From a virus, in IMG/VR virus record IMGVR_UViG_3300039071_000077, positions 1 to 38,458 of that record: a DNA stretch of 38,458 bases. The stretch is one strand, 5' to 3'. The notes under the pieces were generated by a model, which saw only the letters and a program-made list of their open reading frames with translations, had not been told where the DNA came from and did not search any database. A program made the position numbers and the translations under genes. Within the stretch, counting starts at the first letter, position 1. The number at the start of each line of letters is the position of its first letter. Below, piece after piece: positions 1 through 38,458 of the stretch.

Positions 1-107
1 AGTACATTTCGTTGATTTCAACTAAGTACTTAACAGTCATTTGATTATTGAAAAGCGCTTTTTTCAAAGCAGGAACCGAGTTTGCAACATCTAACCAACC
101 GCTTTCC
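1..107. repeat. Left copy of the 107-nt terminal overlap (identical to 38352-38458)
   Basis: Read directly: agtacatttcgttgatttc...ctaaccaaccgctttcc occurs at both ends. The portal reading frame is continuous across the join. Confidence 0.95.
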
Positions 108-853
108 ACTACTGCGTGCCACTCTGATTTTGGATAGAAGGCTTCGTCAATAAGTGGATAAAACACTGGTCTGATGAATTTCTTTATTTGATTGTCTTTA
201 CAATATTGCTTCACTTGATCTACTGACCAATAAGAATCAATTAACGGTACTTCTTCTACATATTCCGAAGAAGTATCAACAGTTTCTCTTCCAAATTTCT
301 CTGAAATGTAAACGTACTCAACCAAATTGTTTTTAGGATTTGGAAGTGAAAATCTACACCAAGCGGTTTTTTGTCTACGTACTCGGTTGATTTCTTGAAA
401 GTTATCAGAAAGGATATATTCAGGAAACGCAATTGAGAAATACTCTAAATCCAAAATAGTTTCTTTCCAAAAACGATTCATTTGTGATTTTATGAAGAAA
501 TTTTGAATATCTGGAACTTCTGTAAGTTCTACCATTTTAGTATCTTTCTTTCCATCAGTCGCTACATCACGAACTAAAATTAATCCGTTTCCGTAGTGTG
601 TTTTTCTAAGGAAACGCAAACCTGAAGAAGCGGAACCATTCAAACGTACTTGTTTTAAAACCGCTTGCGGATAATCGTTTTTCGTTCCCCAAGAAGCAAT
701 CTCTGCGGTTTTGTCTTTTACATCGATTTTTAATTTTGTTACCGAAGTATCAAAACTATCCACCGAGTTCTTAAAAGTGAAAGCAGCCGCTTCTCCATTT
801 GCTAATTTGGAAACGGCTATTTTGGTTCCGTAAAATTCTGTGTTTTCACTCAT
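1..853 (-). CDS. Portal protein, N-terminal part; the gene wraps the circular junction and continues in 37843-38351 (about 453 aa in total)
   Basis: ATG at 853 overlaps the stop of the upstream ORF (TAATG). The minus frame is open to base 1 and in frame with ORF 37843-38418 through the overlap. Size and position after the large terminase fit a portal; the family was not searched. Confidence 0.7.
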   Translation of the reverse strand, partial: MSENTEFYGTKIAVSKLANGEAAAFTFKNSVDSFDTSVTKLKIDVKDKTAEIASWGTKNDYPQAVLKQVRLNGSASSGLRFLRKTHYGNGLILVRDVATDGKKDTKMVELTEVPDIQNFFIKSQMNRFWKETILDLEYFSIAFPEYILSDNFQEINRVRRQKTAWCRFSLPNPKNNLVEYVYISEKFGRETVDTSSEYVEEVPLIDSYWSVDQVKQYCKDNQIKKFIRPVFYPLIDEAFYPKSEWHAVVESGWLDVANSVPALKKALFNNQMTVKYLVEINEMY

Positions 854-1173
854 TAGTAAATCACTTTTGTATTATTAATTGAAACAATGAAGTCGATACG
901 GATTTTCTTAATCTCTCCGTTTGGTAACTCGATGTTTCGTGTTCTGTTTTTGTAATGGTTTGGTGTTTTTGTTCCAGGAACAAAAGTTTCTTCTTCGGTT
1001 TCTTTTGCTTGTGGAAGGTATTTAACACCAAAGTATTGTTTGAGTTTACCACCTTGTTTCGTTTGCTCATTGAATGTTCTGTACTCAATATCAAAAGGAA
1101 CAAACATCATATTTGCATCACGCAAATTGAAAATTTTAAGAGCTTCCGTTAAAGTGATAAATCCGTTATCCAT
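853..1173 (-). CDS. Hypothetical protein, 106 aa, between terminase and portal
   Basis: ATG at 1173. Stop coupled to the portal ATG. Preceded by motif site 1203-1213 and a structured leader. No recognisable domain. Confidence 0.75.
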   Translation of the reverse strand: MDNGFITLTEALKIFNLRDANMMFVPFDIEYRTFNEQTKQGGKLKQYFGVKYLPQAKETEEETFVPGTKTPNHYKNRTRNIELPNGEIKKIRIDFIVSINNTKVIY

Positions 1174-1250
1174 GATGTAAAATTCGTTTTTACATCAAAA
1201 AAAAAATAGGACAGCAAAAACCAAAGGTTCAAACCGCCTATTTTGATGTA
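1174..1250 (-). promoter_or_regulatory. Structured leader with two mutually exclusive hairpins before the 106-aa gene
   Basis: A 9-bp stem (1174-1182 with 1188-1196) abuts the ATG. Alternatively, 1191-1210 pairs with 1237-1250 (UACAUCAAAAUAGG with CCUAUUUU..GAUGUA, with a U bulge). The segment GAUGUA (1191-1196) is shared by both. Confidence 0.5.
1203..1213 (-). promoter_or_regulatory. TGTCCTATTTT motif, site 1 (29 nt before ATG 1173)
   Basis: Exact 11-mer on the coding strand. A TTTG lies 21 nt upstream of the TA. Confidence 0.6.
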
Positions 1251-1401
1251 ATATTCTAATTTTTAAACGTTTAACTATTTGAAAATCAAAATTTTAGTTT
1301 AAAAATTTATATTTCTTATTTTAAAATATCACGATTCGGCACGCCTGTCCCTAAAAATTTTTTCACTTTCCATTTGCGAAAATCTAGGAAATATGAATTT
1401 G

Positions 1402-2931
1402 TTATCGTGAGGACCCGATGCGCCACTCATTGGCAAAGCTTGTCGTTCCTTTGAATCTATCGTTGTATAAGGTAACGATTGGGATGTCAAAGGCATCAGG
1501 TAAGTGTGTTGCGTGTTGCTGTGGGAACGAACTGTTGCGTTCATCCTTCTTGTTCTTCTCTACTCCTGCTGGAGATTCTTTTGCTTCAGTTCGTTCCAAT
1601 GCAATAATCAAATCAGGATTGTTTGCTTCATTGATACGTATCTTAGGCAGGTTAGACTGGTTCTCCTTAAGCATGGCATTGAACAACAAATACTTATCAT
1701 AGTGTGTTGCAGCTGCACCACGTGACATGATGATAACAGTCCAACCATGTGATGATAGTAGTTCTCGTACTTGTTCAAATAAAGTCTTTGAACTATTTGG
1801 CAGTCTGTTGTTTCCATCGTGTCCACCATATAAGTAGATAGTCTTATCCTGGTGCGGTCTGTAGTATGGAATGAATTGTTCAATGAATAGATCATCCAAT
1901 AGCTTTGGAGACTTCACCCACATAGACTTCAACACACGATACTCATCATCATGCGTTTGTGATACCACCAATGAATTGAACACACCAAAGTCAAGCGATA
2001 CAATCAGTGGTTCATTTGGATTTATATCATTGTCCTGGTTACAATTGAAATGTTCACGCATGATGTCCTGACTGCCAGCCTTAAACTTTGAAGCATCTAA
2101 GCCTTCAAGGTATGATGCACTGTAGTCAGTGTAGTAATGCTTATCAGGATTTAAGTTAGCATAAAAGCCGTCAGTGATTTCCTTTGGTCTTATGTTTAGA
2201 ATTTCGGCATCATATATCAATTGGCTTGGTGCTTCTGCTCTCATATCATCAAACCAACCCTTACGTAAGTTGTGAGCGTTTGCGAATGAGTTAGCCTTTC
2301 CAAAATAGTACAAATCAGGTCGCTTGCGTGCTTCTGCTTCCATATCTGTGAACCATTTCCCTTTCTTAGTAATTGGTGTTGATGATGCGTAAAATTCAGC
2401 TCCAAGCATTGAAGCATCCTTAAATATTTCTTTTTTTGCTCTATTCGTAGTCTTTACGTTGTTGTATAGTTTTTCAGGATCTAATAACGCAGCTTCATCA
2501 CCAATACCACCGTAAGAATTCAAACCACGCCCAGTATTCGGATTGTCTAATGATACCAATTGGAATATTGCACCATTCGAAAAGTGAATAATGTTATTCC
2601 ATTGGTTCGGTGGTTGGAATGGCATTTGGAATCCATTCTTCTTACCGGAACGCCCTACAACATAATCCACATCCTGATACAAATTGAACATTTCCAATCC
2701 TTCAATCGTACTCGGTAAGGTTCTAGAAAGTATCTGAGAATAAGTAGCACCAACCAAAAAGAATGAAGCTCTAGGCATTTGTACTACAAACTTTCTAGCA
2801 ACTCCACCTAATCCTGTAGATTTTCCTGTACCACGACTCCACTCCCAGTAGTTTTTTTGGCGCATATTAATAAACGCCTTTGCTTGTGGTATGTTTAGAT
2901 TGATAACTTTAGTCTTCGCCTTGTTCTTCAT
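1402..2931 (-). CDS. terL: Terminase large subunit
   Basis: 509 aa. Walker A-like WSRGTGKSTG near the N-terminus, Walker B-like GIGDEAAL, and a C-terminal nuclease-sized half. Overlaps the upstream small ORF by 23 nt. Confidence 0.9.
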   Translation of the reverse strand: MKNKAKTKVINLNIPQAKAFINMRQKNYWEWSRGTGKSTGLGGVARKFVVQMPRASFFLVGATYSQILSRTLPSTIEGLEMFNLYQDVDYVVGRSGKKNGFQMPFQPPNQWNNIIHFSNGAIFQLVSLDNPNTGRGLNSYGGIGDEAALLDPEKLYNNVKTTNRAKKEIFKDASMLGAEFYASSTPITKKGKWFTDMEAEARKRPDLYYFGKANSFANAHNLRKGWFDDMRAEAPSQLIYDAEILNIRPKEITDGFYANLNPDKHYYTDYSASYLEGLDASKFKAGSQDIMREHFNCNQDNDINPNEPLIVSLDFGVFNSLVVSQTHDDEYRVLKSMWVKSPKLLDDLFIEQFIPYYRPHQDKTIYLYGGHDGNNRLPNSSKTLFEQVRELLSSHGWTVIIMSRGAAATHYDKYLLFNAMLKENQSNLPKIRINEANNPDLIIALERTEAKESPAGVEKNKKDERNSSFPQQHATHLPDAFDIPIVTLYNDRFKGTTSFANEWRIGSSR

Positions 2932-3493
2932 CTTCTTCTACGTTTTCAAATTCTATATCAATTGGAGCTGACAAATTTGAATCATCAACGCCTTGATTTT
3001 CTGATAATTTCAAGTACTTAAATAACTCTTTCGGAATAGCGAACTTAATTTCCACGTTTTCAAGTTTTTCAGGATTGAAGTCAGCCAAGTCAACTTCATC
3101 TAATCCACCAAACTTAGACATTAGCTCCAATGCTTTAGCCTGTGCTTTTAAGTCTTTGGCTTGAATAGCACGTTGATAGTATTTGTGTGCATATTCGTAA
3201 AGAATCGCCTGCTTTCCTTTCTTGTCGGATTCCATTACGTTTCCGTACAAAATTTGCGCATTCTTCACATCCAAATACGCTTGCGCTAATGAAACTCCAT
3301 GATCTTCCATTAACTTATTCACGATTTGTTGTGGCGAATAATAGTTGAAAGAAAGCGTGAGCACTTCTGACCAACGCTTTCTTATTTCCTCCAATTTTGG
3401 AGATAAAGGGAACCGCACTGGGTCGATATGATGCGCCATTATCTTTTCCAGTGTGGTATCGCCTTTCTGTATTTTAAACGGAAGTTTATTCAT
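2909..3493 (-). CDS. Putative terminase small subunit (assigned by position)
   Basis: 194 aa, helical, with an acidic C-terminus (VEEDEEQGED). Lies immediately upstream of and overlapping terL. No motif recognised. Confidence 0.45.
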   Translation of the reverse strand: MNKLPFKIQKGDTTLEKIMAHHIDPVRFPLSPKLEEIRKRWSEVLTLSFNYYSPQQIVNKLMEDHGVSLAQAYLDVKNAQILYGNVMESDKKGKQAILYEYAHKYYQRAIQAKDLKAQAKALELMSKFGGLDEVDLADFNPEKLENVEIKFAIPKELFKYLKLSENQGVDDSNLSAPIDIEFENVEEDEEQGED

Positions 3494-4769
3494 TCAAATA
3501 AAGTTCTAATTGTTCATTGGACAACTTTTGTCCATTTTTTACGATTTCATATTGCAGATGATTATCGCGCATGTACTTAATGTAACGCTTGATGTGAACA
3601 TCGGCATAGTTTTCTCCTAATTCAATGATGCGTGCTTGTCTCCATGTTTTCTCGCAAGAAATCAAAGTAGTTCCAGAACCACCAAATGGATCGCCAACAA
3701 TATCACGTTGCTTACTGCTGTTTTTTATAAGATAACAAAACAACTCTATAGGCTTCATTGTTGGGTGGTCTTCGTTTCGCAATGGTTTGTCAAACTCTAA
3801 AATAGTAGTTTGCTTTCTGTCGGAATACCAATTGTGCGCTGCTCCTTCTTTCCATCCATATAAACAAGGCTCGTGTTTCCAATGATAATCTTGTCTTGAT
3901 AACACCATTGAATTCTTCTGCCAAATCAAACATTGTGAAAGTTTATAACCTGCATCGGCTAATGCCTTTCTAAAGTTGGCACCTTCACTATCTGCGTGAA
4001 AAACATAAATTGGCGCACCTGGTAATGCTTTCAAAAATGTTTCTTGGTAGAACAAATACAAAAACGTGTAAAAATCTCCTGTAGACATGTTGTCGTTTTC
4101 GATTTTCAAGCGGTCTTTTGTTCCACCTTCATAGTTTACGTTGTATGGTGGATCAGTAAGAACCAAGTTAAATTCTTCTGGTCCTAATTTCTTATAAGGT
4201 TCGTTTTTGGTGCTATCGCCACAAACAATCACGTGCTTGATTCCTTTTTGTACCGATTTCAATTCGTAAACATCACCAATTTGCGTGATTGATTCTTTTG
4301 GTGGTGTTGGGTCAAACTCTTGTTCTTCTTCATTGTCACCTTCTTCTCCTAAAGCTTCTCCTGGTATTTCAATATCTTCTAAAAATAATCCTAGTGATTC
4401 CAAATCCACATCACCAAAATGTGCTTCTAAAACATCAACATCCCAAAACCCAACTGGAACGTTTGATGTAATGTTGTATTCCTTGAATTCCGATTCGGTT
4501 AAGCATCGGCTTGGAATACGCACATCGATTTCTTCTTCTCCTCTGCCGATGTCCATCATTACTTTTACTCTTTGATGTCCGGCAATAATAACGTTATCGG
4601 TGTTTACTGCAGGAATTTCGGCAAGGTTAAACTTCTCGATACTTTTAATCAGAAGTGCTTTTTTCTCTTCTGTTAGTTTTCTAGGATTGTACTCATAAGG
4701 AACTAAGTCTTTGACTTTCCTTTTTTCGGTTCTCCATTCTAGTGGAGCGGTTAAAATATTAGTTTCCAT
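3486..4769 (-). CDS. ParB-like nuclease domain fused to an N6A/N4C DNA methyltransferase (beta-class motif order)
   Basis: N-terminus has YNPRK...IIAGHQR (ParB/Srx-like). Motif IV is LTDPPYNVNY; motif I DPFGGSGTT lies near the C-terminus. The ATG at 4769 (the track start at 4772 is TTG) overlaps the upstream ORF by 11 nt. Confidence 0.85.
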   Translation of the reverse strand: METNILTAPLEWRTEKRKVKDLVPYEYNPRKLTEEKKALLIKSIEKFNLAEIPAVNTDNVIIAGHQRVKVMMDIGRGEEEIDVRIPSRCLTESEFKEYNITSNVPVGFWDVDVLEAHFGDVDLESLGLFLEDIEIPGEALGEEGDNEEEQEFDPTPPKESITQIGDVYELKSVQKGIKHVIVCGDSTKNEPYKKLGPEEFNLVLTDPPYNVNYEGGTKDRLKIENDNMSTGDFYTFLYLFYQETFLKALPGAPIYVFHADSEGANFRKALADAGYKLSQCLIWQKNSMVLSRQDYHWKHEPCLYGWKEGAAHNWYSDRKQTTILEFDKPLRNEDHPTMKPIELFCYLIKNSSKQRDIVGDPFGGSGTTLISCEKTWRQARIIELGENYADVHIKRYIKYMRDNHLQYEIVKNGQKLSNEQLELYLNE

Positions 4770-5529
4770 CAATTAGGCGTTTTATGGTTAATAATTCCTC
4801 ATTTTTAGCAATGAGTGTGCTTTCTTGTTTTGATATGCTTCGCTCCAGTTTCTTTACTTCAGCTACTCCGTTTGCGGTTTTTAGGAGTTCTTTATTTTGA
4901 AGTAATCGCTTTTTCATTTTGCTGATACTAGCAAAAAGATGTTGTTCTTTTTTTAGCATATTAGCCGGAGACAAACTTTCGAATTCGGTTTTAGCTTCTT
5001 TTGGAGCTACTTTGTGTGTTTTCCAATAGTCTAGCTTTTCCCAACACAATGCGTTTTGCTTTTGCTTTTTAGCAATATCAATTTGAATCGATAATGCTTT
5101 GTATTCGGCTTCTGCTGGAAATTCGTTTAGTTGCACTTTTAAGAAGCACATTTCTTTAAATAGCGTATTGGCTTCTAAAAGTATAGGTCGAAGTTCTGCA
5201 GGTAATTCGTGAAAGTAAAGTGCTTGTTTGGTAACGTAGTTGGTTTGTTGTTGTTCAATATATTGCACAACGGAAACATCATTTGATTGCTTTTGACTGC
5301 TTTTGACTGGTTTTGACTGGTTTTGACTGGTTTTGACCGCTTTTGATTGGTTTTGAACTGACTTGTCAATTTTTGACAACTCATACTTTAATTTTTCGAG
5401 CAGTTGAGCAGTTTGTTTGCGCTGGAAGTTTTTTAGTAAATTTTTATTATGAGCTGGTAAACTCGCATACAACAAAACTCCTTCATCATAAGGAGTTCCT
5501 TTTGCTTTCCATTGTTCTATTGCGTTCAT
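4759..5529 (-). CDS. Hypothetical protein, 256 aa, with decapeptide repeats (QNQSKPVKTS-like) and a coiled-coil-like C-terminal half
   Basis: ATG at 5529 lies 29 nt after motif site 5559-5569. Contains the 10-nt DNA tandem repeat at 5281-5360. Confidence 0.75.
   Translation of the reverse strand: MNAIEQWKAKGTPYDEGVLLYASLPAHNKNLLKNFQRKQTAQLLEKLKYELSKIDKSVQNQSKAVKTSQNQSKPVKSSQKQSNDVSVVQYIEQQQTNYVTKQALYFHELPAELRPILLEANTLFKEMCFLKVQLNEFPAEAEYKALSIQIDIAKKQKQNALCWEKLDYWKTHKVAPKEAKTEFESLSPANMLKKEQHLFASISKMKKRLLQNKELLKTANGVAEVKKLERSISKQESTLIAKNEELLTIKRLIDGN
5281..5360. repeat. Tandem repeat, eight 10-nt units (plus-strand consensus TTTTGACTGG) inside CDS 4759-5529
   Basis: Read directly. There are three perfect units at 5301-5330 with degenerate flanking units, and weaker units extend to 5380. 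Confidence 0.9.
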
Positions 5530-5558
5530 ATAGCAAAGTTGCAGAAATGGAAAGCGTA

Positions 5559-5569
5559 AAAATAGGACA
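5559..5569 (-). promoter_or_regulatory. TGTCCTATTTT motif, site 2 (29 nt before ATG 5529)
   Basis: Exact 11-mer, lying directly after terminator 5571-5593. Confidence 0.6.
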
Positions 5570-5570
5570 T

Positions 5571-5593
5571 AAAAAAACCACTCCGAAGAGTGG
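5571..5593 (-). terminator. Intrinsic terminator, CCACUC-UUCG-GAGUGG plus U7
   Basis: 6-bp GC-rich stem with a UUCG tetraloop and a T-run on the minus strand, 19 nt after the stop of the 110-aa gene. Confidence 0.8.
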
Positions 5594-5612
5594 CAATAAT
5601 CAACCTATAGGT

Positions 5613-5945
5613 TTATTTTAAATCGATGACTTCATAATCTATATCTAAAAAAACTGGACATTGTTCATGAAAAACTACTATAAAATTTTCATAGTTGTAA
5701 ACCACTTCTATTCCAAAAATAGTCAATTTATTATTTCCACTATCAAATGCATTCATAGATACTTCATTAGAATTTGCATAATTTACTAAATCAATAAAAT
5801 ATTTTGGAATTGCTACTCTTAAATATTGATGATTAATATCATTTTCTTTTGATACTTTAATAATCGCACGTCTAACCTGATGTAAAATTTCATGAATTTT
5901 ATCAGTAGTTAAAGTTACTAAAATTCTTTTTTTTGGGTTTTCCAT
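5613..5945 (-). CDS. Hypothetical protein, 110 aa (moron-like, AT-rich)
   Basis: Standalone unit between hairpin 5963-6029 and terminator 5571-5593. Visibly lower GC than its neighbours. Confidence 0.7.
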   Translation of the reverse strand: MENPKKRILVTLTTDKIHEILHQVRRAIIKVSKENDINHQYLRVAIPKYFIDLVNYANSNEVSMNAFDSGNNKLTIFGIEVVYNYENFIVVFHEQCPVFLDIDYEVIDLK

Positions 5946-5962
5946 AAATTCACTTTTAAGTT

Positions 5963-6029
5963 AAAAAAAACCTCGTTCTATTTCCCAAATAAATCAATTT
6001 AACCGCTATTGTTTTATTATAGAACGAGG
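5963..6029 (-). terminator. Hairpin (11-bp stem, 37-nt loop) plus U8 after the 123-aa gene
   Basis: cctcgttctat (5971-5981) pairs with atagaacgagg (6019-6029). An A8 run on the plus strand at 5963-5970 gives a T-run on the minus strand. Confidence 0.6.
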
Positions 6030-6041
6030 TGTGACCAACGC

Positions 6042-6413
6042 CTAATTAGTCAAAACTTTATTTTGAAGTGCAATTGAATTCATACACCAACCGGTACAAA
6101 GTTCGTAATTGAATTTTTCTGGCACATTTTCTTCTATTTGTTTTTTGCTTCTTGGAATCGCAGTTGCAATGGTGTAGGTTTCTCTTTTGTATTGAAGCTT
6201 CAACATAATTTCGTTTAGTTCGTAATCAGAAATACAACCTTCTGGAAAGGTTTGAAACAAAAACTCCATCAACTGATCAGTTGAAAAACGAGTGTTGGCT
6301 TGTTCCGCATTTTCAGCAGGAACAAAGTTTTGCTTAATGAATTCTGATATTTGAGAAACGTAATCGTACATACTGTGTTTATATCGTTGCAGGAGCTCTC
6401 CAGCAGAAAACAT
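6042..6413 (-). CDS. Hypothetical protein, 123 aa
   Basis: ATG at 6413. Followed 12 nt after the stop by a hairpin plus T-run (5963-6029). Confidence 0.7.
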   Translation of the reverse strand: MFSAGELLQRYKHSMYDYVSQISEFIKQNFVPAENAEQANTRFSTDQLMEFLFQTFPEGCISDYELNEIMLKLQYKRETYTIATAIPRSKKQIEENVPEKFNYELCTGWCMNSIALQNKVLTN

Positions 6414-6521
6414 TATAAATGTAGTTAGGCTGTCGGGCGTTACCGCTACCGAACTCCTGCTGATTTAAACCAGTACTAAATAATGTTTTCTTTTGAGACT
6501 TCAAATATAGTGAAAATTGTT

Positions 6522-7058
6522 TTATAAATTAAAATGAGACAAGAATTCAGTTTCATCAATAATTAAAACATCATATTCTTTTGCATTATCCATTTTGGTA
6601 CTACCAGGATTAAAACCACAAACGAGTATTTCGGTATATTTGCCTACTGAAACATCTACATCAGCACCTGATTCCCAAAGCAACTTAGCAATATCATTTC
6701 TATATTCAAAATTTTTAAATTCTCCTGTAATTACCACTTTTTTACCAAAAAAGAAGCTCCCAGTGTCTTTTAAATCTTTAATAGGATATAAGTATTGTTT
6801 ATCAATTTTATTATCTCTAAAATGTACTAAATCCTCAAAAGACAAATCAGGTCTTTTTACTCCTGTTTTGTTATTAGTCTTATTTGAATATGGAAAAACA
6901 ACATCAATTTCTTTTGCTTTGGTGGCTTTTTTTTCTTTTTCATTCAAATATTTAAGCTGAACATTCTGAATAAACATTGACTTACTTTTATTTCTTTCAC
7001 TTAAATAAAGCGCAAAAAACACAATTGTAGTTATAAAAAAAAATAAAGTAGCTTCCAT
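6522..7058 (-). CDS. Membrane-anchored BRCT-like domain protein (178 aa)
   Basis: N-terminal TM helix ATLFFFITTIVFFALYL followed by basic residues. The C-terminal segment GKKVVITGEF...SVGKYTEILVCGFNPGSTKMDNAKEYDVLIIDETEFL follows the BRCT pattern of NAD-ligase C-termini (recalled, not searched). The ATG at 7058 overlaps the upstream stop (TAATG); the track start at 7064 is TTG. Confidence 0.6.
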   Translation of the reverse strand: MEATLFFFITTIVFFALYLSERNKSKSMFIQNVQLKYLNEKEKKATKAKEIDVVFPYSNKTNNKTGVKRPDLSFEDLVHFRDNKIDKQYLYPIKDLKDTGSFFFGKKVVITGEFKNFEYRNDIAKLLWESGADVDVSVGKYTEILVCGFNPGSTKMDNAKEYDVLIIDETEFLSHFNL

Positions 7059-7612
7059 TACCAATCACTTTTTTTGCTTGGAATCGAATCTGATTTTAAA
7101 AAAGCTTCTAATTCTTTATTTAGTCTATTGAAGTAATTTGTTAAATCTTGCGGAATATATTTGTAATTCCCTTTAATTTCTCCTTTTTTATTATACATAT
7201 AATCAACTGGATTCAACGAAATATAACCCCAACCACCAACACCATATTGAGAAGATGGAGTAAAGAATTGAACTTCTATAACATCAAATTTATATTTACC
7301 ATCTTTTAATGAAATTTCAATTTGATATTTAGACTCGTATGGTTTTTTACCCATAATATTAAAAGTAACTAATCCATAACTAGAACCTTCAATCCTTACA
7401 TAATCATTTTCAATCTGTGCTTTGATTACTTCTTTTGGATTTTTATAAGTAACAGAAACCCAATCAATCACTTTTTTATAAAGTTCTTGTTGTGTTTTTC
7501 CTTCTACTTTACCTACAACAAAATCCGTAAAACCATCTTTTGTAAAAACAAATGTTGAATCCTGTGCAAATCCAAAAAAGCCAAATAATAAGGCTACAAT
7601 AATTTTTTTCAT
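7058..7612 (-). CDS. Secreted DUF4468-like protein (184 aa)
   Basis: Signal peptide MKKIIVALLFGFFGFAQ. The body has the DUF4468-like pattern (ELYKKVIDWVSVTYKNPKEVI, ISLKDGKYKFDV), recalled from memory. AT-rich. Follows terminator 7647-7674. Confidence 0.6.
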   Translation of the reverse strand: MKKIIVALLFGFFGFAQDSTFVFTKDGFTDFVVGKVEGKTQQELYKKVIDWVSVTYKNPKEVIKAQIENDYVRIEGSSYGLVTFNIMGKKPYESKYQIEISLKDGKYKFDVIEVQFFTPSSQYGVGGWGYISLNPVDYMYNKKGEIKGNYKYIPQDLTNYFNRLNKELEAFLKSDSIPSKKSDW

Positions 7613-7646
7613 GAGTAAAATTTTAATATTAATACTACAAACCTAC

Positions 7647-7674
7647 AAAAAAAAGCGTTCCATTACAGAACGCT
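7647..7674 (-). terminator. Intrinsic (bidirectional) terminator closing the head-gene block
   Basis: Stem agcgttc/gaacgct with a 7-nt loop, flanked by A8 and T5. Confidence 0.8.
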
Positions 7675-7704
7675 TTTTCAAACTTAACAAACCCAAATTA
7701 TTTA

Positions 7705-8265
7705 TTATGTTGCTGCTACTAATTGTAACGCACCTTTGTAAATAGATGCTGGCCATTTTTGTTTGTCTTTCAATGTAAGTGTTACCGAGTTTTTACCGTC
7801 GGTTACAGCTTCAATTGCGTGTTCAATTCCTTCAACCCATGCAGGCATTCTGCTTGAACCTAATTGACGCACATTTCCAGTTCCATACTCAACAACGTTG
7901 AATACTAACTTTTGGTTTTTAATCCAACGAAGGAAACCTAATAAGTCAGCATCAGAACCAGCTACTTCAACAACTAATTCGTTTTCAAACAATCTTCTAC
8001 CTTTTTCACCAACCATTGTTGATTTGATAGTTCCTGTTTCAGTAACGAATTTTAATTCGTGGATTTTTTTAGTTGAAGCCATAACGTGTCCTGGTGTAGC
8101 AGGAATTTCAACTAACTCTGCAAATGTGTCTGCCGTAACAGTTCCACAAATATCTGCAGGATCTTCAATACTGGTGTAATCACCATGTAATGAATAATAC
8201 ACTTGCGATAAACCAGCTACTGGTTCGCAAACTTCTAATCCAATATCTTCTAATGTGATAGCCAT
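7705..8265 (-). CDS. Hypothetical virion-module protein, 186 aa (possibly a tail tube or head-associated protein)
   Basis: Last gene of the head block, followed by a strong terminator. Its size fits a major tail protein, but no motif was recognised. Confidence 0.35.
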   Translation of the reverse strand: MAITLEDIGLEVCEPVAGLSQVYYSLHGDYTSIEDPADICGTVTADTFAELVEIPATPGHVMASTKKIHELKFVTETGTIKSTMVGEKGRRLFENELVVEVAGSDADLLGFLRWIKNQKLVFNVVEYGTGNVRQLGSSRMPAWVEGIEHAIEAVTDGKNSVTLTLKDKQKWPASIYKGALQLVAAT

Positions 8266-8268
8266 AGC

Positions 8269-8676
8269 TTATACTTTTTTAACGAATGGGCTTTGGCCAA
8301 TCACTAATGATTCCAAAACTTCTGCGTTGGTTAACAAATCTTCTCTTGTGTAGACAGTTCCATTAAACTGCACTTTACCTGGACAACGGTCTGAAAGTTT
8401 GTATTTCTTTCCGTTTACTTCAAATACTCCGTTTACTGGAGTTACTTCTTCTGTAGCAGTTTCTTCTGTAGTAGTTTCTACTACTTCAGCAGTTTCTTCT
8501 GTAGCAGTTTCTACTACTTCAGCAGTTTCTTCTGTAGCAGTTTCTTCTGTAGCAGTTTCTACTACTTCAGCAGTTTCTTCTGTAGCAGTTTCTACTACTT
8601 CAGCAACTACTTCTTTTTCTTTTACTTCTTTTGAAGTAGCTCCTTCCGTAGAAGGAGCGTTATTACCTTTTCCCAT
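8269..8676 (-). CDS. Acidic repeat protein, 135 aa (AEVVETATEET repeats plus a 55-aa C-terminal domain); possible decoration or scaffold accessory protein
   Basis: Tandem 15/18-nt DNA units at 8441-8612 are in frame. Lies directly after the capsid gene. Confidence 0.6.
   Translation of the reverse strand: MGKGNNAPSTEGATSKEVKEKEVVAEVVETATEETAEVVETATEETATEETAEVVETATEETAEVVETTTEETATEEVTPVNGVFEVNGKKYKLSDRCPGKVQFNGTVYTREDLLTNAEVLESLVIGQSPFVKKV
8441..8612. repeat. In-frame tandem repeats built from 15-nt (gcagtttcttctgta) and 18-nt (gcagtttctactacttca) units
   Basis: Read directly. They encode the TEETA / EVVETA repeats of the acidic protein. Confidence 0.9.
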
Positions 8677-8690
8677 AGTCTTTACTTAGA

Positions 8691-9701
8691 TTAAGGAGTT
8701 ACTGCCAAAGTTTCTGATTCGTAGTACAATGCATTTTGAGTAGCATTTTCTAATCCTCTTTCAGAGCCATCAAAAACAGCCACGTAAAGCAATTGGTTGA
8801 TTAAGAAATCATAACCAAGGAAGAACTCCATGAACACTTTTAACTTGTAATCAAGCGTTTGTGTTTCTGTAACTGCTGGTTTGTCTTGAACATCAATCAA
8901 ACGAACCATATTTCCATCAACTGTTGTGAACATGATATCGTCTGGAATATTTGGTAAACCAACAATTTCCATTTTAGTTAATGGAGTTTTCATGTTTCCA
9001 TCAGCAGTATAGTTCACGTTTGTACCATATGCTTGTTCGTACTCATCAGCAAATGTTAATGCCATTGAATCACTCATAAACAAGTATTTACACTTTCTAC
9101 GAGTTTTCTTTGGTAATTGCTTTTCAAATGATTTTACTTCATCTAAAATATTAGATGGAGTAATTGCATTCAAAGGAATACGGAACGCTGGATGTGTTGT
9201 GTCTGCCAAAGCATTTTCCACTTGTGTAGCAATTCCATCTAATGATTTTCCAAACTCACCATCAGCGTTAGCATCATCACGAACACCAGTTTGTGATAAA
9301 TCTTCTAAATCATCGGCAACCTTTAATAAAAGGTCATCCATGATATATTTAGAAATTGGATGTTCTGCTGCAGTTTTACCTGTAGTATATAAATCCGCTA
9401 ACCATGAATTCAAAATTTCAGAAGGAATTACAGCGAAGTTTACTTTGTGGTGGAACGCTTTAAGCATCTTGTGCTTAAATTGCGCTTCTCCAAGTTCTTG
9501 CCATTCTGCTTTGAAACCTTGAACTACACGAGTTAAGATTGAATGGAATTGTGGAAATTTACCTTTAACCGCAGTTAAGGTTTTGCAGTACTTGTTTAAA
9601 GTAACTTCTGCAGCATAAACACCAGCAGAGATTACCTCTGTGTTGTTTTTTACGTATTCGTTCACTTCTTTTTGAACGTCTTGGACATTGATTGTAGCCA
9701 T
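8691..9701 (-). CDS. Major capsid protein (putative)
   Basis: 336 aa, starting 2 nt after the protease-scaffold gene. Size and position are typical of an HK97-fold capsid. Resemblance to the P2 gpN-like family is from memory only. Confidence 0.65.
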   Translation of the reverse strand: MATINVQDVQKEVNEYVKNNTEVISAGVYAAEVTLNKYCKTLTAVKGKFPQFHSILTRVVQGFKAEWQELGEAQFKHKMLKAFHHKVNFAVIPSEILNSWLADLYTTGKTAAEHPISKYIMDDLLLKVADDLEDLSQTGVRDDANADGEFGKSLDGIATQVENALADTTHPAFRIPLNAITPSNILDEVKSFEKQLPKKTRRKCKYLFMSDSMALTFADEYEQAYGTNVNYTADGNMKTPLTKMEIVGLPNIPDDIMFTTVDGNMVRLIDVQDKPAVTETQTLDYKLKVFMEFFLGYDFLINQLLYVAVFDGSERGLENATQNALYYESETLAVTP

Positions 9702-9703
9702 TT

Positions 9704-11053
9704 TTATTTACCAATTAATGAGTTAGCCATTTGATTGTGAGAAGCTGATTCGTCAACGAAATCATTTTTTACTCCTTCTGAAGCTCCAATCTTAGGAGCG
9801 GTTGTTGATGCACCGTCTTGTTTACCTACTTCAATGCTTTTTGCATTAATAGCAGTTAATTTTTCGGTTAAAGTTCCTGCAACTGGTAAACCTAAGTTTT
9901 CCATAATTGCATCTACAGAAGTTTCCATTGCAGTGGCATTGGTTTGTGCTTCTGTTAATTGTCCGGTTACTGCATCAATAGCAGTTTGATGATTTGCGTT
10001 TGCATCATCCAATTGTGTTTGAATAGTGGAATTTTCAGTTTCCAATGTTTCCAAACGACCATTAATAGCTTCTAACTGCTCTTCGTTTAAAAAGCTCCCA
10101 TTGTCGGTAAGAGCCAACGGAGCATCTAAACCTAAAACAGCTTCCACTTTTGGTAGCGATTTAGTGTTCATATTAGTATTTGATTTAGAATTATTCGATT
10201 TTTTAGCGTTTGACAATTCGAAAACTTTGTCAATAGCATCTTGCATGGTTCCAAAAGCATCAATCAATCCTTCTTGGATTGCTTCTTGTGGAGAGAAAAC
10301 ATCACCTTTCAATGCTCTTTCTGAAATGTTTGGTAAGAATCGTTTCATATCTGCATGAAACTTTTCTGCTAAAGGATTTAATGAATTTTCAATTAAATAT
10401 CTCTCATCACCTTCTTGAAGCTTTCTAGTTGCAATGTTTTTCTCTGGAGATAAATCAGAGTAAATTTCATAAACCTTTCCACCTTGCTTTTCAATAATGC
10501 CTTTAAGATTTACGCCTTGTGTCATTACTCCAATAGAACCAACAACATCCGCAAATTCATTAAGTATTTTGAATTGAGAAGCTGCATACATATAATAAGC
10601 AGCAGAACCAACAATATCATTTGAATAAGAAACAAGTGGTTTATCGTAATTGAAAATGTAATTTGCTATTTCAGGTGTTCCAGAAACTTGTCCACCACCT
10701 GAATTATAATCCATTACAACACCAATAACAGTTTCATCATTACGCCAACCTTCTAAAATAGACATTATGCTTTGTGTCCCTCTTGGTCCACACATTTGGT
10801 CATATTTAAAAATAGGATGATGTACTTGAATGATTCCAACCTTCTCTTCTTTTGAAGCAGAAGCACTTGGTTGGTTCGGATTGAAAGGATCAAATACCAT
10901 TTTAGCATCTGATAAATAAAATCCAGTAGTATTTAAAGTCTCTTTAATTTCCTGACCGCTAATGATATTCATTAAAAACGGAAGTAGGTCGTTTCCTGTA
11001 TCACCAGAAAACATCCATTTGGAACTTAAAAGACTGTACGTGTTCTTTTTCAC
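9704..11053 (-). CDS. Prohead protease (S49/SppA-ClpP fold) fused to a coiled-coil scaffold-like C-terminus
   Basis: Signatures DYNSGGGQVSG and IVGSAAYYMYAAS. The C-terminal ~170 aa are Ala/Glu/Gln/Thr-rich. The start codon is GTG at 11053; the first in-frame ATG is codon 14. Confidence 0.75.
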   Translation of the reverse strand: MKKNTYSLLSSKWMFSGDTGNDLLPFLMNIISGQEIKETLNTTGFYLSDAKMVFDPFNPNQPSASASKEEKVGIIQVHHPIFKYDQMCGPRGTQSIMSILEGWRNDETVIGVVMDYNSGGGQVSGTPEIANYIFNYDKPLVSYSNDIVGSAAYYMYAASQFKILNEFADVVGSIGVMTQGVNLKGIIEKQGGKVYEIYSDLSPEKNIATRKLQEGDERYLIENSLNPLAEKFHADMKRFLPNISERALKGDVFSPQEAIQEGLIDAFGTMQDAIDKVFELSNAKKSNNSKSNTNMNTKSLPKVEAVLGLDAPLALTDNGSFLNEEQLEAINGRLETLETENSTIQTQLDDANANHQTAIDAVTGQLTEAQTNATAMETSVDAIMENLGLPVAGTLTEKLTAINAKSIEVGKQDGASTTAPKIGASEGVKNDFVDESASHNQMANSLIGK

Positions 11054-11098
11054 AAAAAAAAATATTGTATTGTTACTACTATTTCACAATACAATATT
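11054..11098 (-). terminator. Terminator-like or attenuator hairpin (perfect 13-bp AU-rich stem, 12-nt loop) plus a U-run, ending at the GTG start of the protease gene
   Basis: aatattgtattgt (11061-11073) pairs with acaatacaatatt (11086-11098). Seven further T's on the minus strand (11054-11060) run up to GTG 11053. Confidence 0.5.
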
Positions 11099-11116
11099 AT
11101 TTTAATGTGTGTTCTT

Positions 11117-11127
11117 AAAATAGGACA
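11117..11127 (-). promoter_or_regulatory. TGTCCTATTTT motif, site 3 (63 nt before GTG 11053)
   Basis: Exact 11-mer, 2 nt after the stop of the 155-aa gene. Confidence 0.55.
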
Positions 11128-11129
11128 CC

Positions 11130-11597
11130 TTATAAAACCGTATAAAACACTGGTCTATTGGCGGTTTCTCCTTTAATTTCAATTACAGTTGTTCCTTCTC
11201 CATCAATCTTTGTTCCTGGAACATCTTCATAGATCATATACAAAGGTTCGGTATTGGAACCATATATTTTTTGAAATCCGTTATTGAATTTCGCTCGTGC
11301 AATACCAGGTTTGTTTTCGTACTGTTCCAAGAGTTGTTCCAATGCTTCCGAACGCGTTAAGAATTCCATTTTTATGGAAATAGCGTGCGATACACCGAAA
11401 TTCTTATTGGTTTTGTTATCACCCACCACAATACTATCAGGTTTAATGGTAGCTTCAACGGAATGAACCGAAGGATTGAACTCTAATTGTGCTGAATTAC
11501 TATCGGAAAGTATTTCAGGCCAATTACTAACTTCCTCTAAAAGGAAAAAATCTAATTCGGCAACTCCGGAAAGTTGCTCATCACATGAAAATGTCAT
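11130..11597 (-). CDS. Hypothetical protein, 155 aa (head-module position)
   Basis: ATG at 11597. The stop lies 3 nt before motif site 11117-11127. Confidence 0.7.
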   Translation of the reverse strand: MTFSCDEQLSGVAELDFFLLEEVSNWPEILSDSNSAQLEFNPSVHSVEATIKPDSIVVGDNKTNKNFGVSHAISIKMEFLTRSEALEQLLEQYENKPGIARAKFNNGFQKIYGSNTEPLYMIYEDVPGTKIDGEGTTVIEIKGETANRPVFYTVL

Positions 11598-11670
11598 ATT
11601 TTAAAATTTATTTTTATAGAACTGTCGCTTTTTTCCGCCTTTGCTTGTAAGGCTTTACACGTTTTTTTTA

Positions 11671-12132
11671 CTATAAGTTTACTTTATTTTTCTTTTTGTG
11701 CTTAATATTTTCACCGCAATAACGCTGGTAATTTCGGTACATAGAATCCTGATTTAGTTCGTTTTCTGAAATGTCATAAATACTAAAAAACAAACGAATT
11801 GCCTTTTTTGCAGTCAAATCTCCTTTTACCAGCTCGTTATCCACAAATGAGTAGAAGTCTTCAAAGAACAAACGTTCCAGGCATACAGACAAAAACTTCA
11901 ATTTGTTGTTATCAATTGAGTAACCTTTGGCGTTAAAATAGAATTCCGGAACCTCAATATCGTAGAAGCTTCCTTTTCCTGCTTCTTTTTCTGGCTTTTC
12001 AACTTTCTTTTCCAGTAGTTGGAGCAGAAACAAACCAATAAATGTCTTTTTGCTCACCTGATGCACAGCTCCGTAACGCTTGATCAGGTATTTTTTTACA
12101 TGGCACTTAACAGGAATTTGGATAACTATCAT
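11671..12132 (-). CDS. Hypothetical protein, 153 aa; first gene after the non-coding iteron region (a regulator is possible)
   Basis: ATG at 12132. Basic termini. No domain recognised. Confidence 0.65.
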   Translation of the reverse strand: MIVIQIPVKCHVKKYLIKRYGAVHQVSKKTFIGLFLLQLLEKKVEKPEKEAGKGSFYDIEVPEFYFNAKGYSIDNNKLKFLSVCLERLFFEDFYSFVDNELVKGDLTAKKAIRLFFSIYDISENELNQDSMYRNYQRYCGENIKHKKKNKVNL

Positions 12133-12233
12133 ATTTTCAAAGGTTTAATAGTAAAAATACAATTTTTAAGCATAAGTACAAACAAAAAAGTTTGTAAAAT
12201 TTACAAATATGTTAGCGTTTTTTCAAAAAAAGA

Positions 12234-12478
12234 GTTCCACAATTCCACATCATTGAAAATCAATGTTTTAGAGTTCCACAAGTAGTAGGAACTTGTGGGA
12301 ACATGGTGTTTTTTGTTGGAACTCAAAAAAATAGTTCCACAAATCCCACAAAAATCCCACAGAATTTTACAAAAGTTCCACAGTACTTATTTAGACTTAA
12401 TATATTGATTATTAAATATATAGTATAGATTATATCTATAGTAAAAGTATGTTTGTGGGAAAATGGAACTTTTGGAAC
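12234..12478. repeat. Iteron-like array of (G/A)T(T/C)CCACA units in direct and inverted orientation around an AT-rich dyad (candidate origin or regulator-binding hub)
   Basis: Direct units at 12234, 12242, 12273, 12334, 12343, 12354 and 12375. Inverted units at 12294, 12315, 12454, 12464 and 12473. Dyad TATAGAT-TAT-ATCTATA at 12424-12440. Confidence 0.7.
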
Positions 12479-12663
12479 TGAAAATTTCTATATTTTTTGA
12501 AAAAAAAATTTTTGGAAAAAATTTTTAATTTTTGGGGGTGCGGGGGAGTTTGAGTGGAGTTGTGTGTGTGGTATGTTGGTTGTGTTGCGAATTACTGCTT
12601 TTCGTTTGATTTGCGCCCTTGTATTTTAAATTTGATAGTTCCATTTGTCCATCGTGTTAGAAT

Positions 12664-12688
12664 AAAAAAAACCGCCTTGTGTGGCGGT
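12664..12688 (-). terminator. Intrinsic terminator at the end of the early operon (ACCGCC/GGCGGU stem plus U8)
   Basis: Plus strand reads aaaaaaaaccgccttgtgtggcggt. On the minus strand the hairpin is followed by a T8 run. Confidence 0.8.
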
Positions 12689-12711
12689 TTGTGTTGGTTG
12701 TGGGTTTTGGT

Positions 12712-12840
12712 TTAGATTAGGATTAATTCTCCAGTGCTAAACTCTGCAATGTTTCCTTTTATGCTAGTTGGAAAAACTTGGTTTCCGTTTTTGTAGAAGG
12801 TAACTTTATTGGTGCGCTTGCATTTCATAACTCGTATCAT
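12712..12840 (-). CDS. Possible small protein, 42 aa (MIRVMKCKRTNKVTFYKNGNQVFPTSIKGNIAEFSTGELILI)
   Basis: Below the track cutoff. ATG at 12840. The stop is followed 23 nt later by intrinsic terminator 12664-12688. Confidence 0.35.
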   Translation of the reverse strand: MIRVMKCKRTNKVTFYKNGNQVFPTSIKGNIAEFSTGELILI

Positions 12841-12922
12841 AATTTTTGCTTTTTAATTGTATGTCTAAGTACGCTACAAGTGTTTTAACGTGCAAGTAAT
12901 AGTGCAGAAAGTTTTAACAAAT

Positions 12923-12951
12923 GATTGGCGCCATTAAAACGAGCGCCAATC
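12923..12951 (-). terminator. 9-bp GC-rich hairpin after the 75-aa gene (weak U tract)
   Basis: gattggcgc pairs with gcgccaatc across an 11-nt loop. It is followed on the minus strand by ATTTGTT. Confidence 0.4.
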
Positions 12952-12963
12952 AGACTGTTATCT

Positions 12964-13191
12964 TCAATTGCTACGTTTATCTTCTAAATGACGTTTAAAT
13001 ATTTCAACTAATTCCTTTCTTGTTTCAGCAGTTTTATTTTGAAACATATCTTTAGTATCAGTAAATCTACTATCACGCCACATATAAGAGTTTGTATTAT
13101 CATTTGCGTAAAATTGTATTTCTGAATTATCAAAAATAATTTCTTGAATTTCATCAGAGAATAAAGCCGAAATACTTGAAGTAATATTCAT
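12964..13191 (-). CDS. Hypothetical protein, 75 aa, AT-rich
   Basis: ATG at 13191 (the track start at 13215 is TTG). A hairpin at 12923-12951 follows the stop. Confidence 0.6.
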   Translation of the reverse strand: MNITSSISALFSDEIQEIIFDNSEIQFYANDNTNSYMWRDSRFTDTKDMFQNKTAETRKELVEIFKRHLEDKRSN

Positions 13192-13346
13192 AAAATTTAG
13201 TTTTAAAACCCACAACTGAAAGATAACAGCAATTTGTAGAAATGGCTACTATTCGCAGTTTTGGATTGATTGTTGTTTAATTTATAATTAGTTATTTTTT
13301 GTTGTGTAATCGCTTGAATTACGCCACTTCTACAAGTTGCAAAACG

Positions 13347-13580
13347 TTAAAACAATTGAAGCTGTTCTCCTTTTGCTGGATGGAGTTCTTTTATTTCTGA
13401 AAAAGGAATTCCCATTTTAGTATCTTGAAAAACAACTAAGCATTTTGATTCGTGTCTTTTTAAAGGATCATGAATAAAGTCTTTTATTTCTGAAGTAACT
13501 TCTTTCATTACTAGATTTTTATTGTCAGGCCACGTATGAATATCAAATGTTATTTTTTGTCCGATTTTCATTTGTTCCAT
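13347..13580 (-). CDS. Hypothetical protein, 77 aa
   Basis: ATG at 13580, 1 nt after the upstream stop. Confidence 0.7.
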   Translation of the reverse strand: MEQMKIGQKITFDIHTWPDNKNLVMKEVTSEIKDFIHDPLKRHESKCLVVFQDTKMGIPFSEIKELHPAKGEQLQLF

Positions 13581-13581
13581 T

Positions 13582-13914
13582 TTATTTCCATTTTCCGTTA
13601 ATCCAATTGTAATCGCGAGCGGTTCCTTCTTTGTATTTGTTGGCTATTCTTTTTTCGTTGATGTAATACCAGCAATAGTAATAATGTTCATTGTGGTGGG
13701 AACCTATATAAAAAACCATTACTTTTTGGCTTTCGTTTTGTAATAAACCTAAATACTCCAATGGTTCTACGTACATCCCTTTTAAATCGGTTTTTTGTCC
13801 TGGAACAAGCTCTCCGAATTCAAACTGCACCGAAACTTTATCGATGCAGTTTATTTTTTCAGCAGAGATAATTCCTAAGCCTTGCGATTTGCTAAAAATT
13901 ACCTTTTCCATCAT
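13582..13914 (-). CDS. Hypothetical protein, 110 aa
   Basis: The ATG at 13914 overlaps the upstream TGA by 1 nt. The track start at 13917 is TTG. Confidence 0.7.
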   Translation of the reverse strand: MMEKVIFSKSQGLGIISAEKINCIDKVSVQFEFGELVPGQKTDLKGMYVEPLEYLGLLQNESQKVMVFYIGSHHNEHYYYCWYYINEKRIANKYKEGTARDYNWINGKWK

Positions 13915-14192
13915 CAAACTGCTTTCTCAATTCTCCAACCTTGAATGGTATTATAAACCACTGGTTCTCCGTCTTTATTATTGGCTTCTCTTCCTTTTAG
14001 GTTGATGTCAATTTTTACTTTTTCACCTGGTTTAAAGTTGTCCAGCAGCGCGCATTTATCTTGCGTGAACTGAATAGCTAAACGTTGTGTGTATTGCTCT
14101 TCGGTGTCTGCGTGGATTTCTCTTACTTTGAATTGGCTAGCTCCAATTTCTTTTGTTTCTAAAATTCTAACGATTGTTACTGATAATTGCAT
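13914..14192 (-). CDS. DUF3127-like small OB-fold protein (possible ssDNA-binding protein)
   Basis: 92 aa. The overall pattern (MQLSVTIVRILE..., QYTQRLAIQFTQDKC..., IDINLKGRE...) matches my recollection of the Bacteroidota DUF3127 family. Not searched. Confidence 0.5.
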   Translation of the reverse strand: MQLSVTIVRILETKEIGASQFKVREIHADTEEQYTQRLAIQFTQDKCALLDNFKPGEKVKIDINLKGREANNKDGEPVVYNTIQGWRIEKAV

Positions 14193-14204
14193 GATGTTTA
14201 TTTT

Positions 14205-14363
14205 TTAATGTTGTACGTATTTGATTTGTTGTTTCCAGAAGGAAATTAATTTGTAAGCACTATCGCAGTATTCTTTGTATTCTTCATCGGAAAGCTGCGG
14301 TTCTATGGTTTCAATGCTTTTTTCTATTTGACCGATGGTTTGTTTTATTTGATTGGCATCCAT
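14205..14363 (-). CDS. Small hypothetical protein, 52 aa (MDANQIKQTIGQIEKSIETIEPQLSDEEYKEYCDSAYKLISFWKQQIKYVQH)
   Basis: Below the track cutoff. The ATG lies 2 nt after the upstream stop, and the stop lies 12 nt before the next ATG, so it fills an otherwise unexplained 173-nt gap. Confidence 0.6.
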   Translation of the reverse strand: MDANQIKQTIGQIEKSIETIEPQLSDEEYKEYCDSAYKLISFWKQQIKYVQH

Positions 14364-14365
14364 GA

Positions 14366-15019
14366 TTAAAAATTTTCTGGTTTATCTACTCTTTCAAACT
14401 CTATTACCCAAACAAATGGATTTTCTTCTAGTGATTTTACACCGTTAATTTTCTCCCAAAGCGATATAAAAGAAAGTTTTGCATAAACTGGAAAAGTATT
14501 ATTTGGATTCAAATAGTCCTTATATTCTTTGATGTTATGAATTATTTCAAAACTACATCCTTCTGCTTTTGAATCTTGTTCTGAAATGTCCCATAATCTT
14601 TCAACTCGAACATTGGTAACTTTTAAAAATAATCTACAAGCTTCTTTTGGCATGTGGATAGATGGTTTCCATCTCATTGATTGATGCTCCGGATTAGCTT
14701 TATATAAATAAACTGTTGGTTTATTTTCAAATTCTACTTTTGCAAAGCTTTCTCGAACCCAAATAATATCTCCGATTTCTCCATAATTACATTTTCCAAT
14801 TGATGAATAATATTCCATTGGATTTCCTTCTTCATCTACTAATTCAACATAGTGGTGTTTGTAATTTTCTGAATCTGTATCCTCTTCAATTCCATCATAA
14901 CGAAGATTTTTCATTGATTGTAAAACTTCGTTTTTAATAACTCTTCTAGTCTGGGTTTTTCTGCCTTCTAAAATAGCCTGAACCATTTCTGTACTGAATA
15001 ATATTGGTTTACTTTTCAT
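14366..15019 (-). CDS. ASCH/PUA-like domain protein
   Basis: N-terminal KPILFSTEMVQAILEGRKTQTRRV and WVRESF are typical of phage ASCH-domain proteins (from memory). The ATG at 15019 overlaps the upstream ORF by 11 nt. Confidence 0.55.
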   Translation of the reverse strand: MKSKPILFSTEMVQAILEGRKTQTRRVIKNEVLQSMKNLRYDGIEEDTDSENYKHHYVELVDEEGNPMEYYSSIGKCNYGEIGDIIWVRESFAKVEFENKPTVYLYKANPEHQSMRWKPSIHMPKEACRLFLKVTNVRVERLWDISEQDSKAEGCSFEIIHNIKEYKDYLNPNNTFPVYAKLSFISLWEKINGVKSLEENPFVWVIEFERVDKPENF

Positions 15020-15257
15020 CACTCTCTTCTTTTTTAGTTAGAAATTGACTTTTCCAATATTCTCCTGGTGCGTTAATGCCGTCGAATAAATATTTGTCTC
15101 CTTTTTTTATTCGGTACATTTTATCATCCTGCATGGCTTCAATCATTTGCAAGAAGTCTTTGTCTTCTTTGTTTTCTTGAATTTCTTTTACCATTCTGTT
15201 GGCTCTGTCTATTCGCTTTGCCATTCTGTTGGCGTTTTGTTTTGCGGCTTTTCCCAT
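15009..15257 (-). CDS. Hypothetical basic protein, 82 aa
   Basis: ATG at 15257; compact spacing to the neighbouring genes. Confidence 0.7.
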   Translation of the reverse strand: MGKAAKQNANRMAKRIDRANRMVKEIQENKEDKDFLQMIEAMQDDKMYRIKKGDKYLFDGINAPGEYWKSQFLTKKEESDEK

Positions 15258-15261
15258 GATG

Positions 15262-15717
15262 TTATTGTTTATTTTTTTGTTCAGTATATGCTTCGATATA
15301 TAATTGTTCTGTTTTTTCTTCTAGTTTGTGGACTAATTCTCCAATAGATTCAGCATAAAGCCAAAAAGTGGTAAGTATTCCTCCATGAACTGAACAACAC
15401 CATGGTTTATCTTCTCCTTCTTTAAATCTGAAATCATAATGTTCAGGCATGTGGCATTCTGCTAAAAATCCAGTCATGTCATATTGTAATAAAAGAGAGG
15501 ATAATTCTTTCTCTTCAATATGATCAGTAATAAGTTTCAGTGTTTCTTCTTTTTTATTCCAACCAAGAACTTCAGCGATTTCTTTTGGATCTAGTTCTGT
15601 AAATTCTTCAAAAGTGTTTGATATTCTATTTCGGCAAACTTCACTAGATAAAAAGATTAATTTTTCAAAATAAGCTCCATGAGCTTGTTCAATTTTTTCA
15701 AATAAATATTTGTTCAT
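15262..15717 (-). CDS. Hypothetical protein, 151 aa
   Basis: ATG at 15717, preceded by the conserved box/hairpin cassette at 15734-15780. Confidence 0.75.
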   Translation of the reverse strand: MNKYLFEKIEQAHGAYFEKLIFLSSEVCRNRISNTFEEFTELDPKEIAEVLGWNKKEETLKLITDHIEEKELSSLLLQYDMTGFLAECHMPEHYDFRFKEGEDKPWCCSVHGGILTTFWLYAESIGELVHKLEEKTEQLYIEAYTEQKNKQ

Positions 15718-15733
15718 AATAATTTGTTTTTGA

Positions 15734-15780
15734 TAATGAATGAATTTTAAAATAAATCAGGAACTCTCTCAACCTGATTT
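15734..15780 (-). promoter_or_regulatory. Early-operon cassette copy 1: hairpin (15754-15780) followed on the coding strand by the 18-nt box TTTAAAATTCATTCATTA (15734-15751)
   Basis: The 18-mer is identical to 21373-21390. The downstream block AACAAATTATyATGrACAAAT is also shared. Confidence 0.55.
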
Positions 15781-15840
15781 TAAAGTTTTGACTAAGGCGT
15801 TAAGTCTTTGTAAGAACGTTAGAGTTTTTTCTTTTGACAA

Positions 15841-16113
15841 TTACTCTGCAGCAGTTTCTTCGGTTACGGCTTTTGAAGGTGCTACATAGTCGGTTCCTAT
15901 GATACGGTAGTTTTTATCGTATCTACCTTTGGTGTACAAATGGCTCACTTTTGCCACGTGGTTAACCAATTTAATTTCGGCAACATTTTGTTTTTGAAGC
16001 TCCGATACTTCGTTCAAAGATTCTTCGTGGTTGTTGCTCTCGGCTTTTAATTCTGTGCCTACAAATACTTGAAACTTCTTTGCTTTGGCGGTTGGTGTCT
16101 GTGTTTTTGACAT
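15841..16113 (-). CDS. Hypothetical protein, 90 aa
   Basis: ATG at 16113. Confidence 0.7.
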   Translation of the reverse strand: MSKTQTPTAKAKKFQVFVGTELKAESNNHEESLNEVSELQKQNVAEIKLVNHVAKVSHLYTKGRYDKNYRIIGTDYVAPSKAVTEETAAE

Positions 16114-16122
16114 ATTTAAAAA

Positions 16123-16464
16123 TTAAGAATTTACTTTTTCGAATAATGGATATTTGGTTTTTTTCAATCTTCTTCTGCCGTTTATAGTGGCAAAAATGGT
16201 AGGTTCTGATACTCCTGTTTTTCTGGAACATTCTGCAACTGATTTGTAAATCTTTTCAGTTCCGTTTTTTTCAATCACTTTTACCGGTTGCATTCCTACT
16301 CTATTGCCGCGATGTTTTTCAAAACCGCTTCTGTTGATTCCGTTTAACAAATTGGTTTCATCTTCTTCTGTCCATTTGTTGTAAGGCACGTTCCACAAAT
16401 AGTGAGTTTTATTCTGCATTAACAACTCGTGCGCTTGTGTCCTGGTTAACTGATTCTTTCTCAT
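16123..16464 (-). CDS. Putative small DNA-binding protein (HTH/NUMOD1-like C-terminus)
   Basis: The segment KIYKSVAECSRKTGVSEPTIFATINGRR looks like a helix-turn-helix. The longest form overlaps the upstream ORF by 56 nt; an alternative ATG at 16419 gives an 11-nt overlap. Confidence 0.4.
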   Translation of the reverse strand: MRKNQLTRTQAHELLMQNKTHYLWNVPYNKWTEEDETNLLNGINRSGFEKHRGNRVGMQPVKVIEKNGTEKIYKSVAECSRKTGVSEPTIFATINGRRRLKKTKYPLFEKVNS

Positions 16465-16675
16465 AAATCATTTTATATAAGGTTCTTATTTGTTGCCAAA
16501 CAGATGGTTCTTCCTTTGTTGGCTCATTTTTAAAAATTAACTTTCCTTTACTTGCTTTTCCATTTCGTTCAACTACAATGTTGTAATTACCAGTGTAGTT
16601 TTCGGAAACTGGAACCGGATATAATCTGATTCCGTTTTCCGTACACCACTTAAAATGAATTTCTTCTGGCTTCAT
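16409..16675 (-). CDS. Hypothetical protein, 88 aa
   Basis: ATG at 16675, 2 nt after the primase-helicase stop. Confidence 0.7.
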   Translation of the reverse strand: MKPEEIHFKWCTENGIRLYPVPVSENYTGNYNIVVERNGKASKGKLIFKNEPTKEEPSVWQQIRTLYKMIYEKESVNQDTSARVVNAE

Positions 16676-16677
16676 GA

Positions 16678-19600
16678 CTAATAAGGTAAATCATCTTCTT
16701 TTTCTTCGGGAGCAGGATTAAAAGCATCCACTTTCTCACGTATCAAATTCAGTACTCCTGCGTGCTCCATCATGTCGTAATCAAAAATATAAGCCGATGT
16801 TGCAGTGTCGTTGAATCGGTGACTTCTTACGGCTCCAATGAAGTATTTTTTTGATTTGAAGTAATTACGAAGTGTGTTTTCTCCAATAACATCTACTCCT
16901 TCACGTGTAGAAACTTCTTTGTGATACAATTGATGCACCGCATTCAAGCGCAAATACAAAACTCGTTTTCGGCTGTCGTTGGTCCACTCGATTTCCTTTT
17001 CTCCTTTTCTGCCTTGAAGCTTCAAACTTGCTGGCTTGTCGATAATGAAATGGGTATCTTTCACTAAAAGCGGATAAGGTTGTCTGTCCAATAAATACTC
17101 CAACGTTTTCCAGAACTCTGCCAATCCTTCTGATTCGATAATTAAGTCCGAAGAATCGATTACTGCATTTTTAGCCAATTGATACATTTCTTCATATTCA
17201 AACGGAAACTTAAAGTGTTCCCAAAGGATTGAAATTGGCGTAAGCATCACCACATAATTCTGTAACATACGTTCCTGGTAATCGTGTCCTTTTAAATCCT
17301 TTTTTAGTTTGTTGATTAAATCAGCGTACATTTTTATGTATTGCGTTTCAACTTCTTTTCGGTGCTGAACAATGTCTAATACTAGCGATGTCAATCCTTC
17401 TTCTTCCCAAGACTTTAATAAGTTGTAATCGTTGATTTCTTGTTGCGTGAAATTCTCTTGTGGCTTAATAAAGTGTTGAATTACCGAGCGTGAAGTGATT
17501 GCGTTATCATCCCAAGTTGATAAATACTGCGAAAGCATTACTAAGAAACAATTCACTTTTGCTACTTTGGTTCGGTTGTCTCCAGTTGCCATTCCAAGTT
17601 CACGCCCACGATTATCGTATGATCCTTTTATCGATTGTAAAATCTTCATATCGATGTTATCGTGAAACTCTTCCAAAATGGTTAAGGCGTTTCGGGTTCT
17701 TCCGATTCTTCGTGAAAATGCTACCAAAGTAGAACCGTTCAAATCGAATGCTGGTTGCTTATAAGTAAAAAGCGAAGCCAATGATTCGGCATACTTTGAT
17801 TTACCGGAACCTTTCTCACCTGATAAAAACAAAAGCGGTGATACTGCGTGCGTTTTTACAAATAAATCTCTGAATAATGAGAAGAAAACCGAAGCGATTC
17901 CAATGATTGCTTTGTCTTTGTAAACCAATTCCATTTGCTTCATCCAAGTATTCATTGTAATTGGTGCTTGCTTGTACACAAAATATCTGTCATTTTCGTA
18001 AGGATCATCATCATCACGTGTGTGCTTGTAGATTTCAGAAAATGCAGGAGAATAATAGTGTTTCACTTCTTCAAAATATTCTGATTTGTCAGCTGCTTCG
18101 GTTTCTACTTGCACGATTCCGTATTCGTTTACGTTTTTTATGATGTTATTGAAAAATATACAGTTTGCAAAAGCAAAGAAACCTTCACGTTGCCACCCTA
18201 ATGTTTTCAATTCGAAAGCCATGATGAATTGCGAAAGAATTTTGTTTCGCATTAGCGTAAAATGTGCTGCATTGAAATTTTCCGTTTTCACGAAATAACC
18301 TTCATTAATCAAAGCTTCATCAAATTTATTAGCCGAAACGAAATCCGAAGAATCGAAATCAATTAGTTTCTTTGAGCCGTTTTCGTTTACTACTTCACAT
18401 AAACGTTTGTTGTCATTCTTTCCGTAAACGTGGAAAAGTGGCGTGATTCTGTAATTTGTTCCTTTGAAAAAACTTCCGCTTCTACCTTGAAACCAACACG
18501 AGTTTCCAATGGTGCAAAATCTGTATTTTTTAAATTCTTCAAAATCCGCTCCTGGTGGCAAACCTAAATCAATCGCAGTTGCTTCATCTGGATTTCCTTT
18601 TTCGATTTTCTCGATTGCTTTTGATGCGAAATCGTTAATTCTCGCTTTCAAAGAAGTCAATTGCGTTTTTAAAATCTTGTTACAATCCTTAACGTAAGTG
18701 TTGTGTTTGATGTCATCTTGAATTCTATACAACATTTCAGCCACCGCAGTAACTGCTTCCGAAAGTTTATCAGGGTCATTTGCTGCTTGATTTTTCAAAA
18801 ACGTAGTTTTCCAAAGAACTGCATCTTGTGCGTTATCGAAAATGAATTGTTTGATGTCCTCGTGTTTTCTAGAATACGAATCAGGGTCTTCTCCTTCAGG
18901 AAATATAACCACCGAAACTTTGAAACCATTAGCCAATAATTTGTTGATGTCTTCCAGTGCGGCTTTAGTTCCTGCTTTTGGATTTCCTTGTGCATCAAAG
19001 CCGTCATTATCTCGGCAAATGATAACGTGAGCTGCAAAACGGTTTAGTAGTTTGCATTGGTCATCTGACAAAGCCGTTCCACCCGAAGCCACAGCCATGT
19101 CACATCCGTATTGGTGCAAAGCGGTTACATCGGTATAACCTTCACATAAAACCGCAGTTTTAGTTCTGGTAATGCTTTTTTTGGCTTGGTAAATTCCGTA
19201 AAGAGAGCGAGATTTTGAGTAAACAATTGATTCTTTCGAGTTGATGTACTTTCTTCCGTTTTCTTTTGCTGGGTCATCATCAGAGCATCGGCCACCAAAA
19301 CCAATCACGTTTCCGTTTACATCTTCAATTGGGAAGATTAATCGGTTCTTGAAGAAGTCAAACGAGTTTCCGTCTTTCACGTTTACTAATCCTGCGGTTT
19401 TTCCTGCTTCAAATTTGGCAGTTTCAATAATTGGATTCGTTAAGAATTTCCAATCATCAGGAGCAAAACCAATTCCGAAAGTCAAAAGCGTTTCTTCGTT
19501 TATTTGTCGGTCCGCAATCATTTTTTTAGTCCAATGATCAGCTGGTAAATTTTGGAAAGCTTTTTGGTATTTTTTAGAAGCCCAATCCATTAAACGAAAC

Positions 19601-19938
19601 AACTCTTCTTTTTCAGAGCGTTTTTGTTTTACTTCTTCGGTTTCTTCTTCGCGTTCCAATGCTATGCCACAAATGTCAGCAATCTTCTGAACGGCTTCAT
19701 AAAACGAGCAGTTCTCGTATTCCATTACGAACTTAATTCCGTCACCTTTCTTTTGCGTGCTGTAACAAACGAAGTTGTTTTTAGCAGGCGAAACTTTAAA
19801 ACTTGGTGTTTTATCGTTCGGATTGAAAGGTGATTTACATTCGTAAAGAGAACCAGCACGTTTTAATTCGGCATATTTTGAAATAATGCTGATGATGTCA
19901 GCTTCTCTAACTTGGTCTATTGAGGATGGTTTGTACAT
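16678..19938 (-). CDS. Bifunctional DNA primase (DnaG-like Zn-ribbon remnant plus TOPRIM) / P-loop helicase (SF3/D5-like)
   Basis: 1086 aa. CKSPFNPNDKTPSF...VCYST resembles a degenerate CHC2 finger. TOPRIM motifs are VLCEGYTDV and IICRDNDGFD. Walker A is SGEKGSGKSK and Walker B-like is LTILEEF. Confidence 0.85.
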   Translation of the reverse strand: MYKPSSIDQVREADIISIISKYAELKRAGSLYECKSPFNPNDKTPSFKVSPAKNNFVCYSTQKKGDGIKFVMEYENCSFYEAVQKIADICGIALEREEETEEVKQKRSEKEELFRLMDWASKKYQKAFQNLPADHWTKKMIADRQINEETLLTFGIGFAPDDWKFLTNPIIETAKFEAGKTAGLVNVKDGNSFDFFKNRLIFPIEDVNGNVIGFGGRCSDDDPAKENGRKYINSKESIVYSKSRSLYGIYQAKKSITRTKTAVLCEGYTDVTALHQYGCDMAVASGGTALSDDQCKLLNRFAAHVIICRDNDGFDAQGNPKAGTKAALEDINKLLANGFKVSVVIFPEGEDPDSYSRKHEDIKQFIFDNAQDAVLWKTTFLKNQAANDPDKLSEAVTAVAEMLYRIQDDIKHNTYVKDCNKILKTQLTSLKARINDFASKAIEKIEKGNPDEATAIDLGLPPGADFEEFKKYRFCTIGNSCWFQGRSGSFFKGTNYRITPLFHVYGKNDNKRLCEVVNENGSKKLIDFDSSDFVSANKFDEALINEGYFVKTENFNAAHFTLMRNKILSQFIMAFELKTLGWQREGFFAFANCIFFNNIIKNVNEYGIVQVETEAADKSEYFEEVKHYYSPAFSEIYKHTRDDDDPYENDRYFVYKQAPITMNTWMKQMELVYKDKAIIGIASVFFSLFRDLFVKTHAVSPLLFLSGEKGSGKSKYAESLASLFTYKQPAFDLNGSTLVAFSRRIGRTRNALTILEEFHDNIDMKILQSIKGSYDNRGRELGMATGDNRTKVAKVNCFLVMLSQYLSTWDDNAITSRSVIQHFIKPQENFTQQEINDYNLLKSWEEEGLTSLVLDIVQHRKEVETQYIKMYADLINKLKKDLKGHDYQERMLQNYVVMLTPISILWEHFKFPFEYEEMYQLAKNAVIDSSDLIIESEGLAEFWKTLEYLLDRQPYPLLVKDTHFIIDKPASLKLQGRKGEKEIEWTNDSRKRVLYLRLNAVHQLYHKEVSTREGVDVIGENTLRNYFKSKKYFIGAVRSHRFNDTATSAYIFDYDMMEHAGVLNLIREKVDAFNPAPEEKEDDLPY

Positions 19939-19949
19939 GTTTAATTTTA

Positions 19950-20237
19950 TTAAATTGAAATACGTATTCCGTTTTCTTTACTATAAAAAACTTCAACATT
20001 TTTACTTCTTAATTTCCCTGATTTTGTTCTTAAGTTTTCAATCCAAATGATATTATTTCTTTCTGTTTGAAAACCTTCACAAGAAATTACAACATGACTT
20101 AAGTAACCTTTTGAACCATTAAAATCAACACTAAATTTATTACCTGTAACTCTATATCCATGTGAACAAATAACACTCACTAATGATAAGTTATTTAATA
20201 GTGGAAGCTTAAAATTTATAATTAGAATTTCTGTCAT
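19950..20237 (-). CDS. Hypothetical protein, 95 aa, AT-rich
   Basis: ATG at 20237. Confidence 0.6.
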   Translation of the reverse strand: MTEILIINFKLPLLNNLSLVSVICSHGYRVTGNKFSVDFNGSKGYLSHVVISCEGFQTERNNIIWIENLRTKSGKLRSKNVEVFYSKENGIRISI

Positions 20238-20270
20238 AATCTATTTTGTATATGTTTTTCGTAATAATCT

Positions 20271-20762
20271 TTAACTGTTAATTGATGCGTCAAATAATCC
20301 GGGTTGGTGGATGATAAGTCGGGGTTCAATAACTTCGAAGGAGTTAATGAGTTCGTTAATTTCGGTAGTGGTTTCTTGTTGAAGTTTGGTGTAGTGACCA
20401 CGTAAGATTTTTTTATCTTCATAGCTAATATTTGAGCATTTTTCTAAAGCAATGATTTGTTCTGCAACGTTTTCACGTTTTACTTCTAATTCAATAACCT
20501 TTGTTGCTTTATCTTTTGAAGTCATTTTGTCCATTTTTATCAATTCTGATAATGCTGCGAAAAACACAATTGATTCTTGATTTCCTGCAACTGGAATAAT
20601 GTATTTTTTATATGCTTTTTCTAATGTGATGTTCTCTCTTTTTGAAAGCAGAATTAAAGCTCTTTTTTTAGCTTCGATTCTTTGTTGCCAATCTTGTGGA
20701 TAGTAGTTTTTAATAATATCTACTGCTTCCGTTCCTGTATATTGTAATTTGAATGCTCCCAT
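20271..20762 (-). CDS. Hypothetical protein, 163 aa
   Basis: ATG at 20762, 2 nt after the upstream stop. Confidence 0.7.
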   Translation of the reverse strand: MGAFKLQYTGTEAVDIIKNYYPQDWQQRIEAKKRALILLSKRENITLEKAYKKYIIPVAGNQESIVFFAALSELIKMDKMTSKDKATKVIELEVKRENVAEQIIALEKCSNISYEDKKILRGHYTKLQQETTTEINELINSFEVIEPRLIIHQPGLFDASINS

Positions 20763-20764
20763 GA

Positions 20765-21346
20765 TTATTGAATGATTTTATTCGTAATTGCTTTTGTGAT
20801 TAATCCTGATTTTGAATACACGTTAAATTTTTCAAAAAGGTGTTTTTTGTGTGTGTTCAAAGTAGATTCAGTAATTTCAAGTTCATCAGCAATTTGCTTA
20901 TCAGGTTTGTCAGAAGCTAAAAGCGTAACGATTTCAAGTTCACGTGGAGTTAGTTTGTTTCCGTCGATTGAAATATTTTTCGATTGCCATTTTAAGCATT
21001 GGCAATTATTAGAGCAGATAAAGTTGTCGGCTTGTTTTAGATTTCCGTTGCAATCAAAATCAGGTTCATGATCTGCTGCACCGTAAACACAAAAAGCAAA
21101 TCTTTCAATTGCTTCAGATTGTGAAAGGTTTTTTAAATCTTCTATCGCAGCTTCATCTGAAAGTAATTTTTCAAAAATTAATGCTCTTTTGGTTGGGTTT
21201 AATTCTTCAAACTTAATGGTTTGACCATTTGAAAGGGCAAAAACTTGCTTAGTTTCTCTACATCCAAAAAGTTCTGTGGATGTATCACCAATCATCAGTC
21301 CAGCTGGTATTTGGTGAATTAGTGAATTTGTTGTAAATTTGTCCAT
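20765..21346 (-). CDS. LuxR/GerE-type HTH transcriptional regulator with a Cys-rich N-terminal domain
   Basis: C-terminal TPRELEIVTLLASDKPDKQIADELEITESTLNTHKKHLFEKFNV matches the GerE HTH pattern. The N-terminal 130 aa are of unknown type and contain DCNGN...FICSNNCQCLKW. Confidence 0.75.
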   Translation of the reverse strand: MDKFTTNSLIHQIPAGLMIGDTSTELFGCRETKQVFALSNGQTIKFEELNPTKRALIFEKLLSDEAAIEDLKNLSQSEAIERFAFCVYGAADHEPDFDCNGNLKQADNFICSNNCQCLKWQSKNISIDGNKLTPRELEIVTLLASDKPDKQIADELEITESTLNTHKKHLFEKFNVYSKSGLITKAITNKIIQ

Positions 21347-21372
21347 GATAATTTGTTAATCTTTTAAAAGGT

Positions 21373-21417
21373 TAATGAATGAATTTTAAACCCGAAGTGA
21401 CCGCTTCGGGTTTTTTT
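21373..21417 (-). promoter_or_regulatory. Early-operon cassette copy 2: GC-rich hairpin (21391-21410, with T7 on the plus side) plus the same 18-nt box (21373-21390)
   Basis: cccgaag pairs with cttcggg across a 6-nt loop. Lies just after the Cro-position gene and before the LuxR-type gene. Confidence 0.55.
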
Positions 21418-21661
21418 AATCTATAAGTTTTACAATCTTATTTGATTGTTCCTGTTTTCTCTCATTATATACTTCACGTATACAATTTTCAATGTTTAAG
21501 TTACTTTGAACACCATTAAAAACTTGGGACACATATGTTTTGTCATAATTATTGCCATGCTTTGTAACTAATTCTTTTTCAATAGTTTTCTTCAAAACAT
21601 CATCAATCCACTTATTTTTAAGGACTTTCTTTAACTTAGTTCTTTCTGTCTTTCTAATCAT
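21416..21661 (-). CDS. Small early protein, 81 aa (Cro-like position; possible HTH)
   Basis: First gene downstream of the leftward switch promoter and divergent from the repressor gene. DKTYVSQVFNGVQ resembles an HTH recognition segment. Confidence 0.4.
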   Translation of the reverse strand: MIRKTERTKLKKVLKNKWIDDVLKKTIEKELVTKHGNNYDKTYVSQVFNGVQSNLNIENCIREVYNERKQEQSNKIVKLID

Positions 21662-21703
21662 AGTAAAGTGCTATTTATACTTACTTATATTATTATTACT
21701 TTT

Positions 21704-21731
21704 ACTCAACGCTAACTCAATTAGCACTCAA
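21704..21731. promoter_or_regulatory. Three ACTCAA hexamers at exact 11-bp spacing (21704, 21715, 21726) in the early leader
   Basis: Read directly. Their helical phasing suggests operator half-sites. Confidence 0.45.
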
Positions 21732-21763
21732 CAAAACTAACAAACATTTTTGAATACAACAAA
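21732..21763 (-). promoter_or_regulatory. Canonical Bacteroidota-type promoter for the leftward early operon: -33 TTTG (21763-21760), 20-nt spacer, -7 TAGTTTTG (21739-21732)
   Basis: The -7 box matches TAnnTTTG exactly, and the -33/-7 spacing falls within the range I recall for Bacteroides/Flavobacterium promoters. Confidence 0.6.
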
Positions 21764-21774
21764 CATTTTTGAAT
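21739..21774. promoter_or_regulatory. Two 17-bp direct repeats AACAAACATTTTTGAAT (21739-21755, 21758-21774) overlapping the -33 and -7 boxes (candidate repressor operators)
   Basis: Read directly. The second copy extends into the dyad AACATT-TTTG-AATGTT. Confidence 0.55.
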
Positions 21775-21792
21775 GTTTTTTAAATAATATAT

Positions 21793-22152
21793 ATGAGTAC
21801 AGGAAAAAGACTAACCTATTATGTTGAAAAACAAGGATTTAAAAAGAAAGAATTTTGTTTAAAATTTTCTTTTGAGTACAATAACTTAGTCAATGTAATG
21901 GCAGACAAAAGAACTCTAGGTATAAATATTTTAAACCAATTACATTTTGCACTCCCAAAATTGAACATTCATTGGTTATTATATGGAGAAGGTCCAGAAG
22001 AACTAGATGAAAAACAATCTAATATTTTAAACGAACCTGCAGAAATGTATGTAAAAAACAATGATGCGTTTGAATTTATGCTTTTGAAGTACCTGGAAAA
22101 CGATAAAATAAAAAAGAAGATATATGAAATCATCCAACAAAAAAACACTTAA
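21793..22152 (+). CDS. CI-like repressor (XRE-type HTH, Bacteroidota phage-repressor style)
   Basis: 119 aa. N-terminal HTH-like region ending in the NIHWLLYGEGP motif, which is characteristic of Bacteroidota phage repressors (from memory). Plus strand, next to the integrase and divergent from the early operon. Confidence 0.6.
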   Translation: MSTGKRLTYYVEKQGFKKKEFCLKFSFEYNNLVNVMADKRTLGINILNQLHFALPKLNIHWLLYGEGPEELDEKQSNILNEPAEMYVKNNDAFEFMLLKYLENDKIKKKIYEIIQQKNT

Positions 22153-22406
22153 AAAAGAAACAGAATTGATACTAGAGATTAGTATTGGTGATTCAGATAG
22201 CGAGTTATTTAAGAAACTAAAAAGAATAGTTACTACTCAAAAACTACCCACTAAAAAATAAAAATGAAGTATAGAACGTGTTTTGTTGATTTTGCTGATT
22301 ACAGTCGAGGTCACTACAATAAAAATTAAAAGGCGAATAATTTATCATTTTTATGATAAGTTGTTCGTCTTTAGTCATTTACGAACTTTTGTAAAAATAC
22401 GTTATT

Positions 22407-23612
22407 ATGCTGATACTTCAAAATAATCAATTAAACTATCCAATAAACTACTCACAAAAAATGAATGGGAAGTTAACTTACAAAGTAAAGATTAAAGAGG
22501 ACTACATCAGACATGATGGAACCAGCGCTATTTATGTTCAAGTGTTTTTGAATAATAAGAAAAAAATATTTCCAATGAATTTATCGGTTCCTTTAAAAAT
22601 GTTTGATAAATCGAAACAACGTGTTTCTTCAAAATTTGAACATCATAAAGACTACAACTTAATTATTGAAAAGTTTTTGGCTGATATTAATACCATTGAA
22701 ATTAACTACAGACTTTCTAATGTGGTTTTGGATATTGAAAAACTTACTACTGAAATATTAAATCCGAGTTCTTGGATTTGCTTTGTTAAGTTTTGGGGCG
22801 AAGAACTGGAGCGACAAAAAGAGACTTTAAAAAAAGGAACATATCGCCAACAAAAATCGGCTTTAGAAAAATTGAAAGAATATAAGGAAACGCTTTACTT
22901 CTACGAAATCAATAAACAAGAAGTTGATAATATTACTCGATTCCTAAAAGTGAAAAAGAAAAACGGAGAAAACACTATTGGAACGTTTTTCAAGAACTTT
23001 AAAAAATATTTGAATATTGCTACCGAAAGAGGAATAAAAGTGTCACTGCATAGCGGAGAAATAAAAAGAACCAACTTTAAATCGCACCGCACATTCTTGA
23101 TGCCTGATGAAATTAATACTTTGTTCGAATATTGGAATAGTAAATTCATTAATGATCTACACAAAAGCGTTTTGTCTCGTTTTCTTTTTTCTTGCTTTAC
23201 TGGATTGCGAATTTCCGATATTCAAGAATTAAATACGGAAAACATCATTGGCGATTACTTGGTTTTTGTGTCTCAAAAAACAGGTAAACTACAGAGGATT
23301 CAATTAAATAAATCAGCACAGCAATTCATTGGAAATAAAGTTTTGTTTGAAGGAAAGCATTCTGATGAACACATAAATAGAACTTTGAAAGATATCTGCA
23401 AAGTTGCTGGAATAAAAAAACATGTGTCGTACCATGTAGCACGACACACGTTTGCAACTAATTTTCTTATTTCGGGTGGAAATGTAACGGTGCTTCAAAA
23501 ATTACTTGGCCACTCTAAAATTGAAGATACTATGATTTATGTTCACATTGCCGAATCGGTTACTGATGTGCAAATTTTAAACATGGATAGTATCTTAATA
23601 ATTAACACTTAA
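22407..23612 (+). CDS. int: Tyrosine recombinase / phage integrase
   Basis: Catalytic signatures HVARHTFAT and LLGHSKIEDTMIYVH. The N-terminal KLTYKVKIKEDYIRHDGTSAIYVQV is arm-binding-like. An alternative ATG at 22461 (MNGKLTYKV) may be the true start. Confidence 0.9.
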   Translation: MLILQNNQLNYPINYSQKMNGKLTYKVKIKEDYIRHDGTSAIYVQVFLNNKKKIFPMNLSVPLKMFDKSKQRVSSKFEHHKDYNLIIEKFLADINTIEINYRLSNVVLDIEKLTTEILNPSSWICFVKFWGEELERQKETLKKGTYRQQKSALEKLKEYKETLYFYEINKQEVDNITRFLKVKKKNGENTIGTFFKNFKKYLNIATERGIKVSLHSGEIKRTNFKSHRTFLMPDEINTLFEYWNSKFINDLHKSVLSRFLFSCFTGLRISDIQELNTENIIGDYLVFVSQKTGKLQRIQLNKSAQQFIGNKVLFEGKHSDEHINRTLKDICKVAGIKKHVSYHVARHTFATNFLISGGNVTVLQKLLGHSKIEDTMIYVHIAESVTDVQILNMDSILIINT

Positions 23613-25514
23613 TAATTTCATTTTTACTTCTTGATAGTTGTTTGAAGCTTCTGTTGTTTCAACATCAATAATTCTAAAGCGTTGGTTGTTTATATAAACC
23701 GCCTTCGCTTTATTTATTTTGGAAATTTCGGTTTCTGTAAAATATCCGGTTACTTCACAATTGGATGCATTTAATAAAAATTTCAACCAACGTTTGAAAA
23801 ACGTATCATATACTCCTTTTTCACCTGAAATATTTAAATTAAAACCGTTTTCTGTGTTTTCCGCTGTAAATGGAGCAGTAGCTTCATCATAAATAACCAA
23901 ACCAACACCTTCTTTATCTTGAATATCTTCTGACAAAACAGAAGTGTAACCATTTCTTGGTAATGTTTTAAATTTAGATTCTAACTTTTTGGTAAAATCA
24001 TCATCTTGATTGGTGTATGTAACAATCTCTCCTTGTTTAATGAATAATGCTAAATCTTCATCGTTTTCATATTTTAAAACAAACGAAGAATTGGCAGCAA
24101 TATCATAAGATTTCATTGTTAGTGATTGTGAAATAATAGCTGGAGTTTCATTTAATACTATTTCTTCATTCAAATTCAAGGTAATTTCCTTTTTAAAATC
24201 ATCCAAAGTAATATCTAAATTGAATTGATTTTTTAAATAATTCAAGTAATTTCCAACTGACCAATCAGGAGCAAATCTACCTAATTGAATAGTTGGATGC
24301 ATTTGACTGAACTCTTTTTCATCGCCTATATAAGTCAATGATAAAGAATAATTTATTGGCAATATTTCTTTTGAAGCTCTATACATAAAACGAACAATTC
24401 CTAATGATGTGAAATCATGTTCTATTTCTCCAGAAACAAAAACATTGTTTCCTGAATTATATCTAATTGTTTGATAAATTAATCCTCTATACCATTGACC
24501 AATAGGTTTAAAATACAGCTCTACTTTGTAATATTGTAAAAAAGAATCTGCTATTGCATGTGGAAACTCAAAATTAAAATTAATCTTATACCTGCCAGTT
24601 TGAGTGATTGTGTATTCTGAAATTGGTGACGCATAATACTTATTATCTTCAGAATTTAAATTTAATTCGTCACTTAATAAAATATCAACTGGCGCAGGAG
24701 CCAACATTGTTTTAGAAACATTGTCTCTTTTTGGAACTAACATTAATCTTTTAATCAATTCATGTGTTGGGAAATCGCCCGAAATTTTCCAACCTAATGA
24801 AGTAAAAATATAATGTAGTGGTGTTAAAATGAATAAATGCGGAACTGGAACGTTCTTATTTACAACCGTAACTTCTGAACCGTCTACCTCTCCAGTATTT
24901 AATAAAAATATAGTTTCTTCAAGCTCATTTTCTCCAAAATTATTAATGTGATTTTGATAAGCAAACCAAGGGTCTGTGCTTTCTAATCCAACACCATATT
25001 TATTTAACCAATAGATTGTTGGGAAATTAAATTTTACATCAGGATATATTTGACCAATAATTGAAACTGGAAAGGTTTCCCAATATTCATTTCCTGTAAT
25101 TAACTCGGTGCTTTCTTCTGTAAATGGAATTGGAGAAGTTTCTCCTGGTATAACAGAAACGCTTGGTAAAAATTCGGCAATCTTTTTATTTACTATAGGA
25201 ATAATATCGGAGCCATATTTTAGATTGCACTTTCTGAATTTTGGAAGCACCGTCAATTGTTGAAGCTCACCATAATAGCGAACTCCGTTTTCTAAAATAA
25301 CAACCGGAACTATTTTATTCTTTCTGATGGAAGTAATATCAGAAGGACCCAGTATGTTTTTTGTAATATCATTTTCAATTACCAAAAATGGAAATGATGA
25401 ATGTGGCACTTTAAAATCAGATGACAACGAATTGTTTTCTTTTTTTAAAGTAAGTGAATCTTTTTTGTACTCAATTTCGATTCCTGTTGTGGAAAATATT
25501 CTAACTAAAGACAT
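23595..25514 (-). CDS. Putative tail tip / baseplate hub protein (Tal position)
   Basis: 639 aa. Second gene after the tape measure, with TAATG coupling to the upstream gene. Its end overlaps the integrase end by 18 nt. Confidence 0.4.
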   Translation of the reverse strand: MSLVRIFSTTGIEIEYKKDSLTLKKENNSLSSDFKVPHSSFPFLVIENDITKNILGPSDITSIRKNKIVPVVILENGVRYYGELQQLTVLPKFRKCNLKYGSDIIPIVNKKIAEFLPSVSVIPGETSPIPFTEESTELITGNEYWETFPVSIIGQIYPDVKFNFPTIYWLNKYGVGLESTDPWFAYQNHINNFGENELEETIFLLNTGEVDGSEVTVVNKNVPVPHLFILTPLHYIFTSLGWKISGDFPTHELIKRLMLVPKRDNVSKTMLAPAPVDILLSDELNLNSEDNKYYASPISEYTITQTGRYKINFNFEFPHAIADSFLQYYKVELYFKPIGQWYRGLIYQTIRYNSGNNVFVSGEIEHDFTSLGIVRFMYRASKEILPINYSLSLTYIGDEKEFSQMHPTIQLGRFAPDWSVGNYLNYLKNQFNLDITLDDFKKEITLNLNEEIVLNETPAIISQSLTMKSYDIAANSSFVLKYENDEDLALFIKQGEIVTYTNQDDDFTKKLESKFKTLPRNGYTSVLSEDIQDKEGVGLVIYDEATAPFTAENTENGFNLNISGEKGVYDTFFKRWLKFLLNASNCEVTGYFTETEISKINKAKAVYINNQRFRIIDVETTEASNNYQEVKMKLLSVNY

Positions 25515-26878
25515 TATGTTGTTGGTGTTAAAATGTTAGAGTAAATTGTTTCGCCATTATAATTTGAAAAGATTCTTACATCTGATATTCCACTCAAAAC
25601 ACCTACACTATATTGTTGTGGAGAAATAATAGAAGGAAATTCAACTGGTGCAGTCCAAACACCACCAGAATATCTTGTTTGATAAAACAATTGGAATATT
25701 GGGAAATTAGCTTCAAATACAATATCATAAATTGACATTCCAGTTTCAGTATCAAATTCATTAAAAATAGAACTTATAATTGTTAACTCATAAGTAATAG
25801 ATTCCTCTGTAATACTTCCGTTAACATTTAAGTTTGAGAAAGGCAATCCAGCCGAGAATGTAAAGGTTAAATCTTCTGAATAAATATTTAATCTCGATTT
25901 TAAATTGGTGCTTTTTTTAGTAGCGGTGTTTACTCGTTTGTATTCGGTTCCGTTTTTAAAGAAGCATTCAATTGAATTGGCAATCTCGTTCACAATGTCT
26001 TTTTCTAAAATAGAAAGTCCACCTGTGTTAATAATATAAGTTCCGTCTTCTTCTACAGCATAAACTGCGGTTGATGTATCGTATCGCTCATATGATTGTA
26101 CTTTGTAACCGCTTGTGTTTTCAAAATCGCCATCAAAATACGCTGGAATGTAGTAACCAAAGTTGTTTTGAAAAACTACTTCTTTCACTTCATAGTTTGG
26201 CAAACGCAATACTTTGTATATTTTTTCTGTGGTGGTGGTTCCTACTTCAATAGTAGCGCGCAAAAATAAAGCTGCCGAAATAACAGTTACTTCGGAAAGG
26301 TTAAGTGTATAAATATAAACTTTCTTTCCGGTAACTCCTGAAATGGTTTGTGTGTGAAGTGTGTTTCCAATATCGTCTTTAATAGTCACTTTCACATCTT
26401 CATCTTCGGCATTAACATAAAATGGAATTACAATTGTGCCATCTTTTTTCATATTCATTCTTGGCGCATTTAAACCAAAAACCACTAATTTATTGATGTC
26501 GTTAAATAGTGCTGATTTCACATTGTACAATAAATAGAAATCAGGAAGTATTACCGTTCCCAAAAGCACATCGGTATCAATGTCTAGTTCTTCGATAACA
26601 ATTGAAACTTTCTTTTTAAAATTGGTTTGTTCTAACAATCCAGTTGTGAAATTTCCTAAAAAGTAAGGTTTGAAATAGGCATTGTACAAATACAACAAAT
26701 CTTTAGTTGCTGTAAAATCATCTTTTCGGCTCCAACCTTGCTCATCAAATAAAGCATCATCGATGTAAATTTTTGCTCTAAAATAGCCGTCAGCATTATC
26801 AGATGTAACGGTAATGACTGTATTGTTTCCGTCTAATAAATAGCGGTTTTCTGGTGGGAAATTGATTACTTGTATCAT
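25514..26878 (-). CDS. Putative distal tail protein (Dit position)
   Basis: 454 aa. Lies immediately downstream of the tape measure gene. Confidence 0.4.
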   Translation of the reverse strand: MIQVINFPPENRYLLDGNNTVITVTSDNADGYFRAKIYIDDALFDEQGWSRKDDFTATKDLLYLYNAYFKPYFLGNFTTGLLEQTNFKKKVSIVIEELDIDTDVLLGTVILPDFYLLYNVKSALFNDINKLVVFGLNAPRMNMKKDGTIVIPFYVNAEDEDVKVTIKDDIGNTLHTQTISGVTGKKVYIYTLNLSEVTVISAALFLRATIEVGTTTTEKIYKVLRLPNYEVKEVVFQNNFGYYIPAYFDGDFENTSGYKVQSYERYDTSTAVYAVEEDGTYIINTGGLSILEKDIVNEIANSIECFFKNGTEYKRVNTATKKSTNLKSRLNIYSEDLTFTFSAGLPFSNLNVNGSITEESITYELTIISSIFNEFDTETGMSIYDIVFEANFPIFQLFYQTRYSGGVWTAPVEFPSIISPQQYSVGVLSGISDVRIFSNYNGETIYSNILTPTT

Positions 26879-26888
26879 TGTTTTTTAT

Positions 26889-29800
26889 TTATCCGATTGT
26901 TCCATTTTGAGAAGCAGAAGTAATTTCATTTTTCATGTCTTCCATTGCTTCAACATCTTTATAACCTAAATTTAATTTTGCCATAATTCCGTTTGATAGT
27001 GTTGCATTCAAATTATTTACAGCATTTACCAACATTGCAGTTTCATTTGATGAAGTTGCTACTGGGTTCTGACCGACTACACCAGGAGAAGTTGCACCAC
27101 CATCTACATAACCACGCATTTTGCTTTGTCTATTGGCTTCTAACCAACCTATTGTATTGGCAAATCGTGGGTCTTGTGTCATACTTTCCGGAATAACATA
27201 CTCATTTTTGTGAACGTAGCCTGTTACTGGTCCGTATTCATCATAACCAAGTGCAGCAGTTGTTCCTGTGTTACCACCGTAGAAAAATTTAGGAGATTTT
27301 GGAGGTTTAGCACTTGCAATTTTACCTACTTGTGCTATTGTTGTAATTCCTGCTGCTGCAATTGCCGCCCACATTGCAAAACCACCATCAAATTTTGGGT
27401 ATTGCGCTAAAATAGAAGTAACAGCCATAGCTCCATTGATTCCAGCCTGAATAATTGCCAATTCTTTAGACTGACCAAACATTTCTCCAATAGCTCCAGC
27501 AACTTGACTTAAACCACCAAGAGTTCCTTGCAATTGTTGAAGCTCGCGAACTCTGTCCATTTCATCCTGCTTCTTTTTTGCTAATTCTTTAAAACGAGCG
27601 TATTCCTCATCCGTAATCTTTTTATCAGCGTAAAGTTTAGCGTATCGCTGTAATTCAACTTGGTAATCTTGTTCTTGTTTTATTTTATCGGCTTCGGCTT
27701 TGGTTTCGGCTTCGGCTAATGCTAATTCATTATCGAGAGCCAATTGCTCGGCTTTTAATATTTTTTGTTCTTGCTCGTATTGTAATTTTAGTGCATCAGT
27801 TGATTGTTGGAAACCAAGTTCTAACTCTTGATTTCTCATTTGATACTCTAAGTTCAACGCTTCTTTTTCTGCATTAAGAACTTCAACTGATGTTTTTTCT
27901 AAAACAGCTTTGGCTTCTAAATCGGCAATCTTTCGAGCCAACTCATTATTATTAAATTGAATTTGAGCGTCTTTTATTTTTTGTAAACGTTCAGTTTCAA
28001 TTGCAATGCTTTCAGGTGTTAAGGCTTTTTCTTTATCAAGCGTAGAGCGTAAATCAAAAATATATTTATCTAATTGCGCTTTAGCTAAATTGGCTTTTGC
28101 ATCGGCTAACGCTTTGGCTTTATCGTATTGTTCCTTTGCGGCTTTTTCTTCTTCGGCTTTGCGTTTTGCAGCTGCATCTTCACGTGCTTTTTGTTCTGCT
28201 TTTATTGCATCTGCAGTAGCACCACCACCACCAGAACCCGATGTTGAATTTGTTGTTTTATTATTGGTAACAGTTTGAACTTCGGCTTTTATTTTTACTT
28301 CTTTTGATTTAAAACCTTCAATTGATTTTTTAAGTTTATCAACGTCTAATCCTAAAGCTTCAAGTACTGGTGCAATATTGCTAATAATTCCAAGTACAGC
28401 ATCTAAAACAATATTTTTAAGTTTTCCAAAAGCATTTCCAACGGTATTTACAACTTTTAAAAATCCGTTTTTTAATGCATCTAATGCTCCAGAAAAATCT
28501 CCTGAAAATATCTTTTTAAAGAACTCTACAAAAGTCGATACTACATTTCCAATAAGTTTGAAGTTGGTTTTAATCAACTCAAAGAAAACCATAAATGTAG
28601 CTTTTGTACTTTCCCAAGCGTTTGAGAATACAACGCCAACAAAATCAATTAAAGGTTGAATGTCTTGTTTTACTTCTGAAATATATTCTAACATTGAAGC
28701 AAAAGCATCTACAGAAACCGCTTTAATTTTTGTCCAAATATCTCCAAAATCTTTGATTTCAAATAACTCGGCTTGTGCTTTATTTAATCTTTCGTTTGCA
28801 TCAACCAATTGAAGTGAAGCTTTTGCAGTTGCATCCAACTCTCGTTTTGCTGATTGTCCTAAAGCTTCAAATATCTTTTGCGCACCACCAGCATCTTCTC
28901 CAGCACCTTTGAAAACATCTGCGGTCAATTGTGCATATTGTTGTTGCGAAAGATTAGATTCTTGTGCTTTTTGTGCAATAGCTTCTAAAGCTTGTTTGGT
29001 TGTGAGTTCTCCAGTTTTAACCTTATTCAATACTTCATCAGAGAATGAAGCACCGAAAGCATTCACCAAAGCATCACGTGTTGACTTGGTATTTTCTTTT
29101 AATGCCAAATCTGCTTCTTTTAAAGCATCTGGAAGTTTGTCAGAGTAAATTCCTAAATCATAACCAGTGTTGATTACGTTTGCAAATTCTTGTGCTGAAT
29201 ATCCTGCTTTTGCAAAGAACTCATCATATTCTCCCAATGAATCCAAAAACTCACCATTTTGCGCACCACCCGAAGCCAATCCTTCAGCAATAACACGATT
29301 GGCTTCTGACATTGAAATTCCGTAGGTTTTGGAAAGCGAGTTTGCTTTTTCTGCAATTTCTTTGAAGTCTTTGTCGAATGTTTCTGCAGTAGCGGAAATT
29401 TCATCGCGAACTTTTGAAATTTCGGAAGCGTTTACACCAAGAGCACGAAGCTCTGAATTCATAGTATTTAATTCTTGATTGTAATCAAATAACGCTTTTG
29501 CTCCTGCACCCAAAGCAGCTAATCCTGCAATTGCAGCACCAATTGGTGTAGCAATAAAAGCCAATGAAGATTTCAGTAATCCACCCATTCCAGAAGTAAT
29601 AGAACTAATTCCTTCTTTTGCTCCTTGCAAATCACCTGAAATAAGCGAATCCCAAATTCCTGTAAGTGTGCCACGCAAACCTCCTGAAATTTCGTTGGCT
29701 TCTTGCATGGTTTTATTTGTCAAACCAAGTTCTTCACGATAAGCAGATTGTCGTTGGCGCAATTGATCCATTGTTTGCGCTAATTCTTTTGAGTCTTTTT

Positions 29801-29942
29801 CGTAGGTTTCAGAATCAGAGTTTAGTAAACGCATTCTGTTACGCACTTGTGCCATTGCGCCTTCCACTCCTTTTAAGGAATTTTCGACTTCTTTTCCATT
29901 TACGAAAATGGATATTCTTCTGGTAACGTTGTCTTTACTCAT
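26889..29942 (-). CDS. Tail tape measure protein
   Basis: 1017 aa. Has hydrophobic Gly/Ala-rich segments and a long Ala/Lys/Glu coiled-coil core (AEQKAREDAAAKRKAEEEKAAKEQ). It is the largest virion-module gene (only the primase-helicase ORF is longer). Confidence 0.85.
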   Translation of the reverse strand: MSKDNVTRRISIFVNGKEVENSLKGVEGAMAQVRNRMRLLNSDSETYEKDSKELAQTMDQLRQRQSAYREELGLTNKTMQEANEISGGLRGTLTGIWDSLISGDLQGAKEGISSITSGMGGLLKSSLAFIATPIGAAIAGLAALGAGAKALFDYNQELNTMNSELRALGVNASEISKVRDEISATAETFDKDFKEIAEKANSLSKTYGISMSEANRVIAEGLASGGAQNGEFLDSLGEYDEFFAKAGYSAQEFANVINTGYDLGIYSDKLPDALKEADLALKENTKSTRDALVNAFGASFSDEVLNKVKTGELTTKQALEAIAQKAQESNLSQQQYAQLTADVFKGAGEDAGGAQKIFEALGQSAKRELDATAKASLQLVDANERLNKAQAELFEIKDFGDIWTKIKAVSVDAFASMLEYISEVKQDIQPLIDFVGVVFSNAWESTKATFMVFFELIKTNFKLIGNVVSTFVEFFKKIFSGDFSGALDALKNGFLKVVNTVGNAFGKLKNIVLDAVLGIISNIAPVLEALGLDVDKLKKSIEGFKSKEVKIKAEVQTVTNNKTTNSTSGSGGGGATADAIKAEQKAREDAAAKRKAEEEKAAKEQYDKAKALADAKANLAKAQLDKYIFDLRSTLDKEKALTPESIAIETERLQKIKDAQIQFNNNELARKIADLEAKAVLEKTSVEVLNAEKEALNLEYQMRNQELELGFQQSTDALKLQYEQEQKILKAEQLALDNELALAEAETKAEADKIKQEQDYQVELQRYAKLYADKKITDEEYARFKELAKKKQDEMDRVRELQQLQGTLGGLSQVAGAIGEMFGQSKELAIIQAGINGAMAVTSILAQYPKFDGGFAMWAAIAAAGITTIAQVGKIASAKPPKSPKFFYGGNTGTTAALGYDEYGPVTGYVHKNEYVIPESMTQDPRFANTIGWLEANRQSKMRGYVDGGATSPGVVGQNPVATSSNETAMLVNAVNNLNATLSNGIMAKLNLGYKDVEAMEDMKNEITSASQNGTIG

Positions 29943-30351
29943 TGCCTAACGTGTTGGATGATTTCATATTATTATCAAAACCGAAGTTGATTCGGTTTAT
30001 AATTACTTCTGCTCTTTGATTTCCGATGATGTCGGCTAAATCTTCTACTGCTTTGCCACGTTCTACAGCATCGATAATGAAATCACGTGCTTTTAATCTT
30101 GCGTTGATTCCGTTTGCTTTTGTGCCTTCAAATCCTACGTGAAGAATTGGATAGATGTAGTAAGGTGTAAAAATGGTGATGCGCTCTAAAAGATTGTTTT
30201 TGTAAAATGGTTTTACGGTTGACTTTGAAGCCAAACCGCTACCCTTTTGCGTTTTGCTACGAATAGAAGAAAGCAAGTTGCGTTTGATTCGGTTTGCGAA
30301 TTGTGTTCCTGCTTGTTTTTCTAACATAAATAAATCTACTTGACCAGCCAT
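29935..30351 (-). CDS. Possible HK97 gp10-like tail-completion / neck protein
   Basis: 138 aa. HVGFEGTKANGINARLKARDFIIDAV resembles the vEfGT...a.pFl core of the gp10 family (from memory). Overlaps the tape measure start by 8 nt. Confidence 0.35.
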   Translation of the reverse strand: MAGQVDLFMLEKQAGTQFANRIKRNLLSSIRSKTQKGSGLASKSTVKPFYKNNLLERITIFTPYYIYPILHVGFEGTKANGINARLKARDFIIDAVERGKAVEDLADIIGNQRAEVIINRINFGFDNNMKSSNTLGNE

Positions 30352-30395
30352 TTTTTGTATTTATTTATGGTAAAATTAGGTTTGAGTAATGGCAA

Positions 30396-30406
30396 AAAAT
30401 AGGACA
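30396..30406 (-). promoter_or_regulatory. TGTCCTATTTT motif, site 4 (44 nt before ATG 30351)
   Basis: Exact 11-mer, lying directly after terminator 30409-30430. Confidence 0.55.
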
Positions 30407-30408
30407 AC

Positions 30409-30430
30409 AAAAAACCACCCCGAAGAGTGG
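30409..30430 (-). terminator. Intrinsic terminator, CCACUC-UUCG-GGGUGG plus U6
   Basis: Near-identical to the hairpin at 5578-5593. Lies 8 nt after the stop of the secreted moron gene. Confidence 0.8.
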
Positions 30431-30438
30431 TTTAGTGA

Positions 30439-30816
30439 TTAACAAAACTTTAAAACAAGAAAATTACCAGGATCAATATGGAGATTATTGTGTTGTTCAA
30501 AATTAGTTTTCAAATTGAGGTTTTCATTATCTATAAACCGCCAACTATAAAACTGATTTTTTGTGTTTTTCTGAATGTTTAAATCAGCAGGAGTATTTTT
30601 CAAACTATAGTTCCACAATTCCACAGGCCTGTGAATACTACAATTATCAAAAAGAATTTGTGGAACTTCTACATAAACTTCCAACGTAGCAACAAAATTA
30701 AAAGCATCTGCTTTTACAATTTCTGTTTTTACTCCATCATCAGGAGCGTGTGCTTGTACTGGCAAGGCACTTAACGTAAACAACGCTAAAATTAAGCCGA
30801 AAACAAATTTTTTCAT
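30439..30816 (-). CDS. Secreted hypothetical protein, 125 aa (moron)
   Basis: Signal peptide MKKFVFGLILALFTLSALPVQA. Own upstream motif site (30873-30883) and its own UUCG-loop terminator (30409-30430). Confidence 0.7.
   Translation of the reverse strand: MKKFVFGLILALFTLSALPVQAHAPDDGVKTEIVKADAFNFVATLEVYVEVPQILFDNCSIHRPVELWNYSLKNTPADLNIQKNTKNQFYSWRFIDNENLNLKTNFEQHNNLHIDPGNFLVLKFC
30609..30666. repeat. Satellite copies of the iteron unit inside the moron CDS
   Basis: The 17-mer AGTTCCACAATTCCACA (30609-30625) is identical to 12233-12249. There is also a palindrome CACAGGCCTGTG (30622-30633) and an inverted TGTGGAAC (30659-30666). Confidence 0.6.
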
Positions 30817-30872
30817 AAAATGATATTTGGTTATTTTTTAATTAAATCAAATTTATAAACAACACTTTCCAA

Positions 30873-30883
30873 AAAATAGGACA
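30873..30883 (-). promoter_or_regulatory. TGTCCTATTTT motif, site 5 (56 nt before ATG 30816)
   Basis: Exact 11-mer. An imperfect inverted partner, ggctctattttt, lies at 30903-30914. Confidence 0.55.
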
Positions 30884-30912
30884 CTTCGACAAGCTCAGCG
30901 CAGGCTCTATTT

Positions 30913-31416
30913 TTAAGAGATTAATGGCCATTCCCATTTTTCAGCATCGTAGCACATTGGCTCGTGGTTTTTTAAAGTGTATATTACATTCCAGCCGTAC
31001 ATTCCATCTAAAAGTGGACCTACTTTTTCAACTTGTACGGTATCGATGTCAATCATCCCATACAACCAATGTTCTTTATCGTTTCGACATTTTTTTAGAA
31101 AGGCTACTATATCTAAGGCAATGTTTTCTAATTCATCCAAAACTTCTTCTTTCAAATCGTAGTTATCTGATTTTCCAGCAAATTTCAATAATAAAAATGA
31201 AATTCTACGGTTTGCGAATGTTACGGTTTTGTTGCTGTTTTCTGCTAAATCGGTGGAATGGCTTTCAAGCATAAGTACTGGAGTTTGAATTCCGCTTCTT
31301 AAGTGTCCAGTTAATTCGGTAATATCGAAACGGTAGAAACCATTTATTCCAACGTGAGCTGTTGCAATTTCTTTGTGAAACTGAACTATTTTACTATGTG
31401 TGGCGATGCGTGTCAT
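30913..31416 (-). CDS. Hypothetical virion-module protein, 167 aa
   Basis: TAATG coupling to the upstream gene. Position within the neck/tail block. Confidence 0.6.
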   Translation of the reverse strand: MTRIATHSKIVQFHKEIATAHVGINGFYRFDITELTGHLRSGIQTPVLMLESHSTDLAENSNKTVTFANRRISFLLLKFAGKSDNYDLKEEVLDELENIALDIVAFLKKCRNDKEHWLYGMIDIDTVQVEKVGPLLDGMYGWNVIYTLKNHEPMCYDAEKWEWPLIS

Positions 31417-32153
31417 TATTTCTTGGTTTTTTGTTTGTTGTATTCTTCAATATCATCCTGAAATTGTTGCAGGAATTTGTAAATGTTCGTGCGTTCAATT
31501 GTTGGCAGTTTAGATAAATCGCCTTTTGCCATAGATTGAATTACTTTTCCGAATCCTTGTCGTTTTCCTGTTTCTTTTTTGGTAGATTTTGGAAATGCTT
31601 TTTTGAACTTATTAGCGATGTAGTTCTTACAACCAAAATAAGTTAACTCGGTAATCAATAAAACTTCTACCGGAACCTTGTTATTGATTTGCTTTTCGAG
31701 TTTGTTTTTGTCGAAAGGCTTTCGTTCTTCGGTTTCGGAATACAGCACGTGAAATAAATACTTTAAATATTCAGGGTTTTTTGTTTCTCGGTAACGAATG
31801 TGCAAATCATCGGCAACTGCGAATTCTTCGGCATCAAGGTTTTGAATTCTGTCGGCTGGTGCAAAGTATTGTTTTTTACCTACTTTAATTACCGGAACGA
31901 AGTTGGTGCGGTTGTTTTCTTTCAATAGAAATTCAATGAACTGCTTCCACTCGGAATACGGAACCTGAAATAAGAACAAACGAAGCTGCGCTTTCTTTTT
32001 AAGTTGCCACCATTTTGCATCGACTAAAATTTTGAGCAGTTTTATATCTCGAATTAAGGAAGGTTCTGCGATAGAAAACAGCAAGACAATTCTTTCGAAC
32101 TGCTTTTGATTGAGTTCGTTCCATGATTGTGGTATGTTTAGATTAATCTTCAT
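31416..32153 (-). CDS. Hypothetical protein, 245 aa
   Basis: The ATG at 32153 overlaps the upstream ORF by 11 nt. Confidence 0.65.
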   Translation of the reverse strand: MKINLNIPQSWNELNQKQFERIVLLFSIAEPSLIRDIKLLKILVDAKWWQLKKKAQLRLFLFQVPYSEWKQFIEFLLKENNRTNFVPVIKVGKKQYFAPADRIQNLDAEEFAVADDLHIRYRETKNPEYLKYLFHVLYSETEERKPFDKNKLEKQINNKVPVEVLLITELTYFGCKNYIANKFKKAFPKSTKKETGKRQGFGKVIQSMAKGDLSKLPTIERTNIYKFLQQFQDDIEEYNKQKTKK

Positions 32154-32325
32154 TTCCTACGTTTTTGACTTCGCGAAGCATTTTTGTTTTTAATAAATGA
32201 ATGTCGGCTTCTACTCTTCCTAATTTTTCGTAAAACTCTGATGATGCGGAAGACAACATTTCCAACTGACTTAATAAGTTGGCACGTTTTAATTGTAGGT
32301 TATTTAATTGCTGTTGATCATTCAT
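32143..32325 (-). CDS. Small coiled-coil protein, 60 aa
   Basis: The ATG at 32325 overlaps the upstream stop (TAATG). Heptad-like LNNLQLKRANLLSQLEML. Confidence 0.55.
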   Translation of the reverse strand: MNDQQQLNNLQLKRANLLSQLEMLSSASSEFYEKLGRVEADIHLLKTKMLREVKNVGNED

Positions 32326-32999
32326 TATCTTGAAATTTTAAAAAGTGAGAAATCATAACCAATCATAATGCGTTGTTCGGTATCAAAAGAAAAGCGTAAA
32401 ATGTTACCTTTTGCATTTTGAAAACCTACATTTCCATTAAACAAAGGTTTATCGAATGTTAGCGAGTTTCCTAATCCACCACCAACGAACATTCTGAACT
32501 TAACTTGCTTTTGTGGCACATCGATTTTCTTTGCTTTTATGGTGTAGGTTGGTGTAATTTCTTTGACTTGATTTCCACCAATGATTCCGTTTATTGTAAG
32601 CTTCAAATGTTCATCTTCGAAGTTCGATTCAAACTTTTTCAATTCCGTAGCCAAACGAAACATTTCGGCTTGCTTAATAGAATCTGACCACATGAATTCC
32701 GATTGCATATTATCGATTTCTTCTTGGTAAGCGATAATTCTTTGTTCGGCTTCTGTGATGTCTTTTAAGTACTTTTTTTCGGTTTTAGTGTCTTTGTACC
32801 ACTTTGGTATTTTAATCGTTTCGTGCTTGATAATTGTATCAGCTGGAAGCGTTTTTGTGATTGCAGGAATCGTAACCGAAGTTGTTCCTGGTGTAGAAGT
32901 TCCGGTGCAGCTTCTAAAAAATAAGCAAGCGAAAAACAGAATCCAACCTAAGTAAAGGATTCCGTTTTTAAAATTAGTTGAATGTAAGTTGATTTGCAT
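32325..32999 (-). CDS. Membrane or lipoprotein-like protein, 224 aa, downstream of the endolysin (spanin-like role possible)
   Basis: N-terminal hydrophobic segment ILYLGWILFFACLFF with Cys residues, a central coiled-coil-like region, and a beta-rich C-terminus. Confidence 0.35.
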   Translation of the reverse strand: MQINLHSTNFKNGILYLGWILFFACLFFRSCTGTSTPGTTSVTIPAITKTLPADTIIKHETIKIPKWYKDTKTEKKYLKDITEAEQRIIAYQEEIDNMQSEFMWSDSIKQAEMFRLATELKKFESNFEDEHLKLTINGIIGGNQVKEITPTYTIKAKKIDVPQKQVKFRMFVGGGLGNSLTFDKPLFNGNVGFQNAKGNILRFSFDTEQRIMIGYDFSLFKISR

Positions 33000-33001
33000 T
33001 T

Positions 33002-33616
33002 TTATGATTTTAGTATTTTATAATACATTTTTACTTTTTCGCTGGCATCTTCCAAACCAATAGAACCACCGTTTACTGCTTTTCTAACTTTACGAATGGA
33101 AGCATCAGTAACTGTTGAACACATATTCCAAAGTTTATTGCTTTCAAAATAAAACACTGCCGATTCTAAAGCATATTTTGTTGCAACTGGATTTGGGTCA
33201 GCAACCAAATTGATTCCTAAAAAATCACCTAATAATCGATAGTTATTTTTACCAGTAGTTTGCAAAGCACCACGACCTCTAAATTTCCAACCATCATTAA
33301 AAGTATCATTCCCCATTCTGCCACCATAAACAACATTTGCAATCTTTTGCGGTTTTCTTGCTGCTTCGTTTGCTTCTGCTAATGTTTTAAAATACTTGGG
33401 AAACGTTTGCAACAAACCACGAGAACTGTAATTTAAGTTTTCTTCGAATCGAATAAATCCACCTGTTTCGTGATGTGTATTTCCAACAAAATGCGCTACT
33501 GCTTCAATTGTGGGAATTCGCAATACTTCTTTCATTTTAAGCAAGGTTTTTTTACCAATGATTCCATCATCTAAAAGTCCGTTTGCTTTTTGCCAATTTT
33601 TAATAAAATCACTCAT
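33002..33616 (-). CDS. Endolysin: peptidoglycan-binding domain plus glycoside hydrolase family 19-like catalytic domain
   Basis: N-terminal WQKANGLLDDGIIGKKT (PG_binding_1-like). HHETGGF and FRGRGALQTTGKNNY match GH19-type phage lysin motifs. Confidence 0.85.
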   Translation of the reverse strand: MSDFIKNWQKANGLLDDGIIGKKTLLKMKEVLRIPTIEAVAHFVGNTHHETGGFIRFEENLNYSSRGLLQTFPKYFKTLAEANEAARKPQKIANVVYGGRMGNDTFNDGWKFRGRGALQTTGKNNYRLLGDFLGINLVADPNPVATKYALESAVFYFESNKLWNMCSTVTDASIRKVRKAVNGGSIGLEDASEKVKMYYKILKS

Positions 33617-33617
33617 G

Positions 33618-33914
33618 CTACTTCTTTTTTAAATTTGTAAAAAACTTATCTTCCTTCACTTTTGTCCACATGAAAAAGAGAATCAATCCGTTGAATATTG
33701 TTTCTATTAGATTAAATTTTATTTGTGGTTTACCTTCAAACACAAACGATTCTTTGAAAAGTGCTACGCTAAAAAACAAGGTGCAAAGCATTAATAATCC
33801 GTAGGCGATTTTCCTTGCAAAATCACGTTCTTTTTCATCTGTCAATTTTATGAAGAAGGTGAAAAACAATCCTCCATAAATAATCCAATTAATTATCAGT
33901 ATCATCTTGTCCAT
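33618..33914 (-). CDS. Holin/antiholin-like protein with three predicted TM helices
   Basis: About 98 aa with three hydrophobic segments. Lies directly upstream of the endolysin. ATG at 33914; the track start at 33923 is TTG. Confidence 0.55.
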   Translation of the reverse strand: MDKMILIINWIIYGGLFFTFFIKLTDEKERDFARKIAYGLLMLCTLFFSVALFKESFVFEGKPQIKFNLIETIFNGLILFFMWTKVKEDKFFTNLKKK

Positions 33915-34200
33915 CTTTGTCAATTGTTTTAATTACTTTTTTAACTGAAGCTTTCAAAATGGCTTCTAATCCGTACGCTACAACTACTGTAATTAATAGC
34001 GTTACTTTGATTGATAGTTCCCAAAATTCCATAACCGCTGGCATTACAAAAAATGCCACGATTACCGAGCCTAAGAATTTACCTAACAACAAAGTTCTAT
34101 TAATTGCTTCTTTGCTGTCTTTTGAAAACAGCGCATAAATAGTGGTTGTGATTGAAGCTAAGAATATTAGCAATTGCGTTAAAAGGTCGTTGTTTTTCAT
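33889..34200 (-). CDS. Holin-like protein with three predicted TM helices
   Basis: 103 aa. Hydrophobic segments LLIFLASITTTIYALF, FLGSVIVAFFVMPAVMEFW and VTLLITVVVAYGLEAIL, with a charged C-terminus. Confidence 0.55.
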   Translation of the reverse strand: MKNNDLLTQLLIFLASITTTIYALFSKDSKEAINRTLLLGKFLGSVIVAFFVMPAVMEFWELSIKVTLLITVVVAYGLEAILKASVKKVIKTIDKDGQDDTDN

Positions 34201-34707
34201 TTATAGTTGTTTTTTGATTGGATAATATTTTGGAATAAAAAGAGCGCAATAAGGCACGAAAATTAAGCCAGCAAGGCAAAGCAATACAAAGCGAAATATT
34301 TGGTTTCCTTTGCCGTTTTTTCGCATATTTTCGAAGTATTTACACGCTGACTTAAACCATTTAATTATATTTCGATTTGCTCCAATTAAACATTCGTAAT
34401 CGTGAAGCATTGCATCGAGGTCTAATTTTGGTAAATCGCATAAATCTTTTACGATTGTTGCGCCATCAAATTTGGTTGTGAACTTGCAAAAGAAGTCGTA
34501 GGCTTCAGTATATTTATCAATATCTTCATCACTTCTACCTTTGTACTTTAGCATCATTATCATTTTATGTCGATAATCGGCTAATGTTTCTCTGTCTTGC
34601 TGAAAGTGAGTGTTTTTACTTTTTTTAAGGAAGTAAAAAACTACTAAAACGATTGTAAGAATGATGTACCACATATTATTAAAGATTTCCGTTAATAAAA
34701 ATTTCAT
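34201..34707 (-). CDS. Membrane protein with N- and C-terminal TM helices, 168 aa (lysis-cassette associated)
   Basis: ATG at 34707 (the track start at 34710 is TTG). TM segments are WYIILTIVLVVFYFL and FVLLCLAGLIFVPYCALF. Confidence 0.5.
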   Translation of the reverse strand: MKFLLTEIFNNMWYIILTIVLVVFYFLKKSKNTHFQQDRETLADYRHKMIMMLKYKGRSDEDIDKYTEAYDFFCKFTTKFDGATIVKDLCDLPKLDLDAMLHDYECLIGANRNIIKWFKSACKYFENMRKNGKGNQIFRFVLLCLAGLIFVPYCALFIPKYYPIKKQL

Positions 34708-35104
34708 CAACTTGCTCCTGAGTTAAACCTTCCATTGTTGCCACAAAGTTTAACTCTCCATTAGTTCTCTCAAAAGATGTAGCTGTTTTGTATTTGATTT
34801 TTGCTTTTTCTTTGTCGGCAACTGAAAACATAAAATCAGGAATTGAATCTATATCTTCAAAAATATCTTCATCAGTAATTCCTAAATCAAATAATTGAAG
34901 TTTTAAACGCATTGCTGATATTGTTGCAGGAACTATTGGTTTGTTTAATTCTGCAATTTCTTCGGGTGTACTTTCAACTTCTGTAATTTCACCTTCATTT
35001 TCAACATGAACAAACCAAGCTTGCCACATTGGGTGCGTATCATCTTGTGGTACTTCTACGTTATTGAAGTATATCTTATTTGTTAATTTGCTTCTTGTAT
35101 ACAT
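34679..35104 (-). CDS. Hypothetical acidic protein, 141 aa (fibre assembly/chaperone position)
   Basis: The ATG at 35104 follows the fibre-like gene stop by 1 nt. Confidence 0.4.
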   Translation of the reverse strand: MYTRSKLTNKIYFNNVEVPQDDTHPMWQAWFVHVENEGEITEVESTPEEIAELNKPIVPATISAMRLKLQLFDLGITDEDIFEDIDSIPDFMFSVADKEKAKIKYKTATSFERTNGELNFVATMEGLTQEQVDEIFINGNL

Positions 35105-35105
35105 A

Positions 35106-36842
35106 TTATATTCTTTTATAAAGTGTCATATCAACTAAAGATGCTCTGACTGCTAAAGCTGTTGTTCCGTTATTTCTCCAAAATCTTGGAAGTAAATTAA
35201 AATTTGTTGCTGGTAAATTTGTTGTTATTTCAACCCAAGCAGTTTCTACTTTTGTAGAAATGTTAATCACACGATACCAAATTGAAGCACTACCGGGCAC
35301 ATTGTACATTTGCAAACAATACAAATCAGTAGTTATTGTATTGGCTGGAAAACTTGCTCCTAAACTTACTTTTGTTGCAGTTCCAGCGCTATCATTATGA
35401 ATAAAACTTAAATTAGCATCACCGCTATCAGCACCTACACCAAAAATATTTGCTTGCGTACTCGGGTTAACATTTCCAAATACAGTTAAACTACCAAGTA
35501 AACCAGCAAAAACACGAGCATCTGAAACTGCGGAAGCATCTTCATTTCCGAATTTTATAGAAAAAAAGAAACCATCACCAATACTTGTTTGTTTAAAAGA
35601 CTGCTCATAATACTCAGCTGAACTACCAGCAGTAGAAGCACTCAATCTTCTATGTCTTACAGATTTTATAAAATCATTACCACTAAATAAAGGTGATTGA
35701 TTATCTGCTGTACCAACAAAAGCTGGAGTAGAAAAACCATACCATCCAGTTGGTGTTGGTCTCCATGCATAAATAGAATATTTCTGTAAATCAGGTAGAG
35801 ATATTCCAAACTCACTCGTAGGCTTTGTACTTTGCGAACCATCTGCATTAATGATATAAGCACGCTCTACACCCGATGTTGTTACTTTGTCAACCTTGCC
35901 ACTATCAGAAATTTTGATATAAGCAGAGCCACTCCAACGATAAGTAAAATTCGTATCTAAAGCGACATAAATTTTACCATTTTCACCTGTACCAGGAAAA
36001 GAAGCAAAATCTGCAAACTCTAAAACATCATCTACATAAGAAGGCAATTGTGAAGGTGGAACTTTACCATCCACCAAATCGGCTTTTGTAGATAAATCAA
36101 CTTCACTCCAACTCTTAAAAAATAAATCCATTTTTTCTGTAGATGGATTATATTTCAACCATACAATTCCGTTTTGTGGCACTACTAAATCAGCACCCAA
36201 ATTGAAAGGAATATCAACTGGTGAAAAAGCATTTTTCAAAGTAACATTGTGATCAGTTTTGTTTTCAAAGTAAAAATCTTTTCCAGCATAAGGAACTTCG
36301 GCTGTTGGTGATGCTACAATCAAATCTTTTGAAAAACCAGCAATACTTGTAACTGGTCCTATAACTGAGTAGTGTTGCTGTCCTAAAGTGCGTAATTCAA
36401 TAACTGCATCTGTACCACCTAAAACTTGTGTTATTTTTTGGTTTTCATCTTTTTTCTTGAATTGCGTGCCAACCAACGGAGTTTCTTCATCACCAATCGT
36501 ATCACCTGAAATATTCCAAGAAGTCAATAAAATATTTGTATCAGGAACAACTGGTTGCAAAGCAATAGTTTCAGATTCTAAACCTTGTTGTAATTCTATT
36601 GAATTTGAAGTATTTAGTATTGCGTTATCAATTCTGTAGAAACCTTCTGAAGCTTCGGCAATTGTAAGAACAACTGCTGCCGTATTTTGATAGGTTACTC
36701 CGTTAATTTTCCAAACGAAACCAACTGAAAAGGTAAATTCATTACCATCACGAGTAATGGTTCCCAATTGTAAAATTTGGTTTCCAGCTGAAAAAACAAC
36801 TGGTGTACATGAAAACGGATTATTTGCGCCTGTAATACTCAT
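35106..36842 (-). CDS. Tail fibre / receptor-binding-like protein
   Basis: 578 aa. DGKVPPSQLPSYVDDVLEFADFASFPGTGENGKIYVALDTNFTYRWSGSAYIKIS is a motif I recall from many phage fibre proteins. Beta-rich, Gly/Ser/Thr/Asn-rich. ATG 29 nt after motif site 36872-36882. Confidence 0.55.
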   Translation of the reverse strand: MSITGANNPFSCTPVVFSAGNQILQLGTITRDGNEFTFSVGFVWKINGVTYQNTAAVVLTIAEASEGFYRIDNAILNTSNSIELQQGLESETIALQPVVPDTNILLTSWNISGDTIGDEETPLVGTQFKKKDENQKITQVLGGTDAVIELRTLGQQHYSVIGPVTSIAGFSKDLIVASPTAEVPYAGKDFYFENKTDHNVTLKNAFSPVDIPFNLGADLVVPQNGIVWLKYNPSTEKMDLFFKSWSEVDLSTKADLVDGKVPPSQLPSYVDDVLEFADFASFPGTGENGKIYVALDTNFTYRWSGSAYIKISDSGKVDKVTTSGVERAYIINADGSQSTKPTSEFGISLPDLQKYSIYAWRPTPTGWYGFSTPAFVGTADNQSPLFSGNDFIKSVRHRRLSASTAGSSAEYYEQSFKQTSIGDGFFFSIKFGNEDASAVSDARVFAGLLGSLTVFGNVNPSTQANIFGVGADSGDANLSFIHNDSAGTATKVSLGASFPANTITTDLYCLQMYNVPGSASIWYRVINISTKVETAWVEITTNLPATNFNLLPRFWRNNGTTALAVRASLVDMTLYKRI

Positions 36843-36871
36843 AAGTCAAATTTCTATTATTTGTAAAGGAA

Positions 36872-36882
36872 AAAATAGGACA
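36872..36882 (-). promoter_or_regulatory. TGTCCTATTTT motif, site 6 (29 nt before ATG 36842)
   Basis: Exact 11-mer, 4 nt after the stop of the 319-aa gene. Confidence 0.6.
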
Positions 36883-36886
36883 CAAA

Positions 36887-37846
36887 CTAAAGTCCTAAAA
36901 CTCCTTTTGTGTTGTATGGTTCGTAACCTGGTAATGTTTTTGAATTCTTTAACAATGGAAAATCACACTGATTGAAATCACCAGCGTTTGCTTCAATAAT
37001 TTCAGTTGCTAATTTTAAGTACTGCGTTCCGTTGTTGATTTCTTCTTCTGCTAAAGATTTCAATTGGTCTACTGATTTTCCGTAGCTTGGATTTTCTCTT
37101 CTACCATCGGACATGTTTTCGAAGTCGATACGTAAACCACGTTCATCAAAAACAAATAGTCCGTTTGTAGAAACTTTTGCAACTGTAAATGCTACGATTG
37201 CTTTTTGTAACGCCACTTTTACTGCTTTTACGTTACCAACTGGATTACCTTTCAATGCTGTAATTAGTTCAGGACAAAGAAACGTGTGCAAATACTGATC
37301 TTCTACTTTGCGAATGATTGGCATTAATGCTAAATAGGTTTGTCTACTGTCGAAAATAGTGTAGTATTTTGAGAAAGTAACCGCATTATTAACTAGTAAT
37401 TCGTTGTTTACTTGACTGTAATTTGCTGCATAATCTGTGAAAACGGAAAGATTAGCATCTAAAACCGCTAAAAGTAAATCCATACTTTCGTGTCCGGCAC
37501 GCAATAATTCTCTGCGAATGTCTTTGATTTGCCCCCAGTTTGCAGCCGAACGATTTTCGGAAGTATTGACTGATATTCCAGACGAATCTAATTGCACCGC
37601 TAACAATGGCAAGTAAATGTACATTCCGAAGTTTGCAATTGCCGAACGCAAGTGTTCGCGAGCTTCGTTTTTAATTGCTGCGTTTTCTCCAGTTGGTGCA
37701 TCGGCTAAAATAGTATGAAGATTACCAACATACTTATGCGTATAAGCGTTTACAGCTTTTTGAATGTATGGTTCAAAGTCTTCAAACTGGAAAGATTGAG
37801 CGATTGAAACGTATTTTTTTAAATCGGTGGTAGTTGCTAGTATCAT
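36887..37846 (-). CDS. Hypothetical helical protein, 319 aa, after portal (head completion or head-tail adaptor-like)
   Basis: ATGA overlap with the portal stop. The N-terminal TTTDLKKYVSI...FEPYIQKAV resembles gp6-type connector N-termini (weak, from memory). Confidence 0.35.
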   Translation of the reverse strand: MILATTTDLKKYVSIAQSFQFEDFEPYIQKAVNAYTHKYVGNLHTILADAPTGENAAIKNEAREHLRSAIANFGMYIYLPLLAVQLDSSGISVNTSENRSAANWGQIKDIRRELLRAGHESMDLLLAVLDANLSVFTDYAANYSQVNNELLVNNAVTFSKYYTIFDSRQTYLALMPIIRKVEDQYLHTFLCPELITALKGNPVGNVKAVKVALQKAIVAFTVAKVSTNGLFVFDERGLRIDFENMSDGRRENPSYGKSVDQLKSLAEEEINNGTQYLKLATEIIEANAGDFNQCDFPLLKNSKTLPGYEPYNTKGVLGL

Positions 37847-38458
37847 GCTGTTGTGGATTGTGAGCCTGTTGGATTTTTATCTAAGGTTGTCAAAATAGTA
37901 TTTTCAAAAGCGGCACGAATGGTAGTGTCCCAACCGTTGTATTGCGCAATGAAATCGTAAACTTCGAGAGTGGTTTCTCTGTTTGTTTTGAAAAGTGCTG
38001 ATAAGATTGTGAAAGCTTCACGCTTATCAGAACCCGAACCTGCTCCGAGCTTTCCTCCTGGTATGCCTGCACCAATCAAGGAAGGGTCTACACCAAGAGC
38101 GAAAAGCACTTCGGAGTTAGCGGCTTCTGCTTCCGGAAGATACGAGCCGTCTTTTAATTTGTCATCTATTGCAGTGATGGTAACCGCAGATATTTCTTTT
38201 CCTTCAACTAAAAACTTCATTGATTGGATTGCTTTTCCTGCGTTATCATTTCCTGATAAAGAATCGTTAATCGTATCGATTACTTTGTTTCGAATAGCTT
38301 TTCTTTCATCTGGAGTGAACTTAATCCAGTTTTCCATGTATATCTTTTCAAAGTACATTTCGTTGATTTCAACTAAGTACTTAACAGTCATTTGATTATT
38401 GAAAAGCGCTTTTTTCAAAGCAGGAACCGAGTTTGCAACATCTAACCAACCGCTTTCC
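37843..38458 (-). CDS. Portal protein, C-terminal part (continues from 1-853 across the circular junction; 38352-38458 duplicates 1-107)
   Basis: Stop at 37843. The frame is open to the window end and in phase with the left-end segment. Confidence 0.7.
   Translation of the reverse strand, partial: ESGWLDVANSVPALKKALFNNQMTVKYLVEINEMYFEKIYMENWIKFTPDERKAIRNKVIDTINDSLSGNDNAGKAIQSMKFLVEGKEISAVTITAIDDKLKDGSYLPEAEAANSEVLFALGVDPSLIGAGIPGGKLGAGSGSDKREAFTILSALFKTNRETTLEVYDFIAQYNGWDTTIRAAFENTILTTLDKNPTGSQSTTA
38352..38458. repeat. Right copy of the 107-nt terminal overlap (identical to 1-107)
   Basis: Same string as bases 1-107. Confidence 0.95.

Follow-up and report, generated by a model that had tools for sequence, protein, structure and literature searches.

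The sites of GerE and MalT overlap the -35 region, and LuxR-type proteins usually act as dimers on inverted repeats. The temperate mycobacteriophage L5 carries stoperators, asymmetric, multi-copy, intergenic and transcription-oriented sites that prevent elongation and differ from one immunity group to another; immunity operators normally diverge fast. In the middle promoters of phage T4, a MotA box, set at a constant distance from the host -10 element, stands in for the -35 element (PMC2988021). The -7 element of F. johnsoniae promoters reads T-12 A-11 H H T-8 T-7 T-6 G-5 and is separated by 4-5 nt from the start; AT-rich tracts occur at -18 and -28, while the -33 element is weak (PMC6847099). 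In F. psychrophilum, the promoter box spans -12 to -5 (PMC9723704). Among host promoters, the T at -12 is nearly invariant. Here, we analysed a stretch of viral DNA of 38,458 nucleotides (the window; IMG/VR record IMGVR_UViG_3300039071_000077). We propose, with a probability of about 0.72, that an 11-mer repeated in this window, TGTCCTATTTT, is the upstream element of a two-part phage promoter in which host sigma-A acts on a -7 box and an early phage protein on the 11-mer.

An exact search of the window yielded six copies of TGTCCTATTTT, all on the minus strand (Table 1; sites are named by their lowest coordinate) and at the positions given in a preliminary description of this DNA. All six are located between ORFs in the orientation of the minus-strand genes, as had been claimed. 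The next start codon follows after 29 nt at three of them (ATG 1173, 5529, and 36842) and after 44, 56, and 63 nt at the remaining three, again in agreement with that description. Dinucleotide-preserving shuffles of the window contained 0.04 copies on average and never more than 1, so that similar counts were not obtained by chance and the earlier estimate of far less than one expected copy was borne out. When up to two mismatches were allowed, 40 sites were observed compared to 31 expected, indicating that there is no degenerate halo and that the 11-mer site is all-or-none. None of the remaining TGTCC occurrences in the window has a downstream -7 box. The six sites are confined to the structural and lysis regions, which are predicted to be late, and two of them (5559 and 30396) lie directly downstream of intrinsic terminators.

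Table 1. Promoter elements, terminators and candidate reader proteins in the window.
Feature	Position	Strand	Basis
11-mer box, predicted -40 to -30; promoter of 106-aa gene (853-1173) and portal gene	1203..1213	-	exact match
-7 box GAATTTTA; predicted start 1173 = A of ATG, predicted leaderless	1178..1185	-	box position, 92-site pattern
11-mer box; promoter of 256-aa gene 4759-5529, head of ParB-methyltransferase/terminase block	5559..5569	-	exact match
-7 box CAACTTTG; predicted start 5529 = A of ATG	5534..5541	-	
Intrinsic terminator GCCACTCTTCGGAGTGGT, then T run, directly upstream of 5559 box	5577..5594	-	
11-mer box; first late promoter, before head protease/scaffold and capsid genes	11117..11127	-	exact match
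-7 box TAATATTG; predicted start 11087 (G)	11092..11099	-	
Inverted repeat AATATTGTATTGT-N12-ACAATACAATATT, then T run (11054-11060)	11054..11098	-	
11-mer box; promoter of 138-aa gene 29935-30351 and tape-measure/tail block	30396..30406	-	exact match
-7 box TAATTTTA; predicted start 30366 (A), predicted 15-nt leader	30371..30378	-	
Intrinsic terminator AAACCACTCTTCGGGGTGGTTT, then T run, directly upstream of 30396 box	30412..30433	-	
11-mer box; promoter of 125-aa gene 30439-30816	30873..30883	-	exact match
-7 box TAAATTTG; predicted start 30843 (A), predicted 27-nt leader	30848..30855	-	
11-mer box; promoter of 578-aa gene 35106-36842	36872..36882	-	exact match
-7 box GAAATTTG; predicted start 36842 = A of ATG	36847..36854	-	
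Candidate reader: early 193-aa protein, C-terminal LuxR/NarL-type HTH	20765..21346	-	Pfam GerE, E = 1.5e-15
Candidate reader: orphan 153-aa protein, just upstream of first late promoter	11671..12132	-	

A set of 92 non-redundant 11-mer occurrences was compiled from the window and from phage contigs fetched by terminase homology alone. In this set, a second box occurs at a fixed distance, TGTCCTATTTT-N17-[T/G]AnnTTTG-N4-ATG, and the full signal reads W-rich(6)-n-S-TGTCCTATTTT-WW-N15-[T/G]AnnTTTG-N4-(A/G). The invariant A of the -7 box, at site position 30, is present in 91 of the 92 sites; T, T, T, and G occupy positions 33-36 in 86, 92, 70, and 69 sites, and A, T, and G positions 41-43 in 68, 71, and 62 sites, respectively, position 41 being a purine in 86. 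G is rare at both n positions, T occurs at -12 in just 36% of the sites, and the N17 spacer is not conserved in sequence. The sites also have AT-rich tracts near -18 and -28. The -33 TTTG is absent from these promoters, and the invariant TGTCCTATTTT occupies its place. These data identify the downstream box as the canonical sigma-A -7 element of Bacteroidota, placed at a constant distance from the 11-mer. If box and start are 4-5 nt apart, as published, the predicted start is the A of the ATG and the 11-mer would cover about -40 to -30; it is thus very probably the upstream half of the promoter, standing where a -33 element would otherwise lie.

The recurring distance of exactly 29 nt results from 17+8+4. 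Since the start codon coincides with the predicted start site, the constant 29 nt reflects promoter geometry and not a 29-nt leader. The mRNAs from the promoters at 1203, 5559, and 36872 are predicted to be leaderless, and about two thirds of all 11-mer sites have an ATG at the predicted +1, compared to 5.5% leaderless mRNAs in F. psychrophilum (PMC9723704). In F. johnsoniae, 87% of the leaders are longer than 10 nt (PMC6847099). Start sites, leaderless status and the label 'late' are all predictions from sequence.

Of 49 terminase-related loci, 35 contain the exact 11-mer, with terminase identities as low as 54%. Almost all copies in these loci (97 of 98) are oriented with the genes, and only 4 of 97 lie within an ORF of 90 aa or more on the same strand, even though ORFs of this kind make up 79% of that DNA. 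The generalised site TGTCCT-N23-ANNTTT[GA] gave 106 forward matches versus 2 reverse matches, in 42 of the 49 loci. Sites in relatives precede the same five gene families as in the window. The 1203 box is syntenic with 51 non-redundant sites ahead of homologues of the 106-aa gene, and the boxes at 5559, 11117, 30396, and 36872 have 14, 36, 12, and 11 syntenic sites, respectively. An ATG occupies site positions 41-43 in 50/50 scorable sites homologous to 1203 and in 11/11 homologous to 36872, and a terminator-like hairpin recurs at the same place in 13 of the 14 sites homologous to 5559. The 11117 box begins 2 nt past the stop codon of a 155-aa gene, and the 5' arm of the inverted repeat at this site consists of the -7 box and the predicted start site. 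In 25 of 29 homologous sites, a stem of at least 8 contiguous bp (median 12 bp) is anchored in the -7 box; the sequence of the arms differs among relatives while complementarity is kept. The 125-aa gene behind the 30873 box encodes a signal-peptide-like N-terminus and may be a moron. Together, the synteny in relatives, the restriction to late regions and the terminators preceding two of the sites support the view of the preliminary description that a promoter class restarts transcription here.

The same architecture with the core TGTCCT occurs, in late regions only, in Polaribacter phage Leef_1, Cellulophaga phage Ingeline_1, and 'Microcystis' phage Mea-Yong924-1. The box reads TGTCCTTTT(T/A)T in Leef_1 and TGTCCTTTTAA in Ingeline_1. 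Leef_1, whose terminase is 50% identical to that of the window, and Ingeline_1 are the closest cultured relatives by gene content. In relatives, TGTCCT and the downstream box are constant but the TTTT part varies (TTTTAA, TTTTTG, ATTCT), and the core is invariant across phages with hosts of several genera and even in one genome of 48% G+C. The word 'promoter' is absent from the text describing Leef_1 and Ingeline_1 (PMC8776804), and no published description of this promoter class was found in the literature. We also scanned 185,579 bacterial species genomes, one per species, with the composite pattern including the ATG. Of the 27 matches, 16 fall within homologous prophages. A further 10 stand alone without a neighbouring homologue, a number about as high as chance would give; as the ATG was required, host genes using the box with a leader would be missed. 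The architecture does not represent a general type of host promoter, and is very probably restricted to a group of temperate Flavobacteria phages.

According to the proposed mechanism, host RNA polymerase with sigma-A would bind the -7 box, and an early-made phage protein would recognise TGTCCT(A/T)TTT and replace or help sigma region 4, either by class II activation or in a manner resembling 'sigma-appropriation'. The phage is temperate, as an integrase is present and prophage copies exist, and its late genes thus need to stay off without a phage signal. This lifestyle, the low frequency of T at -12, the missing -33 TTTG and the exact, T4-middle-like geometry led us to infer that a phage-encoded activator most likely reads the box. 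With an early phage-encoded reader, the six promoters would be off in the lysogen and become active together at the late stage. The hairpin in the 11117 promoter and the terminators preceding 5559 and 30396 may partition the modules, so that each gene block would rely on its own promoter.

The LuxR-type and the 153-aa protein, both named in the preliminary description, remain candidate readers, the former being the better one. The LuxR-type protein also matched the DNA-binding domain of NarL in the PDB (E = 1.5e-9); its Cys-containing N-terminal part has neither a receiver nor an autoinducer domain. In Leef_1 (32% identity), Ingeline_1 (45%), and Mea-Yong924-1, a homologue spanning the whole protein is encoded by the second early-operon gene; this place is constant in all four phage groups, which have no other recognisable DNA-binding early protein in common. 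The gene in Leef_1 and Ingeline_1 has been read as a quorum-sensing regulator (PMC8776804). TGTCCTA agrees at 6 of 7 positions with TTTCCTA, the BvgA heptad, which is a half-site for LuxR/NarL-family proteins (PMC4314077). However, the box is asymmetric and single, unlike the inverted repeats usual for LuxR-type dimers, and the recognition helix differs among phages with an identical 11-mer. We name this protein as the likeliest reader only tentatively. The 153-aa protein is conserved in 28 terminase-related loci and has distant homologues at other genome positions in Ingeline_1 and Mea-Yong924-1; it gave no match in Pfam, PHROG or NCBIfam, and its confident structure model (pLDDT 85) no fold match in the PDB. 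As this family accompanies the box in every group tested, the phyletic pattern cannot separate the two candidates. We rank the 153-aa protein second, as a rather unlikely reader.

The box might instead be read by the host without any phage factor, through sigma-A region 4 as an unusually strong extended -33 element or by a host transcription factor. Everything downstream of -30 resembles a host promoter, and TGTCCT is kept across several host genera and in the 48% G+C genome. Such invariance across candidate activators sharing just 26-45% identity would suit a conserved host reader better. Nevertheless, published promoter logos of F. johnsoniae (PMC6847099) and F. psychrophilum (PMC9723704) contain no such element, the composite signal is essentially limited to this prophage lineage in the ATG-requiring scan, and strong constitutive late promoters would make the prophage express lysis and structural genes, which renders a host reader rather improbable. 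We regard it as improbable, too, that the 11-mer is an operator of the stoperator kind, at which a monomeric phage repressor at -40 to -30 would silence intrinsically active sigma-A promoters in the lysogen or during early infection. Its asymmetric, multi-copy, intergenic and gene-oriented occurrence and its overlap with the -33 region fit this idea, and as the host -33 element is weak anyway, the -7 box and AT-rich tracts might suffice for activity. A repressor, however, would not have to lie exactly 17 bp from the -7 box, as seen in 91 of 92 sites, and the degenerate T at -12 suggests weak core promoters. Moreover, the divergent immunity/early-promoter region (21661-21793) lacks the 11-mer and has its own repeat, ATTCAAAAATGTTTGTTG, twice, and the CI-like protein (21793-22152) was detected in few relatives only, while the 11-mer is invariant across lineages and host genera.

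An action at the RNA level, as a processing, antitermination or translation signal in read-through transcripts, is very improbable. The box is strand-specific and intergenic, and two copies lie directly 3' of terminators, but it is phased to a DNA promoter element and to no RNA structure, matched no Rfam family, and is followed by an unconserved spacer. As the 11-mer lies upstream of the predicted start, it would be absent from the transcript of its own promoter. Processing or antitermination, the alternative offered in the preliminary description, is unsupported. The description's placement of a -7-like box at TATTTTT within the 11-mer, with the adjoining TGTCC as an extended upstream part, would imply leaders of about 20 nt and starts a few nt downstream, and is hardly tenable. 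TATTTTT loosely resembles TAnnTTTG by inspection but lacks the final G; at each of the six window sites, and in 91 of 92 overall, a much better -7 box follows after exactly another 17 nt, the 29 nt are fully accounted for, and the TTTT part varies in relatives where TGTCCT and the downstream box do not. What stands of that proposal is the phage-specific promoter class ahead of the structural blocks.

Compared with known systems, the two-part promoter proposed here resembles T4 middle promoters in that a host-type -10/-7 element is kept, the -35/-33 element gives way to an asymmetric phage-specific box of about 10 bp at a constant distance, and many copies occur per genome (PMC2988021). It differs in host phylum, with a Bacteroidota sigma-A and its -7 box, in the box centre (near -35 versus -30 in MotA promoters) and in the box-to-core spacing (17 versus 12 bp); no MotA or AsiA homologue was found. 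Unlike T4, the phage is a temperate siphophage with many transcripts predicted to be leaderless, and its reader is a candidate only. Canonical Bacteroidota sigma-A promoters (-33 TTTG/-7 TAnnTTTG) share the invariant -7 positions, the lack of G at the n positions, the AT-rich tracts near -18/-28 and the 4-nt gap to a purine start, but here TGTCCTATTTT replaces the -33 TTTG and T at -12 reaches only 36%. Class II activation by LuxR/NarL/FixJ proteins is paralleled by the HTH type of the candidate reader, the overlap with the -35/-33 region and the 6/7 match to the BvgA heptad, whereas the putatively bound site is single and asymmetric, with no second half-site. With the L5 stoperators, the 11-mers share asymmetry, copy number, intergenic position, orientation with transcription and a temperate phage, but they are phased to a -7 box and start codon, absent from the immunity region and invariant across divergent phages. 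Leef_1 (Helgolandviridae) and Ingeline_1 (Duneviridae) have the same promoter architecture as the window.

Six exact copies of the 11-mer TGTCCTATTTT were found in the window, all on the minus strand, at 1203, 5559, 11117, 30396, 30873 and 36872, against a mean of 0.04 copies and a maximum of one in dinucleotide-preserving shuffled sequences. As the preliminary description had stated, all six copies are located between ORFs and are co-oriented with the minus-strand genes, and the next start codon follows after 29, 29, 63, 44, 56 and 29 nt. With up to two mismatches allowed, 40 matches occurred in the window where 31 were expected, indicating that the signal is all-or-none. All six sites belong to the structural/late region, which extends in descending coordinates from 11117 to 1 and continues from the window end to 23595. 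No site occurs in the early and immunity region, and none of the other TGTCC occurrences in the window is followed by a -7-type box, the second promoter element described below. The first and last 107 bp of the window are identical (direct terminal repeat, 1-107 and 38352-38458), so that the window represents a complete genome, closed into a circle of about 38.35 kb. These ends fall within the portal gene: the ORF ending at 37843-38418 and an open frame at about 1-850 join and, with the duplicate removed, form a single portal-sized frame of 459 codons. The phage is temperate, and the positions of its relevant genes are listed in the table.

Genes and terminators of the window, with the number of 11-mer sites found upstream of homologues
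Feature	Position	Strand	Upstream sites of homologues
Gene 853-1173	853-1173		51 (non-redundant)
Large terminase	1402-2931		
ParB-methyltransferase	3486-4772		
256-aa family	4759-5529		14
Terminator ahead of box	5577-5594		
Capsid protein	8691-9701		
S49-type head protease/scaffold	9704-11053		36
Primase, early block	16678-19938		
LuxR-type HTH protein, early block	20765-21346		
First early gene	21416-21661		
CI-like gene	21793-22152	plus	
Integrase	22407-23612	plus	
Tape-measure protein	26889-29942		
138-aa family	29935-30351		12
Terminator ahead of box	30412-30433		
578-aa family	35106-36842		11

To compare the sites across relatives, we used 49 viral-contig loci that were fetched by terminase homology alone and are therefore unbiased towards the 11-mer. 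The exact 11-mer was present in 35 of these 49 terminase-related loci, at terminase identities down to 54%. Its orientation was that of the terminase gene in 97 of 98 occurrences (the six of the window included), and only 4 of the 97 forward-strand copies were positioned inside an ORF of 90 aa or more on the same strand, although such ORFs make up 79% of that DNA. Alignment of 92 non-redundant occurrences revealed a second conserved block, the -7 box, at a fixed distance, the spacing being exactly 17 bp in 91 of 92. Counted from the 11-mer as positions 1-11, position 30 (-11) is A in 91 of the 92 sites and positions 33-36 are T, T, T and G in 86, 92, 70 and 69 sites, respectively, while T-12 is present in 33. 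Positions 41-43 are A, T and G in 68, 71 and 62 sites, and position 41, located 5 nt after the box G and corresponding to the predicted +1, carries a purine in 86. The 11-mer is followed by A or T at positions 12-13, AT-rich tracts are seen at 13 and 23, and few sites have G at 31-32. Upstream of the 11-mer, hardly any base but A or T is found from -7 to -2, and either C or G occupies position 0. The full signal, TGTCCTATTTT-N17-[T/G]AnnTTTG-N4-ATG, is fitted by all six window sites. The -7 boxes of the window are GAATTTTA, CAACTTTG, TAATATTG, TAATTTTA, TAAATTTG and GAAATTTG, all of which match nAnnTTT[G/A].

In F. johnsoniae promoters, T-12, A-11, T-8, T-7, T-6 and G-5 hardly vary, positions -10 and -9 exclude G, the element-to-start gap is 4-5 nt, the -33 element is weak, and AT-rich tracts occur at -18 and -28 (PMC6847099). 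F. psychrophilum has the same -7 box at -12 to -5, and just 5.5% of its mRNAs are leaderless (PMC9723704). Judged by this correspondence in sequence, the second block is the Bacteroidota sigma-A -7 element. Applying the published spacing, G at position 36 becomes -5, the A of the ATG at position 41 becomes +1, and the 11-mer is predicted to extend from -40 to -30. The Bacteroidota -33 TTTG, expected about 19-20 bp upstream of the -7 box, is absent; the corresponding positions are inside the 11-mer and read C-T-A-T, which by position puts the 11-mer in the place of the -33 element. The recurrent distance of 29 nt equals 17+8+4: it reflects the geometry of the promoter, whose predicted start site coincides with the start codon, and does not represent a leader. 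The earlier proposal that TATTTTT within the 11-mer is itself the -7-like part was wrong, as the real -7 box is located 17 nt further downstream.

The sites in relatives precede the same gene families as in the window, bearing out the expectation that the motif recurs at syntenic positions. The predicted leaderless arrangement depends on the class: it was found at 50/50 sites of the family of gene 853-1173, at 11/11 of the 578-aa family and at 10/14 of the 256-aa family, and at no site of the 138-aa family, for which a 15-nt leader is predicted. A terminator-like hairpin directly precedes the site in 13/14 cases of the 256-aa class and 8/12 of the 138-aa class. We also observed that the terminators before the box share sequence and structure, CCACTC-loop-GAGTGG followed by T6-7, in both window examples, at about 30615 and 34567 in the Polaribacter phage Leef_1 and in many other loci. 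As this sequence is common to distant relatives, Leef_1 among them, the terminator and the box may be mobile, or under selection, together. A sigma-70 consensus scan of the window gave counts equal to those in shuffled sequence, as expected for Bacteroidota, and the terminator list alone was useful.

Beyond exact copies, more distant terminase relatives keep the architecture with the variant boxes TGTCCTTTTTT, TGTCCTTTTAT, TGTCCTAATTT and TGTCCTACCTT, and one lineage among them has TGTCATTTAAT and TGTAATTTCTT. A generalised pattern gave 106 forward and 2 reverse matches and was present in 42 of the 49 loci. Leef_1 (Helgolandviridae), whose terminase is 50% identical to that of the window, contains six TGTCCTTTT(T/A)T sites, which are intergenic, co-oriented and confined to the late region, with a -7-type box at the same distance in 6/6 and an ATG at position 41 in three. 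Several Leef_1 late promoters (469, 2475, 10520) have nAnnTTGC instead of nAnnTTTG at -7, resembling the TAnnTTGY 'SM5' variant box reported in F. psychrophilum. The Cellulophaga phage Ingeline_1 (Duneviridae) has five intergenic TGTCCTTTTAA sites, two of them predicted to be leaderless, with the boxes TAATATTG, TAATATTG, TAAAATTG, TAGGTTTG and TATATTCG at N17; its terminase matches that of the window weakly (28% identity, partial alignment). In the 'Microcystis' phage Mea-Yong924-1 (MZ447863.1; 48% G+C), we identified five ACGC-TGTCCTT(T/A)T sites (13088, 17597, 19632, 23769, 28689) with nnnnTTTG at N17 and, in four, a start codon 4-5 nt past the box. This phage, listed with the cyanobacterium Microcystis as its host, has TTTG -7 boxes of the Bacteroidota type with start codons at the predicted start site, as well as LuxR-type and 153-aa-type proteins; the host record may be an error, and the true host is possibly a Bacteroidota member of a non-axenic culture.

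To determine whether bacterial genomes have the signal, one genome per species was scanned with the composite pattern, the ATG being required. Among the 27 stretches obtained, 16 are prophages with homologues of window phage proteins, mostly in Flavobacterium, Tenacibaculum, Polaribacter, Algibacter and Leptobacterium, and 10 are single matches without a homologue nearby, about the number expected by chance. This distribution indicates that the signal, in the ATG-containing form scanned for, probably belongs to this phage lineage and is not a general host promoter type. A separate observation is a pair of tandem full signals in Flavobacterium odoriferum (NZ_JAMKFA010000012.1, copies at 1679 and 1801, minus strand, 122 bp apart), with no long ORF after them and no homologue of a window phage protein within 8 kb; the pair might be a remnant, or might serve the expression of small RNAs or peptides.

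The first late promoter, at 11117, has an additional feature. An inverted repeat at 11061-11098 is followed by a T run at 11054-11060, and its 5' arm comprises the -7 box and the predicted start site. A direct stem search with the -7 box as anchor gave an uninterrupted stem of 8 bp or more in 25 of 29 homologous sites (median 12 bp), compared to a median of 5-7.5 bp in the other site classes. RNAalifold predicted no pairs for the hairpins of this class, the MAFFT alignment of their variable loops being unsuccessful. The arms differ in sequence between relatives and remain complementary, which argues for a structure rather than a protein-binding site. The T run follows the stem in the window and in some relatives; in other relatives, the 3' arm overlaps the ATG. 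A stem with a T run would act as a terminator. Read-through from the upstream genes for the 153-aa and 155-aa proteins would form the hairpin and be terminated or untranslatable, whereas an RNA starting at the promoter would not include the 5' arm and would be spared. The hairpin may be an insulator against read-through transcripts.

The signal combines a two-part architecture with exact phasing, restriction to the late region and lineage specificity. We propose that host polymerase with sigma-A would read the -7 box, while some factor would read the invariant, asymmetric, turn-long sequence at -40 to -30. As the phage is temperate, the six late promoters would have to stay silent in the lysogen. 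This need for silence, together with the missing -33 element and the frequent lack of T-12, favours a phage-encoded factor: an early-made activator, or a surrogate for sigma region 4, is the reader that we infer. A conserved host component would account for the invariance of the box, but is disfavoured by published host promoter logos and by the restriction to prophages. The 11-mer could also be a repressor operator of the stoperator kind, a reading weakened on three sides: the immunity intergenic region at 21661-21793 contains no copy with up to two mismatches and has its own repeat; the box is identical in phages at 54% terminase identity that have no detectable CI homologue, with no divergence by immunity type; and the phasing to the -7 box is exact. 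The phasing to a DNA element likewise argues against an RNA-level signal, which the earlier description had kept as an alternative and which finds no support here, as no Rfam match at gathering score was obtained anywhere in the window.

Several further elements were noticed in the window. Two copies of the direct repeat ATTCAAAAATGTTTGTTG (21745-21790) are located between the divergent CI-like and first early genes; they are probably immunity operators and are unrelated to the 11-mer. The first early gene is set apart from the LuxR-type gene by a strong hairpin terminator (21388-21413). A nucleotide search of cultured phages returned a sole match, to an unrelated intergenic 127-nt segment (13223-13349) that shares 89% identity with 46 Baltic Flavobacterium phages (Muminvirus and others), in which it is also intergenic and which otherwise have no DNA similarity to the window genome. 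Its minus-strand RNA folds at -27.3 kcal/mol (z = -4.4) and has no Rfam match; candidate identities of the segment are a non-coding RNA, a replication origin and a small mobile element. The 831-bp gap that precedes the 153-aa gene contains GTGGRAY seven times within 150 bp (12234-12381), with inverted copies nearby and a bidirectional terminator (12669-12690) adjoining. These copies look like origin-of-replication iterons or regulator-binding sites.

Two proteins conserved in all four phage groups are candidates for the phage-encoded reader. The LuxR/NarL-type protein (193 aa; Pfam GerE, E = 1.5e-15; NarL DNA-binding domain, E = 1.5e-9) is always encoded second in the early operon adjoining the immunity region. 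Proteins of the LuxR/NarL family bind 7-bp half-sites, an example being the BvgA heptad TTTCCTA (PMC4314077); TGTCCTA matches this heptad at 6/7 positions. Against this candidate, the recognition helix varies among phages with an identical box, and the site is single and asymmetric. The other candidate is an orphan 153-aa protein (11671-12132), encoded just upstream of the first late promoter in the window and in Leef_1. Ingeline_1 has the gene within the late block and Mea-Yong924-1 has it in the early block, and in three relatives a box promoter precedes the gene by 98-354 nt. It has no match in Pfam, PHROG, NCBIfam or among PDB sequences, and its confident AlphaFold model has no PDB fold match; the sole BFVD match is the Leef_1 homologue. 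Ingeline_1 first seemed to have the LuxR-type and to lack the 153-aa protein, but a broader profile found distant 153-aa homologues there and in Mea-Yong924-1, so that the phyletic pattern does not separate the two. Locus searches with the primase and with the 153-aa alignment used narrow peptide patterns and gave few loci. Based on gene position and its known DNA-binding domain, we rank the LuxR-type protein higher, as a candidate with a little under even odds; the 153-aa protein is an improbable reader.

Two other assignments were rejected. The LuxR-type protein does not appear to be a disguised ECF sigma factor, as the Sigma70_r4_2 match is below threshold (E = 0.0016), region 2 is missing and the -7 box corresponds to that of host sigma-A. 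The second concerns a conserved 155-aa protein (11130-11597), whose gene separates the 153-aa gene from the first late promoter. Its model is rich in beta structure (pLDDT 77) and shows weak likeness to tail-terminator, tail-tube and Hcp folds (best E = 0.025); a co-activator role is disfavoured, and the modelled fold suggests that it is probably structural. If so, its place upstream of the first box promoter is odd.

A bolder, less probable reading is an orthogonal late regulon extending over at least two ICTV families (Helgolandviridae and Duneviridae) and unclassified relatives, in which an early LuxR-type protein with a sigma-region-4-like HTH, or the 153-aa protein of unmatched fold, would take over -33 recognition from sigma-A at TGTCCT(A/T)TTT. 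Its transcripts would be mostly leaderless, and the 11117-type hairpin would kill read-through transcripts and spare those initiated at the promoter. We assign this complete reading a probability of roughly one in five. Such a mechanism would resemble sigma appropriation, for which no example is known to us in Bacteroidota.

The paper on Leef_1 and Ingeline does not contain the word 'promoter' and interprets the LuxR gene as quorum sensing (PMC8776804). In our literature search, the motif strings occurred in no relevant paper and in none in a phage context, and no published late-promoter consensus for flavobacterial phages was found. The signal appears to be an activator-box phage promoter for which we found no earlier description. 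To our knowledge, gene regulation in Bacteroidota phages is almost uncharted and transcription control essentially unknown. With a signal this sharp, late operons and prophages of the lineage can be annotated by eye and start sites predicted to the nucleotide, and the LuxR gene of these phages gains a testable role besides quorum sensing. An unusually high share of leaderless mRNAs is predicted, in a phylum without Shine-Dalgarno-led initiation. If one phage protein switches the promoters on, protein and promoter would form a compact orthogonal expression switch for Flavobacteria, for which few genetic tools exist. These predictions are directly testable in two cultured pairs, Leef_1/Polaribacter and Ingeline/Cellulophaga.

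Among known systems, the arrangement most resembles the T4 middle promoters, in which the host -10 is kept and the MotA box replaces the -35 at a fixed distance (PMC2988021). Here, too, a host core element is kept and a phage-specific box takes the upstream place at a fixed distance, exactly 17 bp in 91 of the 92 sites, and the spacing in Leef_1, Ingeline_1 and Mea-Yong924-1 is the same. Since no PHROG, Pfam or NCBIfam match to MotA or AsiA was obtained among the 30 window proteins scanned, a set leaving out about 20 small ORFs mostly of the early region, the resemblance is functional and does not indicate membership. Late control of the Lambda Q type, with a single late promoter and a read-through terminator, is unlike the window with its six promoters, two of which have terminators upstream and not downstream, and a promoter-proximal hairpin with a T run occurs at 11117 alone.

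Follow-up and report, generated by a model that had tools for sequence, protein, structure and literature searches.

The question raised by this locus is what function is served by a long non-coding region between the early and the late genes of a temperate phage, in which a short repeat recurs in both orientations around AT-rich DNA. The DNA analysed (the window) is the 38.5-kb genome of a Flavobacterium temperate phage, and its minus strand is referred to as the gene strand. The original prediction had offered two readings of the region, namely a replication origin recognised by a phage initiator such as the primase-helicase, or an activator array for the first late gene. According to comparisons with related phages and a structure model of the candidate initiator, the array is probably the replication origin of the phage, and its iterons would be bound by the phage primase-helicase. 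This first reading is favoured by an architecture conserved between lineages and by a repeat sequence which changes in concert in all its copies.

Composition of the array region

Positions 12133-12711 had been named the largest non-coding region, which holds for the window, since a seeming gap at the window ends is explained by a gene crossing the 105-bp assembly overlap. The window was assembled as a circle and its ends fall within a portal-like gene. The motif TYCCACA has 20 matches in the window compared to 9.1 ± 2.5 in dinucleotide shuffles, and a count of 20 was reached in 0 of 100 shuffles. Nine of the 20 matches are clustered within 226 bp (12235-12460), a length for which the background rate predicts ~0.05. 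When half-sites are included, 12 copies of a 6-8 bp unit are found in both orientations, spanning 12234-12478. Copies on the plus strand start at 12234, 12242, 12273, 12334, 12343, 12354 and 12375, and copies on the opposite strand lie at 12294-12302 (TGTGGGAAC), 12315-12322 (GTTGGAAC), 12454-12460, 12464-12469 and 12473-12478. A repeat dyad, GTTCCACAAGT-N7-ACTTGTGGGAAC, is formed at 12273-12302.

All coordinates given for the array in the original prediction agree with the sequence, and the dyad TATAGAT-TAT-ATCTATA (12424-12440) and the A/T tracts (12480-12533) it had pointed out are both present. The G-rich tract is present as well, from 12534 onwards, but relatives conserve only a 13-nt box, GGGGGTGCGGGGG (12534-12546). 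The following features were delineated, listed in the direction of transcription except for the last:

16678-19938, minus strand: primase-helicase, 1086 aa, the proposed initiator
12669-12690, minus strand: intrinsic terminator with an 8-pair stem and a T-run, kept in close relatives, which closes the early (replication) operon
12534-12546, minus strand: C-box, CCCCCGCACCCCC on the gene strand, corresponding to GGGGGTGCGGGGG on the plus strand
12480-12533, no strand: alternating A- and T-tracts, read from the sequence, which adjoin the C-box in relatives too
12454-12478, plus strand: left iteron set, TGTGGGA (12454-12460), TGGAAC (12464-12469) and TGGAAC (12473-12478)
12384-12453, no strand: AT-rich spacer, putative DNA unwinding element, containing the dyad at 12424-12440 and a WATCAANNNNTTR match at 12397-12409 (minus strand)
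12334-12382, minus strand: middle iteron set of four direct copies (TGTGGAAC, TGTGGGAT, TGTGGGAT, TGTGGAAC) with spacings of 21, 11 and 9 bp
12273-12322, no strand: inverted set, GTTGGAAC (12315-12322) and TGTGGGAAC (12294-12302) on the plus strand, and also GTTCCACA (12273-12280)
12257-12269, plus strand: second WATCAANNNNTTR match (AATCAATGTTTTA), in the spacer ahead of the terminal pair
12234-12249, minus strand: terminal iteron pair, TGTGGAAT TGTGGAAC, with an 8-bp period, followed by a T-run
12152-12182, minus strand: candidate late promoter of the Bacteroidetes type, TTTG (12182-12179), N19 and TATTTTTA (12159-12152)
11671-12132, minus strand: first gene after the array, 153 aa, which heads the head-morphogenesis/late block
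30611-30665, no strand: second mini-array of three copies, within an ORF for a 125-aa secreted protein

The least stable 60 bp of the 38.5-kb genome (12386-12445, z = 4.2) and the least stable 40 bp (12400-12439, z = 4.1) both fall into the AT-rich centre. This centre is flanked by opposed sets of three copies (12454-12478) and four copies (12334-12382), of which the left set faces outward from the spacer and has the opposite orientation to the middle one. Beyond the left set, the A/T tracts form an imperfect 25-nt inverted repeat (12481-12505 and 12509-12533) and likely represent intrinsically bent or easily opened DNA. In transcriptional order, the terminator at 12669-12690 immediately precedes the array.

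The candidate late promoter was called using the published Bacteroidetes consensus TTTG / TAnnTTTG. It is situated ~20 nt before the ATG at 12132 and is not convincingly conserved in relatives. Transcription of the head and tail genes most likely starts from a late promoter in the final 100 nt of this intergenic region. A generic sigma-70 promoter scan was uninformative, as the phage is from Bacteroidota, and GC skew held no information on the origin because the single coding strand dominates the skew. An Rfam scan of 11.9-13.4 kb gave chance-level matches only, all far below the gathering scores, and no tRNA genes were found in the window.

The mini-array at 30.6 kb consists of one inverted copy, ~35 nt containing ttgataat, and then TGTGGAATTGTGGAAC; 17 nt of this doublet are identical to part of the terminal pair in the main array. 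The only relative carrying the 125-aa gene has the mini-array, too. That locus is 98% identical overall and, therefore, uninformative about selection.

Conservation of the layout and change of the repeat

Conservation of the array in related genomes had been suggested as a check, and the same layout is indeed kept in more than 35 related phages and prophages. Its order is C-box, A/T tracts, two to three inverted copies, an AT-rich spacer of ~80 bp, three to four direct copies, the inverted set and the terminal pair. More than 25 non-redundant relatives share the block order and spacing '< 8-9 < 76-101 > 9-11 > 9-11 > 17-20 < 19-22 < 31-53 > 8 >'. The left set comprises 2-3 copies at 8-9 bp spacing in all relatives, and the length of the spacer between the iteron sets is conserved (76-101 bp). 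An inverted set occurs at the place corresponding to the one in the window, where GTTCCACA (12273-12280) contributes to the dyad 12273-12302. The terminal pair is spaced at 8-9 bp in nearly all arrays and is found ~100 nt before the ATG in most.

Elements other than iterons are conserved likewise. Of 25 non-redundant arrays, 20 have a C5-N3-C5 box with an A/T run behind it, located at a constant distance of ~390-430 nt before the ATG; the box occurs once in the whole window and is conserved independently of the repeat sequence. Matches to the IHF-type consensus WATCAANNNNTTR are found at two fixed places. At the spacer position (12397-12409 in the window) the consensus is enriched ~10-fold, and the second match recurs ~135-140 nt before the ATG in many relatives.

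Each lineage uses one repeat, a 6-8-mer common to all its copies, which differs between lineages. Among these repeats are TGTGGAAC, TGTGGGAC, CGGGAAC, TATGGAAC, GTAGGAAC, GTGGTAC, GTTAGAAC, GTTGAAC, GTAGTT, GGTCAAC, CAACAG and TGGAAG. Repeats which change in concert in this way are the hallmark of a binding protein encoded by the phage itself. A DNA pattern search for TATGGAAC arrays yielded 120 mostly random matches and no new array of this phage family, and a literature search on the repeat motif or on origins of Flavobacterium phages returned nothing relevant.

The position of the array relative to genes differs between near and distant relatives. In the clade of the window, the array is located directly before the 153-aa gene in 35 of 35 loci; in the window itself it lies 4.0 kb and ~13 ORFs downstream of the primase-helicase gene and abuts the first late gene. 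In distant relatives, whose primase-helicases are 26-30% identical, the four-block array starts 6-110 nt past the stop codon of the primase-helicase gene (L042, L043, L053, L055, the L059 group and L079). In L053, ~2.8 kb of other genes separate the array from the 153-aa homologue.

The primase-helicase as candidate initiator

Residues 1-420 of the 1086-aa protein are a DnaG-type primase according to Pfam, NCBIfam and PDB sequence matches. The helicase part has a Walker A motif at residue 707 and is without sequence match to DUF927, Primase_Cterm, D5_N or any Pfam, NCBIfam or PDB family. Residues 440-1086 were modelled using AF2 with moderate confidence (pLDDT 69), the ATPase core being of low confidence (pLDDT < 50 for residues 263-389). 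In a Foldseek search with this model, the only significant PDB matches were 5dgk (SCCmec Cch, E = 8e-7) and 8tch (SaPIbov1 Rep, E = 2e-4), both with a probability of 1.0 and with full-length alignments of 650-690 columns; forkhead winged-helix domains gave weak matches only. A C-terminal winged helix is predicted at ~998-1053 (helix, helix, beta-hairpin; pLDDT 80-90).

Helices H2 and H3 of this winged helix are invariant in every lineage with the iteron core GGAAC, and the wing-tip residue 1041 (R1041 in the window) varies with the 5' flank of the repeat. R or H is paired with a TGT flank (~15 loci), Q with (C/G)G (L029, L038, L101 and L102, the last a Flavobacterium columnare prophage), N with TAT (L014) and W with GTA/TGA (L098, picked by its protein sequence with the array read afterwards); independent occurrences are few (one each for N and W, perhaps two for Q), and the pairs were counted ignoring kinship. 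The sole close lineage with an altered core, GGGAC, has an altered H2. TGTGGAAC is retained in L034 and L036 despite a rather diverged C-terminal domain. Divergence in sliding windows along the primase-helicase revealed no variant-specific region, and the covariation signal is visible only at single wing residues, after the winged helix had been located. The case for the primase-helicase as initiator is strengthened by the predicted Rep/Cch-like fold, by the C-terminal winged helix with its wing-tip covariation, and by the array abutting the 3' end of the gene in distant relatives.

Further proteins were considered as binder and rejected. The recognition helix of an early LuxR/GerE-type HTH protein is unchanged between TGTGGAAC phages and CGGGAAC phages, the latter of which retain only the HTH domain of this protein. 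The 153-aa protein was considered as binder or small terminase. It has no Pfam, PHROG or NCBIfam match, its confident AF2 model is without a PDB fold match, and none of its alignment columns tracks the repeat classes. For the small early genes, presence or absence compared to the repeat class gave no consistent candidate. A DnaA_C-like 150-aa gene (weak Pfam match, E = 0.014) is confined to CGGGAAC phages, L101 and L102 left out. No match to the Rep_3, RepA or lambda O families was found among the early proteins.

In the proposed mechanism, the winged helix of the 1086-aa protein would bind the 8-bp iterons (TGTGGAAC and its variants). Two helicase rings would assemble face to face on the opposed iteron sets which flank the AT-rich spacer of ~70 bp (12384-12453). 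Melting of the spacer by these rings would then start bidirectional replication, with priming by the fused primase. Bending of the DNA into the initiation complex is probably brought about by the A/T tracts together with the two IHF-like sites. We infer that the array itself has origin activity.

Iteron origins at which a self-loading helicase reads the repeats are established biology in SaPIs and P4, and the origin proposed here is most likely of this kind, a known design in an unstudied phage family. The iterons of SaPI origins are short (5-8 bp) and 6-12 in number, and at least two of them are placed on each side of an AT-rich centre in opposite directions; the origin is located directly 3' of the gene for the helicase, which is itself the initiator and reads the iterons by its C-terminal winged helix (PMC9371898, PMC7581432). 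The iterons vary by element, with matching initiator specificity (PMC9371898, PMC7581432). Similar to SaPIbov1, SaPI1, SaPI5 and SCCmec Cch/Cch2, twelve units of 6-8 bp are found here, within the range of 6-12, with opposed sets of three and four copies flanking the AT-rich DNA at 12384-12453 and a candidate initiator helicase of predicted Rep/Cch fold (residues 440-1086). In contrast to SaPIs, the array is ~4 kb away from the gene in the clade of the window and gene-adjacent only in distant relatives, the host belongs to Bacteroidota, and instead of a satellite we deal with a complete temperate siphophage. The primases of SaPIbov1 and SaPI5 belong to the AEP family (PMC7581432), whereas the primase here is of DnaG type and fused to the helicase. 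Furthermore, the helicase lacks the sequence-family match to DUF927 or Primase_Cterm/D5_N by which it would resemble SaPI helicases. The second half of the array (inverted set, IHF-like site and terminal pair), the C-box, the A/T tracts and the mini-array are without a counterpart described for SaPIs.

In the P4 alpha protein, a DnaG-type primase, a helicase and a C-terminal winged-helix domain are combined in one polypeptide (PMC2777425). The 1086-aa protein has the same three-domain order, its winged helix being predicted, but differs from alpha in having no SF3 signature (D5_N/Primase_Cterm, Pfam) and in its fold matches, which are Cch and SaPIbov1 Rep. P4 has octamer repeats (TGTTCACC) oriented both ways and depends on a further cis site, crr, several kb away. 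By analogy, the mini-array at 30611-30665 could parallel crr.

At the origins of SV40 large T and papillomavirus E1, opposed short elements flank the melting DNA with an A/T tract nearby, and the initiator helicase forms two hexamers. These origins have been used as an analogy for self-loading initiator helicases (PMC7581432). They differ from the present case in an origin-binding domain N-terminal to the helicase and belong to eukaryotic viruses, with no homology shown. The origins of plasmids with RepA, pi or TrfA and of lambda (O protein) likewise have initiator repeats beside an AT-rich unwinding element, often with involvement of IHF. However, their iterons are 17-22 bp long, mostly direct and helically phased, compared to 8 bp in both orientations here, and the initiator is a separate WH1-WH2 or O protein which recruits the host DnaB.

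Alternative functions and implications

One reading adds a second task to the origin. The primase-helicase would fire the origin and, in addition, occupy the mini-array and the promoter-proximal half of the main array (inverted set, IHF-like site and terminal pair, ~70-110 nt upstream of the likely late start), whereby transcription of the late head and tail genes would be allowed only after replication initiation complexes are in place. The C-box could then mark the start of priming or the limit of unwinding. We regard such a dual switch as rather unlikely; if true, it would be a case of replication-coupled late-gene control in a temperate Bacteroidota phage without an obvious late activator.

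A purely regulatory role was judged unlikely. It would have a phage activator or repressor bind the array and, together with bending, switch on the promoter of the 153-aa gene and, hence, of a late operon comprising this gene and ~27 kb of head, packaging and tail genes. Since the early operon is terminated at 12669-12690 and the genes from 12132 round to 23595 are all on one strand, the late promoter must be in the gap. The array abuts the first late gene in 35 of 35 loci of the clade, so a role in late transcription is equally well placed. The terminal pair keeps its distance of ~100 nt to the ATG in most of these loci, the promoter-proximal sub-module is copied at 30611-30665 upstream of tail genes, and a candidate regulator exists in the early LuxR/GerE-type HTH protein, which is conserved in the phage family. 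However, L053, L046, L025, L042 and L043 have the complete four-block array after the primase-helicase gene, and in these five the 153-aa homologue is 2.5-4 kb away or unrelated genes follow the array. The recognition helix of the LuxR-type protein is essentially identical across differing repeats (ITESTLNTHKKHLFEKF vs ITESTLNTHKKNLFEKF), and no other regulator family common to all phages was found. Twelve opposed sites around the most unstable DNA of the genome are also origin-like and atypical of an activator site. The activator array considered in the original prediction is thus weakened, because relatives keep the whole four-block array ~2.8 kb away from the late-gene homologue and because the only obvious regulator keeps its recognition helix across repeats, although a second function of this type may exist beside the origin.

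Very unlikely is a packaging site, in which the C-box would be the cos cleavage site and the repeats would be bound by the small terminase, with bending at the A/T tracts and IHF-like sites. A GC-rich box of 13 nt within 34% GC overall, near likely bent DNA and repeats in two orientations at the start of the morphogenesis genes, resembles the cosN-cosB-Nu1 layout of lambda, with the repeats in the place of the cosB R-sites, and the C-box is conserved independently of the repeat sequence. Against this stand the position of the large terminase gene (1402-2931) and of a conserved 194-aa gene just upstream of it, ~9 kb away, and the 153-aa neighbour without a terminase-like fold. Moreover, the repeats are found behind the primase-helicase gene in distant relatives, their sequence covaries with the winged helix of the encoded protein, and the window is a circular assembly which ends inside the portal-like gene.

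That the repeats are host DnaA boxes, making up an oriC-like DnaA-dependent origin or a DnaA titration site, is scarcely probable. A box cluster next to AT-rich DNA is the layout of oriC, and TGTGGAAC has TGTGGA in common with the complement of the DnaA-box consensus TGTGGATAA. Yet each copy has at least two mismatches to TTATCCACA, and sister lineages with CGGGAAC, GTTAGAAC, GTTGAAC, GTAGTT and others lack CACA while the architecture is kept.

An attP, with the repeats as arm-type sites of a tyrosine integrase and the AT-rich dyad as core, can practically be dismissed: the integrase of the window has an arm-DNA-binding domain, repeats in two orientations around an AT-rich dyad with IHF-like sites look attP-like, and a tyrosine recombinase gene ends just upstream of the array in several relatives, but this small recombinase neighbours the array in some lineages only and has its own 20-bp palindrome, and the array is whole, internal and surrounded by phage genes on both sides in the integrated prophages L012 (968-kb contig), L013 (Flavobacterium urumqiense, 170 kb), L015 (167 kb) and L102 (Flavobacterium columnare chromosome, CP197485.1) and is, therefore, not attP.

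The origin reading gives a testable origin together with its initiator for a large and unstudied family of temperate phages of Flavobacterium and other Bacteroidota, some members of which are prophages in fish pathogens, Flavobacterium columnare among them. The natural repeat variants and the single wing-tip substitutions that accompany them (R/H, Q, N and W) offer a compact system for studying DNA recognition by winged helices. They bear on the evolution of origin specificity and, hence, on replicon incompatibility of co-resident prophages. A defined origin with its initiator could also be used as a replicon for genetic tools in Flavobacteria, for which few vectors exist.

Genome layout and anatomy of the array

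The window is a complete siphophage genome of 34% GC, temperate in lifestyle and assembled as a circle. Both ends share ~105 bases (1-105 recur at 38354-38458), which makes the contig a circular assembly. The join lies inside a portal-like ORF of ~450 aa (852->1 + 38353->37843, minus strand), and this ORF accounts for the seemingly non-coding stretch at the start of the window. A nucleotide search of the phage collection matched only short segments from phages of Flavobacterium and Polaribacter; relatives of the window phage are prophages in Flavobacterium species, and by sequence it is assigned to the Flavobacterium phages. Nearly all genes are on the minus strand.

Main features of the window
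22407-23612, plus strand: integrase with arm-binding domain
Plus strand: repressor-like gene
Leftward from ~21660, minus strand: early operon with LuxR/GerE-type HTH protein, coiled-coil protein, primase-helicase (1086 aa, 16678-19938), small proteins and SSB
12669-12690: intrinsic terminator closing the early operon, followed by a 579-bp gap which holds the array
From 12132 through the join to 23595: genes for head, packaging and tail; the first encode two proteins of unknown function (153 and 155 aa), an S49 protease/scaffold and a capsid-like protein
1402-2931: large terminase

A gene located between head genes and terminase (3486-4772, minus strand) codes for a ParB-like N-terminal domain fused to a DNA methyltransferase; among the relatives examined, clear homologues were found only in the homologous loci L014 (84% identity), L045 (65%) and L026 (46%). 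The coiled-coil and primase-helicase genes are separated by a 95-aa ORF (19950-20237, minus strand) that has no homologue in any retrieved locus, including a relative with a 96% identical primase-helicase, and may be an insertion or not a gene. In a close relative (P0103 contig, JGI 3300071358), an RVT_1 reverse-transcriptase gene is found among the small genes between primase-helicase and array (genes at 9081-10034).

The coordinates of the original prediction were all correct when checked against the sequence. TYCCACA occurs 20 times in the window (shuffles, 9.1 ± 2.5), with nine of these sites within 12235-12460, and the array comprises 12 copies once TGGAAC half-sites are counted.

Order of elements along the gene direction
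1-2: terminator, then CA-rich stretch
3: box CCCCCGCACCCCC (C-box)
4: alternating A- and T-tracts, ~55 nt
5: three copies in one orientation
6: very AT-rich DNA, ~70 nt, holding a 7-3-7 dyad
7: four copies in the opposite orientation to the three-copy set
8: inverted set
9: spacer, ~30 nt
10: terminal pair with 8-bp spacing
11: ~100 nt, then the ATG of the 153-aa gene

By nearest-neighbour free energy, the least stable 60-bp and 40-bp segments of the genome are 12386-12445 (z = 4.2) and 12400-12439 (z = 4.1), respectively. The CA-rich stretch between terminator and C-box (12547-12668, ~120 nt, G/T-rich on the plus strand, local GC skew +0.27) is present only in the closest relatives of the window and gave no match in an Rfam search.

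Conservation and gene linkage

About 100 loci were gathered by searching viral contigs and bacterial genomes with the 153-aa protein and, in a second search, viral contigs with a primase-helicase alignment. In 35 loci, the array lies directly upstream of the homologue of the 153-aa gene. Conservation in related genomes, which had been proposed as a check, was confirmed: the blocks keep their order and spacing to a striking degree, also where identity of the neighbouring protein drops to 25%. The repeat unit has one sequence for all copies within a phage and differs between lineages. The commonest variant is TGTGGAAC; others are TGTGGGAC, (C/G)GGGAAC, TATGGAAC, GTAGGAAC, GTGGTAC, GTTAGAAC, GTTGAAC and TGTGGAC, with GTAGTT, GGTCAAC, CGAAGTA, CAACAG and, in a high-GC phage, TGGAAG among distant relatives. 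Since all copies change in concert while the architecture is fixed, the repeat patterns point to a phage-encoded rather than a host-encoded binding protein.

Two further elements keep their place regardless of the repeat sequence. The C-box, of the form C5-N3-C5, occurs with an A/T run after it at a fixed distance in 20 of 25 arrays, and its pattern has a single occurrence in the window. The IHF-type consensus WATCAANNNNTTR is enriched about 10-fold (1.12 matches per array vs 0.10 in shuffles), with matches at two fixed places, one per spacer.

In several relatives, a small tyrosine recombinase (230-270 aa) is inserted immediately upstream of the array (L006/L029, L010, L027, L033 and L099; genes also in L013, L014, L101 and L102). 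In five relatives it is followed by the 20-bp palindrome ACATTTGTATATACAAATGT (e.g. L099, 10205-10228), which looks like a lox/dif-type resolution site beside the putative origin. A chance find in a pattern search was a minimal design in L177 (IMGVR_UViG_2681813280_000002, reverse strand ~6210-6340), just past the end of a gene: GTTCCATaaGTTCCAT, ~90 nt of AT-rich DNA and ATGGAATtATGGAAC. No match to the C-terminal winged-helix domain was detected on this contig.

Where relatives are distant, with a primase-helicase of 26-30% identity, this four-block array starts 6-110 nt past the primase-helicase stop codon. Layouts were compared using a profile of the 153-aa family. In the L059 group the array stands between helicase and 153-aa gene; in the window's clade it precedes the 153-aa gene, and other genes are interposed between helicase and array; in L053, and similarly in L046 and L025, it follows the helicase, and ~2.8 kb with seven small genes separate it from the 153-aa gene. 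According to these three layouts, the array is separable from the late gene, with all four blocks kept, and equally separable from the helicase gene. In L042 and L043 the array adjoins the helicase gene and other genes follow; the profile detected no homologue of the 153-aa family there. Gene linkage is informative; alone it does not settle whether the array belongs to an initiator or to the late gene.

Predicted structure of the primase-helicase and covariation with the repeat

For naming the binder, the predicted protein structure is more telling than gene linkage. Sequence searches with the primase-helicase recognised only the DnaG-type primase (residues 1-420). Residues 440-1086 were modelled with AlphaFold from 25 homologues (pLDDT 69; N-terminal beta-rich and C-terminal domains good, ATPase core poor). 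Exactly two kinds of significant PDB matches were obtained, both aligned over the whole length with probability 1.0: the SCCmec Cch helicase (5dgk, E = 8e-7) and the SaPIbov1 replication initiator helicase (8tch, E = 2e-4). The last 90 residues, with helices 998-1009 and 1020-1028 and a beta-hairpin 1033-1053, are predicted to be a winged helix.

Both helices of the winged helix are invariant in every lineage with the repeat core GGAAC. What distinguishes these lineages is solely the 5' flank of the core, 2-3 bases long, which tracks residue 1041 at the wing tip.

Residue 1041 and 5' flank of the GGAAC core
Arg (or His): TGT, ~15 loci
Gln, with Lys/Arg at 1046: (C/G)G, L029, L038, L101 and L102 (Flavobacterium columnare prophage)
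Asn: TAT, L014
Trp: GTA/TGA, L098

L098, L101 and L102 were chosen by protein sequence before their arrays were read, and all three fitted the pattern. The only close lineage in which the core itself differs (GGGAC) is changed in the second half of helix H2, and across lineages wholly different repeats go with wholly different helices. L034 and L036 have a diverged C-terminal domain, yet retain TGTGGAAC. The covariation of wing residue and flank, with few independent changes and no phylogenetic correction, is suggestive, not proof, of the winged helix reading the repeat.

The gap as a putative origin of lytic replication

Self-loading initiator helicases of the SaPI/Cch type bind iterons of five or six nucleotides through their C-terminal winged helix; SaPIs have 6-12 of them directly downstream of rep, with at least two oppositely pointing iterons on each side of an AT-rich centre, where two hexamers are thought to load (PMC9371898, PMC7581432). 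The P4 alpha protein combines DnaG primase, helicase and winged helix in one chain (PMC2777425), and the predicted order in the single chain of the window primase-helicase is the same. Unlike in SaPIs, the putative origin is not adjacent to the helicase gene in the window's clade, the helicase does not belong to DUF927 or Primase_Cterm at the sequence level, and the right half of the array has no counterpart. Most of the structural features tested for the SaPI type were found, and the array would work like a SaPI or P4 origin.

The gap region is probably the origin of lytic replication, with the primase-helicase as initiator; this reading draws on anatomy, conservation, linkage, predicted fold and covariation, and its steps are proposed by analogy with SaPI Rep. 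The winged helix would read the iterons, and the opposed sets flanking the unstable spacer would position two helicase rings. The spacer would melt and the fused primase would then begin synthesis, with A/T tracts and IHF-like sites shaping the initiation complex.

Binding of the repeats by the LuxR-type protein is unlikely, since its recognition helix in phages with CGGGAAC repeats is essentially the same as in the window protein. This early 193-aa protein (20765-21346, minus strand; C-terminal LuxR/GerE HTH) is conserved across the phage family, its N-terminal 130 residues matched no known family, and in the CGGGAAC phages it is cut down to the 86-aa HTH alone (L029, 8719-8979). In two of these phages (L029, 9540-9992; L038, 7659-8093), the primase-helicase is immediately preceded by an additional 150-aa gene, weakly resembling the C-terminal HTH of DnaA (E = 0.014 in Pfam, below threshold) and absent from the other loci searched, a set without L101 and L102. 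A packaging site is also unlikely: the terminase genes are ~9 kb away, and the adjoining 153-aa protein, with a confident predicted structure (pLDDT 85), has no known fold or family. An attP site was excluded, the array being whole and internal in four integrated prophages on large bacterial contigs.

The early operon terminates just upstream, so the gap must hold a late promoter as well. A weakly conserved candidate of the Bacteroidetes type is TTTG-N19-TATTTTTA (12182-12152, ~20 nt before the ATG). A three-copy mini-array at 30611-30665 (sites 30611-30625 and 30659-30665) is laid out like the promoter-proximal part of the main array, and its doublet is identical to the terminal pair over 17 nt. 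It sits among the tail genes in a 125-aa ORF (30439-30816, minus strand); this ORF has a signal peptide, a promoter region of its own and a terminator, and is by sequence a moron encoding a secreted protein. The one locus homologous to it shows 98% identity over its whole length and is hence uninformative on selection. C-box, right half of the array and mini-array fall outside the origin model, which leaves room for a second, regulatory role, e.g. late transcription coupled to origin firing, though we consider this a long shot.

The literature searched holds no description of an origin for this Flavobacterium phage family. The putative origin would be ordinary in principle, well defined and widespread in Flavobacterium prophages, and the natural specificity series of repeats and wing residues invites experiment.
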